DNA of 64,000 nucleotides from Escherichia phage FH3. Positions within the stretch are counted from its first letter, which is position 1; the number at the start of each line of letters is the position of its first letter. The stretch lies in sequence record OR886155.1. One strand, written 5' to 3'. The notes below the pieces were generated by a model. That model made no database searches, was not told the origin of the DNA, and worked only from the letters and a program-made list of their open reading frames with translations. The position numbers were made by a program, and so were the translations under genes. Below are positions 1-64,000 of the stretch, piece by piece.

Positions 1-56
1 TCCATGTCATCATCGTCATCTACTTCACCGCCACCAAAACAACTCATACAGGCTCC

Positions 57-278
57 TTAGTAAACTAAACCTATAGCCTTTGCATCGGGCTGAGGGACTA
101 CCTTTGCGCTAGGGCGATAGCCATCCACTGAACCATTCCAAAGGTTGACACAGGTAATATACCCATCGTCTATGATGTCTGTTTTAATCCAGAAGTGTTT
201 ATCATGACCAAAAACACTTCCGTTTGGCAGCGTGGACAGTTCAGCGGTTTTAAGTGACTGCTTAGAGTCTAGTTTCAT
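57..278 (-). CDS. small early protein, member 1 of a five-copy paralog family
   Basis: ORF track; shares ...G(S/D)VF...FW(I/L)...D...RPS..V(V/M)P(Q/R)PD with ORF 3307-3525 and the G-x-VF core with ORFs 3526-4293. Confidence 0.4.
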   Translation of the reverse strand: MKLDSKQSLKTAELSTLPNGSVFGHDKHFWIKTDIIDDGYITCVNLWNGSVDGYRPSAKVVPQPDAKAIGLVY

Positions 279-535
279 AATAACCTCAATTATCGTAGCA
301 TGTATTCCAATACATGTAGTTAACGTACGTTCTCGGTTTGATTCCGTACATGATGAAGTGAGTCTTCTTGATCCTTTCCTTCAGCGTGTAATAAAGGCCA
401 TCACTGAAGTTACCAATCTTTACTTGGAAGCGTAAGGAGCGAGCATCCATTCGAAGCATGGAGATTAGCTGTACCCTACTACCTCCAGCCATCTCTTCAA
501 GAAGCTTCTTTGTATTCCAATAATGAGCTGTCATA

Positions 536-817
536 TTACCACTCCTTACCGGTTGTTGTTACAGAACCACCACACCACTGTGCATCTGACAAGGTTTTAG
601 TTTCCTCATCTACTGCTGCACCGTTCAGGCATGAGATACCACTGTAACGCATATCAATTTCACCAGAAGGAACCTTCTCACCTTTGTGCCAGCGAGAAAC
701 ACAAACACCTTCCACTGCTACTGCACACCATCCATCAGGACGGCTCTGTACGCAGCCTGTAAGGGCTATGCAGACAAGGAAGATACATATTAAGGATATT
801 ACACCACCCCATGACAT
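536..817 (-). CDS. small lipoprotein (possible superinfection-exclusion type)
   Basis: Internal Met of ORF 536-874 begins MSWGGVISLICIFLVCIALTGC: hydrophobic signal peptide ending in lipobox L-T-G-C; GGAGGTG 7 nt upstream of this ATG; listed start at 874 is probably too far upstream. Confidence 0.45.
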   Translation of the reverse strand: MSWGGVISLICIFLVCIALTGCVQSRPDGWCAVAVEGVCVSRWHKGEKVPSGEIDMRYSGISCLNGAAVDEETKTLSDAQWCGGSVTTTGKEW

Positions 818-837
818 AACACACCTCCAAGAGCCTC

Positions 838-926
838 TAGCGAGGATGACAGGGTTCGAACCTGCATACTCCAATTACTTCTTTAACGACCGCTTAGAAG
901 GCGGGGAAGATACATCCTCGCTAGAA
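838..926 (-). other. tRNA-like structured element (not a canonical tRNA)
   Basis: Minus strand: 9-bp helix GCGAGGATG/CATCCTCGC closing a GCAGG-TTCGAAC-CCTGT T-arm-like hairpin and a CCGC-CTTCTAA-GCGG hairpin; no D-arm could be placed. Confidence 0.25.
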
Positions 927-930
927 GCTC

Positions 931-1371
931 TTATTTATTATTGAAACCCTTGCTCCAGTAATACTTACCGTTGCAAGACCTACTACAAAAATGGTTTTGG
1001 TTTTCTTTGTGGACCTTGTTACCCCTTCTCTCAAAAGATGTGCCACAATTACTACAAATCAAAGTAATGACCACACCCTTAGGTCTGTTCTCTAAGGTCT
1101 TCTTTAAGTGATCATTTGTGCTTAGAATCTGAAGGTTAGATATCTCATCATTGGTTGGATTTTGATCAACATGATCTACCTCTTCCTCCGCAGTAAGATA
1201 CCTCCCTACATGGCAAGACATTAAATACCTTGCATAAGAGATCGTAGTCCTATCTGTGTTAGAGTTGAATAGGTCAACACGCCTCCTCCCATCCTTACTT
1301 GTCCTTAAATACCCCAACCTCCAGTCATTGATGAAGGGGTATTCCAACTCTATTTTCAATACCACCTCCAT
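931..1371 (-). CDS. HNH-family endonuclease (putative homing endonuclease)
   Basis: HVDQNPTNDEISNLQILSTNDH motif plus C-terminal CSNCG...CSRSC zinc-finger-like cluster. Confidence 0.55.
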   Translation of the reverse strand: MEVVLKIELEYPFINDWRLGYLRTSKDGRRRVDLFNSNTDRTTISYARYLMSCHVGRYLTAEEEVDHVDQNPTNDEISNLQILSTNDHLKKTLENRPKGVVITLICSNCGTSFERRGNKVHKENQNHFCSRSCNGKYYWSKGFNNK

Positions 1372-1394
1372 TGAGCTAAGGGTGCTAGATTTGT

Positions 1395-1604
1395 TTAACT
1401 AAAGATACGAATGGCTACATCGTGACCAATATGACCGGGAACTTTATGCTGTTCTATTTTCAAACAGTGTTTACAGATACGAGATACACGAGATTCTTTT
1501 CTCTCGACCGGAGTGTCTTTAGCGTGGGTGATATGTAGGTTCTCAGTGATCACCCACTCGTGTTTACATCCAGAATCTTCGGGCTTTTTCTTACGAAAGA
1601 ACAT
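1395..1604 (-). CDS. small Cys/His-rich protein, Zn-ribbon paralog C
   Basis: Internal start MFFRKKK...; CKHEW...CKHC pattern related to the two upstream ORFs. Confidence 0.35.
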   Translation of the reverse strand: MFFRKKKPEDSGCKHEWVITENLHITHAKDTPVERKESRVSRICKHCLKIEQHKVPGHIGHDVAIRIFS

Positions 1605-1612
1605 AACACCCC

Positions 1613-1777
1613 TTAGATCAGATCTGTTTTCTTGTGCAGACCACACACTTTACAGCGAGAGTAGATACGCAACCCTTGTCGCTCTCTGTCAGTAAGTTTA
1701 TTTGTGATCGTCAGTTCATAAGTATGAAGATCTTCCCACTCATGGAAATGAAAGAAGCGTTTGAACCATTTGATCAT
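1613..1777 (-). CDS. small Cys/His-rich protein, Zn-ribbon paralog B (54 aa, below ORF-track cutoff)
   Basis: My translation: MIKWFKRFFHFHEWEDLHTYELTITNKLTDRERQGLRIYSRCKVCGLHKKTDLI; near-identical architecture to paralog A. Confidence 0.35.
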   Translation of the reverse strand: MIKWFKRFFHFHEWEDLHTYELTITNKLTDRERQGLRIYSRCKVCGLHKKTDLI

Positions 1778-1786
1778 AATGATTCC

Positions 1787-1948
1787 TTAGATTACATCAC
1801 GATGACTAACATCACCACACACCTTACACTGAATAACGTAACGTGTGCCCTTGTCGTTATTCCCATCTGAATCTGTATAGACCAGAGGGTGAGTATTAAT
1901 AATCTTCCAATCATGACAATGAAAGACACGCTTTAGCCACTTGAACAT
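1787..1948 (-). CDS. small Cys/His-rich protein, Zn-ribbon paralog A
   Basis: C-terminal part of ORF 1787-2122 from internal Met: MFKWLKRVFHCHDW...CKVCG. Confidence 0.35.
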   Translation of the reverse strand: MFKWLKRVFHCHDWKIINTHPLVYTDSDGNNDKGTRYVIQCKVCGDVSHRDVI

Positions 1949-1955
1949 ATTAACC

Positions 1956-2207
1956 TCAAGCACAAGCAGGGAGAGTGATGATTTTATACTGACCATCAAA
2001 CTCACTAAACAAACCCAAGAATGTAGGACTGTACGTACCAGTGCAAACAAACTCATCAAACAATGCGTTATAGCTAGGCTTAATCTTCCAAGCCCATACA
2101 TAACCCATCTTGTCAATTGCAATGTAACGAGTGTTCAGAGGAACAGTCATCATCACACCGTCAACTTCGATCACTTTAGTGATTGGTGCAGCTTGAAAGT
2201 TTTTCAT
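1956..2207 (-). CDS. hypothetical protein
   Basis: ORF track, 83 aa, same strand as flanking genes. Confidence 0.3.
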   Translation of the reverse strand: MKNFQAAPITKVIEVDGVMMTVPLNTRYIAIDKMGYVWAWKIKPSYNALFDEFVCTGTYSPTFLGLFSEFDGQYKIITLPACA

Positions 2208-2389
2208 ACTTTACCTTTGATAAAAATATCATTACCACAGACACAGCATGAACGAACAACAGTAGCGCCACGCTGAACGATACGAACCTCTTCCTTAACC
2301 AGATTAATACGAGCACCGCAGCAAGGGGAGTTGACATAAGAGTAACCAGCTTGCGTATGTTTTATTGTTTGCTTAGACATTTTATTCAA
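2204..2389 (-). CDS. small Cys-rich protein (CC...CC)
   Basis: ORF track; SPCCG...SCCVCG pattern. Confidence 0.3.
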   Translation of the reverse strand: MNKMSKQTIKHTQAGYSYVNSPCCGARINLVKEEVRIVQRGATVVRSCCVCGNDIFIKGKV

Positions 2390-2726
2390 GATCTCTCAGT
2401 TGTTCAGCCATTTGTTCGCATTCGTTGATGCAGAAAGCTTCTGTTCTTGGAACCCCGTTAGGGTTGAACCGTGTCTTATCACCTGCATGGGCACAATCAA
2501 ATCCGATTGTATTTAAACCACTCATCTCTTCAAGGGTGTCTTGCCATGTGACACCACCATGAACACTTACATAACAAACCTCTTCCTTTCCGTTATATCC
2601 GGTGAAGTTTTTATGTTTTAAGCTGTCTGGTAGCTCTACATATCCACAAAAATGGGAGTCGTTCATGTGCATAATCACAGCACGAAGACCTGATTTAGTG
2701 ACCCAATCTTTAACCATGCGTCTCAT
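2382..2726 (-). CDS. hypothetical protein
   Basis: ORF track; start moved to internal Met because the listed start overlaps a terminator hairpin. Confidence 0.35.
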   Translation of the reverse strand: MRRMVKDWVTKSGLRAVIMHMNDSHFCGYVELPDSLKHKNFTGYNGKEEVCYVSVHGGVTWQDTLEEMSGLNTIGFDCAHAGDKTRFNPNGVPRTEAFCINECEQMAEQLRDLE

Positions 2727-2770
2727 ATAAGCACCTCTTGTTAGTTTAAGTAAGAGTTGTCCCTTAATTA

Positions 2771-2798
2771 AAACAACAAAGGCCACCCGAAGGCAGCC
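2771..2798 (-). terminator. rho-independent terminator (minus strand)
   Basis: Minus-strand hairpin GGCTGCC-TTCG-GGTGGCC followed by U-rich tract; near-copy at 50101-50128. Confidence 0.4.
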
Positions 2799-3306
2799 TT
2801 TTATTTGTTAACTGTTATACGTCCAACCACCTTGCTTGTTACGAATGGCTGACATTGCATGAATCCAAAAGCCTTCCAGTTTCAGAGCACCGTTAGCTAC
2901 TGCATCCATACGTTCAGGGCGGTTCATACGTTTGGTTGATACTTTCATACCTATCTCTCTTTGTTAGTGGAGGCATTATTGCCAGTTGATATAAGGAATA
3001 GCCCTAGTCAGTAGACTAATCCTGACCGCGTACTCATTGCCGACCTTCTCTGCCTAAGAGTTCAGGTTCTAGAGCTATCTCTTATTCCAACTGGTGAAGA
3101 CTCCCTACCCCTAGGAAGTCTCCTGAATCCCAAACTAATACGTACCCCTACATATCAGAAAGTCTTTCGAAAATTAACAGGTTTTAGTCTAGCACCGGAT
3201 GTTCGAGCAAGCTCTCCCTAGCGGTGTGGCATATGCCTGAATTAATAAGTTAATGAGGAACACCCTCACATAGCCCTCTGATAAACACAAGGGCTATAAG
3301 TCGGTG

Positions 3307-3525
3307 TTACTTTTGAGTCAAATACAAATCAGGGCGAGGCATAACAGTGGTTGATGGATTGAAATTACCAACATAACCAGTGCTTAGATTGGCAGCCCTG
3401 CGTAGTCCATTAGAGAGATCATCATCTAGCATCAGCCAGAATTTTTGATCATAAGAGAAAACATCTCCCCCTTTAAGATCTTCCACATTTGCATATTTAG
3501 GAGTCTCAACTACTTTAATTTCCAT
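3307..3525 (-). CDS. small early protein, paralog family member 2
   Basis: VEDLKGGDVF...FWLMLDDD...PRPD; clear similarity to ORF 57-278. Confidence 0.45.
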   Translation of the reverse strand: MEIKVVETPKYANVEDLKGGDVFSYDQKFWLMLDDDLSNGLRRAANLSTGYVGNFNPSTTVMPRPDLYLTQK

Positions 3526-3783
3526 CTACTTACCCTTGTTGGTAATAATAACATCATGAAGAAGAACAATCTTGCTTTTCGAGCTAAGCTTAAGGACTTG
3601 CTTATTTGTCAGACTGAGGACGACACAACCACCATCAGAAGGCTTGGTCTCTTCAATCTGTGGGGTAAATAGCTGAACAACCATGTAGAAATCTGCTCGT
3701 GTTTCCCTGATTTGGAATACATCTCCAAGTTTGAGATCACCAACACACAAAGACGGTTCATTTACTTCAAGATTAATCTTCAT
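3526..3783 (-). CDS. small early protein, paralog family member 3
   Basis: VGDLKLGDVF core; abuts neighbours. Confidence 0.4.
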   Translation of the reverse strand: MKINLEVNEPSLCVGDLKLGDVFQIRETRADFYMVVQLFTPQIEETKPSDGGCVVLSLTNKQVLKLSSKSKIVLLHDVIITNKGK

Positions 3784-4009
3784 CTTTAGCCTCTATATTG
3801 GTTATGTGGAGATCGCTGCGTACTTGGCAAACTTCATCTCGTTTAAAAGGCATGAGCTTTCCAGTTACCACATCAACACAGTTGACATAGTTATCTGCGT
3901 ATAATGTGTCAGTTCTAATGTAAAGGGATTCTTTACGCTCAAACAGAACCCCCGGCTTCATGTTATTTAAGCGAAGCATTGTACGATCGGATTTAATATT
4001 AACTTTCAT
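3773..4009 (-). CDS. small early protein, paralog family member 4
   Basis: LNNMKPGVLF core; overlaps neighbour by a few nt. Confidence 0.4.
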   Translation of the reverse strand: MKVNIKSDRTMLRLNNMKPGVLFERKESLYIRTDTLYADNYVNCVDVVTGKLMPFKRDEVCQVRSDLHITNIEAKDED

Positions 4010-4011
4010 CT

Positions 4012-4293
4012 TTAATCCACCTTATTGGTAAGTCGAGCATTATCAACTACCTGAACAACAGTATCTTTTCTCAACATTGTTATTCTATCCGAAGTGAGAT
4101 CTACTACTACCCTTTCATCAGACTTCCAACTAGCTGAATAAACGGTTGAGGAATCTAGCTTTACTGTAAGATATAATTTATTTTTAGGTGGCACAGTTTC
4201 AAAAACACTTCCCACCTTCAGATCTTTCAGCTGCTTGACTACAGGGGCTGTATTAATATCATGCTTCATTGTTAATCTCCTGCTGCTTAGCAA
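4012..4293 (-). CDS. small early protein, paralog family member 5
   Basis: LKDLKVGSVF core. Confidence 0.4.
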   Translation of the reverse strand: MLSSRRLTMKHDINTAPVVKQLKDLKVGSVFETVPPKNKLYLTVKLDSSTVYSASWKSDERVVVDLTSDRITMLRKDTVVQVVDNARLTNKVD

Positions 4294-4555
4294 TAGCTAC
4301 TCGCAAGTCTTCATTAGCACGAGCAAGGCGTAATACTTCATTGTTGAGGCTCTGAAGACGCTTGTTTCTATCTTCAACTTGCATAATAAGATCATTAAGT
4401 ATTACTTTAACTTTCTCATTATACATCTCATCCACTCGGACTAGAGATTTATACATTCTTTCCCAGCTTGCTGCTTTGTTTCTGAGAACAATAAATCCTA
4501 TAACGCTGATAATTAAACAGCTTACAAAAAGGAATTTATATACTTCTAAAGTCAT
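4259..4555 (-). CDS. membrane-anchored coiled-coil protein
   Basis: N-terminal hydrophobic segment (FLFVSCLIISVIGFIVL) then heptad-like charged region. Confidence 0.35.
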   Translation of the reverse strand: MTLEVYKFLFVSCLIISVIGFIVLRNKAASWERMYKSLVRVDEMYNEKVKVILNDLIMQVEDRNKRLQSLNNEVLRLARANEDLRVAIAKQQEINNEA

Positions 4556-4755
4556 ATTATTTTACCCTTTATCAGAGATTAAAAGTAATATTATTTAAGT
4601 AAGTTATATTTAGTAAACTTATTTTCTAAGAAATTTTCAAAGGGTCTATATACAGAGCATTACTCATAGTCCCAGAATACTACCATCTTTTTCAATAAAT
4701 TTACTAAGTGGTTGGTTTATAAAGGAATTTAGTTTGTCAAATCTGGCACTAGTGA

Positions 4756-5145
4756 TTATTCCCTAGAGCTATTATCGAACACTAAATCACCACAATACAT
4801 AGGATTGGCATACCATTTTGGCACCCCTTCGCTCTTACTCTGAAAGTAAGTCCCACTATACAGCGGAACATAATTCTTCTTAAGGGCACGTTTAGCTAAC
4901 CGCTCGCTCTCTCCAATGGCTTGCTTAGTCATCGGATTTTTATCACGAAGCAGCTTTACATAACGTTTATAAGGTTTCTCCTGTTTTAATAGTACCGGAA
5001 TCCACTCAAACTGGTTCTTTTGTCTTATCACCTGTTCAGCGGTCAGTTTTCGTTGGGCCATTCTATTTATCACGGTATCCGCAACTAAAGCCTTACATGC
5101 GGTTGGCTGATTCCCTGCCTCATAATAAATAGTCAATGTCAACAT
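4756..5145 (-). CDS. hypothetical protein
   Basis: ORF track, 129 aa. Confidence 0.35.
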   Translation of the reverse strand: MLTLTIYYEAGNQPTACKALVADTVINRMAQRKLTAEQVIRQKNQFEWIPVLLKQEKPYKRYVKLLRDKNPMTKQAIGESERLAKRALKKNYVPLYSGTYFQSKSEGVPKWYANPMYCGDLVFDNSSRE

Positions 5146-5192
5146 TAGCTGGGCCGTTGTTATCAGAACTTGCTACCTCCTGTTTTACGGGC

Positions 5193-5220
5193 ATAAAAAA
5201 GCCCCAGCCGTAGCCGGGGC
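5193..5220 (-). terminator. candidate rho-independent terminator (minus strand)
   Basis: GCCCC...GGGGC hairpin (5201-5220) followed on minus strand by UUUUUU (plus-strand AAAAAA at 5195-5200). Confidence 0.35.
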
Positions 5221-5531
5221 AAACCTGAAAGCAACACATGACCGTTGCTATAAATACACTCGCAAATGCACTTACAGCAACGCAAAAAGCCGCTCAAAGG
5301 CGGCTATGCGGAAGCTTCAAATGGGGAGAGGGCACGACGCTACAGAAAGAGCGTCATAGTACTAAAAAGAGAGGCTATTGGAGAGGTTACTTATTGCCTT
5401 CCTTAATGCCTTGTTTTCTTGTTTAACCAATTCGTTTTCTTCTTGCAAGGATGCTACCAGATGGACCAGAACATCAACTACTGCATCACCTTGCCGCATC
5501 TCTCTGACTTTATTTAGAATCTCTGAATAAA

Positions 5532-5975
5532 TCATTTTACCCTCGCCTCTTTGATGGGGTCAATGTATTTCTCAACGCCCCATTTATGTTTACTATCTGC
5601 GTAGAAAACATCAGGCGCACACTGACTTGTCTTAGGGAATGCTTGCGGGTCTTTCGTGCTACCTTTAAACTTCTGCTTACCACGGGTGCGACCATTACAG
5701 AAGATTTCTAACTTCTTCTCTTCTTCTGTTTTAGCGCCCCCGCTCTGTAACAAAGAACGTTTATGATCGGCTAACAATAACGCATCAGCACGATGAACAC
5801 GATGGCCTACACGCTTTGCCACACTAGAAGGAATATGGGATTCAGCCTCAGCCTTTGCAGCACGACGTTTTAAACTACGCTTACTAACGTGATTAGTTGC
5901 CTTCGGTTTCTCTTTCTCCAGTTCAGAGATAGCAAAACAACGCCCGCCCTTCATGCTGATTTTAGATTTAGCCAC
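5532..5975 (-). CDS. basic hypothetical protein
   Basis: ORF track; K/R-rich, possibly nucleic-acid binding. Confidence 0.35.
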   Translation of the reverse strand: MAKSKISMKGGRCFAISELEKEKPKATNHVSKRSLKRRAAKAEAESHIPSSVAKRVGHRVHRADALLLADHKRSLLQSGGAKTEEEKKLEIFCNGRTRGKQKFKGSTKDPQAFPKTSQCAPDVFYADSKHKWGVEKYIDPIKEARVK

Positions 5976-6250
5976 AATCTTATTCCTTTTAGTGATAAAT
6001 TATATCGGGCAAGCCCATCAAGGTGACAGGCTTGAACAAATAACTTAATCGAGTAAACTAAATGACTTCCAACTGCGTAGCAGGATTGTACCATCATCCA
6101 TAGCCACGCATAACTTTAACAGCTTCTTGTTAGCACTACTCACCGTTGTAATTCGTCCGGTTGTACATTTACCTTTATTGCTATAAAGATAAACCACACG
6201 ACGGCCTAACAAACGAGATGGCGCTTCCTTAAATTCTGAAATGTTAGTGA

Positions 6251-6475
6251 TCATGATGCTTGATACCTTTGAATGTGTTCAATACGGGTTGATTGAGCAA
6301 ATGACGCTTTAACAGCCATTTTCCTAACTTCTTCTTTACGCTGGTTAGTGTGTACAGTATCCCAATGTTTGTTATCACGTTGGCGCTGTAATATCTTACT
6401 ACATTTGCGATGGTTTCCCGTGCTGCGATGTTTCTCACAAATAGGACACTTGCCAAAATTACTACTGAATATCAT
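6251..6475 (-). CDS. small basic Cys-containing protein
   Basis: ORF track; CPICEKH...HRKC cluster; the overlapping alternative frame 6244-6456 is judged less likely. Confidence 0.3.
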   Translation of the reverse strand: MIFSSNFGKCPICEKHRSTGNHRKCSKILQRQRDNKHWDTVHTNQRKEEVRKMAVKASFAQSTRIEHIQRYQAS

Positions 6476-6699
6476 TTTCTCAATCCCAGCTTTCTTAAGA
6501 TACGGCCTAACGTTGTTTCTTGCGTGATAATATAACTGATCGCTTCACGTTCCAGCGTTTCAATCTTCATTGGCGACGGATACCATTCACCGGTAATAAC
6601 ACATTTACATTCAACGCCATATTTTTTAGATAGGCGGTAATGTTGACCGTTGACAAGATTCCGATAAATCGTGGTATGCGTAATTAACATGATCATCAC
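6472..6699 (-). CDS. hypothetical small protein
   Basis: ORF track; abuts neighbours. Confidence 0.3.
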   Translation of the reverse strand: MMIMLITHTTIYRNLVNGQHYRLSKKYGVECKCVITGEWYPSPMKIETLEREAISYIITQETTLGRILRKLGLRK

Positions 6700-6801
6700 C
6701 TTTGATTAGATTCTTTGATTAATGCACTGAATCAATGCACTGATAAAAGAAAAGGCGCTACCCGTTAAGATAGCGCCTTATGTTTATTCGAATTGTCCTA
6801 C

Positions 6802-7710
6802 TTATGCCGCTTGGCGTGCTGCCATAATCTCAGCTGCCTTGCGCAATACTTCTTCCTCTTCTGCTTTCGCCGCTTGTTCGGTACGGGTAGCAACCGTTGA
6901 AGAGATACGACCTCGCAGACTTTCTAACTTCTCCTGCATAGCTGCAACAGTCTTTTCCATTTCATCAGCGTATGAATCGAGTGATTCTAATTCCTTGCTT
7001 GATGCGTTCATCAGATAATCATCTGAGATCGCTACCGTCGAGGCCGTTACTTTCTTGATGAGTGAATCAAAGGACTTTTTAACTTTGCCGACTTCTTCAC
7101 TCAAAGCAATGGTGTTATCACTGGTAGCGCCGTTGCGCTCATCAGCCAGTAATTTGGCTTCAATACGGATTGCATTCAAGCGTTCAACTAAAGCGTAAAT
7201 ATCCTGATTAAAATCTTCCTTGTTTTTCGCCGGAATTTGCAGGTGTGCCGCCACGTTGTCGTTGCAACCTTTGTAGAAGTTAGGATTATCCACTTCAATT
7301 GCACGACCTAAAGCAAAGTTTTCGAAAGCATTTGACCAGCGAGCACGATTTTGTTCCATTTTGGCCTTAATTTGCGCTTCTTTCGCGTCTTCTTTAGCTT
7401 TCGCCTCACCTTCCAGATTAATCCACTTTTTACGACCATTTGCCGCATCGGTGTTAAACTTGATAGGAGTTAAGAAAGTAATTGCAGTGGCAATCACATC
7501 CATATCACGAAAACGTTCGGTTAACAGAAAATCAACCGCCGACTGCAATACATCTAACTTCTTGCCGTTACTGCGGAAGTGCTGCAAGTGCCCTAACAGA
7601 AAATTAGAAACATCTTGTTTGATCGCCGCGTTATTGCTACGAATGTTGTTAGCCAGTGCGTTAAAACCAGATTCGTTAACCAGATTAAAGATCTTAGCCA
7701 TGATATTCAC
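6802..7710 (-). CDS. hypothetical early protein (coiled-coil C-terminus)
   Basis: 302-aa ORF, first gene downstream (minus sense) of the 1.8 kb non-coding region. Confidence 0.4.
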   Translation of the reverse strand: MNIMAKIFNLVNESGFNALANNIRSNNAAIKQDVSNFLLGHLQHFRSNGKKLDVLQSAVDFLLTERFRDMDVIATAITFLTPIKFNTDAANGRKKWINLEGEAKAKEDAKEAQIKAKMEQNRARWSNAFENFALGRAIEVDNPNFYKGCNDNVAAHLQIPAKNKEDFNQDIYALVERLNAIRIEAKLLADERNGATSDNTIALSEEVGKVKKSFDSLIKKVTASTVAISDDYLMNASSKELESLDSYADEMEKTVAAMQEKLESLRGRISSTVATRTEQAAKAEEEEVLRKAAEIMAARQAA

Positions 7711-9484
7711 CTTTCAATTGTAAGGGCGCTATTGCCCCGCTCTCTATGAGCTTGTTTAAGTCACTATTAACTTATCTCTAACCACTCACTTTTTAAGTAG
7801 TTACAGGTAAGTGAGGCGGTCTTATCAGGAGTTAACCTTGCCGCCTCCTTATCCGTGATGTTTCATCTGGTATCTTTAATTAGTCGCTATAAACGAAGCC
7901 GACCTGATAGCGATGATCAATCATCACAATAAGGCTATGCGTCCGACTCTATTTAATTACATTGCTGTAACCGTCGGCAATATCGTTTACTTTGTTTTCG
8001 CTCCCGCTTATCCTTTGTGCCAACTCCTGATCGCTAACCATCGCCCACTACGGGAGGCTATTGCGAAAAGGTCATTGACCGCCTAATATTCCGGCGTTTT
8101 ATATCTTTCAGCAGGTTTACTACATAAACCGACTATGTACTTTCGTCATAAGACGAATATCAAGCCGTTCACATCGTAAACGTTCGCATTAAACCTTATT
8201 GTTAAATAGCAATTTGCCACTTTTTAACCACTCCCCGCCGCCCTCAATTGGGCGTTAATTCTTCGGACTTGCCTACCCTGATTAACTTCTTTCACTGTAG
8301 CACCTTGTTAGCGATGACCGCCGCTACCCTTAACCGTGGGCGATTAGCTTAAGCCGTTGCGTGTACTCAATGAATCCGTTTATCAGTGGTGACTTTTCCA
8401 GTAAGGGAATGTAAGACTGTTTACCCTGATATTTTAGGGAGTCTTACACCGTTTTATCTGGTATGCTTTCCGATGGTTATTATCATCAAGCATATTCAAC
8501 CGATATATGGGAATGTTTAAATTATTAAAGAGCGGTAAATCTATCAGTGTGCTTTCTCACACTATGCAACTGTTAGCCGTTGTTACGCTTTTCACTGAAG
8601 CGATGATTTGCTTAGTGAGTGCTCATTATGAATCATGTTGTTTTCGCTGTCAACCGCTTTTTAATCTTTTTTCGTCGTTCCCGCTATTGGGAGGATATAT
8701 CAATCAGCTTTATTTGATTGAAGATTAAGCGGTGATGCTTAACTTATGATTCATATTGTTAAAGAGCGTTAGCCTTTTAGAGTGTCTGCTAATCACTGTC
8801 ACATTTAAGGCTTACTTATTCATTAACGGGCCGCCTACACCCGAACTACTCGCTGCACTATGTGCCACTTTTCCCGCGATACGTTGATTTGGGAACTTGT
8901 TAGCGGTGTATCTGCTAACTTGTGGTTAGTATGGACTACTTTAACCACGTTTGCAACTCTTTTTATCATCTTCTTTTAATTCCTTTCCCTTATCTCGCGT
9001 GAATCTATGCGAAAGGGCAAGATGATAAGTTTTTAAAGAGCGGGATTTTTTAAGTCATCGCTGACTATGCTCACTATATATCAGGCTGTTTTCGGTGTCA
9101 ATACTCTTTTTGAGAATATTTTCACTTTCTAACCTGATTTTTAAAGAGCGGGGCAATTTCTTGCCTTGTATGTTTTACATCGTACCCGATGAAATGAAGT
9201 ATACGCTAATCAGATGAGGTTGCAATAGGGTAAAGCAAATTATTTTAAACTTTTTCACTATAGGAAGGTAAAAGAGCAGGCGCACGCGATACATCATAGA
9301 AAACGGCTTGTAAAGCGATATTTAGCGGCCTAAAACGCATCACAACGAGCTAAAAGGGAGTAAGGCATACACTCACCTCATAAAAGAGAAAAGCCTCACT
9401 AGGAGGCTTACAGGAAGGATTAGAGAATCAGATAGATTATGACCATAGGCATGACTACGGCACAATACAGAAGAAAGATTAAGC
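7711..9484. repeat. 1.8 kb ORF-free region with reiterated motifs
   Basis: TTAAAGAGCG at 8525, 8759, 9033 and 9141; two hairpin + CCGT..TGTTT(C/T)ATCTGGTAT modules near 7820-7885 and 8400-8478; CACTATAGG at 9256-9264. Confidence 0.45.
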
Positions 9485-9850
9485 CTATGGATTTACACAT
9501 TGACCGTTACCGGATGCCATTTCATTCATAGACTCATCAAAGAGCGTCAACGATGAGCGCATCAAGTGATCGACCGTAATTTGCTTACCAGTGGTTTCAT
9601 TTACCAGTTGAATAGTTTTATCATATGATTGTACATGATCGAAATCATTTACATGTAAAATAATAACTTTAGGTGACTTTTTACCAGTGTCATAGTTTTC
9701 TACAATATAGGTGCACTGTAAACCGTCAACCGTAGCAGGGGAGAACGTTGCAGCCTTAACGCTACCCATAGCTGACAGCAGGACACCTAACAGGAGAACG
9801 ACAAGGAAGAAGCCTACAATCGTTTTAACGACGAATTTAATAAACCACAT
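9485..9850 (-). CDS. membrane-anchored or secreted protein
   Basis: N-terminal hydrophobic stretch FVVKTIVGFFLVVLLLGVLLSAMG. Confidence 0.4.
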   Translation of the reverse strand: MWFIKFVVKTIVGFFLVVLLLGVLLSAMGSVKAATFSPATVDGLQCTYIVENYDTGKKSPKVIILHVNDFDHVQSYDKTIQLVNETTGKQITVDHLMRSSLTLFDESMNEMASGNGQCVNP

Positions 9851-10038
9851 AGCAATTAACCTTTAATATTGAGATTAAGCAAATCGAGAGCGGCAACAAT
9901 CAGTAAATAGTTTAAAGAAATGAAGCCCACGACAAACAAAAACAAAAACAGCACAACAGACCTTAAAGAACGTAAGAATAAAGCATGTCAGCGACGAATA
10001 ACGCCACTGTAACAACGAACAAGCAACGCCAAAAATAA

Positions 10039-10311
10039 TCATTCTTCTTCATTGCTACCCTCGCCAAAAAATGCTACGCTGATTTGTTCCACTTCTTCCA
10101 GCGACAGAAGAATCCCACGTTGGGCTAGATACTTCCCAACAGTTAGATAATCTTGCACCAAGCAGACAATAGGAAAGCGTATGTTTTGTATCTCACCTTT
10201 AGAAAGAAAAGACAAATAACCAACGTCGGTTGACTCATCAAAGGACAATGTAACGCCACCGTAATTATGCGTGTCAATTAATGCAATAGTTTCATTTCCC
10301 ATCAGTATCAC
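10039..10311 (-). CDS. small protein, paralog trio member C
   Basis: THNYGG motif shared with ORF 10318-10476. Confidence 0.35.
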   Translation of the reverse strand: MILMGNETIALIDTHNYGGVTLSFDESTDVGYLSFLSKGEIQNIRFPIVCLVQDYLTVGKYLAQRGILLSLEEVEQISVAFFGEGSNEEE

Positions 10312-10317
10312 CCTTAA

Positions 10318-10476
10318 TTAGCCCATGATTGAGCAGGTTAGCCAGCGACAAGCCACCGTCTTAATATTATCGCCGACAATAAACAAGATTAGACACTTGT
10401 CAGAGTCATCAGTATATGAGAAATCAATCCCACCATAATTGTGAGTCGGAATAGTAAAGCTATGCTCTTTAGTCAT
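10318..10476 (-). pseudogene. small ORF, paralog trio member B, possibly frameshifted
   Basis: My translation MTKEHSFTIPTHNYGGIDFSY... (52 aa); the conserved C-terminal GGLSLANLL motif is encoded out of frame. Confidence 0.3.
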
Positions 10477-10720
10477 GTATCAATCTTTCACTTAACAGGT
10501 TAGCCAGTGACAAATCACCTTTGATATAGATGTCACGAAAATCAGCACGGGTAATTTCAAGGCCAGCAAATTTCAACCATTTTTTAGCTGACTGAAAATC
10601 CATTTTGCAAAAAGTGATAATAGGCACGATAAGCTGACCATCAAGCGTATTAAACATGATAGCAGTATCGCCAACAAAACAAGAAAAGTCGTTAGATAAT
10701 TCAACTTCTTTAATAGCCAT
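10469..10720 (-). CDS. small protein, paralog trio member A
   Basis: C-terminus GDLSLANLLSERLIHD; about 30 nt of its 3' end recurs at 10326-10355. Confidence 0.35.
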   Translation of the reverse strand: MAIKEVELSNDFSCFVGDTAIMFNTLDGQLIVPIITFCKMDFQSAKKWLKFAGLEITRADFRDIYIKGDLSLANLLSERLIHD

Positions 10721-10756
10721 TATTTATACTCCCAAAAGATTGGCAAATTAATTTAT

Positions 10757-11248
10757 TCACTTACTAGCCTTAATGCAGTTGGCTAAATTAACGTGAACAG
10801 TATAAACAGCGTTGTCAGCGTTATTGTAAACAGTTGTGGCGATCATCGACTCATTAACCGGACCATAACTCACAAGATTAGTAACGGCTTTAACGTCTTC
10901 ATAACGTTGTACAGTGCCAAATGTCACCATATCCATATCGTTATCGGTACGCTTAAGCACCAAATCACTGTTAGGCTGATTATCTAGCGTTTTAGATTGA
11001 AAGAGAACGCCATCATTAGTAACGTTGCTAAATTTCATCTTTAACACGATGGAAGTGCCATCACTATCAGCACCGTTACAAATCATCCAACCCTTATTGA
11101 TGGAACTAGAGAAGACACTAGCCGCATCAGTTGCAGGAGTAGGACTAGCGATAGCCTTATCAGAAAGAGATGTGACCAGTGCACTAACACCAATCGCTGC
11201 AACTAGTGCATAACTTGCCAGATTAACTACCTGCATTGCTTTAGCCAT
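10757..11248 (-). CDS. secreted protein with signal peptide
   Basis: N-terminus MQVVNLASYALVAAIGVSALVTSLS... typical cleavable signal peptide. Confidence 0.4.
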   Translation of the reverse strand: MAKAMQVVNLASYALVAAIGVSALVTSLSDKAIASPTPATDAASVFSSSINKGWMICNGADSDGTSIVLKMKFSNVTNDGVLFQSKTLDNQPNSDLVLKRTDNDMDMVTFGTVQRYEDVKAVTNLVSYGPVNESMIATTVYNNADNAVYTVHVNLANCIKASK

Positions 11249-12015
11249 TTCGTTACTCCTTAGATAGATTCAGTCAACTGTCATCAACTATATATTAAAG
11301 GAAAAGACTGTCAACCATCTATTTTCTAACTTTCTTGCATCCTACTGAAAACTAAAGGAATTTAATTTACTAAACTTTCCATACTCAGAGAATCAGCTTA
11401 CTTCTTATTGTTACTTTATAACACTACGGGTAACAGACCAACAGACCAGGACAAACGGGGATACAACAACCGCAGGACAGACCACGGGGAAACACAGCCA
11501 GATAGTGCGGTAGTAATATACCACTTAAATAATTGTATAACTCAAACATCAAAGACGTTCGCTACGCTCACAAAGGCACGCTGAAAAAGAAAGTAATAAA
11601 AGAAACAATTAAAAGAAATACAATCATCCACTTAATTAATACATACATCATTATTGCACTCATAATCATTACTATTGAAACTATTTACACTCAAACTATG
11701 GGGGATGGAACGGTAACAATACGGTATTATTAGACCTGTTATGATTGTGCCTGTACAGTGCTAGCCTTTCTCTCACTCTTTAAAGGGGTACTAAATAAAC
11801 GGGTAGGTAATGTATTGGGTAGTATACACGGGGGAATAATTACGGGGAGTAGGCACGGGGAAAGGTGGAACATGTAAAGGGAAGGTAAAGGCATTGCCAA
11901 TAACCCTTTTTTAAATGAGGACTCCCCCTTTTTAGGAAACGCGCGGGAAGCGGCTAGCCCCACTCGGTCAAATCAGAATTTTAAACTCTTATATATAAGC
12001 TTAAGAGAGGACTTA
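11249..12015. promoter_or_regulatory. divergent intergenic control region
   Basis: Lies between the minus-strand early block and plus-strand genes; ACGGGG-type motifs clustered at 11426-11490 and 11798-11862; AT-rich tract 11580-11740. Confidence 0.35.
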
Positions 12016-12177
12016 ATGAATCTAATTAAAGTATTTAGACGGATGAAGTGTAAGCACAATTACTATCTTCTTCGTAAAGCTTACGGGGATGAAAGAATAC
12101 ATGGTTTGTATCTATCAACATGGAAGTGTAAGGAATGTGGTAAGTTGAGATTCAGTACGTGGGTGGATAAGCCTTAA
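12016..12177 (+). CDS. small Zn-ribbon-like protein (53 aa, below ORF-track cutoff)
   Basis: My translation MNLIKVFRRMKCKHNYY...WKCKECGKLRF. Confidence 0.3.
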   Translation: MNLIKVFRRMKCKHNYYLLRKAYGDERIHGLYLSTWKCKECGKLRFSTWVDKP

Positions 12178-12391
12178 CGTGACATGGCCTTTATGGGGGT
12201 GCCTTAACATGAAGTCCCCTTTATGTCTTAACTTTATCAGAGGGATTTATGACTGAAGATGAATATGGTAGCTTCTCTGAAGAAGACTACGAAAATGAAT
12301 ACAGGTATGCTCGCGGGTGTCAATGTGAGGGTGCCTTTACGGGTAGGTCTTATGATGTGCCCTTTATACTCTTATTCAGAGGAGAAGAATT

Positions 12392-12658
12392 ATGAATTTA
12401 GTATTAGACTTTTTATCAGAGTTGATTCCACGGTTCAGAACGGAGAAATGTGCCTTCATTAAAGAATCCTCTGATAAGTATGGAGATGGTGAGATGATGG
12501 AACTCACTTGCATTGGTCGTCTGGTTGACTTAGGTGATGAAACAGATTTCGATGTTACGATGGATGTTAGCAGTTTAGGTTGGTTATTCTTCAGAGCATT
12601 CGTATCGTACAAATATGAAACATTTAAAGATTACAGCAAGGGAGGGACAGATGAATAA
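12392..12658 (+). CDS. hypothetical acidic protein
   Basis: ORF track. Confidence 0.35.
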   Translation: MNLVLDFLSELIPRFRTEKCAFIKESSDKYGDGEMMELTCIGRLVDLGDETDFDVTMDVSSLGWLFFRAFVSYKYETFKDYSKGGTDE

Positions 12659-13220
12659 TTTAATCAAAGCGATGGACCTTAACGAGTATAATTCACAGCT
12701 GTGTCGCTCTGGCTGTAGCTTACAACGTTTAGAAACTATGGGAAATGTTTCAGGATTGGCTGTACAAGATTTATATAGTGGAAGTATTCTTAAACCAAAT
12801 ATTACGGAGAACAAAAACATGTTAGATTTGATTCATACTACTCGCCCTAACTCTAAAACTAAATCAGCACCATCTACTCTGGAAGTAGTTGAGTATGAGT
12901 CTACTAAACATGATCACCTCCCTGACTATGCTCGTGCAATGATTGAGATGATTGAAGAAGCTGAATATGAAATGCTCCATGATTACATTACCTCCAAAGA
13001 TGAATGGCATCGTGATGTTCGAATCGAAGAAGATGGTACAGAAATAATTACGTGGATTCATAAGAGTGAGCTAGTAGACGACGCACTGCGAGACTACGAA
13101 AAATTTTTGGTCGACGGCTCTATTCTTTTAGAGGAAGAGAAGGGTGTAGAACTTCCGTGGGAAGGTGAGACGATTGCTCTAGGTAAGATGTTTAACCTGT
13201 CCGTTGGTGATTGTAAGTAA
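12615..13220 (+). CDS. hypothetical protein
   Basis: ORF track, 201 aa, followed by a terminator hairpin. Confidence 0.4.
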   Translation: MKHLKITAREGQMNNLIKAMDLNEYNSQLCRSGCSLQRLETMGNVSGLAVQDLYSGSILKPNITENKNMLDLIHTTRPNSKTKSAPSTLEVVEYESTKHDHLPDYARAMIEMIEEAEYEMLHDYITSKDEWHRDVRIEEDGTEIITWIHKSELVDDALRDYEKFLVDGSILLEEEKGVELPWEGETIALGKMFNLSVGDCK

Positions 13221-13225
13221 TATTT

Positions 13226-13248
13226 GCCTCCATTGGGAGGCTTTTTGT
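13226..13248 (+). terminator. rho-independent terminator
   Basis: GCCTCC-ATTG-GGAGGC followed by TTTTT. Confidence 0.45.
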
Positions 13249-13276
13249 GTTGTTGATAATGTAGAAGGAGTATAAA

Positions 13277-13750
13277 ATGTTTGGAGAAAACGGAGAACTC
13301 ACGCCTGCACAGGTAGCTGAGATTACAGGAAGATTACCCGGAGTAACGGAAGAACTTGAAGGCCGTGGTATGAACCCAAGCAATGGGAAGTTTCAAAAGG
13401 GAAATAAATTCGGACGACCCAGAGGTAGTAGAGGTAAACTGACACAATTAATGTTGGACCGTGTTGCTGCAAGTCATTTGTCTCCTGATGAAGTGTTAAT
13501 TCAAATTTACGAAGATCCTAATATTCCACCTGATCTTAGATTCAAGGCTGCATCAAAAGTTGCAGATCTGGTATATCCTAAGGCGGCCTCTGTTGAAGTT
13601 AAGATTGAGGAAGAGAATGTAATCAACGAAGAATCATTGAATGCACAAATCAAGGACTTCTTGACTGGAGCACTTGGTATCGACGTTATGCCTCCAGAAG
13701 AAGACAACTCTGAGGACGCTGAAAAGGGGGAGGAAGCGGACGAGAGTTAA
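13277..13750 (+). CDS. putative terminase small subunit
   Basis: Directly upstream of the large terminase; basic GRPRGSRG stretch and acidic C-terminus; assignment is positional. Confidence 0.4.
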   Translation: MFGENGELTPAQVAEITGRLPGVTEELEGRGMNPSNGKFQKGNKFGRPRGSRGKLTQLMLDRVAASHLSPDEVLIQIYEDPNIPPDLRFKAASKVADLVYPKAASVEVKIEEENVINEESLNAQIKDFLTGALGIDVMPPEEDNSEDAEKGEEADES

Positions 13751-13911
13751 GTAAAGGAAACAGGGAGCTGTCGAAGAACATCTGATTAGCAATCTGAGGA
13801 TTGTTATAGTTTTATTGCCACGATGTTCTTTTACAGTGTACCCTTGTAGTGGAGAGGGGAGGTTCTTTGACGAAGGGACTTTCCCTTTTCTATTTTTAAA
13901 CTGGAGGAAGT

Positions 13912-15453
13912 ATGTCATTAGATAAACAAATTTATGAAGCTCTAACTGGTAACAACCTTAGTGTAGAGGAAAAGAAAGCACTATTGAATATGTTGAAAGA
14001 GCGTGACCAATGGAGGAAGTATAATAAGATTTTGTCTTTCAAGGCGTATGACTTCCAAAAGAAATTTTATGCAGCAGGATTGAAGCATCGCTTTAGATTC
14101 TTGTGTGCAGCGAACCGTGTTGGTAAATCTTACAGCGAGGCATATGAGTTTGCTTGTCATGTCACAGGTCGCTACCCAACTTGGTGGACAGGATATAAAT
14201 TTAAAAGACCTATCTTAGCATGGGCAGTTGGTATTACAGGGGATTCCACAAGGAAAGTATTGCAAAAGGAATTGTTTGGTACACCTATCGGAAAGGATAC
14301 AAACTTATTGGGGACAGGTGTCATTCCTCGTGATGCTATCGTCATTGACACGATAGAACGAGATGGTAACAAACTTCAAATCGTACAAATTAAACATCAA
14401 AATGAGAGAGGAGAATTTGACGGTTTAAGTACATTAGAATTCCGTTCAACCCAACAGGGTGAACACACATTGATGGGTGCAACAGTTGACTACATTTGGT
14501 TAGACGAAGAAGATCCATACGAGTCTATGGCTATATTCGCACAGTGCGTCACACGTACACTCACAACTAAAGGTCTAGTTACAATTACAGCTACACCAGA
14601 GAACGGTTTAACTGAACTGGTAGATAAATTTATGAAAGGTGAAGGGGATGAGAACACAGGTTCTCTATATTTCCAGAATGCTTCTTGGTGGGATGCTCAT
14701 GCAGACCTAGGTGGACATATCACTGACCAAGATATAAAAGATATGACTGAAGGTATTCCAGCGTGGCAGTTAGAGATGCGTTCGAAAGGTATGCCATTGT
14801 TAGGAAGTGGTTTGATATATGATGTATCGGATGACACAATTAAATGTGAACCATTCGAAATTCCTGATACGTGGAAACGTGTCTGTGCAATTGATATTGG
14901 TATTGATCACCCAACTGCTGCTGTTTGGACAGCTTACGATGCAAACACGGATACTATCTATGTTTACGACTCATATAAAGAAGGTGGCTTTACTCCAGTG
15001 TATCATGCTCCAGCTATTAATGGTCGTGGTCAGTGGATTCCTGTCATCCTACCGCACGATGCGGACAATATTGAGAAAGGTAGTGGCTCATCTGTTGCTC
15101 AATTCTATAAGAATGCAGGGGTTAACGTACAGAGTGAGACCTTCTACAACAAAATTGGAATGGATGGTAAAAAGAACTTCTTTGTAGAACCGGGAATCAC
15201 AGATATCCGAGAAAGAATGATGAGTGGACGCTTTAAAATCTTTAACACAGCCGCTAACGCTAAGCTATTCGAAGAGAAAGCTAGATATCACCGTAAGGTT
15301 GGTAAGATTATTAAAGAACATGATGACTTAATGGATGCAATGCGCTATTCAGCGTGCTCTGTTACACATCGTGGTCGCTCTAAGCATGACGTTAGCTACG
15401 GAAGTGCTTCTCTGTATGAGGCAAACGTAAGCAGATGGAATCAGAGTTACTAA
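13912..15453 (+). CDS. terL: terminase large subunit
   Basis: 513 aa; Walker-A-like RVGKS, IWLDEEDP Walker B, C-terminal nuclease-like region; sits just upstream of portal. Confidence 0.85.
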   Translation: MSLDKQIYEALTGNNLSVEEKKALLNMLKERDQWRKYNKILSFKAYDFQKKFYAAGLKHRFRFLCAANRVGKSYSEAYEFACHVTGRYPTWWTGYKFKRPILAWAVGITGDSTRKVLQKELFGTPIGKDTNLLGTGVIPRDAIVIDTIERDGNKLQIVQIKHQNERGEFDGLSTLEFRSTQQGEHTLMGATVDYIWLDEEDPYESMAIFAQCVTRTLTTKGLVTITATPENGLTELVDKFMKGEGDENTGSLYFQNASWWDAHADLGGHITDQDIKDMTEGIPAWQLEMRSKGMPLLGSGLIYDVSDDTIKCEPFEIPDTWKRVCAIDIGIDHPTAAVWTAYDANTDTIYVYDSYKEGGFTPVYHAPAINGRGQWIPVILPHDADNIEKGSGSSVAQFYKNAGVNVQSETFYNKIGMDGKKNFFVEPGITDIRERMMSGRFKIFNTAANAKLFEEKARYHRKVGKIIKEHDDLMDAMRYSACSVTHRGRSKHDVSYGSASLYEANVSRWNQSY

Positions 15454-15623
15454 AATCCTAAGAGTTTCTAGAGAGGTTTAGGCCAGAGATTAGCCTTTCT
15501 AACACAGGGGGGGCAAGCATTCTGGCGGCTTGTTGGGGAGAGTAGGCTACGACCTCCCTTTTAGTCTTGTGGTTAAGAAATATAGGTGATTTGCTACCTT
15601 AAGTGCAGCTAGAAAGAAAAACA

Positions 15624-15654
15624 AGGGGGAGGTTTGTCCTCCCCTCTTTTATTT
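15624..15654 (+). terminator. rho-independent terminator
   Basis: GGGGGAGG-TTTGT-CCTCCCC followed by TCTTTTATTT. Confidence 0.45.
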
Positions 15655-15680
15655 AAGCTATCAACCGAGGGAGAGAATAG

Positions 15681-17924
15681 ATGGCTAAGCAAAAATATAG
15701 TGAAGAGGTGTTGGACGAGTTACGTGTTGACCTTCAACGTCGTTTTAATTACGCTCAAGGCTACGTGGACATGGCTGTTAAGGGCTATGCTCGTGAAGCT
15801 TGGGAATATTTCTATGGTAACTTACCTGCACCAGTAACTGCTGGCAGCTCTAGTTGGGTAGATCGTACTGTTTGGGAGTCTGTTAACGGTACATTGCAAG
15901 ATATTATTAACGTATTCTGTTCTGGTGATGAAGCAGTTACTTTCGTAGCTGACAACCAACAGGATTCTGATGCTGCCGATGTAGCAACTAAATTAGTTAA
16001 CCAAATTCTTCTGCGTGATAATCCGGGATACAATATTATCTCTTCTGCCGCACAAGAATGTCTGGTTACTCGTAACTCTTTTATCAAATACTATTGGGAT
16101 GAGCAAACTTCTACTCAAACTGAAGAAGCTGAAGGTGTACCACCGGAAGCATTAGCTGCATATGTTCAGGGATTAGAAGCTGGTGGACTCAAGAATCTGG
16201 AAATCTTCACTGAAGAAAATGAAGATGGTACAGTAGATGTTAAAGTTACTTACGAACAAACTGTTAAACGTGTGAAAGTTGAATACGTTCCTTCAGAGCA
16301 AATCTTTGTTGATGAACATGCTACCTCTTTTGCAGATGCACAATATTTCTGTCATCGTGTACGTCGTTCTAAAGAAGATCTGGTTGCTATGGGATTCCCT
16401 AAAGATGAGATTGAAGCATTCAACGACTGGACAGACACGATGGACACTACTCAATCTACAGTTGCTTGGTCTCGTACTGACTGGCGTCAGGACATTGATG
16501 CTGATATTGGTACAGATACCGAAGATATCGCTTCTATGGTTTGGGTTTATGAGCACTATATTCGTACTGGTGTTCTAGATAAGAATAAAGAGTCTAAACT
16601 CTATCAGGTTATCCAAGCTGGTGAGCATATCCTTCACACTGAAGAAGTAACTCACATTCCGTTTGTAACCTTCTGCCCATATCCTATTCCGGGTTCCTTC
16701 TATGGTCAATCAGTCTATGACATTACGAAAGATATTCAAGATTTACGTACCGCGTTAGTTCGTGGTTATATTGATAACGTCAACAATGCTAACTATGGTC
16801 GATACAAGGCTCTTGTTGGTGCATACGATCGTCGCTCTCTGCTTGATAACCGTCCCGGTGGAGTGGTTGAAATGGAACGTCAGGATGCTATTGACCTGTT
16901 CCCATACCATAACCTACCTCAAGGTATTGACGGCCTCCTAGGTATGTCTGAGGAGCTTAAAGAGACACGTACAGGTGTAACCAAACTAGGCATGGGTATC
17001 AACCCTGATGTGTTTAAGAATGATAACGCTTATGCAACTGTAGGCTTGATGATGAATGCTGCACAGAACCGTCTCCGTATGGTATGTCGTAACATTGCTC
17101 ACAATGGTATGGTTGAATTGATGCGTGGTATTTACAACCTTATCAGAGAAAATGGTGAAGTTCCTATTGAGGTACAAACCCCTCGTGGTATGATTCAGGT
17201 TAACCCTAAACAATTACCAGCTCGTCACAATCTTCAAGTTGTTGTAGCTATCTCTCCTAACGAGAAAGCAGAACGTGCACAGAAACTGATTAGCTTGAAA
17301 CAGCTGATTGCAGCAGATGCACAGTTAGCACCTCTCTTTGGTTTGGAGCAAGACCGTTACATGACTGCACAGATCTTTGAGTTGATGGGTATTAAAGACA
17401 CTCATAAATATCTTCTGCCTCTGGAACAGTATCAGCCTCCTGAACCTTCTCCGATGGAAATTCTCCAGCTTGAGATGACTAAAGCACAGGTTGAGAACGT
17501 ACAGGCTTCTTCTCAGAAGATGATTGCTGATGCATTCGACCAACGTGAACGTACTACATTCGAACAGCAGAAAGCTGCGGATGAATTAAGTCTGCGTCAG
17601 GAAGAGTTGCAGTTCAAGCAAGAAAATGCAGCAGATGCAATGACTCTGGAAAACCGTAAAGAAGATAACAATGCTACTCTGGAACAAGCTAAGCACAAGT
17701 TAGCTCTTATGCAACAGCAGGTCCGTCAGTATGAATCTGTACTGAAAGAATTGCAGATGGTTATGTCTCATCAGGTAGACCAAGAGAAGATTGTTCAGCA
17801 AGCTCGTGTTCAGGACAAAACTTTGGAACTCCAAAAGAAAGAAGTTAATGTAACTAAGAAAGAGCAACAAGCTTCTCTCAAAGATTCACGGATTCCAGGC
17901 AAACGTCTTGGAAGTAAAAACTAA
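15681..17924 (+). CDS. portal protein
   Basis: 747 aa, between terminase and scaffold/capsid genes; long C-terminal coiled-coil tail. Confidence 0.75.
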   Translation: MAKQKYSEEVLDELRVDLQRRFNYAQGYVDMAVKGYAREAWEYFYGNLPAPVTAGSSSWVDRTVWESVNGTLQDIINVFCSGDEAVTFVADNQQDSDAADVATKLVNQILLRDNPGYNIISSAAQECLVTRNSFIKYYWDEQTSTQTEEAEGVPPEALAAYVQGLEAGGLKNLEIFTEENEDGTVDVKVTYEQTVKRVKVEYVPSEQIFVDEHATSFADAQYFCHRVRRSKEDLVAMGFPKDEIEAFNDWTDTMDTTQSTVAWSRTDWRQDIDADIGTDTEDIASMVWVYEHYIRTGVLDKNKESKLYQVIQAGEHILHTEEVTHIPFVTFCPYPIPGSFYGQSVYDITKDIQDLRTALVRGYIDNVNNANYGRYKALVGAYDRRSLLDNRPGGVVEMERQDAIDLFPYHNLPQGIDGLLGMSEELKETRTGVTKLGMGINPDVFKNDNAYATVGLMMNAAQNRLRMVCRNIAHNGMVELMRGIYNLIRENGEVPIEVQTPRGMIQVNPKQLPARHNLQVVVAISPNEKAERAQKLISLKQLIAADAQLAPLFGLEQDRYMTAQIFELMGIKDTHKYLLPLEQYQPPEPSPMEILQLEMTKAQVENVQASSQKMIADAFDQRERTTFEQQKAADELSLRQEELQFKQENAADAMTLENRKEDNNATLEQAKHKLALMQQQVRQYESVLKELQMVMSHQVDQEKIVQQARVQDKTLELQKKEVNVTKKEQQASLKDSRIPGKRLGSKN

Positions 17925-17933
17925 GGACGTCGA

Positions 17934-18170
17934 ATGAACATTAGACATCAATTTAATAAAGAGCACGCCGCCGCTTTGGCGGCTCTCAACCTTAACGGCA
18001 GTCTTGACGCAGCATTAGAGGCATTGAAAGAAAGACTCATGACAGAGATAGTTCAAACAGAACCTCATGAGAATAAGAAACGCGAAGATTGTTATCAAAA
18101 GTATAAAATGGTTGGTAGCTTAAAAGAGGTCATAAAAGCTGCTATCAATAGTGCAGGAGATGTTTCATAA
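17934..18170 (+). CDS. small protein between portal and scaffold
   Basis: ORF track, 78 aa. Confidence 0.3.
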   Translation: MNIRHQFNKEHAAALAALNLNGSLDAALEALKERLMTEIVQTEPHENKKREDCYQKYKMVGSLKEVIKAAINSAGDVS

Positions 18171-19246
18171 TGCCACAAGATAATTATATTGACCCGAACG
18201 ATTTTAAATCTTTCCTCCAACTGGATGACCTGAAAGGTTCTTTCAAAGAAGAACTCGGTCGATTAGAATCTGAACAAGAACCAGAAGTGGACATTGACGA
18301 TGAGTTCCCGGAAAAAGACGGTGACGATTTCGACTTTGATACCGACCTTCTCGGTGAAAGCGATGAGCTTAAGTTCGAAGATGAAGATGGTTGGGAAGAT
18401 CGTGAAGAGGAAGGCGAAGTCGAAGAAGATGAAGATGAATCCTCTGAAGCAGAAGAACAAGAGGAAGAAGATTCAAGCGATGCAGAGTATGAAGATGATT
18501 CTGCTGACGGTGAAGGTGAAGTCTTTGATGTAGACTACGAAACCGTTATCACCCTTCCTGATGGACGTGAGATGACTATTGAAGAACTTTCTAATGGCTA
18601 TCTTACTGGTGCTGATATGACAGAACGAGAATCAACTCTTCAGCGTCATATGGAAGCATTCGAGGAACGTGTAGTAGGTTTGAAGGATGTATTAGAACTA
18701 GCGTCTTTAGAAGCAGACCGAGTAATTGAAGATTATAACGGTTTTGATTGGGACAAGCTTGCAGTAGAAGATCCTCAAGCATATGTTGAAAACAAACGTT
18801 TCCTAGAGAAGTACACAGCTCGCCGTCAACAGCTTGAACAGGCTCAGGTCCGTATTAAGCAGGAAGCAGCAGCTAAAGAGCAGGAAGCTTTCCAAGCCAA
18901 GAGTATTGAATGTGTTAATATTCTGAAACGTGAGATTCCAAATTGGGATGAAAACTTATATCAAAACTTAATGCAATACGCAATTGACTTAGGTGCTACT
19001 GAAGAAGAAGTATTGAAGGAAAACCGTCCGTCTATTTTCCTAGCTCTCCATAAAGCATACCAATTTGATAAAGGTAAGCAACAGGTGATGGCTAAGATTA
19101 AACGTCCCGGTGCTCCACGTAAGGTTGTGAAGTCTGATGCTGCAAAGTCTCGCACTTCCAATAAGCCCGACAACGCTAAGGTTGCCAAGGCATTCGCAGA
19201 GGGTCGCGTTAGTCACGAAGACGCATTCAAATTCCTCGTAGATTAA
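18170..19246 (+). CDS. scaffolding protein
   Basis: Immediately upstream of capsid gene; very acidic N-terminal half and helical C-terminal half. Confidence 0.6.
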   Translation: MPQDNYIDPNDFKSFLQLDDLKGSFKEELGRLESEQEPEVDIDDEFPEKDGDDFDFDTDLLGESDELKFEDEDGWEDREEEGEVEEDEDESSEAEEQEEEDSSDAEYEDDSADGEGEVFDVDYETVITLPDGREMTIEELSNGYLTGADMTERESTLQRHMEAFEERVVGLKDVLELASLEADRVIEDYNGFDWDKLAVEDPQAYVENKRFLEKYTARRQQLEQAQVRIKQEAAAKEQEAFQAKSIECVNILKREIPNWDENLYQNLMQYAIDLGATEEEVLKENRPSIFLALHKAYQFDKGKQQVMAKIKRPGAPRKVVKSDAAKSRTSNKPDNAKVAKAFAEGRVSHEDAFKFLVD

Positions 19247-19287
19247 TCGACAAATTAAATTATTAATAGTATAGGAGCTAACATAAC

Positions 19288-20346
19288 ATGGCTAATCCAA
19301 CTTTATTTGTATCGTATGACCAGAATGGTAAAAAACTTTCTTTTGCTAACTGGATTTCTGTTCTGTCCCCTCAGGATACCCCGTTCGTATCTATGACCGG
19401 TAAAGAGTCTATCAACCAGACTATCTTTAGCTGGCAGACCGATGCACTGGCAAGCGTTGACGGTAATAACGCACACGTCGAAGGCTCTCGTGCTGAAGAC
19501 GGCGAAATGAAACCGACCGTTATCAAATCTAACGTTACTCAGATTCTGCGTAAGGTTGTTCGTGTTTCTGATACTGCTAACACCACCGCTAACTACGGTC
19601 GTGGTCGTGAACTGATGTATCAGCTGGAGAAGAAAGGTAAAGAGATCAAGCGTGACCTCGAGAAAATCCTTCTGTCCGGTCAGGCTCGTACCGACGTTCT
19701 GGCTGACCAGTATCTGACTAACTCTGCAACTGATCCTGCTGTTGTTGGTCTGAATGACACCCATGCAGCTCGTAAGACTGGTGCATTCCAGTTCCTGTGT
19801 GCTCACGGTGGTTTGTCTGGTGGCGTTGTTGACAAGACTAAGAATGGTCCTGCTGACCCGGATACTGGTGCAGTAACTGTTAAAGTTGCACAGAATGCTT
19901 CTAACCCGACCACTAACATTGGTTTTGATGAAGCTGATATCTTTGATATGACTCTGCAACTGTATACCGCTGGTTCTGAAGCAGATATCATCATGATTAA
20001 CCCGGCTCATGCTAAGATCTTCGCTGGTCTGCAAGAAAATACTCAGGGTTCACGTAAGCGTATCTTTGAGAACACCAAGCAGTTCATCTACGAAGTTAAC
20101 AGCATCACTGACCCGCTGGGCCAAAGCTACAAAATCATCGTTAACCGTTGGATGCCTACCGATGCAGTTTACTTCTTCCGTAGCGCTGACTGGACTCAGA
20201 TGGTTCTGCGTGCTCCGAAACGTACTGAACTGGCTAAAGACGGTTCTTACGAGAAGTGGATGATTGAAATGGAAGTTGGTCTGCGTCACCGCAACCCGTA
20301 TGCTTCCGGCGTTCTGTTCACTGCTGCGGGAAAGGTGGCGGCGTAA
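19288..20346 (+). CDS. major capsid protein (short form)
   Basis: 352 aa, position after scaffold, followed by a strong terminator. Confidence 0.8.
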   Translation: MANPTLFVSYDQNGKKLSFANWISVLSPQDTPFVSMTGKESINQTIFSWQTDALASVDGNNAHVEGSRAEDGEMKPTVIKSNVTQILRKVVRVSDTANTTANYGRGRELMYQLEKKGKEIKRDLEKILLSGQARTDVLADQYLTNSATDPAVVGLNDTHAARKTGAFQFLCAHGGLSGGVVDKTKNGPADPDTGAVTVKVAQNASNPTTNIGFDEADIFDMTLQLYTAGSEADIIMINPAHAKIFAGLQENTQGSRKRIFENTKQFIYEVNSITDPLGQSYKIIVNRWMPTDAVYFFRSADWTQMVLRAPKRTELAKDGSYEKWMIEMEVGLRHRNPYASGVLFTAAGKVAA

Positions 20347-20870
20347 CAGTAGACAGTGTGACTGTTAGCCCTGCGTCTTTAGCAAGTCTAGAGACAGGGG
20401 CTACTCGGCAGTTCACTGCAAGCGCGGAGAAAAGTGATAGTTCTACCGAAACAACTGGCTTTACTTGGTCAGTGACAGGAGGTGGTTCTATCACTCAGTC
20501 GGGTTTGTATACTGCTCCGAGTGCGTCTCAATCCACTGATGTATCCATTACTGCAACTTTAGAAGGTGTTTCTGGTACGGCAACCATTTCCGAAATTGTT
20601 GCTCCTGCTCCTACTATTGTGAGTCGTGGGCCAATTACAGGTAAAGTAGGTGGTACTACCACTAACTTCAACACCATGTTTACTGTAACTAATTCTATTG
20701 CTGATGATTACACACTTGTTGTAACTCCCGCAGAAGCTGGTACAATAAGTGCTAATAATTCGTTAAAATTAGATGCTGCTGCAAGTGGCGAAGTTACTGT
20801 TCAAGCAAGTTTGACAGCCAACCCGTCTATCAATGCAACATGCACTTTTACTGGTGTAACACCTGCTTAA
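19288..20870 (+). CDS. major capsid protein long form with C-terminal Ig-like (BIG2-type) domain, predicted by -1 frameshift
   Basis: Downstream ORF has no ATG (GTG only) and encodes an Ig-like domain; predicted fusion about 527 aa. Confidence 0.5.
20328..20334 (+). promoter_or_regulatory. -1 programmed frameshift slippery heptamer G_GGA_AAG
   Basis: X_XXY_YYZ heptamer in capsid frame, 10 nt before the capsid stop; the -1 frame is open from 20268 and continues into ORF 20358-20870. Confidence 0.55.
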
Positions 20871-20875
20871 AATCA

Positions 20876-20908
20876 GACCCTGCCTTCGGGCGGGGTTTTT
20901 TCGTTTTA
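20876..20908 (+). terminator. rho-independent terminator after capsid gene
   Basis: CCTGCC-TTCG-GGCGGG followed by TTTTTT. Confidence 0.6.
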
Positions 20909-20971
20909 AGACCTATACAAGCCAGTGTGTAATGTATATTCTTTGTCTACATATAACAAGGAGGACAACCT

Positions 20972-21484
20972 ATGGCAATGCCAGATTTCAGAGAAGCTTT
21001 TACCTATGATCCAAATACAGGGCATCTTTTCTGGTCTATGAGTAACATCTTTAATAAGCAGAAAGGACAACGTGCCGGGTGTATTGGCGACAGAGGTTAT
21101 CGTAAAGTGACTTTTAAAAAGAAATCATATTTAGAGCATAGGGTCATAGCTGAACTCTTTCTTCCTAAGGTAGAAGGGAAGGACTGTGTCAACCATAAGA
21201 ATGGAATAAAAGACGATAACAGGATTGAGAATCTAGAGTGGTGTACTCAACAAGAAAATTGTACACATGCTTTTGAAACAGGCCTCTCAACACCTAGGAG
21301 TCTTGAGGATAACCCTAATTCCAAACTCACTAAAGAGCAAGTTCTCTTTTGTTTGGAGAACTACAAACCGAGAGATAGAGAGTTTGGAGCTAGAGCCTTA
21401 GCTAGAAAGTTTGGGGTCTCTAAAAGCACAATATCTCTCATTACTAAAGGCGTAAACTGGAAGGAGGTTTATTATGATGCCTGA
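20972..21484 (+). CDS. HNH homing endonuclease
   Basis: HRVIAELFLPK...VNHKNGIKDDNRIENLEW motif; inserted between capsid and tail genes. Confidence 0.75.
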   Translation: MAMPDFREAFTYDPNTGHLFWSMSNIFNKQKGQRAGCIGDRGYRKVTFKKKSYLEHRVIAELFLPKVEGKDCVNHKNGIKDDNRIENLEWCTQQENCTHAFETGLSTPRSLEDNPNSKLTKEQVLFCLENYKPRDREFGARALARKFGVSKSTISLITKGVNWKEVYYDA

Positions 21485-22223
21485 CGTCCAATATCCCATC
21501 AATACCTATGGGTGGCTAAAGAAAGCCGTGGCCCTCTGGGCAGATAGGGACGATGACGAATTTGTTAATCAAATTCCAAACTTTATTAATTTTGCAGAGA
21601 AAGAGATTTATCGCAACTTACGTATCCCTCCTCTGGAAAAGGAAGTGTATCTGAGTATCAAGAATGGTATAGCATTCATCCCACCGGACTACTTGCAAGC
21701 TCAATGGATAATGAGAGCTAAAGATGGAGCAATATTCCAAGTAACTTCCCCAGAAGAGATAAGCTATCGTAAACAGCATGGCACAATTAACCCCTCTCAC
21801 TGGAATAATCAACCTGTTAATTTTGCTCGTTTCGGAAGTCGTTTCTTGTTCTATCCACTGATTGATGCTGATACCCCTGTTTACCCTGAAGATGGAAGTC
21901 CTGCTATTCCAGCAGAGAACTCTGTAATTCTAAGCTATTATGCAGATCCTCCGGAGTTTCACGCAGACGAAGATACTAGTGCAATACTTACGATTGCTCC
22001 AGAACTTCTTCTATACTTTACCCTTAGGCATGCATGTCTTTTTGTTCAGGATGATAACGGTGTTCAAAAATGGTCTGCGTTAGGTAAGGCTATTCTTGAT
22101 GAGATGGTTGAGCAAGATAAGAAACAGGAGTACTCAGGTTCTCCTATTGCGATACCCAACAACATGACCAGACTTCAGAGTAGCCTGCCAGATATTTATG
22201 GAATACGTACCTCTAGAGTATAA
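21474..22223 (+). CDS. virion structural protein (possible head-tail adaptor)
   Basis: Position between capsid and tail fibre genes; no specific motif recognised. Confidence 0.35.
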   Translation: MMPDVQYPINTYGWLKKAVALWADRDDDEFVNQIPNFINFAEKEIYRNLRIPPLEKEVYLSIKNGIAFIPPDYLQAQWIMRAKDGAIFQVTSPEEISYRKQHGTINPSHWNNQPVNFARFGSRFLFYPLIDADTPVYPEDGSPAIPAENSVILSYYADPPEFHADEDTSAILTIAPELLLYFTLRHACLFVQDDNGVQKWSALGKAILDEMVEQDKKQEYSGSPIAIPNNMTRLQSSLPDIYGIRTSRV

Positions 22224-22232
22224 GGAGATTTT

Positions 22233-25200
22233 ATGATCAGTTACAACAACTCTGCACCTAATGCGGTTAACAACGTAGGCCAATTCGGTGCTACAGAAGG
22301 CTCTATCGGTGCTTACAAGTCAGCAGCTGAATACGCAGCTGATTCCAAGTATTGGGCGATGCTTTCTCAAAAGAACTACAACAGCATTGATGAAATTCTT
22401 AAGGAAGTAGAAAGACTCCATGCAGAAGGTAGTTTATTAAAAGAAGATATTGAACAACTCAAATTTGATTTTGAAAACCAAAACCAAATGCTTCTTGGTC
22501 TTATTCAACAAACAGGCGAAGCTATTGACAACACTAATATTGCTATTGGCGAAGCTGATGCAGCAACAGATCGAGCCAACCAAGCAGTGCAAGATGTTCT
22601 TACTCAATTAGATAAGATTTCTAATATGTCTGTTGTTGCCACAACCCTTCCTCCGGGAGCACCTGCAACGGGGAGTTTTGATAATAGTACAGGTGTTTTC
22701 TCCTTTGGTATCCCTGAAGGTCAACCCGGTAAAGATGGGAAGGATGGTACAGATGGTACAATCTCTGATATTGGGGATGTAGCTATAAGCACTCCTGTAG
22801 CTGATGATTATGGGTTCTTTGTGGACAAAGACAACGGCGGTTTGTATCGAACTCCAATGAGTGAGATTGCTAATCTTATTCCAGCAGTGGTTAGTTTCAA
22901 CGGTCGTACTGGTCCTGTTGTTCCAGCTGCTGGAGACTACACAGTAAGTCAAGTTACTGGCGCAGCTGCTTCTGGTATTAACAACGATATTAACCAGATT
23001 CGCGGGTTAACCACTGCCTTATCTGTAGCTCAAGGCGGTACGGGTGGTAAGACACCGTACGAAGCTAGAACCAACCTCCAGCTGGAAAGGTTCACCCAGA
23101 ATGATGCTAACACTACTTCAATGAAAGCTGGTGGTGATGGAAGGATTCGTCTTACAGTTAGCAAGTCCGCTGAAGGCTCTGGGTGGGGTTGCTTTAATGA
23201 CGACACTGGAGCATACATTCCTCTCGGAGTAGGTCAAGGTGGTACGGGGGCAACAACGGTGGCTGGTGTCAAAGAGAATCTCGGTATCAACCGCATAATA
23301 CAAGGTGGTAGTTATAGCGATTTCCTTACAGCCAACGGTTCCAACCGCTTGCGTATCCAAGATAACGGTGCATGGGGCAGCAGCACTGGAACAGGTTGGG
23401 TACCGTTAGGGGTCGGGCAGGGTGGTACTGGTGCAACAACAGCAGCTGGAGCTCGAGCTAACCTAAACTTGAATAGGTTTGGGGAAGTAGGTTCTGAGAC
23501 TCAAGTGTTTTCTCCTAACGGTAGTAAGAAAATCATTATTACTAATGACCGATGGGGAGCCTATGACATTGCTGCTTCCAAATACCTCCCTTTAGGTATT
23601 GATCAAGGTGGTACTGGGGCAAATACTGCTGATGCAGCGCGTATGTCTCTTGTTGCTGCTAAGAGTGGAGACAACTCTGATATAACCTCGATGACTAACA
23701 AGGTTACTTTCACGCAGTCTCCAGTGATTCCTGATGCAGTAGCTAACAACGAACCAGTAGCTCTTGGTCAACTGTCTACTGAAACTACATTACTTGAAAC
23801 GAAGATTAACGAAGCTAAAGATGCTGCTGCTGCTGCTAATACTAATGCGGATAGTCGTGTACCAACAGCTCAGCTTTCTAATACGTCTAACGTAGCTCAA
23901 GGTGATGCACTAATTGGGGTCAAGGCTCCTTTCGCTGGCGCTGCGGCTCGTACTCAGCATGACATAAATGCACAATTCAGTAGCATTCTTGACTTTCTTG
24001 GTGATAAATACAATGGCACTACGGATGCTGCAAGTTCCTTTATTTCTGCCAACACGCTTCTACCTAAAAGTCGTGAGATCATTGTTCCAAGCGGGACATA
24101 CCTCCTCAATAGTAATGTAGAATGTTATGGTCGCCGTTTCGTATTTGAAGAACCAGTGACATTTACTGGTGCTGGTAAATTCTATGGTGCTATTGTAAAT
24201 CGCATTATGTCGGATGGGACAACTAAAGTTTCCCAATGGGCTAAGCCAGGAACTACCGAGAGGATGACCACATCTGCTGTTTTCGGTGATAACGGAGTGA
24301 CGTCAACCGGAATTCAGATTGGTGGGGCTGTGCCATATAACGGTGCTGATGGTATTAGAATGTTTACCGATGGCAGTTCTGGGTGGTTAGGTGTTCGTGC
24401 ATCTAAATGGCCTCACCCTACAGAAATGGCGATATATCCAAGTTCTAAATCCGGGTCATGTCAGACAATCTCAGGCAGCAATGCTGTAAAAATCCTGTCT
24501 GGTGCTAGCATTACATCTGAAGCGATCGGTAAACCTATTGCTATCTATGATGCACTTTATACTGTAGCATCCGTAACAGCAGATGGTTTTACTGTTAAAA
24601 ATATCAATGGGTCACCTGTTACTTGGGGATCAAATGCAACCCACTCGTACAGCTTGTGTTACTACCACGGCAGTGGTGTATGCAGTGTATCCGGCACTAC
24701 TGTAACCCGCATTAGTGGTGATCCGTTTGTGATTCCCGACGCATCAGTACCTCAGACAATGACTATTAATGGTGTCGACTACCGTGTAGTGGCTTTTACA
24801 GACCCTCAGCATGTTACCCTTAGTTCTGCTCCGGGGGATTCAGCATCAACAGAATATAAATTCTGGGGTACAGTTAACAACCTCAACAGTGCACTTCGGG
24901 TTCATCGTATCAATGATGCTGGCTTTGAGGAAAATATTAGTCTCATTGCCAATAATAGTGGATATTACGCATTGCACGCTGCTGCTAGTAACCCAGCGAA
25001 TGAGCAGTATCCACTCTACATTGGATCTGGTTGGGAAGATAACGGGCAGATGCGAAGAAGCATTATCTCCGCAGCCAATGGAGATGTAACCCTCGGTGGT
25101 AACTACGGGAACGGGCCGTTATATGTACCCTATAGCCAAACCTCTAACCCACAAATCATGCTGGACAACAGGAATGGCAACGCCACCGTTACAGTCTCTG

Positions 25201-25943
25201 GTGGATCTACACCGGATGCGTCGTTAACTATTAAGTCTAAAGGTGCAGGTAAGGTTGTGTTCCACTCCGAGGTAGGTGTTAACGCCGCGATGTATCCATA
25301 TATAGATAACATCTATTCGTGTGGTAAGTCTGGGAATAGGTGGTCACAGATATGGGCATCGAACGCTACTATCCAGACTTCTGATGGGACGACAAAAACC
25401 GAAGTTCAAGGATCCAATCTATCTACAGACTTTATTCTGGGCCTAAACCCTGTTTCTTACAAAAACATTGTTGGTGGGAATGTTGTAGAAGAGATTGAAG
25501 ATGGTGTAGAGGAGATTGAACGTCAGGTGGTAGAAAAGGTTGTTTCAACTGAAGAAGTCCACGAACGTGTTGTTGATGGAGATGAAGTCTATTACGTCCG
25601 TAAGTTCGTTGACAAGGAAGTAGAGCGTCCAGTGTTCCATGAGGTTGATCTGCGTGATGAGCTAGGTAATGTCATTGGAACAATCAAAACACCGTTGATG
25701 GAGAAAGTAACCGTTCCTAAAACTCGCCAAGTTATTACGGAAGTACCGGGTAAACGTACGCACTATGGATTCATCGCACAGGAAGTTAAGGATCTCGTAG
25801 ACAAGTTGGGAATCTCCGACTTCGGTGGGTACGTTGAAGGTGAGGACGGTAAGCTTGGTCTTCGCTACGGTGAGTTCATCTCTCCGATAGTGTCTTGCTT
25901 GCAGGATATTATCAAGCGACTGGAACTGCTAGAGAAAAAATAA
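22233..25943 (+). CDS. tail fibre protein with collagen-like segment and C-terminal intramolecular chaperone (peptidase S74-like)
   Basis: GQPGKDGKDGTDGT Gly-X-Y run; four to five LG(V/I)(G/D)QGGTGA repeats; C-terminus ...GFIAQEVKDLVDKLG...LRYGEFISPIVSCLQDII. Confidence 0.8.
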   Translation: MISYNNSAPNAVNNVGQFGATEGSIGAYKSAAEYAADSKYWAMLSQKNYNSIDEILKEVERLHAEGSLLKEDIEQLKFDFENQNQMLLGLIQQTGEAIDNTNIAIGEADAATDRANQAVQDVLTQLDKISNMSVVATTLPPGAPATGSFDNSTGVFSFGIPEGQPGKDGKDGTDGTISDIGDVAISTPVADDYGFFVDKDNGGLYRTPMSEIANLIPAVVSFNGRTGPVVPAAGDYTVSQVTGAAASGINNDINQIRGLTTALSVAQGGTGGKTPYEARTNLQLERFTQNDANTTSMKAGGDGRIRLTVSKSAEGSGWGCFNDDTGAYIPLGVGQGGTGATTVAGVKENLGINRIIQGGSYSDFLTANGSNRLRIQDNGAWGSSTGTGWVPLGVGQGGTGATTAAGARANLNLNRFGEVGSETQVFSPNGSKKIIITNDRWGAYDIAASKYLPLGIDQGGTGANTADAARMSLVAAKSGDNSDITSMTNKVTFTQSPVIPDAVANNEPVALGQLSTETTLLETKINEAKDAAAAANTNADSRVPTAQLSNTSNVAQGDALIGVKAPFAGAAARTQHDINAQFSSILDFLGDKYNGTTDAASSFISANTLLPKSREIIVPSGTYLLNSNVECYGRRFVFEEPVTFTGAGKFYGAIVNRIMSDGTTKVSQWAKPGTTERMTTSAVFGDNGVTSTGIQIGGAVPYNGADGIRMFTDGSSGWLGVRASKWPHPTEMAIYPSSKSGSCQTISGSNAVKILSGASITSEAIGKPIAIYDALYTVASVTADGFTVKNINGSPVTWGSNATHSYSLCYYHGSGVCSVSGTTVTRISGDPFVIPDASVPQTMTINGVDYRVVAFTDPQHVTLSSAPGDSASTEYKFWGTVNNLNSALRVHRINDAGFEENISLIANNSGYYALHAAASNPANEQYPLYIGSGWEDNGQMRRSIISAANGDVTLGGNYGNGPLYVPYSQTSNPQIMLDNRNGNATVTVSGGSTPDASLTIKSKGAGKVVFHSEVGVNAAMYPYIDNIYSCGKSGNRWSQIWASNATIQTSDGTTKTEVQGSNLSTDFILGLNPVSYKNIVGGNVVEEIEDGVEEIERQVVEKVVSTEEVHERVVDGDEVYYVRKFVDKEVERPVFHEVDLRDELGNVIGTIKTPLMEKVTVPKTRQVITEVPGKRTHYGFIAQEVKDLVDKLGISDFGGYVEGEDGKLGLRYGEFISPIVSCLQDIIKRLELLEKK

Positions 25944-25994
25944 GTGGTCACTGTTTTTCTTGTGCAGTTGATGCATCTTATAGCTAAATCTAAT

Positions 25995-26016
25995 AACCCT
26001 CTTCGGAGGGTTTTAG
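25995..26016 (+). terminator. rho-independent terminator after tail fibre
   Basis: CCCTC-TTCG-GAGGG followed by TTTT. Confidence 0.5.
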
Positions 26017-26083
26017 TAGTATTTAGGTGAGACAGATAATGAATTCAATATGAATGAAAGGTTAATATATAGGAGACACTAAG

Positions 26084-26302
26084 ATGAAAATGATGAAACA
26101 AGCTGCATACGGTTTAGTTTGCTTAGGTGCTGGAGTTGTTGTATCAACAGCAGTTCCTGTTAATGCAGTCCACCCTTTAGTCACTACTCCTGCTCCAGTA
26201 GAGAAACTCAGTTCACAATGCAAGCAGCGAACCATTCAAAACAACTTGGTTGTTATTTGCCCTGATGCTGAATCTAACGCTCTGAGAAAGATACTACCTT
26301 AA
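26084..26302 (+). CDS. small protein with N-terminal signal/anchor (holin candidate or secreted protein)
   Basis: MKMMKQAAYGLVCLGAGVVVSTAVPVNA...; directly upstream of the lysozyme. Confidence 0.3.
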   Translation: MKMMKQAAYGLVCLGAGVVVSTAVPVNAVHPLVTTPAPVEKLSSQCKQRTIQNNLVVICPDAESNALRKILP

Positions 26303-26331
26303 TTTAAAGGGACCATGAAAGGAGGTTAGAA

Positions 26332-26823
26332 ATGGATAACGTCGCATTGCCACCTGTACAACTAAACTTAAGCCCAGCTGGAATGGAATTCATCATGAAG
26401 CATGAGGGTATGAGAACCAAAGCTTATAAAGATTCCGCAGGCATCTGGACGATTTGTGTAGGGGCTACGCGCGATATGAATGGTTATCCGGTTAGGCAAG
26501 GATTAACATATTCTATAGAGGATTGTCTAGCTCTGCTAGATAGAGACACACAAGACTCTGTTCGTGCTACTCAGAAGAACATAAAGGTTCCTTTGCTAGT
26601 TCATGAGTTCGATGCACTCACCTCTTTCAACTTCAATGTTGGTAGTGGGGCACTGAGCACATCTAAGCTAAGGAAAGTTATCAATGGAGAGGTTAAGGGT
26701 GATATATACTCAGAATTTCTACGTTGGGATAAAATTACGGTGAAGGGAGAGAAGCAGAGAAGTCAGGGTCTTCATAACAGAAGGGTTGCGGAAGCTGATC
26801 TTTATACCGAAGGTAAATATTAA
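26332..26823 (+). CDS. endolysin, GH24 lysozyme (muramidase)
   Basis: E...D...T catalytic spacing in MKHEGMRTKAYKDSAGIWTICVG; no signal-anchor. Confidence 0.85.
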   Translation: MDNVALPPVQLNLSPAGMEFIMKHEGMRTKAYKDSAGIWTICVGATRDMNGYPVRQGLTYSIEDCLALLDRDTQDSVRATQKNIKVPLLVHEFDALTSFNFNVGSGALSTSKLRKVINGEVKGDIYSEFLRWDKITVKGEKQRSQGLHNRRVAEADLYTEGKY

Positions 26824-26835
26824 TGGAGGTGCCTT

Positions 26836-27639
26836 TTGGCTATTGAAACTAATGCGGTCGTGATTACCGACCTGAACCCGCTCTATCCCAGAGATAGGGA
26901 TTATATCTACGAAGGGGCGGCCCAAATCCGCCTCATTAAACAAACACTAAAGAACACATTCCCTAATGTAACTGAGCCTGTTGAGATTGATTCTGATACC
27001 TTTAAGGTTATGTCAGAGAAACTTAAATTCACTGGTGATGCTATGGATGTTGGCGGTCTTATGATTAAGAACGCTGCTCCGGGAACTGGTGATAAGGATG
27101 TTGTCACTAAAGGCCAGATGGAAGCTTTTATGAACAACTGGATGCAGAATAAAATATTCCGTATTGGGTCTTACTATATCACTGAAGAGGACATCAACCC
27201 CGGAGACTCTATCTCTCTTGGGTTTGGCTCTTGGGCTAAAGTTACTGGTGTTATCATGGGTACTGGTGTGGTCAACCCTGATGGTACAGTTCCTAATGCC
27301 TCTAGGGTTGAGTTTACATCTGGAGCTACTGGTGGTAGGATTTTCAATACAGTCCAGACAGAGAACTTACCGTTGATAACTATTGATGGCTCTAGCTTCT
27401 CTGTTTCCAGTAACACCCATTCACACAATATCAACTTTGGTCGTGGGGATGCTAGTGGTCACAATAGTTCTCCTAACTGGTATAGTCCAGGTTCTGGGTT
27501 TACTCATAGAACAGAATCTGATACTCATACTCACACAATATCTGGTTCTGTTAGTTTTGGACGTGATGACATATCTCGTCAACCTATTAACACTTTGCCA
27601 CCATTCAGAGCGGCTCACATTTGGAGACGTATTAGCTAA
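26836..27639 (+). CDS. tail fibre-like protein with HxH repeats
   Basis: SNTHSHNINFG...SGHNSS...THTHTISGSVSFG resembles metal-binding HxH repeats of fibre tips. Confidence 0.45.
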   Translation: MAIETNAVVITDLNPLYPRDRDYIYEGAAQIRLIKQTLKNTFPNVTEPVEIDSDTFKVMSEKLKFTGDAMDVGGLMIKNAAPGTGDKDVVTKGQMEAFMNNWMQNKIFRIGSYYITEEDINPGDSISLGFGSWAKVTGVIMGTGVVNPDGTVPNASRVEFTSGATGGRIFNTVQTENLPLITIDGSSFSVSSNTHSHNINFGRGDASGHNSSPNWYSPGSGFTHRTESDTHTHTISGSVSFGRDDISRQPINTLPPFRAAHIWRRIS

Positions 27640-27648
27640 GGAGGAATT

Positions 27649-30600
27649 ATGGCGTTGTATCCAATAAAATCACTCGGTGCTGTCGGTGTTATTGCTGACC
27701 AAGCACCTACTGATTTAGCTCCTAACGCTTTCACTAACGCTATAAACGCTCGATTTGTTGAGCAGAGAGTTTTTAAGACGGGGGGCAATGCCCCTCTTTC
27801 TTACGTAGATGAAGATAAGGATCTAACCCCATTATCTTTCATATCTATGCCTTTCGATTACTATAGTGCAGGTAATAGCTTTCTTATTGTGGGAACCAAT
27901 AAGAAGTTATATAAACTAACAGATGAAAGCTTAACTGATATCAGCAGGAAAGTTGCTACGGTCACTAAAAAAGCTTCTGCTAATATCAAGATATACCCTG
28001 TAGTCTCTAGGATTACTCCTAAAGAGTCTACTATTTCTATGAACTTCAACCAAACTAAATCTCTAGAAGTTACAATCTCTCCAGAAGATGCTAATAACCC
28101 TGAACTTGTTTGGAGTGTTAGTAACTCTTCTTACGGTCAGATCACTGTAGACCCTACTGACTCTAAGAAAGCCTCTTTGACGTCTTTGAATAAAGAAGGT
28201 AATCTCGTAGTTACAGTTCAGACTAAAGATGAATCTGTATCAGCTCAGATTGCTGTCAATATTATTGACGGAGACTCAGGTATTTTCTTGAGTCAGGATA
28301 CTCTGACTGTCCGTAAAGGTGGAAATACTACCATAACTGCGGTGACTGGTAAAACTCCTGTAAGTTGGTCCACTACTAATGGCTCTATCATTTCTATAAC
28401 ACCTAATGCTAACACACTCACAGCAGTGCTTGTAGCTAATGGAGAAGGGACAGCAACTGTTACAGCAGACAATGGAACAAAAACTGCATCATGTATTGTT
28501 AATGTAATCCCACAGATTGATAGTATTACTCTGAGTCAAACAGATGTTACCATTAATAGAGGGGTTCAATATATTCTCACAGCTACAGTGTCTCCAACGA
28601 ATGCTCCTAATAAAAATATAACATGGACTTCCTCTAACCCGAATATTGCTACAGTGTCTGGTACGAGCACAGAGGCTACCATCACTGCAATTACAGCTGG
28701 ATTCACTGAGATTACTGCTACTACTCAAGAGGGCAACAGAACCGCTGTCTGTACAGTTCGTGTAGATTTGGCTGGAAGGATGATGAGAACCTCTCTTATG
28801 GCTGAGTCTTCTACTGAACCAGATGCTCCAGAAGTGGTTGAGGATGTAGTAGTTCCTGAATCAGAAGAGGTTTTATATTTTGCATCACCCTCCTCTGGGA
28901 TTGATACTACTGGAATGTCTGAAGGAAATAGCTTCTATGATTATTCAAACGTTGATGACATGGAAGGTTTTGCAAGAGCCTCTCTTTTTGCCACTCCTTT
29001 AGACTCTGTAACATTAGATGTAGTTAGTGCTTCTCTTGATGTAGGAGAGGAGATCGTTATTACAGCTACAGCGTCTCCAGAGGGTGACTACTCGTACTTA
29101 TGGTCTGTAGACAAAACTGGCTATGTCTCAACTACTTCAGTAACTGGTAAATCTATTAAACTTACAGCTCTTCGCAAAGGTGAGATTAACATAACATGTT
29201 CTGTCAGCCAAATGACACAAAGGGATTATGACGCGTTTGACGACTATCCTTGGTATCATGCTGTTATATCAAACTGTGCAGTTGCTACAACTCACTATGA
29301 AACACCACAAGTAAAAGAATTCGAATCTGAACATTTTACTGATCTTCCGGGGTGGGGAGAACAAACAGTGGTAGATAGTGATGGGAATCCTTCAGTTAAG
29401 AAGTTCAACTGGAAATGTGAAAGAGTTCGTTCTTTTAACAACAGGCTCTTTGCCCTGAATATGAGGGAATCAAATGCTTCTGGCGTTACAACTAACTACC
29501 CACTTCGTCTTCGTTGGTCTAATTTTGCTAATGAGAACAAAGCTCCTACACTATGGGATGACTTTGCCTATGATCGTTTAGTAACATCTGACTTAGCTTC
29601 GAACATAGTTGGGCAGACTGAGGCTCTGGAAAATGGTTATGCTGGTTACATTGATTTAGCAGACTCCAATGGCAGCTTGATTGATATCCTACCTCTTAAA
29701 GATTACTTGTTCGTTTACACGGAGTTTGAAACGTACATTGGTTCTCCGACTAATAACACGTATCAACCACTGATGTTCAAGAAACTCTTTAATGACTCTG
29801 GTATCCTTGCTCCTGAGTGTGCAGTTGAAGTAGAAGGTAGCCATTTCGTTGTTACTCAGAACGATGTGATCTTACATAACGGCGCAACTAAGAAGTCAAT
29901 CGCTTCCAACCGTGTCAAGAACATGCTGATTAATGAGATCTGTCTGGTCAACCCGTTAGCTACCAGAGTTCACTTACATCAAGATAAAAAGGAGGTTTGG
30001 ATTCTTTATGTAGGTCCGGGAGAGCCTAAGGAAAGTTATGCTTGTACTAAAGCTGCTGTATGGAATTACGAGTTTGATACTTGGTCTTTCCGTACTATCC
30101 CATATGCTCAGTGTATTGGTTTGGTTGATCCTCCTGTCCTTGAAAGGGGTCCAATTTGGGCTGACTTCCAAGAAATCACTTGGGATGACCCATCGATCAA
30201 AGAGCTTGTTTGGAGAAAGGATGCAACAAACTTCAGACAGAGGATTACGATAGTAGGTTCATTCTTGAGGGGATTCTACCAAGTGGATGTAGGCGCTCTT
30301 GACTATTTCTATGACAGATTAAATGATGCTGTTATAGAGAAGCCTCTGGAAATGAGGTTGGAGAGGACTGGTATAGATTTTGATAATGTGACGAATGAGT
30401 GGAATCAGAAGCATGTTAATAGATTCCGTCCTCAGACAACTGGCTCAGGCACCTATACCTTTGAAGCTGGAGGTAGTCAATTCTCAAATGAATATGGACA
30501 CCCACACACATCTAAGACTTATACAATCGGTGTTGACAGACATGTCTCGGTGAGACTGAACCATCCATACCTTTTCTATAATGTTATAGATAATGATGTT

Positions 30601-30660
30601 AACAGTAATGCTGCTATCAATGGGTTAACGATAGAGTTTGCTGTTGGCGGACGGAGATAA
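27649..30660 (+). CDS. large tail protein with tandem Ig-like (BIG2-type) domains
   Basis: 1003 aa; repeated TxxVxPxxA...W(S/T)SSN...ATV...G.ATITA modules in the N-terminal third. Confidence 0.5.
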   Translation: MALYPIKSLGAVGVIADQAPTDLAPNAFTNAINARFVEQRVFKTGGNAPLSYVDEDKDLTPLSFISMPFDYYSAGNSFLIVGTNKKLYKLTDESLTDISRKVATVTKKASANIKIYPVVSRITPKESTISMNFNQTKSLEVTISPEDANNPELVWSVSNSSYGQITVDPTDSKKASLTSLNKEGNLVVTVQTKDESVSAQIAVNIIDGDSGIFLSQDTLTVRKGGNTTITAVTGKTPVSWSTTNGSIISITPNANTLTAVLVANGEGTATVTADNGTKTASCIVNVIPQIDSITLSQTDVTINRGVQYILTATVSPTNAPNKNITWTSSNPNIATVSGTSTEATITAITAGFTEITATTQEGNRTAVCTVRVDLAGRMMRTSLMAESSTEPDAPEVVEDVVVPESEEVLYFASPSSGIDTTGMSEGNSFYDYSNVDDMEGFARASLFATPLDSVTLDVVSASLDVGEEIVITATASPEGDYSYLWSVDKTGYVSTTSVTGKSIKLTALRKGEINITCSVSQMTQRDYDAFDDYPWYHAVISNCAVATTHYETPQVKEFESEHFTDLPGWGEQTVVDSDGNPSVKKFNWKCERVRSFNNRLFALNMRESNASGVTTNYPLRLRWSNFANENKAPTLWDDFAYDRLVTSDLASNIVGQTEALENGYAGYIDLADSNGSLIDILPLKDYLFVYTEFETYIGSPTNNTYQPLMFKKLFNDSGILAPECAVEVEGSHFVVTQNDVILHNGATKKSIASNRVKNMLINEICLVNPLATRVHLHQDKKEVWILYVGPGEPKESYACTKAAVWNYEFDTWSFRTIPYAQCIGLVDPPVLERGPIWADFQEITWDDPSIKELVWRKDATNFRQRITIVGSFLRGFYQVDVGALDYFYDRLNDAVIEKPLEMRLERTGIDFDNVTNEWNQKHVNRFRPQTTGSGTYTFEAGGSQFSNEYGHPHTSKTYTIGVDRHVSVRLNHPYLFYNVIDNDVNSNAAINGLTIEFAVGGRR

Positions 30661-31672
30661 CAACAAGGGGCTTCGTGCCCCTTTTATTGTTTTGGAGGAA
30701 CTTATGGGTGCAGGTGGTTTTCGTAAGAACACTGGTCGTAATAACACCACACTCCCGTACAACGTTGGGTTTCTCAATAATGTACAGGACACAGAAACAT
30801 ATAACGTAGCCGTATATGACGAGCTACAGAAAGTTAGTACAGCTACTAACCAAATGTTCCAAGCTATTGATGAGATTCACGATGAGATTGATGTTCGTAT
30901 CAAAGCTCTTCATGCGATGAATCTACAATTTGATGAGCTTGAGAATAGAGTTACTACAGAGATAGAGACAGCTATTGCAGATATCCAAACTCAAATGGGG
31001 AACTTATCCACTGAAGATATTTGGGATAATTCTGTTCAACCTCCTGTAAAATTAGAAAGCACTGTATCTGGCTTTAAAACTAGTATTGAAGGTAACACAA
31101 CTAAGATTCAAACGGTAGAAGGGATTGTTAACGACCAAGGTCAAGAGATCGCTTTAGTTCAGACAGAGATTCAAAATATCAACGGAAGCCTTTCTCAGTA
31201 TATGAAACTCTCTGAGTATGAAGCTACGTGGGGTGTTAACTCTACAGTCAACGGAAAATATGCTGGGGTCAAGCTAACTAACAACGGAACAAACAGTCAA
31301 TTCCAAGTAACAGCTAACAAATTTATTGTTGGTGATGGCAGCTCCGGTAACACTCCTTTTGTTTTTGAAAACGGTAGAGCGAAGATGGAGTTTGCTGACA
31401 TAAAGAATGTCAACATTACAACTGCTATGATTGCTGACGCTAGGATACAGTGGGCACAAATTGATAATGTCAACATCACAAACGCACAGATTCAGAGTTT
31501 GTCTGCTAATAAAATTACCGCTGGTTCTATGAGTGGTACAAACTGGAGATTGACTGTTGGTGGTGATTTTGTTATGGGTGGTACTGGTGGTTCTCAGCTA
31601 TGGATGAATGGGAACAGGATAGATTTTTATGATGGAAGTGGTACACTCCGTATCAGAATAGGGAGTTGGTAA
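30638..31672 (+). CDS. tail fibre-like structural protein
   Basis: Coiled-coil N-terminus then ...NITTAMIADARIQWAQIDNVNITNAQIQSL... repeats; true start may be the internal Met near 30704. Confidence 0.4.
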   Translation: MLLADGDNNKGLRAPFIVLEELMGAGGFRKNTGRNNTTLPYNVGFLNNVQDTETYNVAVYDELQKVSTATNQMFQAIDEIHDEIDVRIKALHAMNLQFDELENRVTTEIETAIADIQTQMGNLSTEDIWDNSVQPPVKLESTVSGFKTSIEGNTTKIQTVEGIVNDQGQEIALVQTEIQNINGSLSQYMKLSEYEATWGVNSTVNGKYAGVKLTNNGTNSQFQVTANKFIVGDGSSGNTPFVFENGRAKMEFADIKNVNITTAMIADARIQWAQIDNVNITNAQIQSLSANKITAGSMSGTNWRLTVGGDFVMGGTGGSQLWMNGNRIDFYDGSGTLRIRIGSW

Positions 31673-31673
31673 T

Positions 31674-32708
31674 ATGGCATATGGAATATGGACAACGCCA
31701 GTTGGACCGGGACCAGCTTCTCCGGCTGAGATTTTTATTGATAGTAATTCCACTTTCCCTCAATTCAAGAATAGGGTCAGTGGTAATTACAACTTTAATG
31801 GAGGTAGTAGAGATTTCCCTATTTCTGGATGGGATGGCTCAGGCCAAATTGTTGTAGTCCCAACCGGCTCTTTGTGTTGGCAATGGGAAGTCCCTCCTAA
31901 CCTTGTCCCTGATGTGTATGTTGTAAATAACATAAGTATTGTGAATAACTCAACTTTTAGGGTTAGCATAAATATGAATCCCGGAAGTAACCCATTGTTT
32001 GACGTGGCTTTCAATGTATATCAAATATGGCCTAGAGCTAATAGAAACTACGGGATAACCTTTTCAAACACAGCTGATTACTTCTCTATATCAGATGCTG
32101 GGGTTGTTGGTCAATGTATTTGGGCTTGGGAAGGAAACATTAATGGTTCTATGCAAATACCAGCCATCAGTGGTTTTGATATGTCAAGAGCTTCTGTGTT
32201 TGCTAACTGGTCTGGAGGGCAAGGTTTACTGTACGATGCAGGGAGTCGTAATATCAGAGTTTATCAAAACAGAACATACGACAATGGAAACAACAACCAA
32301 ACAGGTACAATCAACAATGTGAGAGTTGCAGTGTTCTGTGATGGGGCTGGTGTTCCTACTCACAATGGTGGATTGAACATCTACTCACCTAATGGTTCTC
32401 AATGTGTATTCTCTACTTACAGAACACCTTTTATGGTTGATCGCTTTATGGCTATGAGTGGAGGAGACACTGGACTATCCTATCCTATGATTCCTCTGAC
32501 GAATGGGGCTGGTTCAATTAGAGGCCAAGCTGGTAGTTGGTATTTCCAACACGCAAGATCTCATATAATGAACGGGTCTTCTTTTGGCACAGGGTATGGT
32601 CGATATATGTTCCAGTGGAGTAGAAACTACGATATGGGTGGTGGTGGGGCTATCTCCCTTCAGGTTCCAGTACTAGATGCTAGGAAGATTTTTAGAAGCA
32701 TACAATAA
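31674..32708 (+). CDS. virion structural protein
   Basis: ORF track, 344 aa, in tail gene block. Confidence 0.35.
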   Translation: MAYGIWTTPVGPGPASPAEIFIDSNSTFPQFKNRVSGNYNFNGGSRDFPISGWDGSGQIVVVPTGSLCWQWEVPPNLVPDVYVVNNISIVNNSTFRVSINMNPGSNPLFDVAFNVYQIWPRANRNYGITFSNTADYFSISDAGVVGQCIWAWEGNINGSMQIPAISGFDMSRASVFANWSGGQGLLYDAGSRNIRVYQNRTYDNGNNNQTGTINNVRVAVFCDGAGVPTHNGGLNIYSPNGSQCVFSTYRTPFMVDRFMAMSGGDTGLSYPMIPLTNGAGSIRGQAGSWYFQHARSHIMNGSSFGTGYGRYMFQWSRNYDMGGGGAISLQVPVLDARKIFRSIQ

Positions 32709-32717
32709 GGAGAGCTT

Positions 32718-33500
32718 ATGGCAATTAGAATGGATATAGAAGAACTAGACCCGATGGTTCAACAGGCTTCAAAGAAGTATGGAATCCCAGCTGCTTTGAT
32801 TCATGCTGTAATCCAAAGAGAGTCTAGCGGACGTCCTAAGGTGGCTTCCGGAACTGGTCCTGTCGGTTTGATGCAGATCAGTAAAGGGTTAGCCAAAGAC
32901 TATGGTTACAAACTAGAAGATAGACTTGATCCAGCAAAGAATATCGACATGGGTGCTCGTTACATCAGAGACAACCTGAAAGCTTTTAATGGTGACGTTA
33001 AGAAGGCAATGGTCGGTTACTCAGAGGGAACTGGTGGTGCTAAGCAGATGTTCGCTGGTAAGAAAGGATTTACCCCTCAGGCTCTAGATTCAATGAACAA
33101 CAAACACTTTCTTCCTTTTTATGGTGATGCAGCTTCTCAGATTGCTAACCCTGTTGGAGCTTTGCAAGCTGTTCAACCAGTCAATCAGTTTAGTCCTGAC
33201 TTATTAGATAGAGAGAAGGCCGCACAAGCTCCGACTCAGGCAGAAATTGCTGCTTCTAAGACTGGTGCTTTAGGTGGCAATCCAGTAGAGTTTTACTCTG
33301 ATGAAGCACAAGAAGGGGAAGATCAGAAGCCTCAACAGAACTTTGGTAATGCAGTATTAGGGGTAGCTGCTATGCTTGCTGGTAAACCTCCTACTTCTCA
33401 AACAGTTCAGAGGGCAAGTGCACCACATGCGGCAGGTTCTCAGTACAGTCCACAAACACAAGCAGTGCTCAGACGTTTGGCTAGCATTGGTGTAAAGTAA
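32718..33500 (+). CDS. lytic transglycosylase (SLT domain), virion-associated
   Basis: ALIHAVIQRESSGRP...GLMQISKGLAKDYGY... catalytic E-S motif. Confidence 0.8.
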   Translation: MAIRMDIEELDPMVQQASKKYGIPAALIHAVIQRESSGRPKVASGTGPVGLMQISKGLAKDYGYKLEDRLDPAKNIDMGARYIRDNLKAFNGDVKKAMVGYSEGTGGAKQMFAGKKGFTPQALDSMNNKHFLPFYGDAASQIANPVGALQAVQPVNQFSPDLLDREKAAQAPTQAEIAASKTGALGGNPVEFYSDEAQEGEDQKPQQNFGNAVLGVAAMLAGKPPTSQTVQRASAPHAAGSQYSPQTQAVLRRLASIGVK

Positions 33501-33519
33501 TAATCTTTAAGGAGGACTT

Positions 33520-34572
33520 ATGTCTTTATTTGGAAAATCAGCTTCTAGCAAAATCACAGTGGCCCCTTCCTCTCAGGTTGATGCCCTGCTGAAGCAGATT
33601 GTTGCTAATGCTCAGAATATGCAGAACAACGATCCGGGATTCATCTCCCAACAACTGGCTGGGTTTAATGGCAACCAACAAGGTGCTCTGAATAACTTAG
33701 CAGCTTCTACTACTCAGAAGCAATTGGCTGATATGTACACACCTCGTACACAGCAAGGGTTGGACCAATTAAACTCTCTTGCACAGCAGTATCAGAATAT
33801 TGTCAACAGTGGTGGGGTTACAGCTGATGGTGTTAATAATTTTAGCAAAGGTTTGAACAATTCAGCTTTAGCTCAAGCTACTAGCAAAGCAGCTTCCAAC
33901 GTATCTCTCGGAAATGGTTCTGACTCAGGTTCTCTTCGTAGAGCTGCTGCTCAGGGTGCTGCTTTGAATGGTGCTAATACAAATCTATCTCGAACTATCA
34001 ATGGAAAGAATATGGGAATTAATGCCCTTCAACAAGACCAAAACTTCCAGAGAGGCTTACTTGGTGCTCAGTTGGGGTTAGCTGGACAGAACCTTAATCT
34101 TGGTGCACAAGGTGTTCAGGCAACCCAACAAGCTATCCAGAATCAACTCTTGGCTGGTAATTTACAACAGCGACAAGATCAAGCTCAAGCTGACATTAAT
34201 TGGCAGAATGCTATTGGCTCTAGGCAGTATGGGTGGAATCAGCTTAACAACCAGCTTAATGTATTAAACAGTGTAAGCCCAATGGCTGGGTACACAATTA
34301 AGAATGCCGCTCCGGGTATTAACACAGGACAGCAGATTCTCGGTGCTGGTATCACTGGATTAGGTATTGCAGGTCGTATGGGTGCTTTCTCTCCTAACCA
34401 ACAGACTCAGAATGCTTGGAGTTCCTATAACAACTCAGGTGGGCAATCTGGAATGGCTGGTCCTATGATTGGAGGTTCTAATCTTTCTCAACAGAAAGGT
34501 CAGTCTAACTGGTTATCCACAGCAGGTAGTAATATCTTAGGTGGTGTCTTAGGGGCATTCGGAGCAAACTAA
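33520..34572 (+). CDS. Q/N/G-rich virion protein (possible internal/ejection protein)
   Basis: Low-complexity Q/N/G/A composition; position in structural operon. Confidence 0.35.
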   Translation: MSLFGKSASSKITVAPSSQVDALLKQIVANAQNMQNNDPGFISQQLAGFNGNQQGALNNLAASTTQKQLADMYTPRTQQGLDQLNSLAQQYQNIVNSGGVTADGVNNFSKGLNNSALAQATSKAASNVSLGNGSDSGSLRRAAAQGAALNGANTNLSRTINGKNMGINALQQDQNFQRGLLGAQLGLAGQNLNLGAQGVQATQQAIQNQLLAGNLQQRQDQAQADINWQNAIGSRQYGWNQLNNQLNVLNSVSPMAGYTIKNAAPGINTGQQILGAGITGLGIAGRMGAFSPNQQTQNAWSSYNNSGGQSGMAGPMIGGSNLSQQKGQSNWLSTAGSNILGGVLGAFGAN

Positions 34573-34584
34573 AGGAGATTTAAT

Positions 34585-35553
34585 ATGGCTTTATTTGGAG
34601 GAGGGAATAGTAAAACTACTTCCCAAATGATTCGCCCTGAATACATTCAACAGTATATTGACCAGCTTAATAAGCAGATTGGTAATACCAGTTCAGGGGA
34701 TTATGTTTATCGAGATAATGTAGGGTTTAATAACAACCAGACGGAGGCACTTAATAACTTAGCACAATCTGGTGCTCTAGGAACTCTCTCACAGCAATAT
34801 ATGGATGCAGCAGGTCAAGGGTTAGGGTATCTGGATAATGCCTATAAAGGTTATCAGAGCCTCTCTGGACAAGGTGGGATTACTGGAGAACAGATCGGTG
34901 CTCTCGCTGGTCAACTGTATGATGACGATGCTGTGCAAGCAGCTATTACAGCTAATAATGAGCAGGTTCAACAGAACTTGGCACGTAATGCGCTTCCTCA
35001 GTTAGCTCAACAGTTTGCTGGTCAACAAGGCTCAGGTGCTCGTATGGCTAAGTCTTTTGCCCAAGGTGATGCTCTGAATCAGATGCAAGGGCAAGCAACA
35101 GACATTACCAATAGTGCCTATAACTCTGCTATTAGCCAAGCTGAAAGTATCCTCTCTGGTAATAGGCAGAATCAGGCAGCTGCTCTCTCAGGTCTTTCTA
35201 ATATTGGTTCTAACCTTTCTAACCTAGGTCAACAGGGTGCTAATTTGTCTCAACAGCAAATGATGAATCAATGGAATGCAGGGTTGCAGCAACAACAGCA
35301 ACAACAGAATGAATATGATAATGCCTACCAGAATGCTCAGAATGCAGCTAATTGGGGATGGCAGGATATCAACAACCAACTCGGTGCAGCAGGTGTACTT
35401 AACGGCGCTCTCGGACAAACTACAACTACTAAAACATCTGGTGGCAAAGGTGGTTTCCTTGGTGGAGCTATGAGTGGTGCAGCAGCAGGTTCTTCCTTTG
35501 GGCCTTGGGGTGCATTAGCTGGGGGTGTAATCGGTGGGTTGGCTAGTACTTAA
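34585..35553 (+). CDS. Q/N/G-rich virion protein, related in composition to the preceding gene
   Basis: N-terminus MALFGGGNSKT... parallels MSLFGKSASSK... of 33520-34572; poly-Q run. Confidence 0.35.
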   Translation: MALFGGGNSKTTSQMIRPEYIQQYIDQLNKQIGNTSSGDYVYRDNVGFNNNQTEALNNLAQSGALGTLSQQYMDAAGQGLGYLDNAYKGYQSLSGQGGITGEQIGALAGQLYDDDAVQAAITANNEQVQQNLARNALPQLAQQFAGQQGSGARMAKSFAQGDALNQMQGQATDITNSAYNSAISQAESILSGNRQNQAAALSGLSNIGSNLSNLGQQGANLSQQQMMNQWNAGLQQQQQQQNEYDNAYQNAQNAANWGWQDINNQLGAAGVLNGALGQTTTTKTSGGKGGFLGGAMSGAAAGSSFGPWGALAGGVIGGLAST

Positions 35554-35566
35554 TTAGGAGATAAAT

Positions 35567-37222
35567 ATGCAACAGACAACTTACGCTCAGGTTAGAAGTC
35601 GTGACCCGAGAAATACTTTCTATGGTGTTAATCCAGGAGCGGCTTCGGCCTCTCCTTATATGGCTAGACCGACTCAGACAGCAGACATTTCTATGTACCA
35701 ACGTCCTGCTGTACCTTCATCTCTTGCTGGTCTTATCTCTCAGGCAGAAGAAGATCAGAATGCTATGATTAATCCGGGATTCCAGCAACGCCTTATGGAA
35801 CAGCAGAATCAAGGAACCCCTACCAGTCTTCAGGGTATTGATATTGGAGCACCAGCCCCTGTAGCGGCTAATCCTAACCTATCCACTGATCAAGGTTTAC
35901 AAGATGCAGGGCTTATGCCTAGTGACCCTCTTCCGGTAACACCTCCCCCTAAACCACTAGAAGCCGGTCCTATGGAGTTTACTCCTTCTCAGGTGGAACA
36001 GGCACAAGGTGTGATTAACACTCTTGCTCAAGGACAAGACACTGGTGATGGGATGGCTGCTGCTACTCGTGCTAAAGATCAGGAACGTGTTAACAATGAT
36101 ATCTTGCAAGTTGCGAAAGCTAAAGACCCTTCTGAAGCTTGGAACAAACTACAGAAAGAACCGTTCTATCAGAACTCTAGTTTCTATACAGGTTTGATGG
36201 GTGTAGGTCTTTCAATCATGTCAGGTAAGTCTCCTATCGAAGCTTTCCAGATTGGTCAGGGAATGGCTAATCAGGATGAGACTAAGAAGCAACTGGAAGC
36301 TAACCGTGATGCCCTGATTGAACAAGGTTTCTCTCAAGACTCGATCGCAGCTGCTATTGCTAACGGAGATCCTTCTCTGCTGAAGATGAAAGCTGTGGAC
36401 CCTGCTCAGAAAGAAGCGTTGTATGCTGCTCGTGAAGAACGACAGAATGCTGAATGGGACAGACGTCAACAGATTCAAGAGCAGACTATGCGTGAGCGTG
36501 CTGAGGAAACTCGTCGAGCCGCTGAAGAAAGAGCTAATATGAACTTTGAACGTCAGAAAGAGTTAATTGGGTATCGTGATCAAGTTAAGGCTGAACGTGC
36601 TGAACAAGCTGCTCAGAGTTTTAACTTTAACCCGAAAGAAGTTCGTCTTGCTCAGAATACAGCTGAAGGTACGGTTGCTAAGCAGTGGGCAGAGAAAGGT
36701 GGTCTGTTTAACCAGTCCAACAAAGACTTGGATTTGGCTGATAAGGCTGTTAAGGATAAAGACTATCAGACAGCTCGTTCTGCTTACATGCAGGCTATCA
36801 TGAACTCCGCAAGGGCTGAAATCGGTGCTACTCGTTCTCTTACCGAAGAAGATTTGGGGCACTTTGCAGAAGACCCATCAATCTTCATTCGTGTTGGCAA
36901 CAAGTTTGCACTTAAATCTGGATGGCGTCCTACTGATTCTGCTCTTGCTTATGCTCGTAAGCAGGCTAACGTTGGTCACACCTCTGCAATGAAAGGTGTT
37001 GCTGATGCTAAGAGAGCTACGATTGAAGCTTACATCGGTTCTGGTATGGATAAGAAGAGAGCTACTGCATTGGTTAACCGTGCAATCCCTTCTGGCGGTT
37101 TCTACGATCCTCTAGGTGTTTTCTCTGAACAAGCGGAAGAAGCAGTTGGTGGTGCAGCAACCAATCCTAAGCTTAATGGTGCTTTATCGGCTGTAGAAGA
37201 TACTAGCTGGTTCACGCAATAA
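35567..37222 (+). CDS. virion protein (possible internal/ejection protein)
   Basis: 551 aa, in the same operon. Confidence 0.35.
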   Translation: MQQTTYAQVRSRDPRNTFYGVNPGAASASPYMARPTQTADISMYQRPAVPSSLAGLISQAEEDQNAMINPGFQQRLMEQQNQGTPTSLQGIDIGAPAPVAANPNLSTDQGLQDAGLMPSDPLPVTPPPKPLEAGPMEFTPSQVEQAQGVINTLAQGQDTGDGMAAATRAKDQERVNNDILQVAKAKDPSEAWNKLQKEPFYQNSSFYTGLMGVGLSIMSGKSPIEAFQIGQGMANQDETKKQLEANRDALIEQGFSQDSIAAAIANGDPSLLKMKAVDPAQKEALYAAREERQNAEWDRRQQIQEQTMRERAEETRRAAEERANMNFERQKELIGYRDQVKAERAEQAAQSFNFNPKEVRLAQNTAEGTVAKQWAEKGGLFNQSNKDLDLADKAVKDKDYQTARSAYMQAIMNSARAEIGATRSLTEEDLGHFAEDPSIFIRVGNKFALKSGWRPTDSALAYARKQANVGHTSAMKGVADAKRATIEAYIGSGMDKKRATALVNRAIPSGGFYDPLGVFSEQAEEAVGGAATNPKLNGALSAVEDTSWFTQ

Positions 37223-37289
37223 GACCTAAGTCCTGCCTTCTATAATGTATATAGGGGGTAGGACATTTTTATTTATAAAAGGAGACGTT

Positions 37290-40200
37290 ATGGCTAACAT
37301 TAAACCGTGGGAAGAAGCTTCCAAAGCTCCTGCGTATCTGAATGCCTCTCCGGAGCAACAAGCTCAAATGAGAGAACAATATAAGGCAGCAGGTGGCTCT
37401 ATTCCTGAGGAACAACCAGTAGCACAACCACAACAAGAAGAACGTGGTGCTATAGGTGAGTTTGCTCAAGGTGTGTCAAATGCTCTTCAATCTGGTGGTG
37501 CAAATATTGCAGCTAGTGCTGCTAAAGGTATTGGTGGTTTAGTTGAGATTGGTGAGAATCTAGCTGGAACACAAACTAGTTATGGTAAGCGTATCCAAGA
37601 GAACTCTCAGAACCTTCTGAAAGAACGTATGGATAAGATTGAGGATGGGATTGGTAAAACTGTTGGTCAGTATGCTGGCGTTGCTGGTGATATTGGTATG
37701 ACTGTTGCTAATCCATTGGCTGCTGCTGCTATCATCGCAGGTCGTGAGACAGGTCGTGCGTATGCAGACCAAACACCTGAAGAGGGAGAAGATAAATCTA
37801 TTCTAGATGCGGCCTTAGTTGGTGGTGCTAACTATGCGGCTCAGAGAATTCTTCCGGGCGCTGTTGGTACAGCTGAGTCCACACTTGGACGTATCGGTCA
37901 GAACGTTGCTAGTAACGCAGTGGCTGGTGCTAAAGGTGGCGCTCTTGTAGGTGCTGCTGAAGCTCAGAACAAGCATGGAGATGATACAACCTTTGCTAAT
38001 GTATTAGAGGGTGCTATCGAAGAAGGTGCTATGGGTGCTGCATTTGGTGGTGCAGTTGGTGGGGTTCATGGTTTGATTAGCCGTCCAGACTCTGCTGTCT
38101 TCAAGAATACTCCAGAGTATGCGAAGACTGATATTGCTGCTGATGACGAACTAATTCGCAGTGCTAAGAATATTGATGAATTGAAAGAAGCCTACTCTAA
38201 AGCTGAAACTGCTAACGCTGCTTCTGCTCTGAATCTTCTGGATGAGAATGGATTCCGTATTACAGATGCTGTTGCTGTAGATTCTCCTGCTGCTCAGCGT
38301 ATCCTCAATACTGACCAAGCTCGCGCTGAGAAAGCTGCTTCCGTTCAGAAAGAACATTCCAACATTCCGGGCCTTAACCCTTTAGCTTCTCCTGCTAAAA
38401 CTCGTGGTAAAGCATTCGCTGATAACGAGCACAACCAGAAGCAGGCTGTTGCTATGAAGGATGCAATGGCTGATTATACCAAAGACAACACGAAAGCTCT
38501 TACAGATGTTCTAGATAATCTAGACCGTGAATTAACATCTCTCCGAGCTTCTGGTGATTTTACTGGTAGTCCGATTGATATTAAGAATCGTACACAAGCT
38601 GACCGTGATTTCATTGATGCTTACAAGACTTTCTACAATGAAGCAAATCGATTCAAAGCTCGTGATGGTGAAGACTTTAATAACTTTGTAGAGAAAGCTG
38701 CTGAACTACAGAAGATGGCTGATAATGTTTCTCCAGAGATGAAGAAAGCTATCGGTGGGTTGAAGAAACTGAAAGGTATGCCTGAAGGTTTTAATCCTAT
38801 CCAAGATGCTTACACTCTGAACAATACAGCTAAGTTCATGAGCAATCAAGACCGTGGTTGGACTTCCCTGACTGATGATGGATTCCGTGAGGCTTCTTCA
38901 CCTAGTCTGGTAATGAATACTCTCGGTGCTGCTAAGTATGCTCTGAATCGCTTCTCTTCTCAGCGTGCTCGCTCTCAACGTGTTAAGCAACAAGAATCTA
39001 ACAGTGAAGCTATCCGCTCTCTTGCTCGTGGTGATTTGGAAGTTGCTCGTGCTAAATCTACTGCTGATGAAGCTCGTGCTAAGCTGGAAGAAGAACCAGT
39101 TGTTGATGACATTAAATTTAAGACGCAAAATGACGTGGAAACCGAACCGGTTCGGGAGTCTTCTTCTAGTACTGTGACAGAAGAAAATCCTCCTTCTTCT
39201 GCTCCTCAAGAAACTCCTCTTACAGCTCGTGATTTAGTTGCTCAAAGACGTGCTATCCGTCAGGCTGAACAGCGTCGTGCTGAAGAAGAGGCGTTAGCTG
39301 CTCAAGAAGCTCCGGTCGAACAAGCTCCACAGGCTGAACCTCTCCCTGCTCGCAACCCTTTAGAGGAGCGTCGTGCAATGGAACAGCAACGTGCTCAAGA
39401 AGAGGCCGCACAAGCTCCAGAACCAACCGTAGAGGAACCAACAGTCAAAGCTGAGCCATTACCTGCCCGTGCTCCTAAAGCTCCTAAGGAGGCTGTACAG
39501 GATGTTAAACCGGCAAGTGGTGTAGAACGTTTAGCTGCTATGTCTAGTGCTGCCCGTCAGGCTACTAAAGATCGTGCAGAACGTTTTGCTCGTTCTCTGT
39601 ACTCTAAGGCTGCTAAGGCTAAAGCTACCGCTGAAAACTTCTTGGCTTATAAAGGTGATCCTAAGGAATTGATGCGTCGTATTCGTCAGGAAGACAATGC
39701 TATCAACACTGAACGTCATGAAGAAATGGCTCGTAACCAGCTGGCTTCACAGCAAGGTATTGCTACTGCTAAGAACAACACTGTACGAACTAATTTTGCT
39801 GAATGGGTTAAGGAACGTGGTCTGCCAGAAGACATTGCTACTAAGGCATTACGTGCTGAAGAGAAAGGTTTAGGTGGGAACGTTACTAACTTGGATAGTC
39901 TGAAACGTCGTGCTGAAAGGTTGTATCAGAAGCAGCGTGAAGATGAGTTTGATAGATTGTATCAACAAGCTCTAGAAGAGAACAAAGCTTTCGATAATAA
40001 GAATGCTCCTAAACTGGTTGACCAGAAGAAAGAGCTTCAGTCTGAGATTGATGCTTTGATTGATTCAGAACCTTTACGTCCTGCTCAGAAAGATGCTATG
40101 CGCAAGTTGATGAATGACTTTGTAGATGGAAAGTTTAAATCTTCAGAGAAAGCTGGTAGGGAAGAGGCTTTGGAAGTTGGTCAGATGAAGGATATTTGGG

Positions 40201-41711
40201 ATGGGTTTATTAACACCTATAACAGAGAAGTGAATGCCTTCAACAAAGCCAACAAGAACTCTCAATACGAAGCTGCTGCTAAGCATTTACAGGCTCGTGA
40301 AGAACGTCTTGCTACCCTCAGGAAAAAGGCTCAGGCTCGTTCGGATGCTAAAGCTGCTGTTGAGAATGAACGTAAAACCCTAGAGGCTATTGCAGCTCAG
40401 AAGAGTGAGATTGAGAAGATGATGGAAGGTTTACCTAAACCTGTTCGTGAGGCTCAGGAATCTCGTACATTGAAACAGTTGGCTGCTCACCACGATAAGA
40501 ACTCTCCGGTTCCTCCAGAGAAGTTCCGTAGTTATATTGAACGTATTCACAACGCCGAGTCAGATTACCTTGATCGTCAGCGTCGTTTAACTGATGCAGA
40601 GGAAGATGCTCGTCAGGCTAAGTGGAATAAGATGTATGAGCAAGCGGAAGAGATGAACCGTAAGTTTGATGTGGACAAGAGAGTTAAGCGCAGTGAAGAG
40701 CTTAAAGCGGCCCAAGAGCGAGAGAATGACCTTATGGCAGTACAACGTCAACGTGATGACATTCATCGCCGTCTGATGCGTACTATGGAAGATAAGGGCA
40801 TATCTAGAGAGGATGCTGAAGCGTTTGCTGGTTCCTACATGGATAACCGTTATGCACTTCTCGAGAAGCCTATGACTCCAACTGAACATCAGAATGCTCG
40901 CTCTCGTATTGAGGCTGATGTTGAGAAGTTCGCTAAGAAGTACGAATCAATGACTCCTATCGAGAAAGAGATTGTTAAGGTTACTGGGGATACTGAAGGT
41001 AAGCTTGATAACTTGGATGCTGATACTAGGAAGGCTATTGAGGAGGCTCAGAAGGTTGACTCTGATATTAAGAAACTGCAAGAGGAAGAGTTGGAGATGG
41101 AGAAGATTCGTTCTGCTCTGCCTGACGATGAAAGATCTCAAGCAAATTCTGATATCTTGGAAAGCATTAAACAACAGGAAGAGGTCTTTGCTGATAAAGT
41201 AGAGAAAGCTTTCTTGAGTGGTAAAAGCTTGGATGAGTTGGCTAGTGTGGCTGAAGTTTTAGACAGGGTTCATGGTGCAGATAAGGCTGGTAACAACCGT
41301 CGCTTTGTACGTGCATTGCAGACTGCTGCTGAAAACAAGAAGAAGTATGGTGATAATCCAGTAGCTTGGTTTAGTGCTGATGATTATTCTGCTATTGCTA
41401 AACTTGGTGCTTCTTCCGCAGGTGGTAACAAATCCAGAGCACTGGAGAAGATCTTTGGTTCTACAGCTGAACAGGCTAAGAGTAAGTTGCTTGGTAGGGA
41501 TGATGTAGCGAAGATGAGACGTGTAATTGAAGAGAACCCTGATATTAAGATTCCTTCTTACAAGACAACGAACCGTACTGAGTACTTGAAGTTCTTGGAG
41601 AAGTTTAATGACGAAGGGAAGCCGAAGATTAAACGTGGCTCATTGTCAGAGAAGCTTGAACGCAGTAAGCGTCAATCGAGACTCCGTGTAAGAGTTCGAC
41701 CTAAGGAGTGA
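37290..41711 (+). CDS. very large coiled-coil virion protein (ejection protein or tape-measure-like)
   Basis: About 1470 aa from MANIKPWEEA (AAGGAG RBS); Gly/Ala-rich N-terminus then long charged helical region; listed start 37245 probably too early. Confidence 0.45.
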   Translation: MANIKPWEEASKAPAYLNASPEQQAQMREQYKAAGGSIPEEQPVAQPQQEERGAIGEFAQGVSNALQSGGANIAASAAKGIGGLVEIGENLAGTQTSYGKRIQENSQNLLKERMDKIEDGIGKTVGQYAGVAGDIGMTVANPLAAAAIIAGRETGRAYADQTPEEGEDKSILDAALVGGANYAAQRILPGAVGTAESTLGRIGQNVASNAVAGAKGGALVGAAEAQNKHGDDTTFANVLEGAIEEGAMGAAFGGAVGGVHGLISRPDSAVFKNTPEYAKTDIAADDELIRSAKNIDELKEAYSKAETANAASALNLLDENGFRITDAVAVDSPAAQRILNTDQARAEKAASVQKEHSNIPGLNPLASPAKTRGKAFADNEHNQKQAVAMKDAMADYTKDNTKALTDVLDNLDRELTSLRASGDFTGSPIDIKNRTQADRDFIDAYKTFYNEANRFKARDGEDFNNFVEKAAELQKMADNVSPEMKKAIGGLKKLKGMPEGFNPIQDAYTLNNTAKFMSNQDRGWTSLTDDGFREASSPSLVMNTLGAAKYALNRFSSQRARSQRVKQQESNSEAIRSLARGDLEVARAKSTADEARAKLEEEPVVDDIKFKTQNDVETEPVRESSSSTVTEENPPSSAPQETPLTARDLVAQRRAIRQAEQRRAEEEALAAQEAPVEQAPQAEPLPARNPLEERRAMEQQRAQEEAAQAPEPTVEEPTVKAEPLPARAPKAPKEAVQDVKPASGVERLAAMSSAARQATKDRAERFARSLYSKAAKAKATAENFLAYKGDPKELMRRIRQEDNAINTERHEEMARNQLASQQGIATAKNNTVRTNFAEWVKERGLPEDIATKALRAEEKGLGGNVTNLDSLKRRAERLYQKQREDEFDRLYQQALEENKAFDNKNAPKLVDQKKELQSEIDALIDSEPLRPAQKDAMRKLMNDFVDGKFKSSEKAGREEALEVGQMKDIWDGFINTYNREVNAFNKANKNSQYEAAAKHLQAREERLATLRKKAQARSDAKAAVENERKTLEAIAAQKSEIEKMMEGLPKPVREAQESRTLKQLAAHHDKNSPVPPEKFRSYIERIHNAESDYLDRQRRLTDAEEDARQAKWNKMYEQAEEMNRKFDVDKRVKRSEELKAAQERENDLMAVQRQRDDIHRRLMRTMEDKGISREDAEAFAGSYMDNRYALLEKPMTPTEHQNARSRIEADVEKFAKKYESMTPIEKEIVKVTGDTEGKLDNLDADTRKAIEEAQKVDSDIKKLQEEELEMEKIRSALPDDERSQANSDILESIKQQEEVFADKVEKAFLSGKSLDELASVAEVLDRVHGADKAGNNRRFVRALQTAAENKKKYGDNPVAWFSADDYSAIAKLGASSAGGNKSRALEKIFGSTAEQAKSKLLGRDDVAKMRRVIEENPDIKIPSYKTTNRTEYLKFLEKFNDEGKPKIKRGSLSEKLERSKRQSRLRVRVRPKE

Positions 41712-41719
41712 TAAAAGAA

Positions 41720-41760
41720 AAGCCCTCAAGGAGAAATCCAAGAGGGCTTTATTTGTTTCT
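41720..41760 (+). terminator. candidate terminator ending the plus-strand structural operon
   Basis: AAGCCCTC ... GAGGGCTT stem followed by TTATTTGTTT. Confidence 0.4.
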
Positions 41761-42074
41761 AAGTTTTAAAAACCATCAAATTCGTCATACATCCCAATTC
41801 TCTTCAGAAGTCTGGATGTTCATCTTCAAAGCATCCTGAGATGCCTCCGTAGAACCAATCTGATTTACTACCAAGAATAACAACTTCTTCATTCATATAA
41901 CCCCCTAGATTGTGTTTATAAAATTAATAAGCTTCTCTTCACTTTCATCAAAAGCTTTTCCAGCTGCTTCCATCTCCCAAGTGTCGGCGTTGTTGATAAA
42001 ACTCTGAGCTTCTAATAGGTCGTGGATTAAGTCGAAGAGTTTATTTTTATCTGCTTGTGTGATCATGTCAGTTC

Positions 42075-42302
42075 CTAGATTAAATCGTAATACTGAATAA
42101 TATCAGAGAGTTTGAACTCTCGAATCTCATCTTTCTCTACATCTATTGCTGTCATAATCCAACAAGGTTTGCCACCGTTATGAAAACGGGAGCTAGCAAC
42201 GGAGGTTCGGAGTGGAATAACGGACCGGTCAGCAACCTCGCCTCTCCAATTGCGATAGCGAAAGCGAAGCACTTGTTGCGTAGATTTTTGATCATCACTC
42301 AT
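42075..42302 (-). CDS. hypothetical protein
   Basis: C-terminal 75 codons of ORF 42075-42437 from internal Met MSDDQK... Confidence 0.3.
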   Translation of the reverse strand: MSDDQKSTQQVLRFRYRNWRGEVADRSVIPLRTSVASSRFHNGGKPCWIMTAIDVEKDEIREFKLSDIIQYYDLI

Positions 42303-42696
42303 TTCCTTTTTTGAATTGTTTTCTTGCATCATTCTCTTCTTTTGTTTTAATCTTATGACAAGGGTCTTTACATAGAACCTGAAAACCTTCTTTCTCACAC
42401 AGAGCACGAGAGATGATTTCATCCCAAGTTGCTTCATGATCTAAGGGAACTATAGGCTCTATGTGGTCAATAGCCATATCCTTTACAGGGTGGTCAGAAC
42501 CACACATGGCACATTTAAAGTGCATTGCCAGTCTTCCTGTCTTCGGATTAATCTTCTGCTCTGTCTTGGCGTCTGCTAGTGCATCGAACATGGGCTTCCA
42601 CTTTCTAGTCAGAGAACGAATCCCTGACTTGATGAAAGAGTTGTAACGAGCTTCAGTCCACATTCCACTACAGCGAGTCTTCTCAGACTTCGCCAT
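42295..42696 (-). CDS. HNH endonuclease
   Basis: CAMCGSDHPV...IDHIEPI...CKDPCH. Confidence 0.7.
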   Translation of the reverse strand: MAKSEKTRCSGMWTEARYNSFIKSGIRSLTRKWKPMFDALADAKTEQKINPKTGRLAMHFKCAMCGSDHPVKDMAIDHIEPIVPLDHEATWDEIISRALCEKEGFQVLCKDPCHKIKTKEENDARKQFKKGNE

Positions 42697-42875
42697 AATC
42701 AGCTTCTTCCCAAACTCGTTTGTTTACACGATGACTCACTTTGCCCTCACGAGGAATACGACCAGTTCGCTGATCAAACAGTTGATGTTTAATCTTTTGA
42801 TCTTTACGAGATTCACGATTGGATGAGTTTTCATCATATGAACGATAATCAAATTTACCCATTATAATATCCTTA

Positions 42876-43718
42876 TTACCAAGATTTATCTAACCATGTC
42901 CAGTCGAACAGGTCTTCCGGAGCCTGACCAACAAAGAGCAGCCGAGCATTCTCAAGCATCTTCTCTTCATCTTCAGTATCGAACTTCTTATAGTATTCCA
43001 TTCGTACTATATGATACATGGTCCACTTATCTGTAACACCAGCCAACAATTTAGCTGCTGCCTTCTTCCCTATTCCTTGACGTCGAAGCTGAAGCTTACC
43101 GCCCCACATAACTTCTTTACGTTCCCCACATCCGGGGATATTATCCGTACCATCTCCAATCAACATTTGATAGAAGAAGTTTTGCCATGAGACTAAATCG
43201 GATACATAGTGAGGAGGAACTTCTTTCTGTCTTTCTCCACAAGCCCAGCGATAATGCCATCCGGGAGTTATCAACAAATCCTTGTCTCTAGTACAGATGA
43301 TAGTATTCTTATCCCTACGTTGTCTTTCAGCTAGTGCATCATCAGCTTCTCTCCCAAAGACCTCAATGTATTCGTACTTGGCTTTAATGTAATCACCAAC
43401 GTTTTGCCAGTGAAAAGGTCTTTCTCCGGGAGGTCTGTTTGCCTTGTAGTCTTGCTGCTTAGCAACATCAAAACGGAAGTTACCGCCTTCGCTGAAGTAG
43501 AACACAACCTTACTGCAACCTGAGCGAGCAATGATTGTATCTATCTTGTACTGAAGTCGTTCAATCATGAAATTGTAATCAACTGGAACACGTCCTGTGT
43601 CAAGAAAGGGATGCTCCTGAGTAAGAGCACCCACTTCATATCGAAGAACGTCAGCATCCACTATAGCAACTTCAGGGAGCTTAACTTCTTCCATAAATAT
43701 CATCCTGAGCTTGAGCAA
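42876..43718 (-). CDS. 5'-3' exonuclease / flap endonuclease (FEN family)
   Basis: PIN-like N-terminus with acidic residues and H3TH-type GDGTDNIPG motif; true start may be an internal Met near 43694-43703. Confidence 0.75.
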   Translation of the reverse strand: MLKLRMIFMEEVKLPEVAIVDADVLRYEVGALTQEHPFLDTGRVPVDYNFMIERLQYKIDTIIARSGCSKVVFYFSEGGNFRFDVAKQQDYKANRPPGERPFHWQNVGDYIKAKYEYIEVFGREADDALAERQRRDKNTIICTRDKDLLITPGWHYRWACGERQKEVPPHYVSDLVSWQNFFYQMLIGDGTDNIPGCGERKEVMWGGKLQLRRQGIGKKAAAKLLAGVTDKWTMYHIVRMEYYKKFDTEDEEKMLENARLLFVGQAPEDLFDWTWLDKSW

Positions 43719-44570
43719 TAATCCAATCTAGATCTGAGACTGCTGATTCGATGGTTGAGTCATTAAACAGTAGATATGTTTTTCTCTGTTCGCCTTCAAT
43801 ATATGAACGAGAGTCTCCATCAAAAGAGCAACCATCTCTAAGAACTTGGACAACTTGGACATGGAAATTCTTTTCTAGTTCTCGTACCTCTGCATCAAAA
43901 CCTCCGTCAGTAAACACGACAATATCATCCTGACCTAGCCCTTCTTGTTTGATACTTTTTACAGCAAGATTCCCCATATGATTGTTGCCAAACATAGGTT
44001 TTAAGAAGTCTTCACTTGTAGAAATCATCAAATCTCTTACAGACTTCCCTCCCCATTCTGGTCTATGTTTTTCTTTCCATTCACGATCTTCATAGCGTGC
44101 TAGAAAATTTTCTAGAGGTATTCCTAGTGCAGCAGCAGCTACTCTGTACATTGGCTCCTTGAAGGATTTGGTTGAATATCCGTGGTGGTATGAATGGGCA
44201 TTGACCCAAGCATTGGCTATCGTATCTTTACCACAACCCGGAGGCCCATTAAGAATTACTACTAAAGGCTTATAGTGGGAATCTCCCACCATATTGGTCA
44301 GTGCTGGATTGCCTTGAGATTCCATTTCTAATTGCTCCGTGTGGTCATGTGAGTAATCTACTGGAGAAGTTTTGTTACCAGTAACTTTAGGTAAAATCGC
44401 TCTAGTTGTTTCTACGTATCTACCGCCATCAACATTGATTTGAAACTCTACAAGTTCATTCTGTAATTCATACCCTGATAAGTTGGATAGCTCCTCCAAC
44501 TCATCTCTGACGAAATTTAAATGTTTGATTTTAATTGCAAGAGCTTTCTTTAAAGCTTTTACCTCTTCAT

Positions 44571-44580
<10 letters not shown>
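43681..44580 (-). CDS. P-loop nucleotide kinase (dNMP kinase-like) with N-terminal extension
   Basis: NGPPGCGKDT P-loop and IVVFTDGG Walker-B-like segment. Confidence 0.55.
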
Positions 44581-46066
<1,486 letters not shown>

Positions 46067-46067
<1 letters not shown>

Positions 46068-46327
46068 TATTTTATTCCACGTTCTTTCAGAGCTTCTAAC
46101 AATCCATTGTGATTGGCAGCACATTCTGTGTACTGGTCCTGATACCACTCCAATGTAGTGGCTAGTGCTTTTCCTTGAGCACTCTCTAAAAGAGGTAGGT
46201 CAACCCTACATTCAGCTTTTAGGTTTGTTGGTAAGGGCATTGATTGCCTGCTGTTGTCGCTCATTGAACAAGCTGACATACTCATCACTAGCGCAGACAT
46301 TATAAAAAACTGGTTTAGTTTTCTCAT
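46067..46327 (-). CDS. candidate o-spanin (lipoprotein), overlapped-frame
   Basis: MRKLNQFFIMSALVMSMSAC signal plus lipobox-like Cys; starts inside 46212-46562 in another frame and extends past its end. Confidence 0.35.
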
Positions 46328-46562
46328 AATGCATCTCTTTATAAACGGTTTCCGTGTTCTTCTTCCAGTTAGATAAACCGGTAAGAACTCTCTGAGCAAC
46401 TTCATCAGCTGCTCTATTTCTTTCAATCTCTAACTCTTGTTGATGTTTCTCTTTATCCAGATTACTACTGTCTGTTTGGTACTCGTTAAACTTCATACCA
46501 CCAAAGAACACAAGAGCTGAGAAAACGATAAACCCTAAGTTATCACTTAATGTGTTTTGCAT
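46212..46562 (-). CDS. candidate i-spanin (N-terminal TM plus coiled coil)
   Basis: LGFIVFSALVFFGG TM segment then charged helical region; contains the o-spanin candidate start. Confidence 0.35.
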   Translation of the reverse strand: MQNTLSDNLGFIVFSALVFFGGMKFNEYQTDSSNLDKEKHQQELEIERNRAADEVAQRVLTGLSNWKKNTETVYKEMHYEKTKPVFYNVCASDEYVSLFNERQQQAINALTNKPKS

Positions 46563-46572
46563 GTTGTCTCCA

Positions 46573-46598
46573 ACGAAAAAAGCCACCCGGAGGTGGCT
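46573..46598 (-). terminator. rho-independent terminator (minus strand)
   Basis: Minus-strand AGCCACC-TCCG-GGTGGCT followed by UUUUUU. Confidence 0.45.
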
Positions 46599-46620
46599 AA
46601 GCTATAACAAGGAGAGTTAT

Positions 46621-47034
46621 TTATATGAATTTCTGCATACCTTTGATACGAGGGTTATCATCACCAACTCTCGATTTACAGTAAGCGATAAAAGATTCAG
46701 TATTGAGGTTATCTTTTTGGGAACCCCACTGAAGGTTGTCTGCTCTATTGTTGCTCGGATTATCATCCAGATGCATAACAACAGCGTTAGGAAAAGGTTT
46801 ATCACCGTGAAAAGTCTCACACACTAAGATATGAATCCTTTTCTTAAACTTTCTTTTCTTGTTTACAAACACCATTCTTCCATCTTTCTCTCTATATCCG
46901 CTATATGGTTTTCCTACGAAAAGCCTAACTCCACCATTATTCATTATGGCTGTGAAAGGCTTAATCTTAACTCTACCAAAAGATGATACGGAAAGGAAAT
47001 CATAATAGGGATGATCTTTCCAGACTTCTTCCAC
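46621..47034 (-). CDS. HNH homing endonuclease
   Basis: HLDDNPSNNRADNLQWGSQKDN motif. Confidence 0.8.
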   Translation of the reverse strand: MEEVWKDHPYYDFLSVSSFGRVKIKPFTAIMNNGGVRLFVGKPYSGYREKDGRMVFVNKKRKFKKRIHILVCETFHGDKPFPNAVVMHLDDNPSNNRADNLQWGSQKDNLNTESFIAYCKSRVGDDNPRIKGMQKFI

Positions 47035-47043
47035 TATTTATCC

Positions 47044-47790
47044 TCAAAATGGGCTATCGTTGTCGTCTTCATAAGTAGAAGCAGGCTCTTTATCAATCGT
47101 AGGGATTGAAGGAGTAGCTTCTTTCTGCTCTGTTTCAGAAGCACGAGTAATTTCACGACCAGCCAGAGGCATGTTCTTAGCGTCATTAGCTTGAGTAAGC
47201 AGGTTGCGCTGGAACGGGAACATCAGTTGATAGGATGCTACGTTCTCATCGGTTTCAGCATATGGTTCGAAGAATACCAGAGGACTACGAGCTTCACCAA
47301 CTGCTGCACGATATTTGGTTGGGATTGGAGAAATGGTCTTGATGGAGTTTTTAACTTCACCAGCTTTGTTAGTGTAAGAGTTAACCAGAATGTTAACAGG
47401 CTGACCTAACAGCACATCCTTGAACCAAGACAGATCACCTTTCAGTGCTTGAATACTTGGGTCAATCATCTTGCAAAGATCAAGAATACCAGAGTTCTTA
47501 GCTCGTGGGTTTACATCATAACTCTTGAACTGGCAAGCCGGACGTGGTTCTAATGCCTTACCATCGGAATCTTTACCAGTAGCATCAACACCAATCAGCT
47601 CGAAAGCTAAATCCATACGGAAAGCCGGATTCTTAGGAGTTACTGCTTTGGTCTTCGGGTCAATCCAAGGGTCACGATTGTGAACACCCAAACCTACTAC
47701 ACGAACGATACGTGCTTCGTACTCACCATCAGGGATTACATCGTAGTTGGATTTACGGGAAGCAGTTGCGATAGTTGGAATCATAGACAT
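47044..47790 (-). CDS. putative single-stranded DNA-binding protein
   Basis: 248 aa with acidic C-terminal tail ending ...YEDDNDSPF; first gene after an AT-rich promoter region. Confidence 0.4.
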   Translation of the reverse strand: MSMIPTIATASRKSNYDVIPDGEYEARIVRVVGLGVHNRDPWIDPKTKAVTPKNPAFRMDLAFELIGVDATGKDSDGKALEPRPACQFKSYDVNPRAKNSGILDLCKMIDPSIQALKGDLSWFKDVLLGQPVNILVNSYTNKAGEVKNSIKTISPIPTKYRAAVGEARSPLVFFEPYAETDENVASYQLMFPFQRNLLTQANDAKNMPLAGREITRASETEQKEATPSIPTIDKEPASTYEDDNDSPF

Positions 47791-48338
47791 ATTTTAATTT
47801 CCTTATTTAATTTGAAAGATTGTTGCTCTCTTTGAGCGGTTATGTATATTATACATTACGCTTATACCGATAAGAGTACTATATAATATAAGTATCTTTG
47901 GTAGTAGATATAACACACTAGTAATGTATATATTGTATAGCTGATAAAGTTATTGCAGGCTTGTATATTGGGCAATTCACAGAATCCCTTGCAAGTACCG
48001 AAGGGCAGGAGCCACCTGCGAGATAAAAATAGAGAATTAAGGAATCCTTGATTTAGGTTGTAGGGACTCCTAGGGACTTTGATTCTCTATTTAAAAGAAT
48101 ATTAAATACTTATTACCTAAATAATTAACTAATTTACTTAAAACCAATTCAAAAAGAGAGTAGCTAAAAGACCTATTCCTAAGAAAGCTAAGAAGTAAAT
48201 AATATAAGTTACCATTCAAATAAACCTTTAAAGTTAGTTTGTTCTACTATCCTCTGATAGTGAAGATTAGAATCAGCTTGTTTCTTTAACATCTCATTAT
48301 ATTGATCTCTGATAGAGTCTTTATATACCACAGGTTCT

Positions 48339-48842
48339 TTAAATAATGAGATCTTGTTCTTTTCTTCTTTCATCGAAAACCTTCCTAATCTCTTGCAGAG
48401 AAACAGCTTTATAGTTAATTTGCTCCATTGATGTACAGAAATATCTACAATCATCAATTACATGGTTATGAGTATGAGCATAAATATTAAACTTCCCTCT
48501 CATCTCATCAGTGTGAATAGGAATATGAGTTACCCAAAACTCTTTATATTTATAATCACCAGAGATTCTACGGAAGACTTTCATCATATCAGGGAGAAGT
48601 TCTAATCTGTCATGATTCCCTAAGACCAGATGCTTCTCTCCTTTTACTTCAGCGATGATATCAAGGGCATATTTTTCAAACACCCAATCACCAGTAAAGA
48701 AGACTTTATCACGTTCAGTTACATGATCAAAAGCGGCTAGAATTACTTTGTCATGCTCTTCAATGTTTTTAAATTGCTTACGAAAACTACAAATGTTGCG
48801 ATGGCCTAAGTGACCATCTCCTGCAAAATAGACTTCAGCCAT
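48339..48842 (-). CDS. calcineurin-like metallophosphoesterase
   Basis: GDGHLGH ... GDWV ... GNHD ... H.H metal-ligand motifs. Confidence 0.65.
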   Translation of the reverse strand: MAEVYFAGDGHLGHRNICSFRKQFKNIEEHDKVILAAFDHVTERDKVFFTGDWVFEKYALDIIAEVKGEKHLVLGNHDRLELLPDMMKVFRRISGDYKYKEFWVTHIPIHTDEMRGKFNIYAHTHNHVIDDCRYFCTSMEQINYKAVSLQEIRKVFDERRKEQDLII

Positions 48843-49560
48843 AAAGACCTCTTAAATTGTACACCCATCACAAGTTAAGTCACCTAGCAGTGACAGGGAA
48901 AGTAATCTGGATTGCTCATCGCTATACAGTTGATCAATCTCTTCTTTAAGTTTTGCCAACTCTATGAAATTGATAAGTTGACCATGTTCGAGGCAGTCTG
49001 TTTTTAGTACGAACAAAACTTCAGCGTCGGTTGAATCTTCACTTGAATATTTATCAATGTATTCCATTTTTTACTCCTATTAATTATGACCAAGATTTAG
49101 CTTTTACTTCGACGTATGTTTTAACCTCACCTTTCAAGACTTCCTGAGAAGCAATTGCACTTTCCTCAGAGTGATGTACAACGGTGATCTCTTTCTTCCC
49201 AATTCTGTAAGTGTGAATCCAAATCATACTTCTTCCTTATATTCCCAATTTCTTTCATAATACCCAGAGTTGTAGTTTAGGGCGCACTTCTCGGCCTCTT
49301 CTATGTCATCAGTGTTTAGAATATTTACCCACCCTCCAGCTTCATCAAAACCTTCTTCTTCCTCGTTAATCCATACACTATACTTTTTCATCGAGAAGTT
49401 CTTCCCCAATCTTTTACATAGCATCGACCGTTAACCCACTTCGTCTCTGACTTAAACTCTTGAGACAATCTCACTTCACAGTCTTCTCTACTGGCATCTC
49501 CTCCGATATCAATCAGATATAGGAATAGAGCTATACCTAAAGCCCAAAGAATTATCTTCT

Positions 49561-49953
49561 TCATCGAATCACCAAAGGCTCTTCAGAGTACACAGGAGCG
49601 GCTATTTCTACAGGAGGTGCTGCCCTAAGGTCATTAAGTCTTACACCCTTCAGCATACCGTCTAGGTGGTCCTTTTGGGGGATTCCAACAGGGAAGTCGT
49701 CAATCCAGATATCTACAAAGAAACCTAGCTGCCGACATACCTCATCCTTCTGGACACCATTGCAAAAGATGATAGGAATTTGCAAACACTCTGCATCAAT
49801 CTTAATATCGTGATTATCATACCCATTAGGCTCTGCAAAGCGATAAGTTACAAAACGTACATCATAGCCCTTTTCTTGCATTAAGGCCACCACAGAGCGC
49901 CACAGCTTTTTATCTGAGGTGTAAGTGTCATCGTAATCTAAACCAATATTCAT
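49561..49953 (-). CDS. hypothetical protein, possible HAD-like hydrolase
   Basis: N-terminal LDYDDT resembles HAD motif I (DxDxT); weak. Confidence 0.25.
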   Translation of the reverse strand: MNIGLDYDDTYTSDKKLWRSVVALMQEKGYDVRFVTYRFAEPNGYDNHDIKIDAECLQIPIIFCNGVQKDEVCRQLGFFVDIWIDDFPVGIPQKDHLDGMLKGVRLNDLRAAPPVEIAAPVYSEEPLVIR

Positions 49954-50100
49954 TCCCCTAGCTCCTCATGTTCATGACCACAAATAGGGCATTTGTATAA
50001 ATGGACAGGTGTTTCGAAGATCTCTGACCATTGAGTATCTATCCTTTTAGATACCGAGCCACATTTATCACATTCAGATTCTAACATCTCTAAATCCTTT

Positions 50101-50128
50101 AGACAAGAAAAGCCGCCCGAAGGCAGCT
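50101..50128 (-). terminator. rho-independent terminator (minus strand), near-copy of 2771-2798
   Basis: Minus-strand AGCTGCC-TTCG-GGCGGCT followed by UUUCUUGUCU. Confidence 0.4.
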
Positions 50129-50690
50129 TCTTATTTAACTGTTCACTTTAGCTTCAAGTGTTTCATTTTCAATACTCAAGTCAATCACTACACCCGTAAG
50201 CTCAACGACTGCTTGGCGAAGGGCATCTTTACCCATAGAGTGTACTTGAGATAAGAAGAAAGCTTTACCTTCTTCCGTGGATATGGTTTCTTTCAGTTCA
50301 GTTGCAGTCATTCTTTTCCTCTCTCTCTTTCCATAATTCAGCCAGTTCTAAATAATATTGTGCTTCATCAGCACGTCCTTGTTCACTACAGATGGCGCTT
50401 TGACGATAACACCAATCCGATGGCATCTCTTCCACTTCAATCTCCTTGTTACGAACCAATCAATAAGAATAGTTCATTCGTCTTATTTGTTCACTCTGCC
50501 AATGCAGGTATCTCTAATCTCTTAATTGTGAATGCTTTGTCTGGAAACTTTCGAACTAGCTCCGCTGCTTTGCTAATTGCTAAGTTCTCTGTTTCAAAGA
50601 TACAGAATTGACTATTCAGCGCGGTAATAGTGGAGCCACCACTGAAGATGGCCCAAGATTTATAATAATCACGAACACTCATAACCCACC

Positions 50691-50843
50691 TTAGTGCGTA
50701 TGCATCCAGTTAAGTCCAATCTGACAATCAGATGCCAGAGGACATTCCATGTTCAAGTACTCACCAGCTTTCTTAACGCAAAGCTCAGTGTGCTCTTTGA
50801 GTTTCTGTACATCGTTACGATTAACTGAGAACTGGCCCTCATC
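50691..50843 (-). CDS. DNA polymerase (family A), exon 2
   Basis: Encodes DEGQFSV...MECPLASDCQIGLNWMHTH*, matching the Pol A C-terminus after motif C; a stop lies immediately upstream in frame, so it cannot be an independent gene. Confidence 0.7.
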   Translation of the reverse strand, partial: DEGQFSVNRNDVQKLKEHTELCVKKAGEYLNMECPLASDCQIGLNWMHTH

Positions 50844-51441
50844 CATTTATGTTATTCCCAAATTACTTCGGGTATCGGACTATATCATAACAGCATAGCT
50901 AATTTGCTGTTGTTGGCGCTTCGAGGGTTTCCCTGTTAACCCCCTACTCCCGCAGGATAGTCTCTACACTTTCCACTTTCGAATCCATCTACAAGCGATT
51001 CCAAAGCTCACACCAAACCTTTCTGCAAGAGCAACACCAGTGCATTCATTGTTAAGCCAGAACTCTTTAGCAGCATTCTGTCTTTCTCTGTTTCTGCCAG
51101 TGTTTGACTCGATAGCATGTGCACTACCTTCTAAGATTTCTAGATGGTCAGTATTGCAACAAGCTCTATTCTTGCATTTATGGTTAACTTCATAACCGTC
51201 AGGGATGTTTCCAAATTTCTCTTCCATGACGTATCTGTGATACATGACCCATTTGCCATTTATCATTTTTCGAAAGTAACCATCTTTATTTAGTTTGTGT
51301 GAGATAGGGATGATACATCCTGTGCTAGTTGTTTCTAGCACTAGATCTTTCTTAGCCATATCACCTCCTAATAGCTTAGCTCGGTATTGCCCTCAACTTA
51401 ATGGTCGGGTTTCACCGAGTTCACCAACTTTTACATGCACA
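50844..51441 (-). mobile_element. group I intron in the DNA polymerase gene, carrying an HNH ORF
   Basis: 5' exon ends ...AUGCAU; intron nt 11-16 GUGCAU can form P1 with a U-G pair at the splice site; GACUA (50958-50963) and GAUAUAGUCC (50877-50886) match R/S (P7) elements; last intron nt is G; ligation restores ...IDMH-DEGQ... Confidence 0.7.
50964..51359 (-). CDS. intron-encoded HNH homing endonuclease
   Basis: YEVNHKCKNRACCNTDHLE motif; own RBS AGGAGGTGAT; entirely inside the predicted intron. Confidence 0.7.
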   Translation of the reverse strand: MAKKDLVLETTSTGCIIPISHKLNKDGYFRKMINGKWVMYHRYVMEEKFGNIPDGYEVNHKCKNRACCNTDHLEILEGSAHAIESNTGRNRERQNAAKEFWLNNECTGVALAERFGVSFGIACRWIRKWKV

Positions 51442-53142
51442 ATGAAGTTTATGCATATCAATTACCTTAGCACAACGAACCTTATCTTTCTCAATCCACT
51501 TGTTAAGGAACATCATAGCATATTTCATAACAACAGCACCAGCACATTGCAGGAGTGTGTTAAGGGCTTTATGAACCATAACTTTACCAGTGGCATCTCG
51601 TCTCATTGTAATCTTACGACCATCAACACCAATCAAGTATCCTTGAGCAGCTTTCTCTGTCATACGATCAATGAGGATTGCAATACATGGGTTCTCTGCC
51701 AAGAAACGTGCTCGCATCACTGAACCTTCGTCAGCCCCACCACCTACAATTGAACCAAGCTTAGCATCGCCAGCACCGTAGTTGAATGCATAGATAAACG
51801 TTTTAGCGTTGTCACGAGTAGGAAGACCAGCAAGTTTCTGGTTGTGGGAGTGGATATCACCTTCAAGGAGAATATCACGATACATAATAGCAGAAGCTAA
51901 ACCACGTTCTGCCAGAGCTTTCTTAGCTGGGTTGTTCTCTTCAATTGCCTCAGCAAGCATATCCCTACACTCTTTAATGAGGTAGTGAGCGAGCATACGA
52001 AGTTCAAGCCCAGAACCATCATACCCTAAGAATACTTCTTTACCAGCGGGTATGTAATATTTGTAAGCACCTACAGGTTTGTCTTTCTTCCCCGGTTTAC
52101 CTTTCTCATAAATTACGTTAGTACCTTTTCGTATATAACAACCATCAGGAACAACGTTAGTAATAACGAAAGGACGAGAATGATCACTGTCTGAGTTATA
52201 GTCAGACTCAAACAAACTGCGACACTCGTGACCAAACAAACCACGGGAGGGAATATTAACCACGATACGATGTTTGAATCGAAAAGTCGGCGTAGCGCAG
52301 CTGTTAGCTTCTGCCGAAAGTTTACCATCTTCGCGTTCCTTTGCTATGAGTCCACTGATAAGACCTAGCCTGTGAGCCGCTACAACGCGTCTCTTAAGCA
52401 AACTTCCGACACTCCCTAGCTCACCCCCTAACCCTTCTTCAAGAGTCTCCTCGAGGTTTGTAGGAGCTGTAGGCCACTTGTTTGAAGTGGCTAGTGCTTT
52501 CTTAATCTCATCAAACGTTACAGGATTACGTCGATTCGGGTTTAATCCCAAACCAAACACGTAAGCCTTCATATAGTTCTTAGTTTTAAACCTAAAATGC
52601 TTTTCTAAGAACTTCTTAATATCAGCGTCAACCATCTCGGCTGTCTGCTTCTGCTTAGCATTGCCTCGCATCCAAGCAGTATACCATGCTTGGTATGTTC
52701 CATACTTTCGCATGTCTTTCTTAATTTCGAAAGTATTCCAAGGTTTCTTAGATACGTTAAACTCTGGAGGAAGAAAGCCCTCATCCATAAGAGCTTCTTT
52801 AACTCGTGCATCTTTCGATGGGTCAAAGTCTACGTATTCGACACAGGTGAAAGCTCCACCAATATCTTCTCTCTTCAGCCCAACCCTATCACAATAGGCT
52901 TGAGGCCACTTCTGTAAAGCTCCAGACTTCTTAAACGGCTTCATGTAAGTAGAGCCATCTAATCTCATCTTAGGTAAGAGAGGAATCAACTCTCTGTCAA
53001 TATTAACAATAATCTCTTTAAGGAGGTGAATATACCACCGAGCATTTCTTCGGTTGAAACTCACTCCGTGCTTTGCTTGCTTAGAGATTATATCAGCGAC
53101 AGTCATCTCTGTCAAAAATGGAAGAGCGTCCGGGTTGCTCAC
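51442..53142 (-). CDS. DNA polymerase (family A), exon 1
   Basis: Motif A GYDGSGLELRMLAHY and motif B RDNAKTFIYAFNYGAGDAKLG present; motif C absent from this ORF; the last 9 codons of the listed ORF are intron sequence. Confidence 0.85.
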
Positions 53143-53158
53143 TTTATACTCCTTTAAA

Positions 53159-53581
53159 TTATTGGTAAAGTAAATCTGTAAATGCTTGGTTATCTTCTAC
53201 TACATTCAACATGGTAGCTTCATCACTATAAGCCCTAACCGTCCCGTTGACAACTGTCCAAGGAGGAGGTGGAGGTGGTGCATGGTTAGCCCTAGCTTCA
53301 CGAGGTTGCTCTCGTACTAAATGAGCCACAACCCTTTGGTTAGCGACTTCTTCTCTTTCTCGGATAGCTCTTTGGATGTAAGCCAGCTTCATACCCCAAG
53401 CTTCTTCAAACTCTTGAGGGTGTTTATCACTGATAACCACATATTGACGTTCAGGAATACCAGATCGAATCTCCGATAATAATTCATGGAACAGATCTAG
53501 TTCGTGCTCAGTGAGATTCATTTCGATATCATCCCACTTAAGAACTAAGAAACGGTTTTGGTGTCTAGCTGGTAATGGCAT
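53159..53581 (-). CDS. hypothetical protein with poly-Pro stretch
   Basis: ORF track, 140 aa. Confidence 0.35.
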   Translation of the reverse strand: MPLPARHQNRFLVLKWDDIEMNLTEHELDLFHELLSEIRSGIPERQYVVISDKHPQEFEEAWGMKLAYIQRAIREREEVANQRVVAHLVREQPREARANHAPPPPPPWTVVNGTVRAYSDEATMLNVVEDNQAFTDLLYQ

Positions 53582-53584
53582 AAC

Positions 53585-53869
53585 TCAACCTTTTGGGAAT
53601 GGCATTAAAGATTCCATAGCAGATTTAATTTCGTTATTGATTCGTGAGTCACGATAAGAGATAAACTTACCTTTGCTATCACGTAACATCACATGGGTTC
53701 TGGCTGTTTTGTGAGGGAGCAATGTGATACTAGTTGGAATAGCATCAATCCCTACAGCGTATTTGTCAATAGTCTTACTTTCAGCCAACAGATAAGACCA
53801 AGTACGCGGTTTCTGCTCCGGGCGGTTAGGGTATGTGTCTCGAATCTGTACCATAGCTAACTTATTCAT
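53585..53869 (-). CDS. small protein, paralog pair member 1
   Basis: ...KTARTHVMLRDSKGKFISYRDS...LMPFPKG. Confidence 0.4.
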   Translation of the reverse strand: MNKLAMVQIRDTYPNRPEQKPRTWSYLLAESKTIDKYAVGIDAIPTSITLLPHKTARTHVMLRDSKGKFISYRDSRINNEIKSAMESLMPFPKG

Positions 53870-53870
53870 G

Positions 53871-54128
53871 TTAAACTCCTTTAGGGAATGGGATGAGGTT
53901 TTCTACTGCAACACGATATTCTTTCTCTACATCTTTATTCTTATAAGAAATGAATTTCCCATCAGCCCCACGGAGGATTACATTAGTACGAGCTGTTTTT
54001 GGATTATGACCAATCTGGTTTGCAATTAGGCTGATGTTGTGTTTGACATCATGGTTATTAGTGAATTTCCACTTAGCCAGACGGTTAGTCCAAACATCAA
54101 TGATAGTTACGGTTTTTACAATAGACAT
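53871..54128 (-). CDS. small protein, paralog pair member 2
   Basis: ...KTARTNVILRGADGKFISYKNK...LIPFPKGV. Confidence 0.4.
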   Translation of the reverse strand: MSIVKTVTIIDVWTNRLAKWKFTNNHDVKHNISLIANQIGHNPKTARTNVILRGADGKFISYKNKDVEKEYRVAVENLIPFPKGV

Positions 54129-54197
54129 AATTATTACCTAAGAAGTTTAATTTGGTTTATATAAAAGAAAAGGCCACCTGATTAGGCAGCCTTTGTT

Positions 54198-54491
54198 CTA
54201 GAGACGAAGCCAAGTTTGATAGTCAGCTTCAGTGTAATGGTTGTTTCGAGAGTTGTTTTTCATTCCCTTGAGAGTAGCTCTCAGGTCAATGTTATGCTCT
54301 CTCCTTGTTCTATTCGGGTCTGTATCTTCTAATAGATGGGAGTGATCACTACAAGAGTAGTGCTTATAGTGGTCCCTGTATCCTCTACTTGGAGAATACT
54401 TGGTCATTAAAGTTGCAACTCTTTTTACACCCTCTGCTTTACAGAATTTACAATAAGTGTGAATGGTACATCTTTTTGTTTCTGCTGACAC
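54198..54491 (-). CDS. hypothetical Cys/His-rich protein
   Basis: ORF track. Confidence 0.3.
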   Translation of the reverse strand: MSAETKRCTIHTYCKFCKAEGVKRVATLMTKYSPSRGYRDHYKHYSCSDHSHLLEDTDPNRTRREHNIDLRATLKGMKNNSRNNHYTEADYQTWLRL

Positions 54492-54509
54492 TATAACCTC
54501 TTTATGAGC

Positions 54510-54788
54510 TTAAAGCTCCTTTGCGTGCTCCAGCTGCTTTTCCAGCTCGATCACCACTTTTGCCGCCGTTTGAACGGTTTGAGCTGACTGATTCAACACG
54601 TAAGTTGCTTGACGCATTAGAGCCTCCAGACTTGACAGCTCGTTTGTGTCCAACGTCTTTACCTCTGACAGCAGCTTTTCCATCGCGCTTTTCAACGATG
54701 CGACGTGCACGGTGGCGCTGAGCATCTCCGCTCTTGCTCCCAATTCCCGTTTCACCGCGCTTGATCGCAGTCCTTCTTTCTTGTGCAT
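54510..54788 (-). CDS. hypothetical coiled-coil protein (one of two overlapping frames)
   Basis: ORF track; the alternative frame 54502-54816 encodes a basic low-complexity product. Confidence 0.25.
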   Translation of the reverse strand: MHKKEGLRSSAVKRELGARAEMLSATVHVASLKSAMEKLLSEVKTLDTNELSSLEALMRQATYVLNQSAQTVQTAAKVVIELEKQLEHAKEL

Positions 54789-54815
54789 AATCTCTTTTTC
54801 CTACATGATCTGCCA

Positions 54816-55145
54816 TTAGATTTCTCCTGATTCTCTTTGATTAAAGGTGTGGATGGCGTGGCAATTAGCACACAATATCCTGCACTTCCTCATCTCTTCT
54901 TTTACTTGAGATAAAGATCTGGTGTGCCCTTTGGAGAGTTCGAATGACTTAGTTAATGGATTTAAATGATCAAACTGAAGAGCAGATGCGTGGCCCTTAA
55001 AGCCACACTCAGAGCATCCATAGAATGTTTTAACTCTACGAATAAAAGCTAGTTGCCTAACTCTTCTTCTCTCGTTATCTGCCTTTCTCTTATCTCTATT
55101 TCCTGGGTCGGCCCATCTACACGAGTCATTGCAAAACCTCTGCAT
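54816..55145 (-). CDS. HNH endonuclease
   Basis: CSECG...FDHLNP...CANCH. Confidence 0.7.
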   Translation of the reverse strand: MQRFCNDSCRWADPGNRDKRKADNERRRVRQLAFIRRVKTFYGCSECGFKGHASALQFDHLNPLTKSFELSKGHTRSLSQVKEEMRKCRILCANCHAIHTFNQRESGEI

Positions 55146-55439
55146 TATATACTTCGTTACAAATGGTACCTTACAGGTTTCACATTCCTTGTGGTAGGTT
55201 GCTATTTGGACCTCCTACTCAGTGTAAATAAAACCCTCTTCTATCATTGACTTTTGAGTACTAATCACTCCACCCTCCCGGTGGTTCAAAATTTTCTTGA
55301 ACATCCAGAACCTCTACATCATCACTCAGGTAGGTACTCTTGCCAAAACCTAAAAGCCAGCGAGCTTTATCAATATCTTTATAAAAATTAAGAGCTGCAC
55401 TACCATCATAACACTCACGAACTATAATACCGATTTTCA

Positions 55440-56180
55440 TTAACTGTTTACCTTTTCCATTGCTTTAACAATCGCCTTACAGAAACCAGAACGAACAATA
55501 TCATCTGACTCACCGTCTACAATCTCAGCGAACTCATACAGATCATGTTCATCAATAAAATTAGTAGCCCAAGTTAGGCCACTCTCACGACCACGCATAT
55601 CATGCTGGTTAGTATCACCCATGCAGAACAGCTGAGAGGTTTCTCCCAATCGAGTCATGATTGAGAAGGCTTCATCTTTAGTGGTGTTCTGGAACTCATC
55701 AACAATAACAATAGCATCATTGAAAGAACGACCACGGAGATATTCCAGAGGTACAAATTCAATGTTACCATTTCCGATTTGGCATTCATAGAATCCCTTA
55801 CCGTATCGCTGAGTAATAACATCAATGATAGGCATCAGGTAGGGTTCAAACTTCTCGCGCATTCCTCCCGGAAGTAACCCAAGAGAGTTACCCATGCCGA
55901 CCGAAGGGCGACTCAGAATGATCTTCTGAATCTTACCGCTTTTCAGTGCATCAATAACCGTGGAAGTGATTACAAAGGTCTTACCACAGCCCGCAGGAGC
56001 ATCTGTGAACACAACTTGTTTAGTCTTGATAGCATTGAGTAGCTCAGACTGAAACTGGTTCTGAGGGACTACAGGCTTTGCTAAAACCACCTCTTCATAC
56101 TCTCGCTTACCTTTACGAGTAACAAGTGCTTCTCGACGAAGGTCTTTCCGTGATTCTTTCCGTGATTGACGACGACTCAT
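55440..56180 (-). CDS. phoH: PhoH-like ATPase
   Basis: Walker A DAPAGCGKTF and overall PhoH-like layout. Confidence 0.8.
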   Translation of the reverse strand: MSRRQSRKESRKDLRREALVTRKGKREYEEVVLAKPVVPQNQFQSELLNAIKTKQVVFTDAPAGCGKTFVITSTVIDALKSGKIQKIILSRPSVGMGNSLGLLPGGMREKFEPYLMPIIDVITQRYGKGFYECQIGNGNIEFVPLEYLRGRSFNDAIVIVDEFQNTTKDEAFSIMTRLGETSQLFCMGDTNQHDMRGRESGLTWATNFIDEHDLYEFAEIVDGESDDIVRSGFCKAIVKAMEKVNS

Positions 56181-56362
56181 TTACGCTCTCCAATTTCTTC
56201 GTAATGACACTCAGTAGTTAAGCAGTCTTTACAGATTGCTGTATAAACCCTGACGTTAGTAAATCGTTTGTTCTTCCCTTTGGTTGGAGAGCCTTTGGCA
56301 AGCTCTCTGATAACCTTGTTACTTAAATGAAGGTTTGTTCCTTCACATTTAGAGCACTTCAT
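56177..56362 (-). CDS. small Zn-ribbon protein
   Basis: CSKCEG...CKDCLTTECH. Confidence 0.3.
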   Translation of the reverse strand: MKCSKCEGTNLHLSNKVIRELAKGSPTKGKNKRFTNVRVYTAICKDCLTTECHYEEIGERK

Positions 56363-57605
56363 TGTTTACCTCAGAAATTATAAGGGTCATAATCAAGAGA
56401 ATCAAACCCATAATCTGAGCTATTAAGGTATCGGCGCTTTAATCCGAAATCTTCGTAGTGAGGTTTTCCAGGAACAGTTTTGCCTTTGGTTATGTTCGTT
56501 ACTTGACTAGAAGAGAAAAGGTGAACCCCTTCAGAAGTCCTAGCAGAAGATTTTTCTCCTTTCTTAACCACTTTTCCTTTTTTGGCCCATCCTTCGAATG
56601 TTCTATATTGCATCAAAACTCCTTACCACAATGTCCATTCAGTAAGGGACCACAGAGAGTCCCCTATGTGGGTGTTGTCATGTCGGATGAGATCTTTGAT
56701 TTTATCAACATCAGTCAAGTGAGTTACATTCAAGATATCCTCAACATCTGGAACATGTTTGAATATGGCAACAATGTTATTACCATCATCAGAAAACTCC
56801 TCAAGCACATAAACTACACTCATGCGACATTAGCCTCTTTATGAAGTCTGTAAATAGCTGTCGCCATGCAAGCAACAGCCTCGTTGTGTGGGAGGTGCAT
56901 CCCTGTAGAACCATCCCAATCTTTGAACTCACTGTCAAAGACTCCGGTAGGCTCTGGATACAGAGCTTGCAGCTCCACTAGATCGTTAGCAACTTGTTGC
57001 CATTTATCGTCAGACCAGATAGGGTCATCCAACCAGTAATACAAATAGGAATGGATGATCAATTGCCTTCTGTGCCGATTAATTACTTCAGCGGGACTTA
57101 TCTCACTTCCATTTGAAGTCCTAAATGTATTACTGTCAATCATTACGAAAATTCCCGTTCTGTTAAAGAGTGCTGAACTTCATTATCCGGAGACCAAACC
57201 TTTTCTCCATTTACCAATTTCTTAGCATCTTCATCTGAAGCACAATCTAAAGCAGGATTATCAGGTGTTGGCTTCTTTGGAAATCTTTTCCAAGTCCAAA
57301 AATATCCGTCATCGTCTTGGCAACCAAGAGTCCACAAAGTTTTCATTTCACAACCTTAAATTTAAATGTTGTTGGGTGAGAATAATTCCACACAGTCAAG
57401 CATGTAGTAGGAGTAACCAAAGGGTTTGGCTGTTAAGTTGGAAACCATTTTATCAAAAAGGGATTGAGAAACATCCTCTTCTACTCCAACATCCTCAAGC
57501 TGCTGCTTTGTAGGATAGTCAGTGAAAGAGCAAAGAATTTCTGTATCCTCTCCTCTGTCTGCATCCTCAACACGACTCAGAATCCAAATATTCTTCCTAA
57601 CCATT

Positions 57606-58262
57606 TTAATTCTCCAAAGTTTTCTTCAGAGCTGCCCACGAGATTGGGTAGAGCTTAGCCATCTCTTCATCTACGGATTTAGCAAACACTCGAACTTCAT
57701 ATTGAGCGTGAGAGGATAGTCGCTGACGGCACAACTCAAACCAGCCATACAAAGAACCAGTCCACACCCACTCAGTGATCATCCCCTGAGGAAGAACAAA
57801 TCGAGCTTGCTCTGGTGCAATAAATTCAATCAACTTATCATATGCTGCTAAAGAAGCTTCATATGCATCGTTAATCAACATTAATGCTTCAGCTCGCTCT
57901 CCGTCGATGAGTTGAATCCCTGAACCTGCATGGAGGTCCGAAGGTCTCGCAAAAATCTCTTTAGGGATGAAGACTTCAACTGCTCCATCTTTATACCGCC
58001 GGGACATTTCGTTCCACGAGAATCCAACCTGATGCTTTCCCAGCTGTCTCGCAATTGCGATAGGTGCTTTGCATCGGAAACTGACTTGCGGGTGTCGGAA
58101 TGGAGTACAGTGTTTTTCCCGTGCAAGGAAGTTGATAAGTTTTGTGTCTCTCTCATTTAAGTCACCTTCTCGAACAACACCGAAAGATACTCTAGCTGCA
58201 TTGACTACAGATTTGTCACTTCCCATTGCTTCAATCAGTGTTGCTTGTAGTTGTTCGTTCAA
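57606..58262 (-). CDS. thyX: ThyX-like flavin-dependent thymidylate synthase homolog with atypical signature motif
   Basis: HCTPFRH...KAPIAIARQL...SWNEMSRRY fits ThyX; the position where I expect the RHR motif reads K-H-Q. Confidence 0.7.
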   Translation of the reverse strand: MNEQLQATLIEAMGSDKSVVNAARVSFGVVREGDLNERDTKLINFLAREKHCTPFRHPQVSFRCKAPIAIARQLGKHQVGFSWNEMSRRYKDGAVEVFIPKEIFARPSDLHAGSGIQLIDGERAEALMLINDAYEASLAAYDKLIEFIAPEQARFVLPQGMITEWVWTGSLYGWFELCRQRLSSHAQYEVRVFAKSVDEEMAKLYPISWAALKKTLEN

Positions 58263-58701
58263 TTAAAAGTTCCTTTTTTCGATTCATGTAAACTTGATGA
58301 GCTTCTTCGGCAGTTCCATACATACCTAGATGTATATCTACTTTATCAATACAAATAACAGCCCTATATCTGATAGTGCCTGATCTGTATTTGACAACCT
58401 TAACACCTTGAAGCCCTGTTTCCTTGTTTGATACTCTAGCCCCGAACTGGTTGTGGCAGTTTGTCGAGGTGTCCACCAATCTCAAGTTCTGTATTGAGTT
58501 GTTCTTCTTATTTCTATCGATATGGTCTATCTGAGAAGAAGGCCATTCTCCATAGTAAAAGAACCATGCCACTTTATGAGCTTTGTGTACTTTCCCTTTA
58601 AACCGCAGGGTTATGTACTTACTTCGAGTTCCTCCTAATTTCTTACCTTTTCGAAAGAACTCTCCAGTTTCAGGGATATACTCTAAATCATCGATTACCA
58701 T
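58231..58701 (-). CDS. HNH homing endonuclease with AP2-like DNA-binding domain
   Basis: SQIDHIDRNKKNNSIQNLRLV motif; C-terminal ...HLGMYGTAEEAHQVY. Confidence 0.7.
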   Translation of the reverse strand: MVIDDLEYIPETGEFFRKGKKLGGTRSKYITLRFKGKVHKAHKVAWFFYYGEWPSSQIDHIDRNKKNNSIQNLRLVDTSTNCHNQFGARVSNKETGLQGVKVVKYRSGTIRYRAVICIDKVDIHLGMYGTAEEAHQVYMNRKKELLIERTTTSNTD

Positions 58702-58966
58702 TCAGAGCTGTATCCAAAAAAGCTTTCAGGTTTGCTTCAGTCTGCATACCAGAAATGCTGTAGTGTGCACCACTATTACGGTCAGGCACAATGAAAGCAG
58801 GGATGCTTCGTACACCATACTTAACAGCTTGTTCACGACCATCACCTTCAAGGATGTTAATCTCTTCCACTTCTACATCAAACTCCTTAACAACCTTCTC
58901 AAAGGTAGGAGCCATTGCTTTACATGGAGCACATTGATCACTATAAAACTTAATTACTTTAGACAT
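58688..58966 (-). CDS. thioredoxin
   Basis: 92 aa, FYSDQCAPCK active-site CxxC, thioredoxin-length. Confidence 0.75.
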   Translation of the reverse strand: MSKVIKFYSDQCAPCKAMAPTFEKVVKEFDVEVEEINILEGDGREQAVKYGVRSIPAFIVPDRNSGAHYSISGMQTEANLKAFLDTALNGNR

Positions 58967-58974
58967 GTAAATCC

Positions 58975-59154
58975 TTATGCAGTCAGGAGGTGAAGCAGGA
59001 ATGGGATAACAACAGCTATGATAACCATGATGGTTGATGCTGTTTGAATCTCACCTTTCTTATCAGGGGTTTCTTCAATAAGCTTCCCAGAAGCCCAATA
59101 AATACCACCACCAATAAAGATAGCCCAAATACCCCATACGATTGCTGATAACAT
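58975..59154 (-). CDS. small two-TM membrane protein (59 aa, below ORF-track cutoff)
   Basis: My translation MLSAIVWGIWAIFIGGGIYWASGKLIEETPDKKGEIQTASTIMVIIAVVIPFLLHLLTA. Confidence 0.3.
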   Translation of the reverse strand: MLSAIVWGIWAIFIGGGIYWASGKLIEETPDKKGEIQTASTIMVIIAVVIPFLLHLLTA

Positions 59155-59214
59155 ATATCTATATCCTTATAAATAAGTTCGCCCCACCTCGGGTTAGGAG
59201 ACAGGGCGGAGGTT

Positions 59215-59793
59215 TTAGTAAGACACATCACCACTTGAATGGGACATGTTGCTCTTGACGAAGTAGCAATACTTGCCAAGACCTTCATTAATTTCTTGAA
59301 GCATACTCTGATCGACAGGGTAGGTGGCTAAATCACCATCAAACTCATCCATCTTCTCAATAATACACATCAAGGTCATGCACATATCAGAGAGCATACC
59401 GTCCATGTCTAGATCAGCATTACCCTCTGAGAACCAAGCATGAGAGAGGTAGTTAGCTGCTGTAGCATCCACTTTAACACAGTGGTAACGCATACGTTCA
59501 GCAATACGATCTCCTACCTGTCGTGCGTAATCTTCCAGCTCATCAAACATACCATGAACACCTTGAAATCCTGCACCAGAGACGTTCCAGTGGTAGTTTT
59601 TAGCTTTGATATGCAAGAGTTCCATGTTAGCTTGTAAGCAGCTCAGGATGTGTTCTAGGCTGTTTCCACTAATCATACCCTGCATTGTTTCAAGGCGAGA
59701 GATTGATAGGTCGGACCGGTCTAACATGCTATAACTGTCACGACCGATCTCAGGTAAATCAAAAACATTCTTATGCATTTGGGTTTTCTCCAT
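59215..59793 (-). CDS. Dps/ferritin-like protein
   Basis: LQANMELLHIKAKNYHWNVSGAGFQGVHGMFDELEDYARQVGDRIAERM resembles the Dps four-helix ferroxidase region. Confidence 0.5.
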   Translation of the reverse strand: MEKTQMHKNVFDLPEIGRDSYSMLDRSDLSISRLETMQGMISGNSLEHILSCLQANMELLHIKAKNYHWNVSGAGFQGVHGMFDELEDYARQVGDRIAERMRYHCVKVDATAANYLSHAWFSEGNADLDMDGMLSDMCMTLMCIIEKMDEFDGDLATYPVDQSMLQEINEGLGKYCYFVKSNMSHSSGDVSY

Positions 59794-60100
59794 CCAGTTC
59801 AACTGAGTTAGCAACATTACGTGCGATATTATCCATTACCTGCTGAGTAATTACGATGCAGTTCTGTGGGTCTACTGACTTAGAACGCCCCATTTCAGGG
59901 TCATACACCTTAACTCGCTTAGCAGTTGAACCTGTAACCTGAAGAACCTTCAACAGATATCCCTGATTACCAATAGACCAAGCAACAACATCACGATTCT
60001 TGATAAAGCGACCAAGCATATCACGATGATAAAACTGTTGCATCACCTTGGATTTTGTAATCTCTTCAGTGGGCGGGGCCACTTTACTCAAATCTAACAT
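59771..60100 (-). CDS. hypothetical protein
   Basis: ORF track. Confidence 0.3.
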   Translation of the reverse strand: MLDLSKVAPPTEEITKSKVMQQFYHRDMLGRFIKNRDVVAWSIGNQGYLLKVLQVTGSTAKRVKVYDPEMGRSKSVDPQNCIVITQQVMDNIARNVANSVELDGENPNA

Positions 60101-60172
60101 AACTCTCTCCTGTAAAATACAAATTCTTGTTGTACTCTATATACATTTGAGAGTTACCATATCTACTACCAA

Positions 60173-60382
60173 TCAGTAATAAATTACTTTAGACATAAAA
60201 GAACCCGAGTTAGGGTCTTCGTACCAGCGATGAATGTCAGCACTTTTAACTGTTCCAATTAAAGTTTTCATCTTCTTCTTAGCAATACGAGCATCTTTAC
60301 GGGTGTCAAATAATTTGATATTATCTTTACCTAGATGGTGTCCATCTTCCCAAACAACACGAACAGCCCATATCTTTTTCAT
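60173..60382 (-). CDS. small basic protein, paralog pair member 1
   Basis: MKKIWAVRVVW...; adjacent to a similar ORF. Confidence 0.35.
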   Translation of the reverse strand: MKKIWAVRVVWEDGHHLGKDNIKLFDTRKDARIAKKKMKTLIGTVKSADIHRWYEDPNSGSFMSKVIYY

Positions 60383-60576
60383 TAGTAATGTACCTTTCCG
60401 CTGATATAAACACGACCAGAGGAATACTCTCTGGCCTTATGAATGCTAATACTCTTAGTTAAGTCCATATTGAACATAGACTTTTTAAACTCTCGAGCTT
60501 GTTGGCGGGTAGGTAGTGCAGTCATAGTCATACCACCTGATGCCCACTTAATCTTCGCTAACCAGAATTGTCTCAT
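60382..60576 (-). CDS. small basic protein, paralog pair member 2
   Basis: MRQFWLAKIKW... Confidence 0.35.
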   Translation of the reverse strand: MRQFWLAKIKWASGGMTMTALPTRQQAREFKKSMFNMDLTKSISIHKAREYSSGRVYISGKVHY

Positions 60577-60629
60577 TTATCTTTCATCCACATTAAAGGA
60601 GAGATGAAGTCTACTTCTCATAGACTTCG

Positions 60630-61100
60630 CTAGGAGTTTTGCCTCTTCAAGAGTTTTACTCCATACACAGACTCACGTTTACCATCTTTTTGAACAGATA
60701 CACAGAACGTCCCGCCCTTCTCTTGGTAGACATTCTTAACTCCTAGCTTGTTATCAACCCTTGTCTTAGCATTCTGACTGTTCTCAGAGTGAGAGCACTT
60801 TCTCAGGTTAGTTTCTTCTAGGTTTTCTCTGTTACCATCGGCATGATCTATTTGATATTCATCCGATAAATCCTCACCAGTATAAAGAACAAAAAGAATC
60901 CTATGATTATGGACACGAACTCCTCCTAAGGGAATTTGATAATACCCATCTTTTGTGAGCTTGCCATCAGGTTTACCTACTATATCATTAGCAAACTTAC
61001 TAGGCTTCCTTTTCCAAGAAAGCCCTGAAGGGGATGACATGTCTATATTAAAGAGATCAACTACTTCATCATAGCATATCAGCATGATTTGTTCCACCAA
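60630..61100 (-). CDS. HNH homing endonuclease
   Basis: YQIDHADGNRENLEETNLRKCSHSEN motif. Confidence 0.7.
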   Translation of the reverse strand: MVEQIMLICYDEVVDLFNIDMSSPSGLSWKRKPSKFANDIVGKPDGKLTKDGYYQIPLGGVRVHNHRILFVLYTGEDLSDEYQIDHADGNRENLEETNLRKCSHSENSQNAKTRVDNKLGVKNVYQEKGGTFCVSVQKDGKRESVYGVKLLKRQNS

Positions 61101-61623
61101 AAGCTTTTGTTGGCCCTTGTTGGTTATTGTATGAACCTTTAGTTGCGTAGCTATCCTCTTCCGAGGATGAGTGTTTAAAGAATTCCATCTGACCGATACG
61201 CATTCCCGGCTTGATCAGCAGAGAGTGGTGCTGTAGGACGTTCTTGAATTCCATAGTTAACTGACTGCCATGCCAACCACCGTCAGCATGACCAGCGTGC
61301 ATGTGCTCTAAGAAGCAACGACCGACAGTAGATCGTAGCATGAAGTCACAGCTAATGTTGTCTGGAAGGTTGAATGTCTCCACTGTATGAGCTAAGAAAC
61401 ACTCACCCGGTTTGATCACCAACCCTTCCTCTGGAATCATAACCTCATTGAAATTAGGGGATTCTTTAGCAGAGATATCAACAACCCCATTAGCTGCACC
61501 TTCCATCAGAACACGATCTCCAATACGAACATCAATGCTGGAGGAATTAACAGCTGAGTGTGGTGCATCAATAACACCATCATCAATTAATTTATGTAAC
61601 TCTGGGCTTCCTAGTAAACTCAT
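61069..61623 (-). CDS. dCTP deaminase/dUTPase-superfamily enzyme (Dcd-like)
   Basis: IDVRIG, RSTVGR, GWHG...LEF.N, KPGMRIGQ and YNNQQG segments match the Dcd layout. Confidence 0.75.
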   Translation of the reverse strand: MSLLGSPELHKLIDDGVIDAPHSAVNSSSIDVRIGDRVLMEGAANGVVDISAKESPNFNEVMIPEEGLVIKPGECFLAHTVETFNLPDNISCDFMLRSTVGRCFLEHMHAGHADGGWHGSQLTMEFKNVLQHHSLLIKPGMRIGQMEFFKHSSSEEDSYATKGSYNNQQGPTKAFGGTNHADML

Positions 61624-61632
61624 TCTTATTCC

Positions 61633-62946
61633 TTAGTTATTTGTTTCCATGTCAAAAGAGATTCCACGACCCGCTTCATCGGCAAACCGAACTGTACGGG
61701 TTTGAGGTTCTAATACTTCAGGGTTGTTGGCAATAAAGCGATCAGCGAGATTATCTACCACATCTTGGGCCACACCTTCATCAGTCCACACAGCCCTAAC
61801 AGGTGCGTTGATATCACCAACAGCAAAACCCTGACCAGAGAACTGGTGACGGCTAACAGTCAAGCCGTTTGATCGACCACGAGAAGGACTAGACATCCAT
61901 TGCTCCATAGAATCACTTGTAATACCAAGAGCTTCTTCAAAAGATGTTCTACGAGAAGAGCTTAGATTTCGTGCTTCATTTGCTCGACGTCTTGTAGGGG
62001 CTACAAACACCCCTTCAATTGCATTGTGTCGGTTAGGTTCGTCTTCTCTACCAAGCAGATCACCACCTGTATTAGTTGTTAAATTTGTCAACCCTTCAGA
62101 CCAATACGCATGAATCTGACCGGAACCGTGAAGACTAGACATAATCTGAATCTCTTCATAAGGGATTCCAAAAAATCGACTCATGTCTCGGTTAACACAA
62201 TATAGAGCACTTGTTGTATCCTCAATAAGAGCAACCTGACCTATTTCATTAACAAGATGACTGACTGGCTGAGGTGTAGGAAGGTATCGAGTTTGGGCCA
62301 TATATTGATATGCAACAGATGGGGCTGAGAATCTTAACACTTGTGAATTAGGCCACTTTTTGTGAACGTATCTGATTTCACGACTAGAAACAACCACAGG
62401 GCAAGGGGCGGTCATAGCTAAATACCCATGAGGGGTCATGAATAAGTTGTCAAGAGTCATCGCACCACGGCACATCATAGGAAAGTTATCCAATACCTCT
62501 TCGATAGAAGTAGGATAATTAAACATGAATTGGATACGAACCCCATTCCACTGAAACTCAATAATATCAGTGAATGTTAATTGAGAACCCCCAGCATAGG
62601 ATTCGTTTGTAGCTTCAGCAAGAAGAGATGAATACTCAATATCTTGAGACTCAAGCCACTCTTTAACGTTACTTTCAACTTCTCGTCCGAGATCTTGCCA
62701 CTGCTCATGACGGATGAAAGTATTTCGAGTTCTTGGGGCCTGTCCTCTGACAATAAAGATATCAATGTCATGCGGAGCTGTGTTATTAAGCACAGCATCA
62801 CGAATAGCCCCACCAGTGATGATAGGACAAATACAGTCTGGAATCAAGTTGTTGTTAATCAGCTGTTCAATGAAGTGACGACCAACAGTGATATCCGGTT
62901 GTTGAGCAACCTTATCTTCAATTCGGTTAATCGGGATAACAATCAT
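61633..62946 (-). CDS. nucleotidyltransferase with CCA-adding-enzyme/poly(A)-polymerase-type head motif
   Basis: ITGGAIRDAVLNNTAPHDIDIFIV corresponds to the G-G-A-V-R-D ... D-x-D head signature; the remaining ~380 aa not recognised. Confidence 0.5.
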   Translation of the reverse strand: MIVIPINRIEDKVAQQPDITVGRHFIEQLINNNLIPDCICPIITGGAIRDAVLNNTAPHDIDIFIVRGQAPRTRNTFIRHEQWQDLGREVESNVKEWLESQDIEYSSLLAEATNESYAGGSQLTFTDIIEFQWNGVRIQFMFNYPTSIEEVLDNFPMMCRGAMTLDNLFMTPHGYLAMTAPCPVVVSSREIRYVHKKWPNSQVLRFSAPSVAYQYMAQTRYLPTPQPVSHLVNEIGQVALIEDTTSALYCVNRDMSRFFGIPYEEIQIMSSLHGSGQIHAYWSEGLTNLTTNTGGDLLGREDEPNRHNAIEGVFVAPTRRRANEARNLSSSRRTSFEEALGITSDSMEQWMSSPSRGRSNGLTVSRHQFSGQGFAVGDINAPVRAVWTDEGVAQDVVDNLADRFIANNPEVLEPQTRTVRFADEAGRGISFDMETNN

Positions 62947-62947
62947 T

Positions 62948-63505
62948 TTACATTTTCCAATATAATGAAGGTGGGTCGTAAGGGTCAAATCCTGTGATTT
63001 CACACAAGAAAAGATAAACCTTAACAGTTAAGTTAACGTCCTGTTCACAATAAGTAAACATATCTTCAGTGAAAGCATCCCATGCTTCCTCTTGCTCACC
63101 ATAATCGCCCTTAAGTTCTCCTAAGAACTCACCCCACTGCTTCAAACCATGACCCCTTGGGCCACGTCTAGGGTCGCCTTTCGGATACTCAGGACTGTCA
63201 CCAATACGGTCAGGTTTAAGATATCGACTAAGACATAAAGTGTCAAAGACGTTAAAATTATATTTAATCAAAGAGGGATACATCTTCTTCAGAGCAGGTA
63301 AGTCGAAGTCAATAATATTATGACCCACGAGCACATCTGCTTCTGTCAGTTTACGAATCCCGTCTTCGATTTGGTGAGGCCGATAGCCCCACCTTTCACC
63401 AGTTTCAACATCGAAGATATAAATACACCATACTTTAGTTATGTCATCGTACAGTGCATTACTCTCGATATCGAATGCAAACACTTTCTTCTTTTTCTTT
63501 ACCAC
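62948..63505 (-). CDS. stand-alone 3'-5' proofreading exonuclease (DnaQ/Pol A exo-like)
   Basis: Exo I FAFDIESN, Exo [15 protein letters not shown], Exo [11 protein letters not shown]. Confidence 0.7.
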
Positions 63506-64000
63506 GGTGAAGCTCCATCTGCTTGGTTGACGAGAGAAGCTGCATCCTCTCCATTAGTTAAAACGAATGGATTATCTTCATCAACTTCAAAGTCTTCCCT
63601 CTCTACAAGTCTACCGGTTTCACTGATATACTTAGTATAACAGACACCTGTCTGACCGTAGTTGCGTTCTTTCAGTAATCGAATGACTGAGAGGTTCTTA
63701 GCTAAGCCGTCAGCTTGCTTGTCACGCTCAAAACCAATGATACACTGACACCAACGCATAAGAGAACGAGAGCCAGTGAACTGCACTTCACGTACCTGTC
63801 CACCTTCTTCATGAGGAGCACCACCTGCCGGAGCATTAAGGTGAGATAACACGAAAGCGGTAAAGTCTAGTTCTTTACACATACCAGCAAGCTCGGAAGC
63901 AATCTTACTGATTTCAGTGTTAATCTCTGAAGGGGTTAAATGAGACACCAGAGCGGTAATGTTATCAAGGATGATGAACTTACACTGGTTTTCAACTACC
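63499..64000 (-). CDS. DnaB-like replicative helicase, C-terminal part (gene continues past window edge)
   Basis: Frame open to position 64000; ...[11 protein letters not shown]... and ...[12 protein letters not shown]... match helicase motifs; listed start is an internal GTG. Confidence 0.7.

Follow-up and report, generated by a model that had tools for sequence, protein, structure and literature searches.

Eight HNH endonuclease genes, one of them intron-borne, in the phiEco32-like coliphage FH3

HNH genes and their neighborhoods

The DNA analyzed here, a 64,000-nt window of Escherichia phage FH3 (OR886155.1), covers the larger part of the genome of a lytic, phiEco32-like coliphage (Kuravirus, Gordonclarkvirinae). 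It holds eight HNH genes (HNH1 to HNH8), which occupy 3,438 nt or 5.4% of the window. All eight appear in the list of open reading frames with exactly the coordinates and strands given in the initial annotation, and their assignment held in profile searches, as each matches a PHROG "HNH endonuclease" family (best E values from 8e-27 to 1e-54). HNH2, 4, 5, 7 and 8 also score above the curated cut-off of Pfam HNH_3, HNH1 is marginally below it (24.7 vs. 24.8 bits) and HNH6 marginally below that of PF01844 (21.0 vs. 21.4 bits). The Pfam profile search gave no match for HNH3, and its PHROG match is strong (phrog_3106, 6e-40). The eight proteins did not arise from one another by duplication, as their pairwise identity is at most 37% and confined to short stretches, and the genes appear to be independent acquisitions.

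Six of the genes are free-standing and wedged between conserved genes or overlapping the ends of such genes. HNH1 (931–1371, minus strand, 146 aa; phrog_14913, 1e-54) lies at the tRNA-Arg locus, in a variable block (812–1905) that is not found in phiEco32; phage Paul has a different HNH gene on the opposite side of tRNA-Arg. HNH2 (20972–21484, plus strand, 170 aa; HNH_3 6e-13, phrog_59 8e-40) is I-HmuI-like and matches the solved I-HmuI structure (PDB 1U3E, E 2e-5). As had been proposed for some of the genes, it sits between capsid and tail genes, with a capsid Ig-domain ORF on one side and, on the other, a virion structural (gatekeeper-like) gene that precedes the tail fiber gene. With phiEco32 as reference HNH2 is a clean insertion of approximately 490 bp. 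The ribosome binding site (RBS), ATG and first five codons of the downstream virion gene are now used by HNH2, and a new RBS and start for the virion gene come from the insert; the translation start of that gene has been taken over by HNH2. The flank variants linked to HNH2 all stem from one lineage and do not count as independent observations.

HNH4 (46621–47034, minus strand, 137 aa; HNH_3 7e-13) has a NUMOD4-like N-terminus (23.3 bits vs. a cut-off of 23.4) and is placed between a homologue of the hypothetical gene phi32_40 and the spanin gene. It is a clean insertion of 424–426 bp that begins directly 3' of the stop codon of the upstream gene, and is present in phages 1-6af and SU10 but not in 1-6bf. 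Flank variants linked to HNH4 were looked for and none were seen. HNH6 (54816–55145, minus strand, 109 aa; phrog_2255, 8e-27), a classical HNH protein, is encoded between a phi32_58 homologue and phoH, where the 3' half of a small phi32_59 homologue has been replaced; the block 54818–55235 stands in place of phiEco32 positions 42901–43111. Among the fetched relatives HNH6 occurs in 1-6af, 1-6bf and ES17 only.

The last two free-standing genes adjoin genes of nucleotide metabolism. HNH7 (58231–58701, minus strand, 156 aa; HNH_3 2e-13, phrog_99 5e-42) combines the HNH motif with an AP2-like C-terminal region and lies between trxA and thyX, overlapping the thyX start by 32 nt. It is a 440-bp insertion, which the 99.8% identical phage 1-6af does not have. 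The adjoining 5' end of thyX (58227–58262, minus strand) is recoded, with the start changed from ATG to TTG and five synonymous changes in codons 2–12. These six silent changes, which leave the ThyX peptide unchanged, are found in all five genomes that have HNH7 and in none of the seven that do not, the isolates compared being from different countries. Furthermore, 12 of the 15 substitutions between the window and 1-6af over 9.5 kb (54504–64000) are at the HNH7 junctions. The recoded thyX end is a probable target or immunity site of the HNH7 endonuclease.

HNH8 (60630–61100, minus strand; HNH_3 2e-9, phrog_99 1e-33) probably starts at ATG 61085 and overlaps the dcd stop codon, by 32 nt if counted from TTG 61100 and by 17 nt from the likelier ATG. 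Overlaps with the ends of ThyX- and Dcd-like genes, as initially described, are thus seen for HNH7 and HNH8; HNH4 is not at ThyX. The dcd gene (dCTP deaminase; 61069–61623, minus strand, 184 aa) is a divergent allele, identical to the 177-aa allele at 102 of 177 residues (approximately 60% nucleotide identity). This variant is present in 4/4 genomes with HNH8 and the standard allele in 4/4 genomes without it; relative to 1-6bf, the exchanged block comprising HNH8 and dcd spans 60577–61739. In FH3 a 1-nt deletion relative to ES17 and EcoN5 shifts the frame of HNH8 and removes the last 24 aa, and the gene looks as if it is starting to decay; being frameshifted, it may be inactive here.

HNH3 (42295–42696, minus strand, 133 aa), with a classical CxxC...DH...CxxCH arrangement, lies downstream of the 5'-3' exonuclease gene. 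It is 95–100% identical at the amino acid level in all seven fetched relatives, and together with its flanks it is covered at 80% or more in 68 of 97 records, the lower-coverage matches spanning it as well. Since it is conserved across the group, HNH3 is not demonstrably mobile; it is a conserved, non-polymorphic gene of the lineage and may have been domesticated.

The DNA polymerase intron

The remaining gene, HNH5, belongs to a 607-nt group I intron (50844–51450) of subgroup IA type with P7.1/P7.2, which divides the DNA polymerase gene into exon 1 (51451–53142, codons 1–564) and exon 2 (50691–50843, codons 565–614 and the stop), all on the minus strand. In a tblastn search residues 1–564 of the phiEco32 polymerase aligned to 53142–51451 and residues 565–614 to 50843–50694 with 99.8–100% identity, exon 2 matching the C-terminus of phiEco32 gp53 with 100% identity. 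The interruption falls exactly between His564 and Asp565 of motif C (HDE), so that exon 2 begins with the Asp-Glu of the motif. The Rfam Intron_gpI match (26.2 bits, E 2e-4) is below the 50-bit gathering threshold, with an aligned core of GACUA / GAUAUAGUC. Helices P1, P3–P5 and P7–P9 were assigned (P2 and P6 were not), P1 has a U.G pair at the 5' splice site and the intron ends in a terminal G. Introns homologous to it are inserted at this very site in Kuravirus, Suseptimavirus, T7-like phages and Vibrio phage Vp_R1, and compensatory changes across three clades were found in P1, P3, P7.2, P8 and P9. In the RefSeq record of phage 13a gene 5 is annotated as a join around the homologous intron. 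HNH5 itself (50964–51359, minus strand, 131 aa; HNH_3 7e-12, phrog_6254 2e-41) is I-TslI-like and has a strong RBS (TAGGAGGTGAT-ATG), and orthologous ORFs lie within the homologous introns of 13a, VSG32, HZP2, Vp_R1, ECBP2 and SU7. The FH3 intron can be assigned to the known PhiI/W31 (I-TslI) family, its homology to PhiI and W31 being traced through 13a and relatives.

The initial description of HNH5 as intron-borne is thereby borne out by comparative structure and by homology to an experimentally characterized intron family of T7-like DNA polymerase genes. Several GenBank records do annotate the polymerase in two pieces, an ATG directly precedes exon 2 in kuraviruses, a 51-aa ORF is annotated in ECBP2, SU7 and PAS59, and the Rfam score is under threshold, all of which would suit a split gene without an intron, producing polypeptides of 573 aa and 51 aa ("M-DEGQ..."). 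Such a split is nevertheless highly improbable: it would break the polymerase inside the catalytic HDE triad, the homologous elements of T7-like and Vibrio phages do not have that ATG and end in ...GAAAG|GAY, and the group I helices, the U.G at the 5' splice site, the terminal G and the compensatory changes in three clades all argue against it, as does the self-splicing of PhiI/W31 family members reported in PMC3428280.

Distribution among relatives and probable homing

Phages 1-6af and 1-6bf are 99% identical to the FH3 window, and the differences among the three genomes include HNH4, HNH7 and HNH8 with dcd. The full set of eight HNH genes was not found in any fetched relative; there are two in phiEco32 and SU10, three in EcoN5, four in ES17 and YF01, five in 1-6bf and seven in 1-6af. 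Each of the genes other than HNH3 is present at its own locus in 5–13% of approximately 90 related public records: HNH1 in 5/97, HNH2 in 8/87, HNH4 in 8/92, HNH5 in 10/77, HNH6 in 6/98, HNH7 in 5/96 and HNH8 in 9/94, these being raw counts that include RefSeq/GenBank duplicates and ignore phylogeny. Relative to phiEco32, HNH2, 4 and 7 are clean insertions of 424–499 bp. The expected polymorphism between relatives is therefore seen for seven genes, and HNH3 alone has the same locus content in essentially all relatives. Small non-nuclease ORFs of the same genomes are likewise indel-polymorphic, namely a phosphoesterase (48339–48842) and three unknowns (54198–54491, 56371–56616 and 2382–2786).

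It is established that phage homing endonuclease genes (HEGs) reside beside essential genes and that co-conversion and marker exclusion occur (PMC2988022, PMC10448857). We infer that HNH1, 2, 4, 6, 7 and 8 spread by intronless homing. When a carrier and a HEG-less relative infect the same cell, the nuclease would nick or cut the DNA of the relative close to the empty site; through recombinational repair the recipient would then acquire the HEG, together with some donor sequence from its flanks. Protection of the carrier would come from an altered target in its own genome, namely silent changes in thyX codons 1–12 in the case of HNH7 and the entire divergent dcd allele in that of HNH8. HNH5 would target intron-less polymerase genes, the intron itself disrupting the target in the carrier, and splicing would restore an uninterrupted polymerase mRNA. 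Nuclease activity, target sites and splicing in FH3 are predicted here from sequence comparisons.

Could the HNH genes instead be functional phage nucleases, engaged in packaging as in HK97, in host DNA degradation or in competition and anti-defence? HNH3, present in essentially all relatives and labelled "terminase small subunit" in some records (PMC9965538), would fit this, and intron endonucleases can be weapons against co-infecting phages (PMC11620839). However, the other seven genes are missing from approximately 90% of close, viable relatives and are therefore not essential. The initial annotation had also raised the question of whether an HNH next to the terminase serves packaging. No HNH gene adjoins the terminase gene, and this idea is thus without positional support: the nearest to the large terminase gene (13912–15453) is HNH2, 5.5 kb away and present in 8/87 records, and in the kuravirus review a gene other than HNH3 is named as the small terminase (PMC9965538). 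Non-selfish functions are on the whole rather unlikely. That the genes are accessory morons, some or all of them relics, shuffled by ordinary homologous or illegitimate recombination and not actively homing is improbable. The precise placement of the polymorphic nuclease genes at the ends of conserved genes argues against it, as do the strictly linked silent or allelic changes in the genes adjacent to HNH7 and HNH8, as would be expected of target-site immunity and co-conversion, the clustering of 12 of 15 substitutions at the HNH7 junctions, and the mobility and nuclease activity documented for the family of the intron-borne member (PMC3428280, PMC8845596). Kuraviruses are mosaic, and ordinary recombination could therefore yield part of the presence/absence pattern without any endonuclease; the indel polymorphism of the phosphoesterase and the three unknowns, HNH4 without a linked flank signature and the frameshift in HNH8 are compatible with such shuffling.

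Homing, rather than ordinary recombination, would thus remain our explanation of the presence/absence pattern, and FH3 likely carries an unusually heavy load of selfish HEGs. The distinction between free-standing HEGs and one intron-borne HEG is supported by profiles, locus polymorphism and intron structure. That the traffic is active is suggested by the polymorphism, by variants in the flanks that are linked to the genes and by the clean junctions, with the reservation that HNH8 seems to be decaying.

Comparison with known systems

As with the free-standing seg and mob homing endonuclease genes of T4, which are associated with intronless homing and marker exclusion, the FH3 nuclease genes are intergenic between conserved genes and patchy among relatives (PMC2988022). 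Flanking co-conversion and a variant target in carriers are likewise shared, on the FH3 side as read from the sequences (PMC2988022). The density is comparable (15 genes in approximately 169 kb of T4, eight in the 64-kb window; PMC2988022). In contrast to T4, all eight are HNH and none GIY-YIG, the sequences are unrelated to the T4 enzymes, and the coding capacity taken is 5.4% vs. 11%. The HNH_3 motif of I-HmuI, I-HmuII and I-BasI, nicking enzymes of Bacillus phage DNA polymerase introns, recurs in HNH1, 2, 4, 5, 7 and 8, but these are free-standing except for HNH5, and the proteins are C-terminally much shorter or have other DNA-binding modules (NUMOD4-, AP2- and HTH-like by inspection). Similarly to the exchange units of ICP1 and other phages (Barth, Dunham and Seed, 2023), HEGs bound exchanged segments beside essential or nucleotide-metabolism genes, and one locus can hold different HEGs in different isolates, as tRNA-Arg does in FH3 and Paul (PMC10448857). 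The FH3 units differ in being 0.4–1.2 kb instead of islands of more than 10 kb (PMC10448857), and in that no T5orf172 or other HEG classes were found among the scanned ORFs of window-specific insertions, shared regions being judged by the annotations of relatives.

The closest counterpart of the FH3 intron is the PhiI/W31 family, IA2 introns that are described in PMC3428280, citing Bonocora and Shub (2004), as self-splicing, with site 881 of the polymerase as the insertion point and P6a as the location of the HNH ORF. Common to both are the family A DNA polymerase gene as host, insertion after the His of HDE in motif C (site 881 as numbered in E. coli Pol I), a size class of 601–613 nt, P7.1/P7.2 and an HNH ORF of approximately 131 aa that has an RBS of its own and lies in a peripheral loop. 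The FH3 intron is 65–69% identical at the nucleotide level to the copies in 13a, HZP2, VSG32 and others, and co-variation is seen between the exon and the guide that pairs with it (AUGCAU/GUGCAU vs. GUGCAU/GUGCAC). The FH3 intron differs in its host group, Gordonclarkvirinae being C3 podoviruses of approximately 77 kb in another family-level group, and in the FH3-side polymerase, which is without exonuclease domains.

The eight HNH genes and their genome

Megablast searches with positions 12000-36000 and 42000-64000 of the window against public phage records matched approximately 100 phiEco32-like Escherichia coli podoviruses (Kuravirus, Gordonclarkvirinae), the nearest being Escherichia phages 1-6af and 1-6bf at 98-99% identity. 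The window is colinear in gene order with phiEco32 (NC_010324), with structural and lysis genes on the + strand at approximately 12.4-41.7 kb, flanked on either side by - strand genes (early, replication, nucleotide metabolism). In blastn, a 193-bp stretch (11763-11955) aligns to the linear phiEco32 record at its left end (1-193) and again at its right end; it thus corresponds to the direct terminal repeat, in a single copy, and the window extends through the physical ends of the genome, its sequence having been assembled as a circle or permuted. The tail-fiber region (22364-25992; ORF 22233-25943, 1236 aa) has no nucleotide similarity to phiEco32, whose two tail-fiber genes are replaced, and partly differs from 1-6af and 1-6bf too (gaps at 23045-23606 vs. 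1-6bf); it is a host-range cassette swap unconnected with the HNH genes. SNP density against the 99% identical relatives peaks at 6001-8500 and 11501-12000, with 24-62 differences in each 500 bp; the divergent patch covers the phi32_124 homolog region and the gene-poor sequence ahead of the genome end and does not coincide with any HNH gene.

All eight HNH ORFs of the initial annotation were recovered: HNH1 (931-1371), HNH2 (20972-21484), HNH3 (42295-42696), HNH4 (46621-47034), HNH5 (50964-51359), HNH6 (54816-55145), HNH7 (58231-58701) and HNH8 (60630-61100). Their identity withstood profile searches, every one of them matching PHROG families annotated as HNH endonuclease (best E-values from 8e-27 to 1e-54). 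Pfam HNH_3 scores above its curated cut-off for HNH2, 4, 5, 7 and 8, covering positions 2-45 of 46, and just below it for HNH1 (24.7 vs. 24.8 bits), while HNH6 lies just below the cut-off of PF01844 (21.0 vs. 21.4 bits); HNH3 has a PHROG match only and none in Pfam. The His and Asn motif residues were seen by inspection in all eight translations. HNH2 matches the solved I-HmuI structure (1U3E, E-value 2e-5), and PDB sequence searches with HNH3 and HNH5 gave no useful match. By profile match over the beta-beta-alpha motif, the eight proteins are predicted members of the HNH (His-Me finger) endonuclease superfamily, HNH1, 2, 4, 5, 7 and 8 being of the HNH_3/I-HmuI-like type and HNH3 and HNH6 of the classical zinc-ribbon type (CxxC...DH...CxxCH). 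Similarity among the eight is slight (no more than 37% identity, over 72 residues), so that they represent independent acquisitions rather than duplications.

Insertions that distinguish the window from phiEco32 were also considered as sites of additional homing endonuclease genes (HEGs), among them 48339-48842, 56371-56616, 57362-57604, 54198-54491, 2382-2786 and 1395-1646, and none encodes a nuclease: one product is a metallophosphoesterase (phrog_547, Pfam Metallophos) and the rest are small proteins without known function. The first five of these intervals hold indel-polymorphic genes, the metallophosphoesterase gene included, all on the - strand; the 97-aa ORF at 54198-54491 is shared with the related phages SU10 and ES17 and missing in the 99% identical 1-6af and 1-6bf. 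The absence of other HEG classes (GIY-YIG, LAGLIDADG, T5orf172) from regions shared with phiEco32 was judged from the annotations of the relatives.

Insertion junctions, locus occupancy and linked flank variants

Mapped by blastn against phiEco32, HNH2, HNH4 and HNH7 are clean insertions of 424-499 bp (about 20960/20991-21458/21476, 46622-47047 and 58262-58701, respectively). The block that holds HNH6 (54818-55235) has displaced the small phi32_59 gene over its 3' half, while HNH8 lies in a divergent block of 0.8-1.2 kb and HNH1 in a 1.1-kb replacement block (812-1905) at the tRNA-Arg locus. HNH3 has an ortholog in phiEco32, phi32_30 (94.7% amino acid identity).

The tRNA-Arg locus itself is unusual. 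ARAGORN finds normal tRNA-Arg genes in phiEco32 and in the related phage Paul. In place of their tRNA-Arg(UCU), the window and 1-6af have an aberrant tRNA-like sequence (841-919, - strand; extended stem 823-937), immediately downstream of HNH1. The canonical T-arm and the anticodon arm with UCU are kept, no D-arm is found where it would normally be, a D-loop-like AAUUGGA lies within 20 nt inserted behind the anticodon arm, and the "acceptor" stem extends to approximately 18 bp. The Rfam tRNA score is borderline (29.7 bits vs. a gathering threshold of 29), and ARAGORN finds no tRNA in the whole window, rejecting this element both here and in 1-6af. The three sequences at the locus are mutually very different, and the element may be a pseudogene, a tRNA in rearranged form or a structured RNA of another kind.

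In seven fetched relatives scored by local tblastn, HNH3 was present in all (95-100% identity), HNH1, HNH2 and HNH5 in 1-6af and 1-6bf only (for HNH1, among phiEco32, 1-6af and 1-6bf, the relatives fetched across its locus), HNH4 in 1-6af and SU10, HNH6 in 1-6af, 1-6bf and ES17, HNH7 in ES17 only, and HNH8 in 1-6af, ES17 and EcoN5; the full set of eight occurs in none of the seven. Occupancy was then counted over all records, RefSeq/GenBank duplicates included, with each gene plus approximately 400 bp of flank on each side as the query and at least 80% coverage taken as presence. The loci are occupied in 5/97 (HNH1), 8/87 (HNH2), 8/92 (HNH4), 10/77 (HNH5 with its intron), 6/98 (HNH6), 5/96 (HNH7) and 9/94 (HNH8) records. 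The count for HNH3 is 68/97, with the gene still spanned by the matches of lower coverage. The presence/absence polymorphism for which the initial annotation proposed to look is therefore seen for seven genes, each rare at its locus, and not for the conserved HNH3. Likewise, HNH1, 2, 4, 6, 7 and 8 combine 5-10% occupancy with clean junctions, as free-standing HEGs should, and HNH3 does not.

Three HNH genes of the relatives occupy sites at which the window has none: phi32_31, the second HNH gene of phiEco32 (fetched sequence L001, 31450-31902), EcoN5 gp047 (L010, 38429-38923; 37% identical to HNH2) and Paul gp111 (L020, 738-1250; 44% identical to HNH2), a 170-aa SPO1-like HNH on the opposite side of tRNA-Arg. 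The pan-genome of the group thus includes at least 11 HNH-occupied sites, and related putative HEGs occupy different sites in different phages. A published kuravirus comparison describes HNH domains as numerous, with four in YF01, and is silent on homing and introns (PMC9965538).

The window, 1-6af and 1-6bf, approximately 99% identical, differ at HNH4, HNH7 and HNH8, so that three near-identical isolates are separated by single HEG events. Between 54504 and 64000, just 15 substitutions and the 440-bp block with HNH7 separate the window from 1-6af, and the two 500-bp bins flanking HNH7 account for 12 of these substitutions. Base-by-base comparison of thyX, which together with trxA flanks this gene, revealed five substitutions and a start codon change from ATG to TTG within codons 1-12, the sequence being ATGAATGAACAACTACAAGCAACATTAATCGAAGCT in 1-6af, where HNH7 is absent, and TTGAACGAACAACTACAAGCAACACTGATTGAAGCA in the recoded version. 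This 36-nt patch is linked to HNH7 in all five genomes carrying the gene (the window, ES17, TH38, YW01 and myPSH2311; USA, Japan, India) and occurs in none of the seven examined genomes without it. All the changes are silent, ThyX of the window and 1-6af being identical at 218 of 219 residues. Such a cluster would be expected if the HEG-minus sequence were the target and the HEG-plus sequence immune, or if the patch were a co-converted donor flank, and it offers a ready-made target-site prediction.

HNH8 is always paired with a different allele of the adjacent dcd gene (184 aa, 102/177 residues identical, approximately 60% nucleotide identity), in four of four HNH8-positive as opposed to four of four HNH8-negative genomes, the 1-6af/1-6bf pair included. 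The block exchanged is 60577-61739; here, a HEG carries an entire substitute allele of a gene of nucleotide metabolism. HNH8 of the window and of 1-6af lacks 1 nt that is present in ES17 and EcoN5, and this deletion replaces its last 24 residues; by inspection, the residues lost make up the last helix of an AP2-like DNA-binding region. Judging from this frameshift, the copy may be decaying, and the HEG cycle of invasion and decay predicts copies of this kind.

HNH2 has captured the translation start of its neighbor, the virion gene downstream: it uses the ribosome-binding site, the ATG and codons 1-5 (MAMPD) of that gene, to which its own 3' end supplies a substitute ribosome-binding site and start. 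The insertion is located just downstream of the capsid-decoration unit, where a conserved GGGAAAG slippery heptamer (20328-20334) lies at the end of the major capsid gene, between the ORFs 19288-20346 and 20358-20870; it is annotated as a programmed frameshift site in the Paul record, whose note extends it to phiEco32, and frameshifting there fuses the major head protein to an Ig-domain ORF. HNH4 starts directly behind the stop codon of the gene that precedes it. HEG-linked flank variants are clear for HNH7 and HNH8, weak for HNH6, present for HNH2 without being independent, and not found for HNH4.

HEGs such as these would spread when the nuclease triggers recombinational repair during co-infection, as is established for the seg/mob genes of T4 and for the polymerase introns of Bacillus and T7-like phages (PMC2988022, PMC10448857). 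The active HEG traffic suggested in the initial annotation is borne out, HNH3 excepted, as far as polymorphism and linked flank variants go, and homing by active nucleases is its probable source. Ordinary mosaic recombination would be the alternative origin of the presence/absence pattern. With homing as the preferred reading, FH3 is best described as a kuravirus with six free-standing HNH HEGs, one intron-encoded HNH gene and one conserved HNH gene.

[quoted passage not shown]

HNH5 was correctly described as intron-borne: it is contained in 607 nt (50844-51450) that split the DNA polymerase gene, with group I structure and homologous introns at the same site. In tblastn, residues 1-564 of phiEco32 polymerase gp53 align to 53142-51451 and residues 565-614 to 50843-50694 (99.8-100% identity), the break falling between the His (His564) and Asp-Glu (Asp565 onwards) of motif C. 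Excision restores the frame exactly, with His564 and Asp565 joined and the product 100% identical to the uninterrupted phiEco32 polymerase.

At gathering thresholds, a whole-window Rfam scan gave no intron and only the borderline tRNA. A sensitive local scan aligned Intron_gpI (RF00028) at 26.2 bits, below its gathering threshold of 50 (E-value 2e-4 in a 1-kb search), including the hallmark GACUA...GAUAUAGUC P7 core; the model covers the 3' half only, because the ORF splits the ribozyme. In P1, the exon end AUAUGCAU pairs with the guide GUGCAUGU over 8 bp with the canonical U.G at the 5' splice site, and the intron ends in a terminal G (...AAAUG|GAU). Nine fetched copies from three phage groups have identical junctions (...GCAU|AAAC ... 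G|GAYGA) and lengths of 601-613 nt. Since MAFFT misaligned P7.2/P3'/P8 in the ORF-deleted introns, an anchor-segmented alignment with explicit scoring of the helices P1, P3-P5 and P7-P9 was used instead; RNAalifold was unable to show P3 and P7 together owing to the pseudoknot. All tested helices are fully paired in the kuravirus, T7-like and Vibrio copies, with sequence changes that keep pairing across the three clades in P1, P3, P7.2, P8 and P9 and with P4, P5, P7 and P7.1 invariant. The core helices, including the P3/P7 pseudoknot, are as expected of a group I intron and are supported by this covariation, and P7.1/P7.2 are those of subgroup IA.

The RefSeq record of phage 13a annotates gene 5 as a join around a homologous intron. 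In the account of the PhiI/W31 introns given in PMC3428280, citing Bonocora & Shub (2004), these subgroup IA2 introns lie at polymerase site 881, have P7.1/P7.2, carry an HNH ORF (I-TslI) in P6a, and self-splice; PMC8845596 includes I-TslI in its list of nicking enzymes encoded by introns. The kuravirus element is inserted at the same site (site 881, at the His of motif C) and likewise carries its HNH ORF in a peripheral loop. On this homology it appears to be a group I intron of the PhiI/W31 IA2 family, and it is probably spliced in FH3. No intron-linked substitutions were found in the adjoining polymerase exons, which fits an element shielding its carrier by physically splitting the target. 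The phages ES17, EcoN5 and Paul, annotated with "DNA polymerase (x2)", proved not to be carriers: the second entry is a separate exonuclease subunit and the polymerase is uninterrupted.

Several GenBank records annotate the polymerase as two polypeptides, and translation in two parts would dispense with splicing. This is unlikely, as the ATG before exon 2 is missing from the T7-like and Vibrio copies and the split would lie inside the catalytic triad. With splicing as the favored reading, the "DNA polymerase" fragments and "hypothetical" ORFs of several kuravirus records would be one intron-split gene.

The conserved HNH gene and probable HEG invasion of kuraviruses

Packaging HNH proteins of the HK97 gp74 type are reportedly terminase-associated (Kala and colleagues, 2014), and the initial annotation had raised the possibility of an HNH gene next to the terminase being needed for packaging. 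The large terminase gene is at 13912-15453. HNH3, the only conserved HNH gene, lies 27 kb away on the opposite strand, adjoining the 5'-3' exonuclease gene; the nearest is HNH2, at a distance of 5.5 kb on the downstream side and found in 8/87 records. A gene of the HK97 gp74 type would be adjacent to the terminase/portal genes and conserved among relatives, and no HNH gene of the window fits this description. Thus, there is no positional support for a terminase-associated HNH. The kuravirus review takes the same view of the "small terminase" annotation of the HNH3 ortholog (PMC9965538). The 3' part of HNH3 is overlapped by a long ORF (42075-42437, - strand) with a weak WYL-domain match (20.4 bits vs. 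a cut-off of 21.8) and a match to phrog_3715, where relatives annotate just a shorter gene of 75-84 aa.

We found no papers on intron or HEG traffic in phiEco32-like phages. FH3 provides a clean, data-rich natural case of HEG invasion of a small lytic phage, in which one HEG is apparently beginning to decay and another rides an intron that also occurs, at identical catalytic codons of the polymerase, in T7-like and Vibrio phages. Many kuraviruses are candidates for phage therapy, and HEG-driven marker exclusion affects recombination among cocktail members. A bolder reading, which we consider doubtful, would make the sub-lineage of the window, 1-6af and 1-6bf an emerging HEG "sink" of the kind that T4 represents within the T-even phages. 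Rare HEGs would here have been stacked through frequent co-infection and would act as interference weapons imposing flanking alleles (the recoded thyX, the foreign dcd) on competitors, and the polymerase intron would move between unrelated coliphage families (Kuravirus/Suseptimavirus and T7-like phages) and a Vibrio phage, its target being the universally conserved sequence that encodes motif C. Were this so, the strictly linked silent recoding would make HNH target sites readable directly from comparative genomics.

The intron family and the HEG classes are already established, as are co-conversion, marker exclusion and the tendency of HEGs to favor essential genes and those of nucleotide metabolism, and the current understanding of HEG biology is left unchanged. 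Seven rare HEGs stacked in one 77-kb podovirus with very clean linkage signatures would be a nice example and no surprise to a specialist. The eight HNH genes together comprise 3,438 nt, or 5.4% of the window, at one gene per 8 kb; T4, considered the outlier among the T-even phages, has 15 HEGs in approximately 169 kb, which make up 11% of its coding capacity (PMC2988022).

Follow-up and report, generated by a model that had tools for sequence, protein, structure and literature searches.

Three small genes, referred to here as ORF1, ORF2 and ORF3, lie next to each other on the minus strand within positions 1395–1948 of the window, i.e., the whole stretch of 64,000 nt that was analyzed. The window originates from a Kuravirus (phiEco32-like) phage of E. 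coli, and its DNA is 99.7% identical to that of the Kuravirus phage 1-6af, where all three genes are annotated CDSs, with ORF1 listed as 16af_00102. In near-identical Kuravirus phages, they carry the annotation "hypothetical protein". ORF1 (1787–1948, minus strand) encodes a stand-alone HxH...CxxC mini-protein of 53 aa, predicted to be a zinc ribbon. ORF2 (1613–1777, minus strand) encodes its clear tandem paralog of 54 aa, and both were assigned to PHROG 8294. ORF3 (1395–1604, minus strand) encodes a CxH...CxxC mini-protein of 69 aa with an extra predicted C-terminal helix and was assigned to PHROG 13426. The original prediction of three consecutive minus-strand reading frames of 53–69 aa agreed with what we located, including the quoted motifs MFKWLKRVFHCHDW...CKVCG in ORF1, MIKWFKRFFHFHEW...CKVCG in ORF2 and ...CKHEW...CKHC in ORF3. 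ORF1 and ORF2 are too short for a 60-aa ORF cutoff. In the mechanical ORF list, ORF1 is concealed within a 111-aa ORF starting with TTG, and ORF3 within an 83-aa ORF starting with GTG.

Coding evidence for ORF1–ORF3

Every gene has an SD sequence of its own. The SD of ORF1 (GAGG at 1954–1957) overlaps the TGA stop of an upstream 83-aa gene, that of ORF2 (AAGGA at 1784–1788) overlaps the stop codon of ORF1, and that of ORF3 (AAGGGG at 1609–1614) overlaps the stop codon of ORF2. The three genes would be translationally coupled within a long leftward early transcript.

It had been considered at the outset that the similarity might be explained by a repeated non-coding element, and the reading frames could also be spurious and never translated. 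GenBank lends some support to such a reading, as homologs of ORF1 or ORF2 are unannotated in some records (ECBP2, SU7, YW01); we found nothing else in its favor. The substitution patterns contradict the repeated non-coding element. Across ORF1–ORF3, pN/pS is 0.04–0.5, well below 1, and the variable sites are concentrated at third codon positions. For ORF1, pN/pS is 0.04–0.15 with 3/1/11 variable sites at the first, second and third codon positions; for ORF3, the values are 0.1–0.18 and 8/4/28. ORF2 has a pN/pS of 0.19–0.5, and the changes inspected fall in the loop of residues 22–34. Moreover, a DNA-level repeat of 58 nt (72% identity) between ORF1 and ORF2 has a spacing of 171–174 nt, so that the reading frame is preserved. 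Furthermore, distant homologs with 26–45% protein identity in unrelated phages retain the invariant H, C, C and G, while at the DNA level they cannot be aligned with the window. ORF1–ORF3 evolve under purifying selection within the Kuraviruses. Judging from the sequences, they are very probably real translated genes, and the non-coding or untranslated reading, highly improbable on this evidence, is in our view already refuted.

Relationships among the three proteins

ORF1 and ORF2 share 39% identity (BLASTP, E 3e-13). Both matched phrog_8294, ORF1 with an E-value of 2.4e-24 (residues 1–53 on profile positions 1–56 of 56) and ORF2 with 1.5e-17; ORF3 had no match to this profile at E ≤ 0.1. Together with the frame-preserving DNA repeat, this similarity makes it almost certain that ORF1 and ORF2 are paralogous, and they would have arisen by tandem duplication within one family. 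An exhaustive profile search retrieved about 1,290 clusters (50% identity) of ORF1/2-like proteins at E ≤ 1e-3, of which 70 reached E ≤ 1e-10. The best 150 of these about 1,290 clusters are, with few exceptions, 48–60 aa in length, and ORF1/2-like proteins are almost always stand-alone, 50–60 aa long and encoded on phage contigs. For the three proteins taken together, conservation at the protein level extends to phages of Pseudomonas and Synechococcus and to rV5-like phages. Orthologs of the three proteins that are annotated as hypothetical include phiEco32 gp107, NJ01_122, NJ01_123, ECBP2_0103, ECBP2_0104 and CR9_052. Among 32–36 diverse members, H12, C41, C44 and G45 are invariant, and H10 and W14 are more than 90% conserved. 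The metagenomic protein P0094 consists of three fused repeats of the domain, with CxH, HxH and CxxH as the respective first pairs, suggesting that the first ligand pair is interchangeable. Multiple copies of the family were found only in Kuravirus-like phages among the 25 loci examined. We also considered a plus-strand ORF at 12016–12177 as a fourth paralog. Its match to the family profile was confined to the CxxC turn (E 0.16), and the ORF was assigned to PHROG 7696, so we rejected it as a member of the ORF1/2 family.

ORF3 matched phrog_13426 with an E-value of 3.9e-36 (residues 2–69 on profile positions 3–74 of 78), a profile that neither ORF1 nor ORF2 matched. All three proteins are thus full-length members of their respective PHROG families and do not differ from them; both families are without functional annotation and without a Pfam counterpart. 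Homologs of ORF3 with 42–50% identity are present in Vequintavirinae (rV5-like), namely in CR3/CR8/CR9, KaOmega and A73. In a curated alignment of 20 sequences of the ORF3 family, H15, C44, C47 and H53 are invariant, and they are more than 90% conserved across all 26 matches. A C-terminal helix is also conserved in the family, and E51, H53, G57 and A64 are among the invariant residues.

The original prediction had described all three genes as paralogs. This description stands for ORF1 and ORF2, whereas ORF3 is a member of a separate PHROG family with marginal linkage to the other two. BLASTP connected ORF3 with ORF2 at an E-value of 1e-3 and with ORF1 at 0.014. The hhalign comparisons of ORF3 with the ORF1/2 side gave E-values of 5e-4 and 6e-3 at probabilities of 31% and 7%. 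When the ORF1/2 profile was built without ORF3, ORF3 ranked third of the 982 window ORFs (13.9 bits, E 2.3e-3) and was the best match outside the family. In the shuffle run, ORF3 scored 13.8 bits, a value reached by only 1 of 5000 full shuffles and, when the four ligands were kept in place, by 4 of 5000. Positive scores against the ORF1/2 profile were obtained for 22 of 24 members of the ORF3 family. The reciprocal search of ORF1 and ORF2 with the ORF3-family profile was non-significant (E 5–6). Because the scores of ORF3 are marginal but in register, we describe the locus as two clear paralogs and a third gene that shares their motif architecture and is probably homologous.

It is quite conceivable that ORF3 is an unrelated small zinc protein, which converged on a CxH...CxxC ribbon beside ORF1 and ORF2. 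The separate PHROG family, the low hhalign probabilities, the failed reciprocal search, the different taxonomic spread with homologs in Vequintavirinae and the additional C-terminal helix would all fit such convergence. However, the two families align in one register by every method, and convergence accounts poorly for the rank of ORF3 among the window ORFs, for the rarity of ligand-preserving shuffles that reach its score and for the positive scores of nearly the whole ORF3 family. In the models, the strands also follow the same order and the ligands are placed in the same way, and P0094 has repeats of both the CxH and the HxH type in a single protein. From these comparisons we lean slightly toward homology of ORF3 with ORF1 and ORF2. 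ORF3 would then represent a second family, probably related only very distantly, in which the shared core is followed by a C-terminal helix.

An accessory cassette in an early region

In phage SU10, CDS 69–125 were classed as early (PMC4281155). The record notes of phage SGF2 number the genes flanking the cassette SU10_0102 and SU10_0106, which places the SU10 homolog within this early range. The early cluster of phiEco32 is described as diverse and as likely serving host takeover (PMC8948821). The original prediction had suggested transcription or host-takeover factors, and the position of the genes in a cluster classed as early in both phiEco32 and SU10 is consistent with a role in host takeover.

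The gene content of the cassette varies among relatives. ORF1, ORF2 and ORF3 are all present in the window and in 1-6af, SGF2, EcoN5, CHD5UKE1 and ECBP2. SU7 carries only ORF2 and ORF3, and NJ01 and O18-011 carry only ORF1 and ORF3. A single divergent allele occupies the locus in phiEco32 and Paul, and there is no such gene at the locus in Bas93 and Bas94. The cassette is therefore accessory, with three, two, one or no genes at one locus and with alternative alleles. This presence/absence variation could stem from neutral recombination beside a homing-endonuclease hot spot and not from selection on host interaction. Taken further, the genes themselves could be selfish or neutral filler, hitch-hiking in a recombination hot spot by the tRNA-Arg/HNH homing-endonuclease site. 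Indeed, the locus adjoins a tRNA gene that has been struck at least two times by different HNH cassettes, and its gene content is mosaic. We nevertheless regard filler as quite unlikely, since purifying selection is strong within Kuraviruses and the family is conserved even between very distant phages, both of which imply that the proteins have a function under selection.

In other phages, the neighbors of distant family members are further small ORFs of unknown function near DNA-metabolism genes. No neighboring gene recurred among the contexts examined, and genomic context thus offers no functional handle.

Predicted zinc-ribbon fold and possible roles

The putative ligand pairs are H10-x-H12 and C41-x-x-C44 in ORF1 and ORF2, and C13-x-H15 and C44-x-x-C47 in ORF3. 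Within the ORF3 family, the position of the first ligand is not fixed, and the exact ligand set of this family is uncertain. The AlphaFold2 model of ORF1 (pLDDT 84.5) contains a helix (residues 3–8) and strands at 14–25, 31–41 and 47–52; that of ORF3 (pLDDT 82.6) contains strands at 17–27, 35–44 and 50–56 and a helix at 61–68. Both models have the same strand order and the same ligand placement, and in each a three-stranded antiparallel sheet bears the two ligand pairs at its hairpin ends. Two ligand pairs separated by about 20–30 residues together with a predicted three-stranded sheet are features of the zinc-ribbon class. The metal binding that had been proposed from the motifs is plausible in view of these models, the invariance of H12, C41 and C44 and the strong conservation of H10. 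Each protein would be a stand-alone basic mini-protein, in which a single metal ion, most probably zinc, pins the sheet. Its ligands would come from the pair just before strand 1 (HxH in ORF1 and ORF2, CxH in ORF3) and the CxxC turn between strands 2 and 3.

A Foldseek search of the PDB with the ORF1 model returned NrdR zinc ribbons as top matches (probability 0.95–0.99) at non-significant E-values of 0.3–0.5, and the ORF3 model had no informative match. Matches to solved structures are expected to be non-significant at 50–70 residues, and the fold class thus rests on the models and the ligand pattern, from which a zinc-ribbon fold appears likely for all three proteins. Against BFVD, the ORF3 model retrieved its own family and then many anonymous phage mini-proteins of 50–70 aa, including proteins annotated as LEF5-C or IF2-type; the search gave no link to the ORF1 family.

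Searches of Pfam, NCBIfam, PADLOC and PDB sequences with the three proteins and 35 family members gave nothing above threshold and found no characterized homolog. The Pfam zinc-finger families PHD_4, Zn_Ribbon_TF, CPxCG_zf and DUF7848 did not reach their gathering thresholds, the best scores being 14.3 bits for PHD_4 (cutoff 30.6) and 13.2 bits for DUF7848 (cutoff 24.5). Among the 35 members, no Pfam family matched more than two and none matched at an E-value below 0.019. The only match to PADLOC models, Cas10 (E 0.028, 11 bits), was at chance level.

The closest match of the ORF1 model, the N-terminal zinc ribbon of NrdR (PDB 9gex, 9fxk, 7p37), covers 41 columns with a TM-score of 0.53, a probability of 0.99 and a non-significant E-value of 0.3. 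Like ORF1, it has two ligand pairs about 25–30 residues apart flanking a small antiparallel sheet. However, NrdR uses four Cys ligands, whereas ORF1–ORF3 have His in the first pair. Moreover, NrdR is about 150 aa long with its ribbon fused to a nucleotide-sensing ATP-cone, whereas ORF1–ORF3 have 53–69 aa and no second domain; they lack the ATP-cone and had no NCBIfam match, which speaks against membership of NrdR. The C-terminal ribbons of TFIIS/baculovirus LEF-5 and of aIF2-beta gave weak signals of convergent type. The family profile matched aIF2-beta (1k81) at an E-value of 0.28, and Pfam Zn_Ribbon_TF matched one family member at 0.053. An Acinetobacter phage ME3 gene annotated 'baculo_LEF5_C superfamily protein' was weakly matched by the ORF1 sequence (E about 1), and an ME3 protein with the same annotation was matched by the ORF3 model (E 0.055). 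All of these scores are below curated thresholds; the TFIIS, LEF-5 and aIF2-beta ribbons belong to larger factors and use four Cys as ligands, and the acidic hairpin of TFIIS is absent from ORF1–ORF3. DksA/TraR-type C4 zinc-finger proteins are common small phage RNA-polymerase binders with a coiled-coil hairpin and a CxxC-x17-CxxC motif. We rejected this identity because our models are all-beta except for one short helix, the motif opens with HxH or CxH and has a spacing of 28 residues, and Pfam gave no match.

These likenesses raise the question of whether ORF1–ORF3 are regulators that attach to DNA or RNA, or enter RNA polymerase, in the manner of the NrdR, TFIIS/LEF-5 and aIF2-beta ribbons. 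Their effect would then be to tune transcription or translation, in the phage or the host, and not to block a host protein. The DNA-binding ribbon of NrdR as the best fold match, the aIF2-beta signal and the LEF5-C and IF2-type neighbors of ORF3 point in this direction. All three proteins are also net basic (+2, +4 and +5 for ORF1, ORF2 and ORF3, counted from the sequences), as are their N-termini (MFKWLKR, MIKWFKR and MFFRKKK), and in this phage family the host RNA polymerase is reprogrammed by gp36 and gp79 (PMC8948821). Yet every supporting match is non-significant, and a helix-turn-helix or any other DNA-reading element is absent. An essential transcription regulator is also unlikely to be freely lost, whereas Bas93 and Bas94 have none of these genes at the locus and phiEco32 has a single copy. 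We consider a role confined to such tuning rather unlikely.

The functional class that we tentatively favor is that of phiEco32 gp79 and LUZ24 gp4/Mip, which are likewise short genes in a sigma-70-driven early cluster (PMC8948821, PMC4635203). These proteins, which target RNA polymerase/sigma-70 and MvaT, have no detectable sequence relationship to ORF1–ORF3, the comparison having been made by sequence alone. To our knowledge, they are not zinc proteins. ORF1–ORF3 would be synthesized within the first minutes after infection and work stoichiometrically, as small, rigid modules whose partner is a host protein or a nucleic acid. They would serve host takeover or counter-defense, and separate copies may confer separate specificities. 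That they are early accessory binders of a host target is possible, and we hold this part with less confidence than the fold. The explanation as a whole, namely translationally coupled, early and accessory zinc-ribbon mini-genes with ORF1 and ORF2 duplicated, ORF3 distant and the products serving as binding modules, is the one that we modestly prefer.

Full-text literature searches on zinc-ribbon early phage proteins returned nothing on the ORF1/2 family and no functional study. LUZ24 is the sole phage with both a copy of the family and an early-gene toxicity screen. Its copy is decayed, an N-terminal fragment that has become part of gp12, and the main text on the screen makes no mention of it. 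Phage PTXU04, the subject of a genome-wide CRISPRi-ART knockdown screen, was set aside because we judged it not to be a Kuravirus (92 CDS, with a 2,198-aa polyvalent protein).

ORF1–ORF3 are typical phage "dark matter", members of widespread families already catalogued in PHROGs, and as such an ordinary finding. More speculatively, and with low probability, the ORF1/2 family could be an unrecognized class of zinc-ribbon inhibitors against host factors or immune systems. Tandem arrays, as in Kuraviruses, or the fused triple-domain P0094 would then hold several specificities, with alleles swapped at a fixed early locus and ORF3 as a second branch of the superfamily. If the proposed role is true, the Kuraviruses with zero to three copies at a single locus would provide an easily tested natural experiment, and differences in host range or defense sensitivity could be mapped to a zinc module of 53–69 aa, a size that allows structure and binding to be studied directly. 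A target for one member of the ORF1/2 family, with its about 1,290 clusters and no Pfam entry, would annotate thousands of phage genes.

Coding potential and proposed paralogy of the three mini-genes

The three minus-strand ORFs lie exactly where the original prediction placed them, with the quoted motifs, at 1787-1948 (ORF1, MFKWLKRVFHCHDWKIINTHPLVYTDSDGNNDKGTRYVIQCKVCGDVSHRDVI), 1613-1777 (ORF2, MIKWFKRFFHFHEWEDLHTYELTITNKLTDRERQGLRIYSRCKVCGLHKKTDLI) and 1395-1604 (ORF3, MFFRKKKPEDSGCKHEWVITENLHITHAKDTPVERKESRVSRICKHCLKIEQHKVPGHIGHDVAIRIFS). The Shine-Dalgarno sequence before each ATG overlaps the stop codon of the preceding gene (TGAGG for ORF1, TAAGGA for ORF2 and TAAGGGG for ORF3), a layout typical of translational coupling. 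A repeated non-coding element could be imagined as the source of the similarity, and the DNA of ORF1 and ORF2 does share a 58-nt stretch of 72% identity and two short blocks. This explanation fails because the spacing of that similarity, 171-174 nt, keeps the reading frame, because variable sites among 7-9 Kuravirus orthologs fall mainly on the third codon position (3/1/11 by codon position for ORF1, 11/6/14 for ORF2 and 8/4/28 for ORF3), because pairwise pN/pS among Kuravirus orthologs is low (0.04-0.15, 0.19-0.5 and 0.10-0.18, respectively), and because protein-level relatives occur in phages with no relationship to the window at the DNA level. By these sequence criteria, ORF1-3 are genes.

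The proposed paralogy of all three held for ORF1 and ORF2, which share 39% identity (E 3e-13), both match PHROG 8294 and are, from their sequences, certainly tandem paralogs, whereas ORF3 matched another family, PHROG 13426 (E 3.9e-36). BLASTP linked ORF3 to ORF1 and ORF2 with E-values of 1e-3 and 0.014, and profile-profile comparison with E-values of 5e-4 and 6e-3 at low probabilities of 31% and 7%. Every method arrived at the same register, aligning CxH of ORF3 with HxH and CxxC with CxxC. When all 982 ORFs of the window, defined from stop to stop, were scored with a profile built from 35 diverse proteins of the ORF1/2 type, ORF3 ranked third, right behind ORF1 and ORF2, with its whole core aligned (13.9 bits, E 2.3e-3). 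In the shuffling run, its score of 13.8 bits was matched by 1 of 5000 full shuffles and by 4 of 5000 shuffles in which the four ligand residues were fixed. Positive scores on the same profile were obtained by 22 of 24 ORF3-family proteins; the reciprocal profile search from the ORF3 family to ORF1 and ORF2 gave no significant match. The link is consistent yet weak, and ORF3, having the same architecture, is probably, though not demonstrably, a remote relative of ORF1 and ORF2.

Family distribution, ligand sets and predicted fold

In phage genomes, tblastn detected ORF1/2-type genes in essentially all Kuravirus-like phages, at 145 places in 112 records, and many records therefore carry two copies. 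Farther copies were present in Pseudomonas Bruynogheviruses (TL, SL4, PaP4 and others), Pseudomonas phage ventosus and Synechococcus phages B3 and B23. A word-indexed protein search returned 34 relatives, and an exhaustive profile search 1,290 cluster representatives at E<=1e-3 (70 at E<=1e-10), the best 150 of which were almost all 48-60 aa long and matched end to end. The consensus reads M-x-(K/R)-(W/L)-L-K-x-L-F-(x)-H-x-H-x-W-x-x-I ... G-x-R-Y-x-x-x-C-K-x-C-G-x-(I/V)-K-x-x-D, with H12, C41, C44 and G45 invariant and H10 and W14 conserved above 90%.

Several deposited Kuravirus-like genomes contain an intact but unannotated ORF1/2-type gene, namely ECBP2 (1501-1647 of locus L003), SU7 (1501-1665 of L004) and, by tblastn, the YW01, PGN6866 and EcK-vB records, a systematic miss of genes below 60 aa. 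A metagenomic protein of 182 aa (P0094; L024 2917-3465, contig SRR12266079_669186), encoded in a phage-like array of small ORFs, consists of three ORF1/2-type domains fused via proline-rich linkers and is a protein-level mirror of the tandem gene array in the window. Its repeats begin with the ligand pairs C-I-H, H-G-H and C-P-P-H, so CxH and HxH are interchangeable within the family. The first ~41 residues of LUZ24 gp12 (220 aa, from a Pseudomonas phage; L023 601-723) are a decayed copy of the ORF1/2-type domain that retains the first ligand pair and has lost CxxC; a frameshift appears to have joined this fragment to the downstream gene. The 55-aa gene is intact in the sister phages TL, oldone and SL4, although its TL copy lacks an annotation and overlaps gp08, which is read in a different frame. 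The study that screened LUZ24 early genes for toxicity does not mention gp12 in its main text.

Members of the ORF3 family are present in roughly half of the Kuravirus records and, at 42-50% identity, in the Vequintavirinae (Cronobacter CR3, CR8 and CR9, Klebsiella KaOmega, Escherichia A73 and Pectobacterium POP15). A curated alignment of 20 sequences gave H15, D30, R42, C44, C47, E51, H53, V55, G57, A64 and I67 as invariant, most of which stay above 90% conserved across all 26 matches. The Cys preceding H15 moves by 2-7 residues in some members, and the fourth ligand, this Cys or H53, is therefore uncertain. Elsewhere in the window, the first gene of the rightward cluster, 12016-12177(+), encodes a 53-aa mini-protein with CKH...CKECG (MNLIKVFRRMKCKHNYY...WKCKECGK) that falls in PHROG 7696 and has a weak match to a PHROG whose annotation reads 'zinc-finger domain protein'. 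Its motif layout is ORF3-like. We considered it as an ORF1/2-family relative and rejected it, since the family profile aligned with it only at the CxxC turn and gave no detectable link (E 0.16).

No member of either family had an above-threshold match in Pfam, NCBIfam, PADLOC or PDB sequences. Structure prediction gave ORF1 (32-sequence alignment, pLDDT 84.5) a short N-terminal helix (3-8) and strands 14-25, 31-41 and 47-52, and ORF3 (20 sequences, pLDDT 82.6) strands 17-27, 35-44 and 50-56 and a C-terminal helix (61-68). In both models, the first ligand pair directly precedes strand 1 and CxxC occupies the turn between strands 2 and 3, as in a zinc ribbon. The top Foldseek match of the ORF1 model in the PDB was the N-terminal zinc ribbon of NrdR (probability 0.99, TM 0.53, E 0.3). 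The ORF3 model found nothing informative in the PDB; among viral models it matched its own family first and then many anonymous phage proteins of 50-70 aa, a few matches bearing LEF5-C/IF2-type zinc-ribbon annotations. A zinc-ribbon fold is thus a reasonable prediction for both proteins.

An early, variable locus beside a tRNA-Arg gene

Positions 1200-3200 of the window share 99.7% DNA identity with Escherichia phages 1-6af and 1-6bf and 92-97% with many other Kuravirus (phiEco32-like, Gordonclarkvirinae) phages. In 1-6af, ORF1-3 carry hypothetical-protein annotations (16af_00100 to 16af_00102) and stand within a long series of small minus-strand genes. The ortholog in phiEco32 is gp107, and the SU10 gene lies between SU10_0102 and SU10_0106 in the numbering of SGF2's notes. 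In SU10, CDS 69-125 form the early class and are driven from sigma-70 promoters located at the genome's right end (PMC4281155). For phiEco32, the early cluster has been described as more diverse than any other part of the genome, with a likely role in host takeover (PMC8948821). By homology with these two phages, the region holding ORF1-3 is assigned to the early cluster. Two genes upstream of ORF1, a 61-aa ORF at 2204-2389(-) (relatives 58 aa; PHROG 18461) shows Cys motifs in pairs (SPCCG...SCCVCG) and probably encodes one more small zinc-binding protein, so the early region holds an unusual number of Cys/His mini-proteins. Within the trio we found no convincing promoter or terminator. The nearest terminator-like element lies upstream of the trio at 2778-2801(-) (AAAGGCTGCCTTCGGGTGGCCTTT GTTGTTTT), within the early operon and upstream of the gene at 2382-2786. 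It is a strong, GC-rich hairpin whose loop is a UUCG tetraloop and which runs into a stretch of T; it could serve in termination or attenuation, or in stabilising or processing the RNA.

The trio is flanked by a conserved 83-aa gene (1956-2207) and a tRNA-Arg locus, and its content varies. All three genes are present in the window, 1-6af, SGF2, EcoN5, CHD5UKE1 and ECBP2 (where ORF1 has 48 aa), ORF2 and ORF3 in SU7, ORF1 and ORF3 in NJ01 and O18-011, one divergent allele with ~50% identity to ORF1 in phiEco32 and Paul, and none in Bas93 and Bas94. In other phages, each ORF1/2-type gene is a single copy, embedded among arrayed small ORFs of unknown function in the neighbourhood of genes for DNA ligase, RNA ligase, helicase, SSB or methylase; no partner gene recurs beside it. 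Such variable content and partnerless context mark an accessory gene of the early region and speak against a core function.

Directly downstream of ORF3, an HNH endonuclease gene (931-1371(-); PHROG 14913, E 1e-54) is inserted in the phage tRNA-Arg(UCU) gene (whole locus 841-1385(-)). The canonical tRNA is reduced to a remnant, its first 19 nt (1367-1385(-), GCACCCTTAGCTCAATGGA), within which the HNH gene has its start codon. The tRNA is intact in SGF2, EcoN5, SU7 and phiEco32, which have no HNH gene there. In O18-011 and CHD5UKE1, the remnant and the HNH gene are followed by a second, different, intact tRNA-Arg(UCU), and the homing cassette therefore appears to supply its own replacement tRNA. 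Where a canonical tRNA would stand, the window has a tRNA-like element at 841-919(-). Its anticodon loop carries UCU, its T-arm is normal, 4 nt stand in for the D-arm and the variable region is ~20 nt long; a 21-bp extended stem (826-933) closes the element. ARAGORN called no tRNA in it; the Rfam tRNA model, with a gathering score of 29, scored it at 29.7 bits, and its fold-energy z-score was -4.9. Because Bas93 and Bas94 keep the element at 90-93%, with no tRNA annotated there, it may function as a non-canonical tRNA or as a signal for processing, and not be debris.

Possible roles of the mini-proteins

The hypothetical-protein annotation, the PHROGs entries and the fold class were already known. 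New here are the two-plus-one family structure, the size and invariant ligand set of the ORF1/2 family, the predicted fold, the copy-number polymorphism of the locus and the triple-domain fusion protein. ORF1-3 are conserved coding genes with a conserved four-ligand pattern in an early and variable locus. Their products would be made early in infection and may act as small rigid modules that bind a host protein or nucleic acid. A variant directed at nucleic acid or RNA polymerase is suggested by the weak fold neighbours and the net positive charge of ORF1-3, and is weakened by the free loss of the genes among relatives. As binding modules in the broader sense, the proteins would have diversified their specificity through duplication and allele exchange. 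That they represent a large class of zinc-ribbon inhibitors of host factors or immunity, kept in arrays, is an unlikely but conceivable extension.

Follow-up and report, generated by a model that had tools for sequence, protein, structure and literature searches.

A chimeric reading frame in the early operon of Escherichia phage FH3, a probable recombination scar between related Kuravirus phages

The early operon and its small genes

The window analysed here, a 64,000-nt (64-kb) stretch of Escherichia phage FH3 (OR886155.1), comes from a Kuravirus (phiEco32-like, Gordonclarkvirinae) phage of E. coli, and a 1.9-kb query returned 78 phage records, all of the Escherichia/Shigella Kuravirus type except two titled only 'phage', with phages 1-6af and 1-6bf as the top matches at 97-98%. 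A leftward operon in this window encodes, in order, a 163-aa protein, A (83 aa), B (52 aa), C (87 aa) and a 121-aa protein. The operon is headed by a near-consensus sigma-70-type promoter-like site (11287..11314, minus strand; TTGACA-16-TATAGT, 11/12) and is closed by an intrinsic-terminator-like hairpin (9391..9409, minus strand; AAGCCTC-CTAGT-GAGGCTT followed by a T-rich run). Gene order and the positions of promoter and terminator are like those of CDS125-CDS121 in phiEco32/SU10, with A equivalent to CDS124, C to CDS122 and the 121-aa gene to CDS121, and with a variable slot between A and C; in SU10 the homologous genes were described as an early operon with one sigma-70 promoter ahead of CDS125 and a terminator past CDS121 (PMC4281155). 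A promoter-like site (10403..10376) and a terminator-like site (10445..10429) inside B were both at background level and were not used.

The first gene (10757..11248, minus strand) encodes the 163-aa protein, a short form of SU10 CDS125 that is identical to 1-6af at 492/492 nt. The short form is also found in 1-6af and ES17, and in SU10, Paul and Ptacy1479 the gene at this place is annotated in an 873-nt (290-aa) form. The last gene (9485..9850, minus strand), a homologue of SU10 CDS121, is likewise identical to 1-6af (366/366 nt), and several GenBank/RefSeq records label it 'terminase'; both its 121-aa product and the 163-aa protein have hydrophobic, signal-like N-termini. Gene A (10469..10720, minus strand), the resident allele and a homologue of SU10 CDS124, ends in ...GDLSLANLLSERLIHD and is identical to its 1-6af counterpart over 252/252 nt. 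Gene C (10039..10302, minus strand), an intact homologue of SU10 CDS122, can be read as 90 aa from a GTG at 10311 or as 87 aa from the ATG at 10302, the start used by its homologues.

An earlier note on this DNA had listed A (10720..10469), B (10476..10318) and C (10311..10039) as three ORFs with common sequence and an apparently frameshifted middle copy. All three are present on the minus strand at these coordinates, and the similarity holds for the middle ORF against each of its neighbours; it does not extend to A and C, which give no BLASTP match to each other and belong to different PHROG families. B and C have the hexapeptide THNYGG in common and align by BLASTP with 13/41 identities (E=7e-7), while the C-terminal motif of the A type lies in another frame of B, where the -1 frame at the 3' end reads DGGLSLANLLNHGLIKGDTDGK up to a stop. 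The corresponding 24-nt pattern, GGTGNNTTGTCNCTGGCTAACCTG, has exactly two sites in the 64-kb window (10334-10357 and 10496-10519, both on the minus strand), and shuffled sequences are expected to hold none. The similarities of the middle ORF to its neighbours are thus above chance and the frame difference is real. The exact THNYGG match is in part peculiar to the window: codon 16 of ORF B (10428-10430) has changed from GAG to GGG in this copy alone, and the resulting E16G substitution creates the exact match to C. The five other copies that bear the junction described below, and all alleles seen of the B' gene found in relatives, have E or D at residue 16, so that the motif there reads NYGE or NYGD.

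Profile comparisons assign the three ORFs differently. C matches positions 1-86 of phrog_16976 (86 positions; E=2e-56) and the intact B' protein of 1-6af matches positions 2-81 (E=6e-19), whereas ORF B reaches positions 2-42 alone (E=8.6e-4), and this partial match marks ORF B as a fragment rather than a member of the family to which C belongs. A matches positions 1-83 of phrog_14176 (87 positions; E=4e-42), a family in which ORF B has no membership either, as what it retains of an A-type gene is just the final ~20 codons, and these in the -1 frame. Searches of Pfam with A, B, C, B' and X (an additional gene carried in this slot by some relatives) gave nothing above threshold. Several GenBank/RefSeq records label the 83-88-aa homologues of A (in ES17, phiEco32, ECBP2 and others) 'polymerase' or 'DNA polymerase B region'; for A this name lacks Pfam support, and the labels look like mis-annotations propagated from the name of phrog_14176.

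The joint within ORF B and the parental arrangements in relatives

ORF B (10318..10476, minus strand; MTKEHSF...TVACRWLTCSIMG, 52 aa) is a chimera of B' codons 1-41 and 11 out-of-frame codons from the 3' end of an A'-type gene. Its start overlaps the stop codon of A by 8 nt (ATGACTAA), as in 1-6af. The head (10361..10476, minus strand) is the 5' part of the resident B'-type allele and agrees with the intact 84-aa B' gene of 1-6af at 115/116 nt; with most of the adjoining microhomology included, the agreement is 121/122 nt (99.2%), compared with 58.6% for the window's own C. The tail, a segment of ~60-65 nt (10292..10353, minus strand) that encodes GLSLANLLNHGLIKGDTDGK and a stop in frame -1 relative to B, is the 3' end of a foreign A'-type gene and is 91% (91.2%) identical to A' of SU10, 84% to A' of ES17 and 66.7% to the window's own A. 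The 7-nt GACGGTG (10354..10360, minus strand) is the only sequence at which matches to the two parental types overlap, and it stands in the context AAGACGGTGAGC in B' alleles and TTGACGGTGGCT or TTGACGGTGATT in A' alleles; since both parental types contain it, the crossover can be placed within 10354-10360. The junction reads ATTAAGACGGTG joined to GCTTGTCG (in longer form, ...AATATTAAGACGGTG joined to GCTTGTCGCTGG...), and the sequence spanning it is ATTAAGACGGTGGCTTGTCG. It links B' codons 39-41 to A' codons ~65-67, and because these positions are not equivalent the reading frame is lost, so that the change of frame coincides with the switch of parental type and not with an indel.

Comparison with relatives, which the earlier note had proposed as a check, recovered both parental arrangements, A followed by B' in 1-6af and A' followed by C in ES17. 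In 1-6af and Paul the slot holds A and then the intact 84-aa B', MTKEHSFTIPTHNYGEIDFSYTDDSDKCLILFIVGDNIKTVSFPAVALIMD...; in ES17-like phages it holds A' and C, and in ES17 itself the stop codon of A' (88 aa, ending GDLSLANLLNHGLIGDDTNGK) and the start of C overlap, as in the window. IMEP8 has A' and then B', and in SU10 and Ptacy1479 gene X separates the A-type gene from C or B'. The window differs from SU10 in that it has a chimeric remnant where SU10 has the SU10-specific CDS123 and ES17 has nothing. Intact B' genes of 84-88 aa occur in 1-6af, Paul, IMEP8 and Ptacy1479, and their first 41 codons correspond to ORF B. B' and C align collinearly from end to end (44% amino acid identity, E=8e-23) and match the same PHROG, which makes them alternative alleles of one slot rather than neighbours; no matching GenBank phage record carries B' and C together or two A-type genes.

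The imported sequence extends beyond the A' tail to the complete C gene, an imported allele, and this patch (10043..10353, minus strand) is the sole stretch within 8750-11250 that diverges from 1-6af. In the minus-strand alignment of the window with 1-6af, 10480-10354 has 1 mismatch in 127 nt, 10353-10043 has no meaningful identity, and identity is 100% from 10042 downstream; across 15 kb the two genomes show 0-1 mismatch per 250 nt, save for a few discrete divergent patches of which this is one. ShigP1, MN03, DE5 and SkaterBoy carry the patch as one collinear A'-C piece at 91-92%, and SU10-like phages match it at 93% with X inserted. An exact donor of the patch was not found among database phages, where the best matches stand at 91-94%. 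A wastewater contig whose C protein is 99% identical (P0001) was considered as the donor and set aside, as its upstream context is of the SU10 type and its DNA is ~91% identical overall; the final ~100 nt of its C gene are identical to the window. In wastewater contig L008 (ENA ERZ964820), C is ~92% identical over the first ~180 nt (33-212) and 100% identical over the next ~100 nt (213-314), which comprise the rest of C and the start of the spacer, a pattern suggesting that recombination breakpoints also fall within C.

An abrupt switch of parental type, the survival of both parental arrangements in other phages and a microhomology confined to the crossover are what an illegitimate recombination joint displays, and we consider it very probable that ORF B is a recombination scar derived from two related Kuravirus phages, and neither a paralog nor a frameshifted gene. 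The ancestor would have carried a 1-6af-type cassette (A and intact 84-aa B') and met a co-infecting Kuravirus with A'-C or A'-X-C. An illegitimate upstream crossover would have used GACGGTG to attach the first 41 codons of B' to A' near codon 66, and a downstream crossover, in homologous sequence at or past the C stop codon, would have completed the exchange to give A, B'(1-41) running out of frame into the A' tail, and an intact C. The net effect would be a C allele in place of the B' allele, with a 5' stump of B' remaining. Thereafter the scar would have been passed on by descent and, through ordinary homologous recombination, have travelled with the neighbouring A allele from one Kuravirus lineage to another. 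The description of the middle ORF as a degenerate, out-of-frame composite with one piece homologous to each neighbour stands; neither piece was copied from a gene of the window itself.

Recurrence of the joint and the alternatives to recombination

An identical 32-nt junction is present in five assemblies (Logan SRR29378875, SRR31774761, ERR7015313 and ERR7015339, and ENA ERZ28649626) from different runs and studies, which were reached through the A-family relatives P0031 and P0032 in a large protein collection. Relative to the window they are identical at 250-251/252 nt of A, 114-115/116 nt of the B head and 48-49/49 nt of the A' tail, and the A+B block (10305-10720) is 99-100% identical across these contigs (L009-L013); the flanking genes, gp163 and gp121, are just 84-96% identical to the window. 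All six copies keep ORF B intact and end it at the same stop, with at most 2 substitutions in 159 nt, and the same 52-aa ORF appears in the three assemblies for which ORFs were listed or called. Downstream content varies: three of the contigs (L011-L013) match the window, X precedes C in L009, and L010 carries a further deletion, and from this variation it follows that the joint is older than the later reshuffling. Together, these sequences point to a joint that arose once, is heritable and was carried with the adjacent A allele into different backgrounds. The block formed by A and the B remnant is being exchanged among diverged Kuravirus lineages. The junction was absent from IMG/VR, JGI metagenomes and the 60 GenBank phage records with a match, so the lineage is not a common one, and exact-protein look-ups returned no record of the 52-aa ORF in its G16 or E16 form, nor of the window's A. 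The reciprocal joint, TTGACGGTGAGCTTTCC, had one match in IMG/VR (L014), which lies inside an unrelated 363-aa gene and is attributable to chance.

The recurrence bears directly on the suspicion of an assembly error, raised by the earlier note. Mixed Kuravirus populations are common in sewage isolates and the joint is missing from the GenBank phages, IMG/VR and JGI metagenomes, as might be expected of an assembly chimera or a sequencing error in this genome; its identical occurrence in five independent assemblies shows that it is neither, and the 7 nt common to both sides of the joint are far fewer than assembler k-mer sizes, which together make this explanation highly improbable. The reading first proposed, in which the window's own genes were recently duplicated in tandem and the middle copy then suffered a frameshift, would account for the motifs that ORF B has in common with both neighbours and for the discontinuity of frame. 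The pieces of ORF B are nearer to genes of other genomes (99% and 91%) than to the window's own C and A (59% and 67%), however, and the frame breaks at a 7-nt recombination joint rather than at an indel in a once-continuous gene. Moreover, ORF B has nothing of the middle ~27 codons of an A-type gene or of the distal half found in C-type genes, and a product with the frame restored, missing residues 1-66 of A as well as the helical half of B'/C, would be a normal member of neither family. On these grounds we see hardly any room for a duplication.

The proposal of a frameshift-regulated variant fares no better. Programmed -1 frameshift sites are known in phages, for example in the tail assembly chaperone G/GT, and ORF B is like G/GT in that two overlapping frames are each homologous to known proteins, the second frame being open over the last 20 codons and encoding the conserved C-terminus of the A family, so that a regulated B'-A' fusion protein could be imagined. 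Unlike G/GT, the window has no slippery heptamer: direct reading of B codons 38-52 in the zero frame (AAG ACG GTG GCT TGT CGC TGG CTA ACC TGC TCA ATC ATG GGC TAA) finds neither a homopolymer run nor an X XXY YYZ heptamer, and TAA stops close the -1 frame directly 5' of GAC GGT. Relatives outside the junction-bearing lineage have A, B' and C as single-frame genes, so that the two-frame layout is not conserved, and the A' tail is conserved because it was recently imported and not because it is selected in its present context. We therefore regard programmed frameshifting as exceedingly improbable. Another route to the same joint, with the same microhomology, would have been the formation of a tandem A-B'-A'-C by recombination at gene boundaries and the subsequent deletion of ~335 nt between two copies of GACGGTG. 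A microhomology-mediated deletion has apparently occurred in this operon, in L010, between two 11-nt TTTGATGAGTC repeats, yet neither two A-type genes nor an intact B' together with C appears in any matching phage record or fetched contig, and this route costs one event more than a single unequal crossover; we judge it unlikely.

Fate of the remnant and its genomic setting

Because the stump keeps the B start that overlaps the stop codon of A, ORF B is probably still translated, to a 52-aa peptide of 41 B' residues and an 11-residue nonsense tail. The ORF stops 15 nt before the C ATG (10302), and the imported A' tail carries a Shine-Dalgarno-like AAGGGTGA and the start context of C, by which it would supply the ribosome-binding context, so that expression of C is probably preserved. 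In terms of predicted structure, ORF B would keep only the four-stranded sheet half of the B'/C fold. Most likely the scar is non-functional; with this E16G is consistent, although as a single observation it is weak evidence for relaxed constraint. We also weighed whether the 52-aa chimera might be a new gene with a function, reduced to the sheet of the B'/C fold and kept by selection, a reading compatible with an origin by recombination. In all six copies the ORF is intact and translationally coupled to A, the predicted strands 1-4 of the fold are kept, and the A+B block is conserved at 99-100% against flanks of 84-96%, which could mean that the block, or B, is selected. A recent origin and hitch-hiking with A explain the low divergence equally well, however, the tail is another gene read out of frame, and the window copy is substituted at an otherwise invariant acidic position, all of which leaves a functional gene doubtful. 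We place a similarly low likelihood on a broader conjecture, in which a selected newborn 52-aa gene would be spreading with the A allele and modifying host takeover or counter-defence, with A, X and B'/C as fast-shuffling effectors of the same fold.

Structure prediction with AF2 placed four strands (residues 4-44) and three helices (45-79) in C (pLDDT 85.3), and four strands followed by four helices in A (pLDDT 86.7). The two models, which are predicted structures only, thus have the same order of elements, strands 1-4 and then helices. The absence of a BLASTP match between A and C is accompanied by an hhalign probability of 4.7% (profiles of 31 and 30 sequences; pairwise E=0.0085 over 34 columns). 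The A model matches BFVD entry A0A6J4EFN5 (TM 0.64/0.60, probability 0.99), which the C model identifies as a member of the B'/C family (41% identity, TM 0.81), and also the 73-aa entry UPI001E75240B (TM 0.62/0.69), which may be the X gene; a PDB fold search with the C model returned no match with E below 0.2. On these models, A and C may be ancient paralogs and the operon may encode a set of small early proteins of the same fold. Any common origin of A and C is separate from the motifs that drew attention to the locus, which stem from the chimeric joint.

In the Hendrix/Hatfull model of tailed-phage mosaicism, 'novel joints' arise by illegitimate or homeologous recombination. The FH3 joint is like these in its abrupt switch between parents, the few identical nucleotides at the joint, the small gene cassette involved and the presence of both parental configurations in relatives. 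Surviving joints usually lie at gene boundaries, and the FH3 joint is unlike them in that it falls within coding sequence and leaves a visible out-of-frame stump, and in that the scar itself has been handed on to several diverged lineages. Martinsohn et al. 2008 (PMC2327257) discuss illegitimate against homeologous recombination as the origin of mosaicism in phages. Events of this type are well known, and the FH3 joint adds a new instance; the scar does not overturn current understanding and is an ordinary case of how phage genomes become mosaic. Its value is as a base-resolved example of an allelic cassette swap between lytic phages, one for which both parental states and subsequent descendants remain available for sampling. 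The appropriate annotation of the 52-aa ORF is 'gene remnant'. Within the early operon of Kuravirus, the A/(X)/B'-C slot is a recombination hot spot with deeply diverged alleles, and slots of this kind are the usual places in which to seek host-takeover or anti-defence genes.

Other stretches of the window (3750-4750, 5750-8750 and 11500-12000, the last with indels) also diverge from 1-6af in patches and indicate further mosaic exchanges. In L010 (ENA ERZ28649626 scaffold_52, a 77-kb metagenomic Kuravirus contig), positions 1910-2035 encode a fusion in which residues 1-24 of C run into the final 17 of the 121-aa protein, the product of a ~700-nt deletion between the 11-nt direct repeats TTTGATGAGTC, which encode 'FDES' in both genes. 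In the window this 11-mer occurs exactly twice (10232-10242 and 9531-9541; 0.06 expected), and unless the contig reflects an assembly collapse, its fusion is a second case of rearrangement through microhomology within this operon.

Follow-up and report, generated by a model that had tools for sequence, protein, structure and literature searches.

Gene Content around the Gene-Free Gap

The DNA analyzed is a 64-kb stretch of phage FH3, hereafter the window, and the sequence records closest to it are those of kuraviruses. Genes diverge from a gene-free gap, bounded on the left by the start codon of a leftward ORF at 11248 and on the right by ORF1, the first rightward one, at 12016. The following genes were considered:

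10757–11248, minus strand: leftward ORF of 163 aa (right-end, early), in a position homologous to phi32_128 and ECBP2_0120
12016–12177, plus strand: ORF1, 53 aa, with a C-x-H...C-x2-C pattern, PHROG 7696
13277–13750, plus strand: putative small terminase (TerS), homologue of phi32_6, 157 aa, immediately upstream of the large terminase gene; a weak assignment
13912–15453, plus strand: large terminase subunit (TerL), homologue of phi32_7, 513 aa, taken from the ORF list; phiEco32, SGF2, and 4E8 carry this annotation at the equivalent position

The PHROG matches of the leftward ORF are family 21410 and the C-terminal portion of family 36409. Pfam gave no domain in the six ORFs flanking the gap and one nearby ORF, and their PHROG families are of unknown function. 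In the case of the putative TerS, a profile search returned two small terminases of the PDB (6w7t, E = 0.1, and 7joq, E = 0.25), whereas phmmer against the PDB gave no match and no Pfam family scored above the cut-off. Its AlphaFold single-sequence model has a pLDDT of 60, and the Foldseek matches were meaningless haemoglobins. HHpred similarity of the kuravirus protein to the TerS of PaP3 has been reported (PMC9965538).

The Gap Very Probably Contains the Joined Ends of a Linear Genome

The central part of the gap aligns end to end with the direct terminal repeat (DTR) of phiEco32 (positions 1–193, identical to 77362–77554), with 19 differences in 193 positions. The elements of the region, from left to right, are:

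11249–11762: right-end unique DNA, the left part of the junction
11760–11765: GCT^AGC palindrome at the predicted left DTR boundary, predicted cut at 11762/11763; based on the left end of phiEco32, which starts AGCCTTTC, and on the boundary contexts in related phages
11763–11955, plus strand: DTR, 193 bp, present once, with boundaries predicted from homology with phiEco32 and YF01
11886–11946: the most conserved part of the DTR in the alignment, with CCCTTTTTTA-N10-CCCTTTTTA at 11905–11934 around GAGGACTCCCCC
11953–11958: GCT^AGC within GGCTAGCC at the predicted right DTR boundary, predicted cut at 11955/11956; based on the right end of phiEco32, which finishes in GCGGCT, and again on the boundary contexts
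rightward from 11956: left-end unique DNA, with small ORFs and then the terminase genes

The DTR of the window is identical to that of phage 1-6af and matches the annotated DTR of YF01; no second copy exists in the 64 kb. It is homologous to the DTRs of phiEco32, SU10, Paul, and YF01, with which it shares the length of 193 bp, the boundaries, the core, and the internal repeat CCCTTTTTTA-N10-CCCTTTTT(T)A. No structural difference separates the DTR of the window from these four. DTRs of 192–193 bp are known from 30 kuraviruses, with a conserved region at DTR positions ~130–170 (PMC9965538), and the internal repeat was described in SU10 (PMC4281155). In the kuravirus literature, the 193-bp DTRs have blunt ends and T7-like packaging from concatemers is assumed (PMC9965538; PMC4281155; PMC7881722).

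Collinearity of the window extends to each of the two phiEco32 ends that were defined by experiment, as well as to the DTR annotated in YF01. On one side, the DTR is flanked by the leftward ORF, a homologue of the gene that comes last in related phages, and on the other side by rightward ORFs homologous to phi32_1, 4, 5, 6, and 7, that is, left-end and terminase genes. By this homology, the DTR of phage FH3 should begin at 11763 and end at 11955, and the region from 11249 to 12015 and beyond is very probably the concatemer junction of a Kuravirus (phiEco32-like podophage) genome, whose DTR was collapsed to a single copy by the assembly. The preliminary description had taken the region for a divergent control region. 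This primary identity is not borne out, and the annotation is corrected accordingly: what appears as divergent control in a circularly permuted phage assembly corresponds to the two physical ends of the genome.

The centers of the two GCT^AGC palindromes coincide with the two predicted DTR boundaries. GCTAGC is found five times in the window and CTAGCC 16 times; the latter frequency indicates that further specificity elements are needed for cutting. A 17-mer of the DTR core is also present in 88–90-kb IMG/VR contigs, relatives which carry fewer G-motifs, and the invariant core (11886–11946) is more conserved than the arrays described below. Among the eight matches of the same 17-mer to IMG/VR sequences other than kuraviruses, the five checked in context look like chance.

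G-Rich Motifs Form Arrays on One Strand

Clusters of ACGGGG, an AT-rich tract, and copies of CCTTTAY had been described in the region, and all of them lie where the preliminary description placed them. The first two are:

11426–11490, plus strand: cluster 1, three AYGGGKA motifs (11426 ACGGGTA, 11455 ACGGGGA, 11484 ACGGGGA) at 29-bp spacing
11580–11740: AT-rich tract, from GC content and an alignment of 12 kuraviruses; a purine run (~11583–11620) is indel-rich and ~11627–11703 is nearly invariant
11799–11861, plus strand: cluster 2, inside the DTR, with a ~14-bp period (11799 ACGGGTA, 11828 ACGGGGG(A), 11842 ACGGGGA, 11855 ACGGGGA)

Exact ACGGGG occurs near the junction at 11455, 11484, 11828, 11842, 11855, and 12083 of the plus strand, and variants with ACGGGT at 11426, 11799, and 12339 widen the motif to AYGGGKA. 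Within 1 kb, AYGGGKA occurs eight times on the plus strand and is absent from the minus strand, whereas the maximum in any 1 kb of 200 dinucleotide-preserving shuffles was three. An excess of ACGGGG over the background does not hold for the window as a whole (11 copies vs. 8.8 expected), but the clustering and the strand bias are nonrandom.

Cluster 1 is located in right-end unique DNA, 279–337 bp left of the DTR, with motifs spaced by 29/29 bp. The start of cluster 2 is 36 bp from the predicted left cut, toward the terminase genes. With its degenerate unit (11815 TTGGGTA) included, its spacing is 16/13/14/13 bp. The ACGGGGA at 12083 is in frame within ORF1, where it codes for Y-G-D, and is absent in MLP3 and TH34, in which the protein differs; it is probably a coding coincidence.

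The GC content over 11500–11800 is 0.29–0.32, compared with 0.42 in the window. The order in which G-rich sites flank an AT-rich segment is as previously described, but its meaning is another one: a right-end array, an AT-rich spacer, and a DTR with an array of its own.

Copies of CAGACCA at 11434, 11442, and 11478 are interleaved with the motifs of cluster 1, with a clustering within the range of the shuffles. Avoidance of Type III restriction sites was considered for AGACC and rejected, as its orientation has no strand bias genome-wide (42 vs. 49).

In the kuravirus papers examined, among them PMC4281155 and PMC9965538, no mention of the AYGGGKA arrays or the GCT^AGC palindromes was found.

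The Arrays Are Conserved across Kuraviruses

In the DTRs of 12 kuraviruses, variable columns amount to 1 of 28 within the motifs and 67 of 165 elsewhere (Fisher P = 6e-5). The reiterated G-rich motifs are real and, compared with the spacers between them, show purifying selection. An alignment-based permutation test in which very divergent lineages were included gave P ~0.06; this value is unreliable because repeat copies misalign in such lineages, and the Fisher test of the 12 genomes was used instead.

The array of cluster 1 is present in most of the related loci examined, and ACGGG[GT] is absent from the minus strand in 19 related loci. The lineages have four to six copies inside the DTR at a period of ~14 bp and three to four copies at ~29-bp spacing some 300 bp to the left of it. 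MLP3 and TH34 carry arrays of ATGGGTA at positions equivalent to those of the window, and TH42 and Bas86 are also of the ATGGGTA type. 4E8 and EP335, with 68–76% identity, have four plus six motif copies, six being found in the DTR array of 4E8. The distant relative phage 7-11 has one-strand repeats of its own and is too divergent to align.

The preliminary description had proposed an array of binding sites for a regulator or initiator. Since the layout of the motifs is conserved across divergent relatives, an array that binds protein is a reasonable reading, but a role as origin is not specifically supported. The putative TerS is 91–100% identical in all lineages, those with ATGGGTA arrays included. 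No covariation between the motif (ACGGGGA vs. ATGGGTA) and TerS was found, and owing to the near invariance of the protein this comparison is uninformative in either direction.

Leader, Small ORFs, and Promoters

Apart from the terminase genes, the following elements accompany the junction on its two sides:

11314–11287, minus strand: sigma-70 early promoter that points leftward (TTGACA-16 nt-TATAGT), agreeing with the consensus at 11 of 12 positions in the promoter scan
11956–12015, plus strand: conserved left-end leader, CCCCACTCGGTCAAATCAGAATTTTAAAC...TCTTATATATAAG, ahead of ORF1, with no sigma-70 match at the threshold
12171–12245 and 12317–12390, plus strand: cluster 3, two paralogous modules of ~70 nt with the repeat families D1, D2, and D7
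13257–13265, plus strand: TAATGTAGA, one mismatch from the promoter element of the phage sigma factor (gp36), shortly before the gene of the putative small terminase

CCTTTAY is found on the plus strand at 12188, 12218, 12334, and 12361. The units of cluster 3 (GCCTTWA/CCTTTAY) are ~14–16 nt apart, two of them precede YGGGK (12193 and 12339), and each module is closed by an RBS and a start codon. Between the modules, a 48-aa ORF (12249–12395) is dispensable, and the segment 12239–12330 and the copy number vary among kuraviruses. The four copies of the CCTTTAY repeat that had been noted are present, but they are not an enrichment (22 in the window vs. 17.9 expected), and GCCTTWA reaches four per kb compared with up to five in shuffles. 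These repeats are a local duplication.

Fold z-scores of the three clusters and the DTR core (−0.5 to +1.2) gave no signal of RNA structure. No match was found in Rfam over 9000–15000 at E ≤ 1, and the tRNA scan gave none.

The sigma-70 early promoter, which serves the leftward early operon, is located ~650 bp inside the right end and is conserved across kuraviruses; promoters are annotated at the equivalent place in 4E8 and SU7, and SU10 has one sigma-70 promoter upstream of its last gene (PMC4281155). On the plus strand, no sigma-70 site reached 9/12 between 11249 and 12016. At this threshold, the region thus has a single strong leftward promoter and no back-to-back pair. For gp36, the consensus is tAATGTAtA, and a promoter has been mapped upstream of phiEco32 gene 6 (PMC8948821). 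A further candidate, TAATGTATT at 11808 inside cluster 2, was rejected as a conserved phage-sigma promoter: it is polymorphic and absent in phiEco32.

Comparison with Known Genome Ends and Packaging Sites

An analogy is found in T7 and T3, where pacB and pacC are the packaging signals. The short-repeat arrays SRL and SRR, which flank the repeat of T7, were reportedly described by Dunn and Studier in 1983, and we know of no proven function ever assigned to them. The T7 repeat contains three copies of the heptamer CCTAAAG; just inside it there are at least 11 more at a 13-bp period, a few others precede the right repeat on its left, and the opposite strand has none. Similarly to the kuraviruses, T7 and T3 have a short DTR (160 bp compared with 193 bp) and a one-strand heptamer that recurs at a period of 13–15 bp within the repeat and, in the concatemer, to either side of it. 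The first T7 promoters are 500–750 bp from the entering end, and the kuravirus early promoter is likewise near an end (~650 bp).

Unlike in T7, the array on the left-end side of kuraviruses (cluster 3) is built from another unit (GCCTTWA) and shares its sequence with small ORFs. The heptamers (CCTAAAG and AYGGGKA) show no sequence homology and the virus families are unrelated, so that the likeness is one of analogy and not of membership. As Kuravirus is without a phage RNA polymerase, a pause of T7 RNA polymerase at the junction cannot apply. In T7, TerS recognizes PacB and TerL cuts at PacC (PMC9860248).

A second likeness is with lambda cos and with pac sites. As in the window, the cut site is two-fold symmetric, reiterated short sites are placed within ~40–170 bp on the side of the terminase genes, further elements lie across the cut, and AT-rich or bendable DNA is nearby. 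Lambda cos consists of cosQ, cosN, and cosB, with cosB lying relative to cosN as cluster 2 lies relative to the left cut, and the pac site of P1 has hexamer repeats. Unlike lambda, the kuravirus ends are blunt with a 193-bp duplication, which requires a pair of cuts plus repair synthesis in place of a single staggered cut. The junction of the window yielded no IHF-type site. In SPP1, pacL and pacR hold reiterated terminase contacts (PMC7672466).

Possible Function of the Arrays

The position of the arrays relative to the ends, their strand specificity, the higher conservation of motifs than of spacers, the conserved architecture, and the palindromes at the cut sites are observed; the identity of the binder and the effect of its binding are inferred. 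Tentatively, and with a little less than even confidence, the one-strand AYGGGKA arrays are interpreted as cis-acting signals for the maturation and packaging of concatemeric DNA. They would offer a multisite, oriented docking platform to an oligomeric DNA-binding protein, the most plausible binder being the nonamer-type putative small terminase encoded 1.3 kb downstream. Rings of TerS expose nine HTH motifs, and the TerS of SPP1 makes multiple contacts flanking the cut (PMC7672466). The arrays and the invariant DTR core together would restrict the nuclease of the large terminase to the two GCT^AGC palindromes, which are separated by 193 bp. The DTR would then be duplicated by fill-in synthesis from staggered nicks at these sites, as has been proposed for T7.

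Some observations speak against such a function of the arrays: about 300 bp separate cluster 1 from the cut closest to it, and spacings of 14.5 and 29 bp are out of helical phase. Judging from its sequence conservation, the DTR core could be the real terminase site instead of the arrays. Taken as a whole, the junction identity combined with arrays that serve as packaging and maturation signals is the best explanation of the locus, and the chances that it is correct are about even.

Alternatively, the arrays may have another end-specific function or little sequence-specific function: as tandem-duplication products tolerated in a noncoding leader, which enters the cell ahead of transcription, in DNA ejection, or, while concatemers form, on the single-stranded 3′ tail of the DTR. 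This is unlikely, although the tandem ~14-bp units with degenerate ones between good ones, and a copy number and spacing that differ by lineage (four vs. six in the DTR), resemble duplication, and the early promoter ~650 bp from the right end recalls T7 A1–A3 at 500–750 bp from the T7 left end. The motif positions are far more conserved than the spacers and stay on one strand in all lineages, which indicates a sequence-specific reader rather than neutral slippage. The G-rich strand would, by inference, stay single-stranded at the right end after replication, but the loops between G-runs (9–10 nt in cluster 2, >20 nt in cluster 1) are poor for G-quadruplexes. It is very improbable that the arrays act on single-stranded DNA, with the plus-strand 3′ DTR tail of the right end being recognized or folded for its protection and for annealing into concatemers. 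If true, this would be a dedicated concatemerization signal distinct from terminase recognition and might explain the T7 arrays too.

A replication origin, in which the AYGGGKA copies would be iterons for a phage or host initiator and the AT-rich tract an unwinding element, is rather improbable. Like iteron origins (lambda ori, plasmid oriV), the locus has direct repeats beside an AT-rich tract: the clusters stand on both sides of a 160-bp tract of 29–32% GC with a nearly invariant 75-bp block, and an adjacent AT-rich element of the unwinding type is present (GC 0.29–0.32 over 11500–11800). The repeats themselves are 7-mers at 14/29 bp and not iterons of 17–22 bp in helical phase, half of them are inside the terminal repeat and would be duplicated at both genome ends, no initiator gene was recognized among the seven ORFs at or near the gap, and frequent indels mark the purine-rich part of the tract as weakly constrained. 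The minimum of the cumulative GC skew also falls here, but it is fully explained by the switch in the direction of transcription. On the opposite strand, the CAGACCA copies of cluster 1 give TGGTC, a recognition sequence of T7-type primases, but their clustering does not exceed that of shuffles. The secondary origins of T7 (phiOL and phiOR) adjoin its terminal arrays; replisomes of the T7 type use transcription-primed origins and not iterons. With spacing that is not iteron-like and no Pfam domain in the seven ORFs, nothing specific favors the initiator reading of the preliminary description.

Control of transcription, with the arrays binding a phage or host regulator of the leftward early promoter and/or of an unrecognized rightward promoter for ORF1–gp5, is quite improbable. 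A distance of 110 bp separates the strong, conserved sigma-70 promoter from cluster 1, a conserved leader without a recognizable promoter precedes the rightward small ORFs, an invariant extended −10-like TGGTATATT is on the minus strand at 11523–11515, and TAATGTATT in cluster 2 is a near match to the phage-sigma element. However, relative to the early promoter, cluster 1 occupies approximately −120 to −200 and cluster 2 is >480 bp away, strict single-strand orientation and placement in a terminal repeat are not features of operators, and TAATGTAT is changed to TAATGAAT in phiEco32 and half of the relatives. The six gp36 promoters mapped in phiEco32 are upstream of genes 6, 13, 26, 40, 58, and 68, with none at this position (PMC8948821).

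Implications for Kuraviruses and Other Phages with Terminal Repeats

The Kuravirus group includes candidates for phage therapy, and the present map defines a testable packaging region with two GCT^AGC sites 193 bp apart, a core, and arrays. Such a packaging map is needed for transducing particles or for packaging-deficient contained phages, as has been done for T7. To our knowledge, the general role of such arrays was never pinned down, even in T7. The convergence of an unrelated family on the T7 layout suggests, by analogy, that one-strand heptamer arrays may have a general role in the maturation of genomes with DTRs.

Relatives and identity of the region

A sequence search with 1.7 kb around the gap, that is, the gene-free stretch between the start of a leftward ORF (11248) and the rightward ORF1 (12016), matched 97 phage records, all Escherichia or Shigella podophages of ~76–78 kb, with phage 1-6af at the top (96.7% identity). 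The records inspected carry the classification Kuravirus in the subfamily Gordonclarkvirinae (phiEco32-like). The SGF2 annotation names homologues of phi32_4 and NJ01_015 as the rightward genes beside the region, with the large terminase and portal after them, and gives the leftward gene as homologous to the final ECBP2 gene. Because of these labels, the gap is read as the divider between the last and the first genes of the phiEco32 map.

phiEco32 is deposited as a linear record that starts with AGCCTTTCTCTCAC and ends with GCGGCT; its first 193 bp recur at its right end. The window is collinear with this right end up to 11762 and with the left end from 11956 on, whereas 11763–11955 is collinear with the 193-bp repeat (19 differences). 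The direct terminal repeat (DTR) annotated in YF01 maps to the same interval, and by homology these would be the DTR boundaries of FH3. No 25-mer of 11763–11955 was found elsewhere in the 64-kb window; the assembly is therefore taken as permuted, with the repeat collapsed. The arrangement would be the layout expected of a replicative concatemer junction.

The 193-bp repeats were established experimentally in phiEco32 and from nanopore reads in YF01, and by similarity in 30 kuraviruses; positions ~130–170 of the repeat are conserved (PMC9965538). In SU10, a sharp read drop at the repeat ends indicates blunt ends, and an internal repeat CCCTTTTTTA-N10-CCCTTTTTTA lies 21 nt from the repeat end (PMC4281155); its counterpart in the window is at 11905–11934. 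The most conserved part of the DTR (the core, 11886–11946) seems to extend beyond the genus, since IMG/VR contigs of 90 and 88 kb have TGAGGACTCCCCCTTTT of the core in common with kuraviruses. The upstream context TTTAAAGGGG(T/C)AC...ACGTGGGG / ACGGGTA is also shared, and these contigs have just a few G-motifs. The region is very probably a genome terminus with T7-like arrays.

Heptamer arrays and their conservation

All elements listed in the preliminary description were recovered. The ACGGGG motif is not enriched overall (11 per 64 kb against 8.8 expected) but its local clustering was confirmed, with six copies at 11455–12088, all on the + strand. The fuller motif is AYGGGKA, with 8 + strand copies in 1 kb and none on the minus strand of that same 1 kb; the highest count per 1 kb in 200 dinucleotide-preserving shuffles was 3. 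Two clusters are formed:

11426, 11455, 11484, + strand: cluster 1, 29-bp spacing, in right-end unique DNA, 279–337 bp left of the repeat
11799, 11828, 11842, 11855, + strand: cluster 2, within the repeat, first copy 36 bp from its left boundary

Counting a degenerate TTGGGTA at 11815, cluster 2 has five units spaced at a period of 13–16 bp. The copy at 12083 is in frame in ORF1, where it encodes Tyr-Gly-Asp, and is probably a coincidence because it is missing where the ORF1 protein differs. Across 19 related loci, which share kinship and are not 19 independent observations, ACGGG[GT] is on the same strand in every case.

In the repeat alignment of 12 kuraviruses of common architecture, 1 of 28 motif columns is variable versus 67 of 165 others (Fisher p = 6e-5); within 11790–11880 the respective fractions are 1/28 and 30/63 (p = 2e-5). 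In MLP3 and TH34, ATGGGTA(R) occupies most array positions of both clusters with similar spacing; Bas93 favours CACGGGA; and in 4E8 and EP335 (68–76% identity over the region) cluster 1 numbers four copies and the repeat six. As far as these lineages indicate, the array architecture outlasts sequence turnover.

Probable cut sites

The inferred DTR boundaries are the exact centres of GCTAGC palindromes (11760–11765 and 11953–11958, the latter within GGCTAGCC), a sequence present just five times in the 64-kb window. In relatives, the two boundaries read YT^RGC; examples are GCT^GGCC (4E8, EP335) and CCT^AGCC, which is seen at many of the right boundaries. The window contains 16 copies of CTAGCC alone, and the cut sequence by itself would thus be insufficient for specificity. 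Two identical, symmetric sites at a distance of 193 bp appear compatible with a T7-type model, in which staggered nicks on opposite strands and fill-in synthesis would duplicate the repeat.

Transcription and ORFs

The region had been described as a divergent control region. It is not primarily that: the sigma-70 promoter found there is leftward, none on the + strand of the gap attained the scan threshold, and the region very probably holds the physical genome ends. The features concerned are:

11314–11287, leftward: sigma-70 promoter TTGACA-16 nt-TATAGT, from the promoter scan
12016–12177, rightward: ORF1, 53 aa (MNLIKVFRRMKCKHNYY...WKCKECGK...), C-x-H / C-x2-C zinc-ribbon-like pattern, PHROG 7696 match
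13257–13265: phage-sigma (gp36) element TAATGTAGA, one mismatch, with the start of the putative small terminase gene 12 bp downstream

The leftward promoter is conserved in kuraviruses, annotated in 4E8 and SU7, and is the counterpart of the single promoter upstream of the last gene of SU10 (PMC4281155). Its distance from the right end, ~650 bp, resembles that of A1–A3 from the T7 left end (500–750 bp). The element at 13257–13265 follows the phage-sigma consensus tAATGTAtA (PMC8948821), agrees in site with the mapped phiEco32 gene 6 promoter and is preceded by a terminator-like hairpin (13226–13241). A near match within the repeat (11808) was rejected as a conserved promoter, being polymorphic and missing from phiEco32. 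Rfam hits and tRNAs were not found, nor RNA structure beyond that of shuffles.

On the minus strand, 11515–11523 reads TGGTATATT, an extended -10-like sequence within a block invariant in 12/12 aligned kuraviruses; it has no -35 and no annotation anywhere, and if active would drive leftward transcription through cluster 1. The left-end leader (11956–12015; CCCCACTCGGTCAAATCAGAATTTTAAAC / TCTTATATATAAG) is conserved, shows no canonical promoter, and in NJ01, O18-011, MN05 and 4E8 is split by a ~46-bp insertion re-creating ATTTTAAAC.

ORF1 has at least two allelic types in kuraviruses (MNLIKVF... and MWKIKL...). The first leftward gene (10757–11248) encodes 163 aa here and in 1-6af, DE5, NJ01 and 4E8, and 290 aa in phiEco32, SGF2, EK5, YF01 and MLP3; of the long family (PHROG 36409), only the C-terminal part (positions 129–290) is matched by the shorter form. 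A small extra ORF (NJ01_011) is added in some phages. The public records, and likewise PHROG, name 9485–9850 (121 aa) a "terminase" and 12615–13220 (201 aa) an "ABC transporter". These names look like annotation carry-over since neither has Pfam support, the 121-aa ORF showing only a sub-threshold YobH-like match.

The AT-rich tract was confirmed (GC 0.29–0.32 versus 0.42 in the window). It includes a nearly invariant ~75-bp block (11627–11703, TCCACTTAATTAATACATACATCATTATTGCACTCATAATCATTAC...ACTATGGGG) between indel-rich sequences, and CCACTTAAWTAAT of this block recurs at 11521. The four reported CCTTTAY copies are present but their count is not unusual; they come from two paralogous ~70-nt modules (12171–12245 and 12317–12390), both ending with a ribosome-binding site and a start codon. 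The number of GCCTTWA units is variable (seven in MLP3). The segment 12239–12330, with a 48-aa ORF (12249–12395), is shared with phiEco32, 1-6af, EK5 and TH06 and is missing in SGF2, DE5, SR02, PE006, NJ01, O18-011 and MN05.

Comparison with T7 and other phages

In T7, the sequence has CCTAAAG three times in the 160-bp repeat (at 17, 41 and 60), at least 11 times at 175–332 with one-base variants included (13-bp period), and a few times immediately left of the right repeat, with no copy on the opposite strand. The T7 packaging signal includes PacB as the recognition element of the small terminase and PacC as the site where the large terminase cuts (PMC9860248). Both systems have a one-strand heptamer with a 13–15-bp period, within the repeat and on either side of it in the concatemer, whereas the motifs (CCTAAAG and AYGGGKA) and the phage families are unrelated. 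The T7 heptamers may belong to PacB or PacC but are not known to.

Salmonella phage 7-11, a distant relative with a record that does not define its ends, shows a gene-free junction of ~2.8 kb (L023 865–1917 joined to L022 1–1750) with its own one-strand repeats, four of TCAGTGTA and four YGTRTGGATA-like; AYGGGKA arrays were not found in it.

Possible function of the arrays

A cis-acting role in concatemer maturation and packaging is the reading that we favour, tentatively and at a little under even chances. With the early genes located at the right end, this end would probably enter first and be packaged last, so that packaging would start at the left end, beside the terminase genes. Cluster 2 lies 36–100 bp inside the left cut. 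The cosB site of lambda is placed similarly with respect to cosN. The candidate binder is the phi32_6 homologue (13277–13750), a putative small terminase (TerS) directly upstream of the large terminase; its profile weakly matches PDB small terminases (6w7t, E = 0.1; 7joq, E = 0.25), and for YF01 a similarity to PaP3 TerS by HHpred was reported (PMC9965538). Small terminases form rings that carry roughly nine helix-turn-helix motifs, and in SPP1 multiple TerS contacts flank the cut (PMC7672466). Several points restrain this estimate. TerS is 91–100% identical in all lineages, those with ATGGGTA included, and therefore gives no covariation signal with the motif type; conservation is higher in the invariant DTR core than in the arrays, and the actual terminase site may be this core; no cut lies close to cluster 1; and the binder is a candidate only.

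Some other end-specific role, or a weak function, is unlikely; the tandem units and variable copy number would suit it, the strong conservation of motifs over spacers less so. The initiator array of the preliminary description, an iteron replication origin, is slightly less probable again: repeats next to an AT tract are what such an origin would show, yet the repeat length and phasing do not fit, arrays occur inside the terminal repeat, and Pfam searches of seven ORFs, six flanking and one nearby, recognised no initiator. Regulator binding, also proposed there and conceivable for cluster 1 only, is the least probable of the three and leaves the orientation and the location in the repeat unexplained.

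The terminal repeat itself is already known. In the kuravirus literature covered, which excludes the primary phiEco32 papers, no mention was found of the AYGGGKA arrays or the GCT^AGC boundaries, which are best filed as comparable to T7-type terminal short-repeat arrays and packaging-region repeats. Though not surprising, the finding is of use for the annotation and engineering of these phages.
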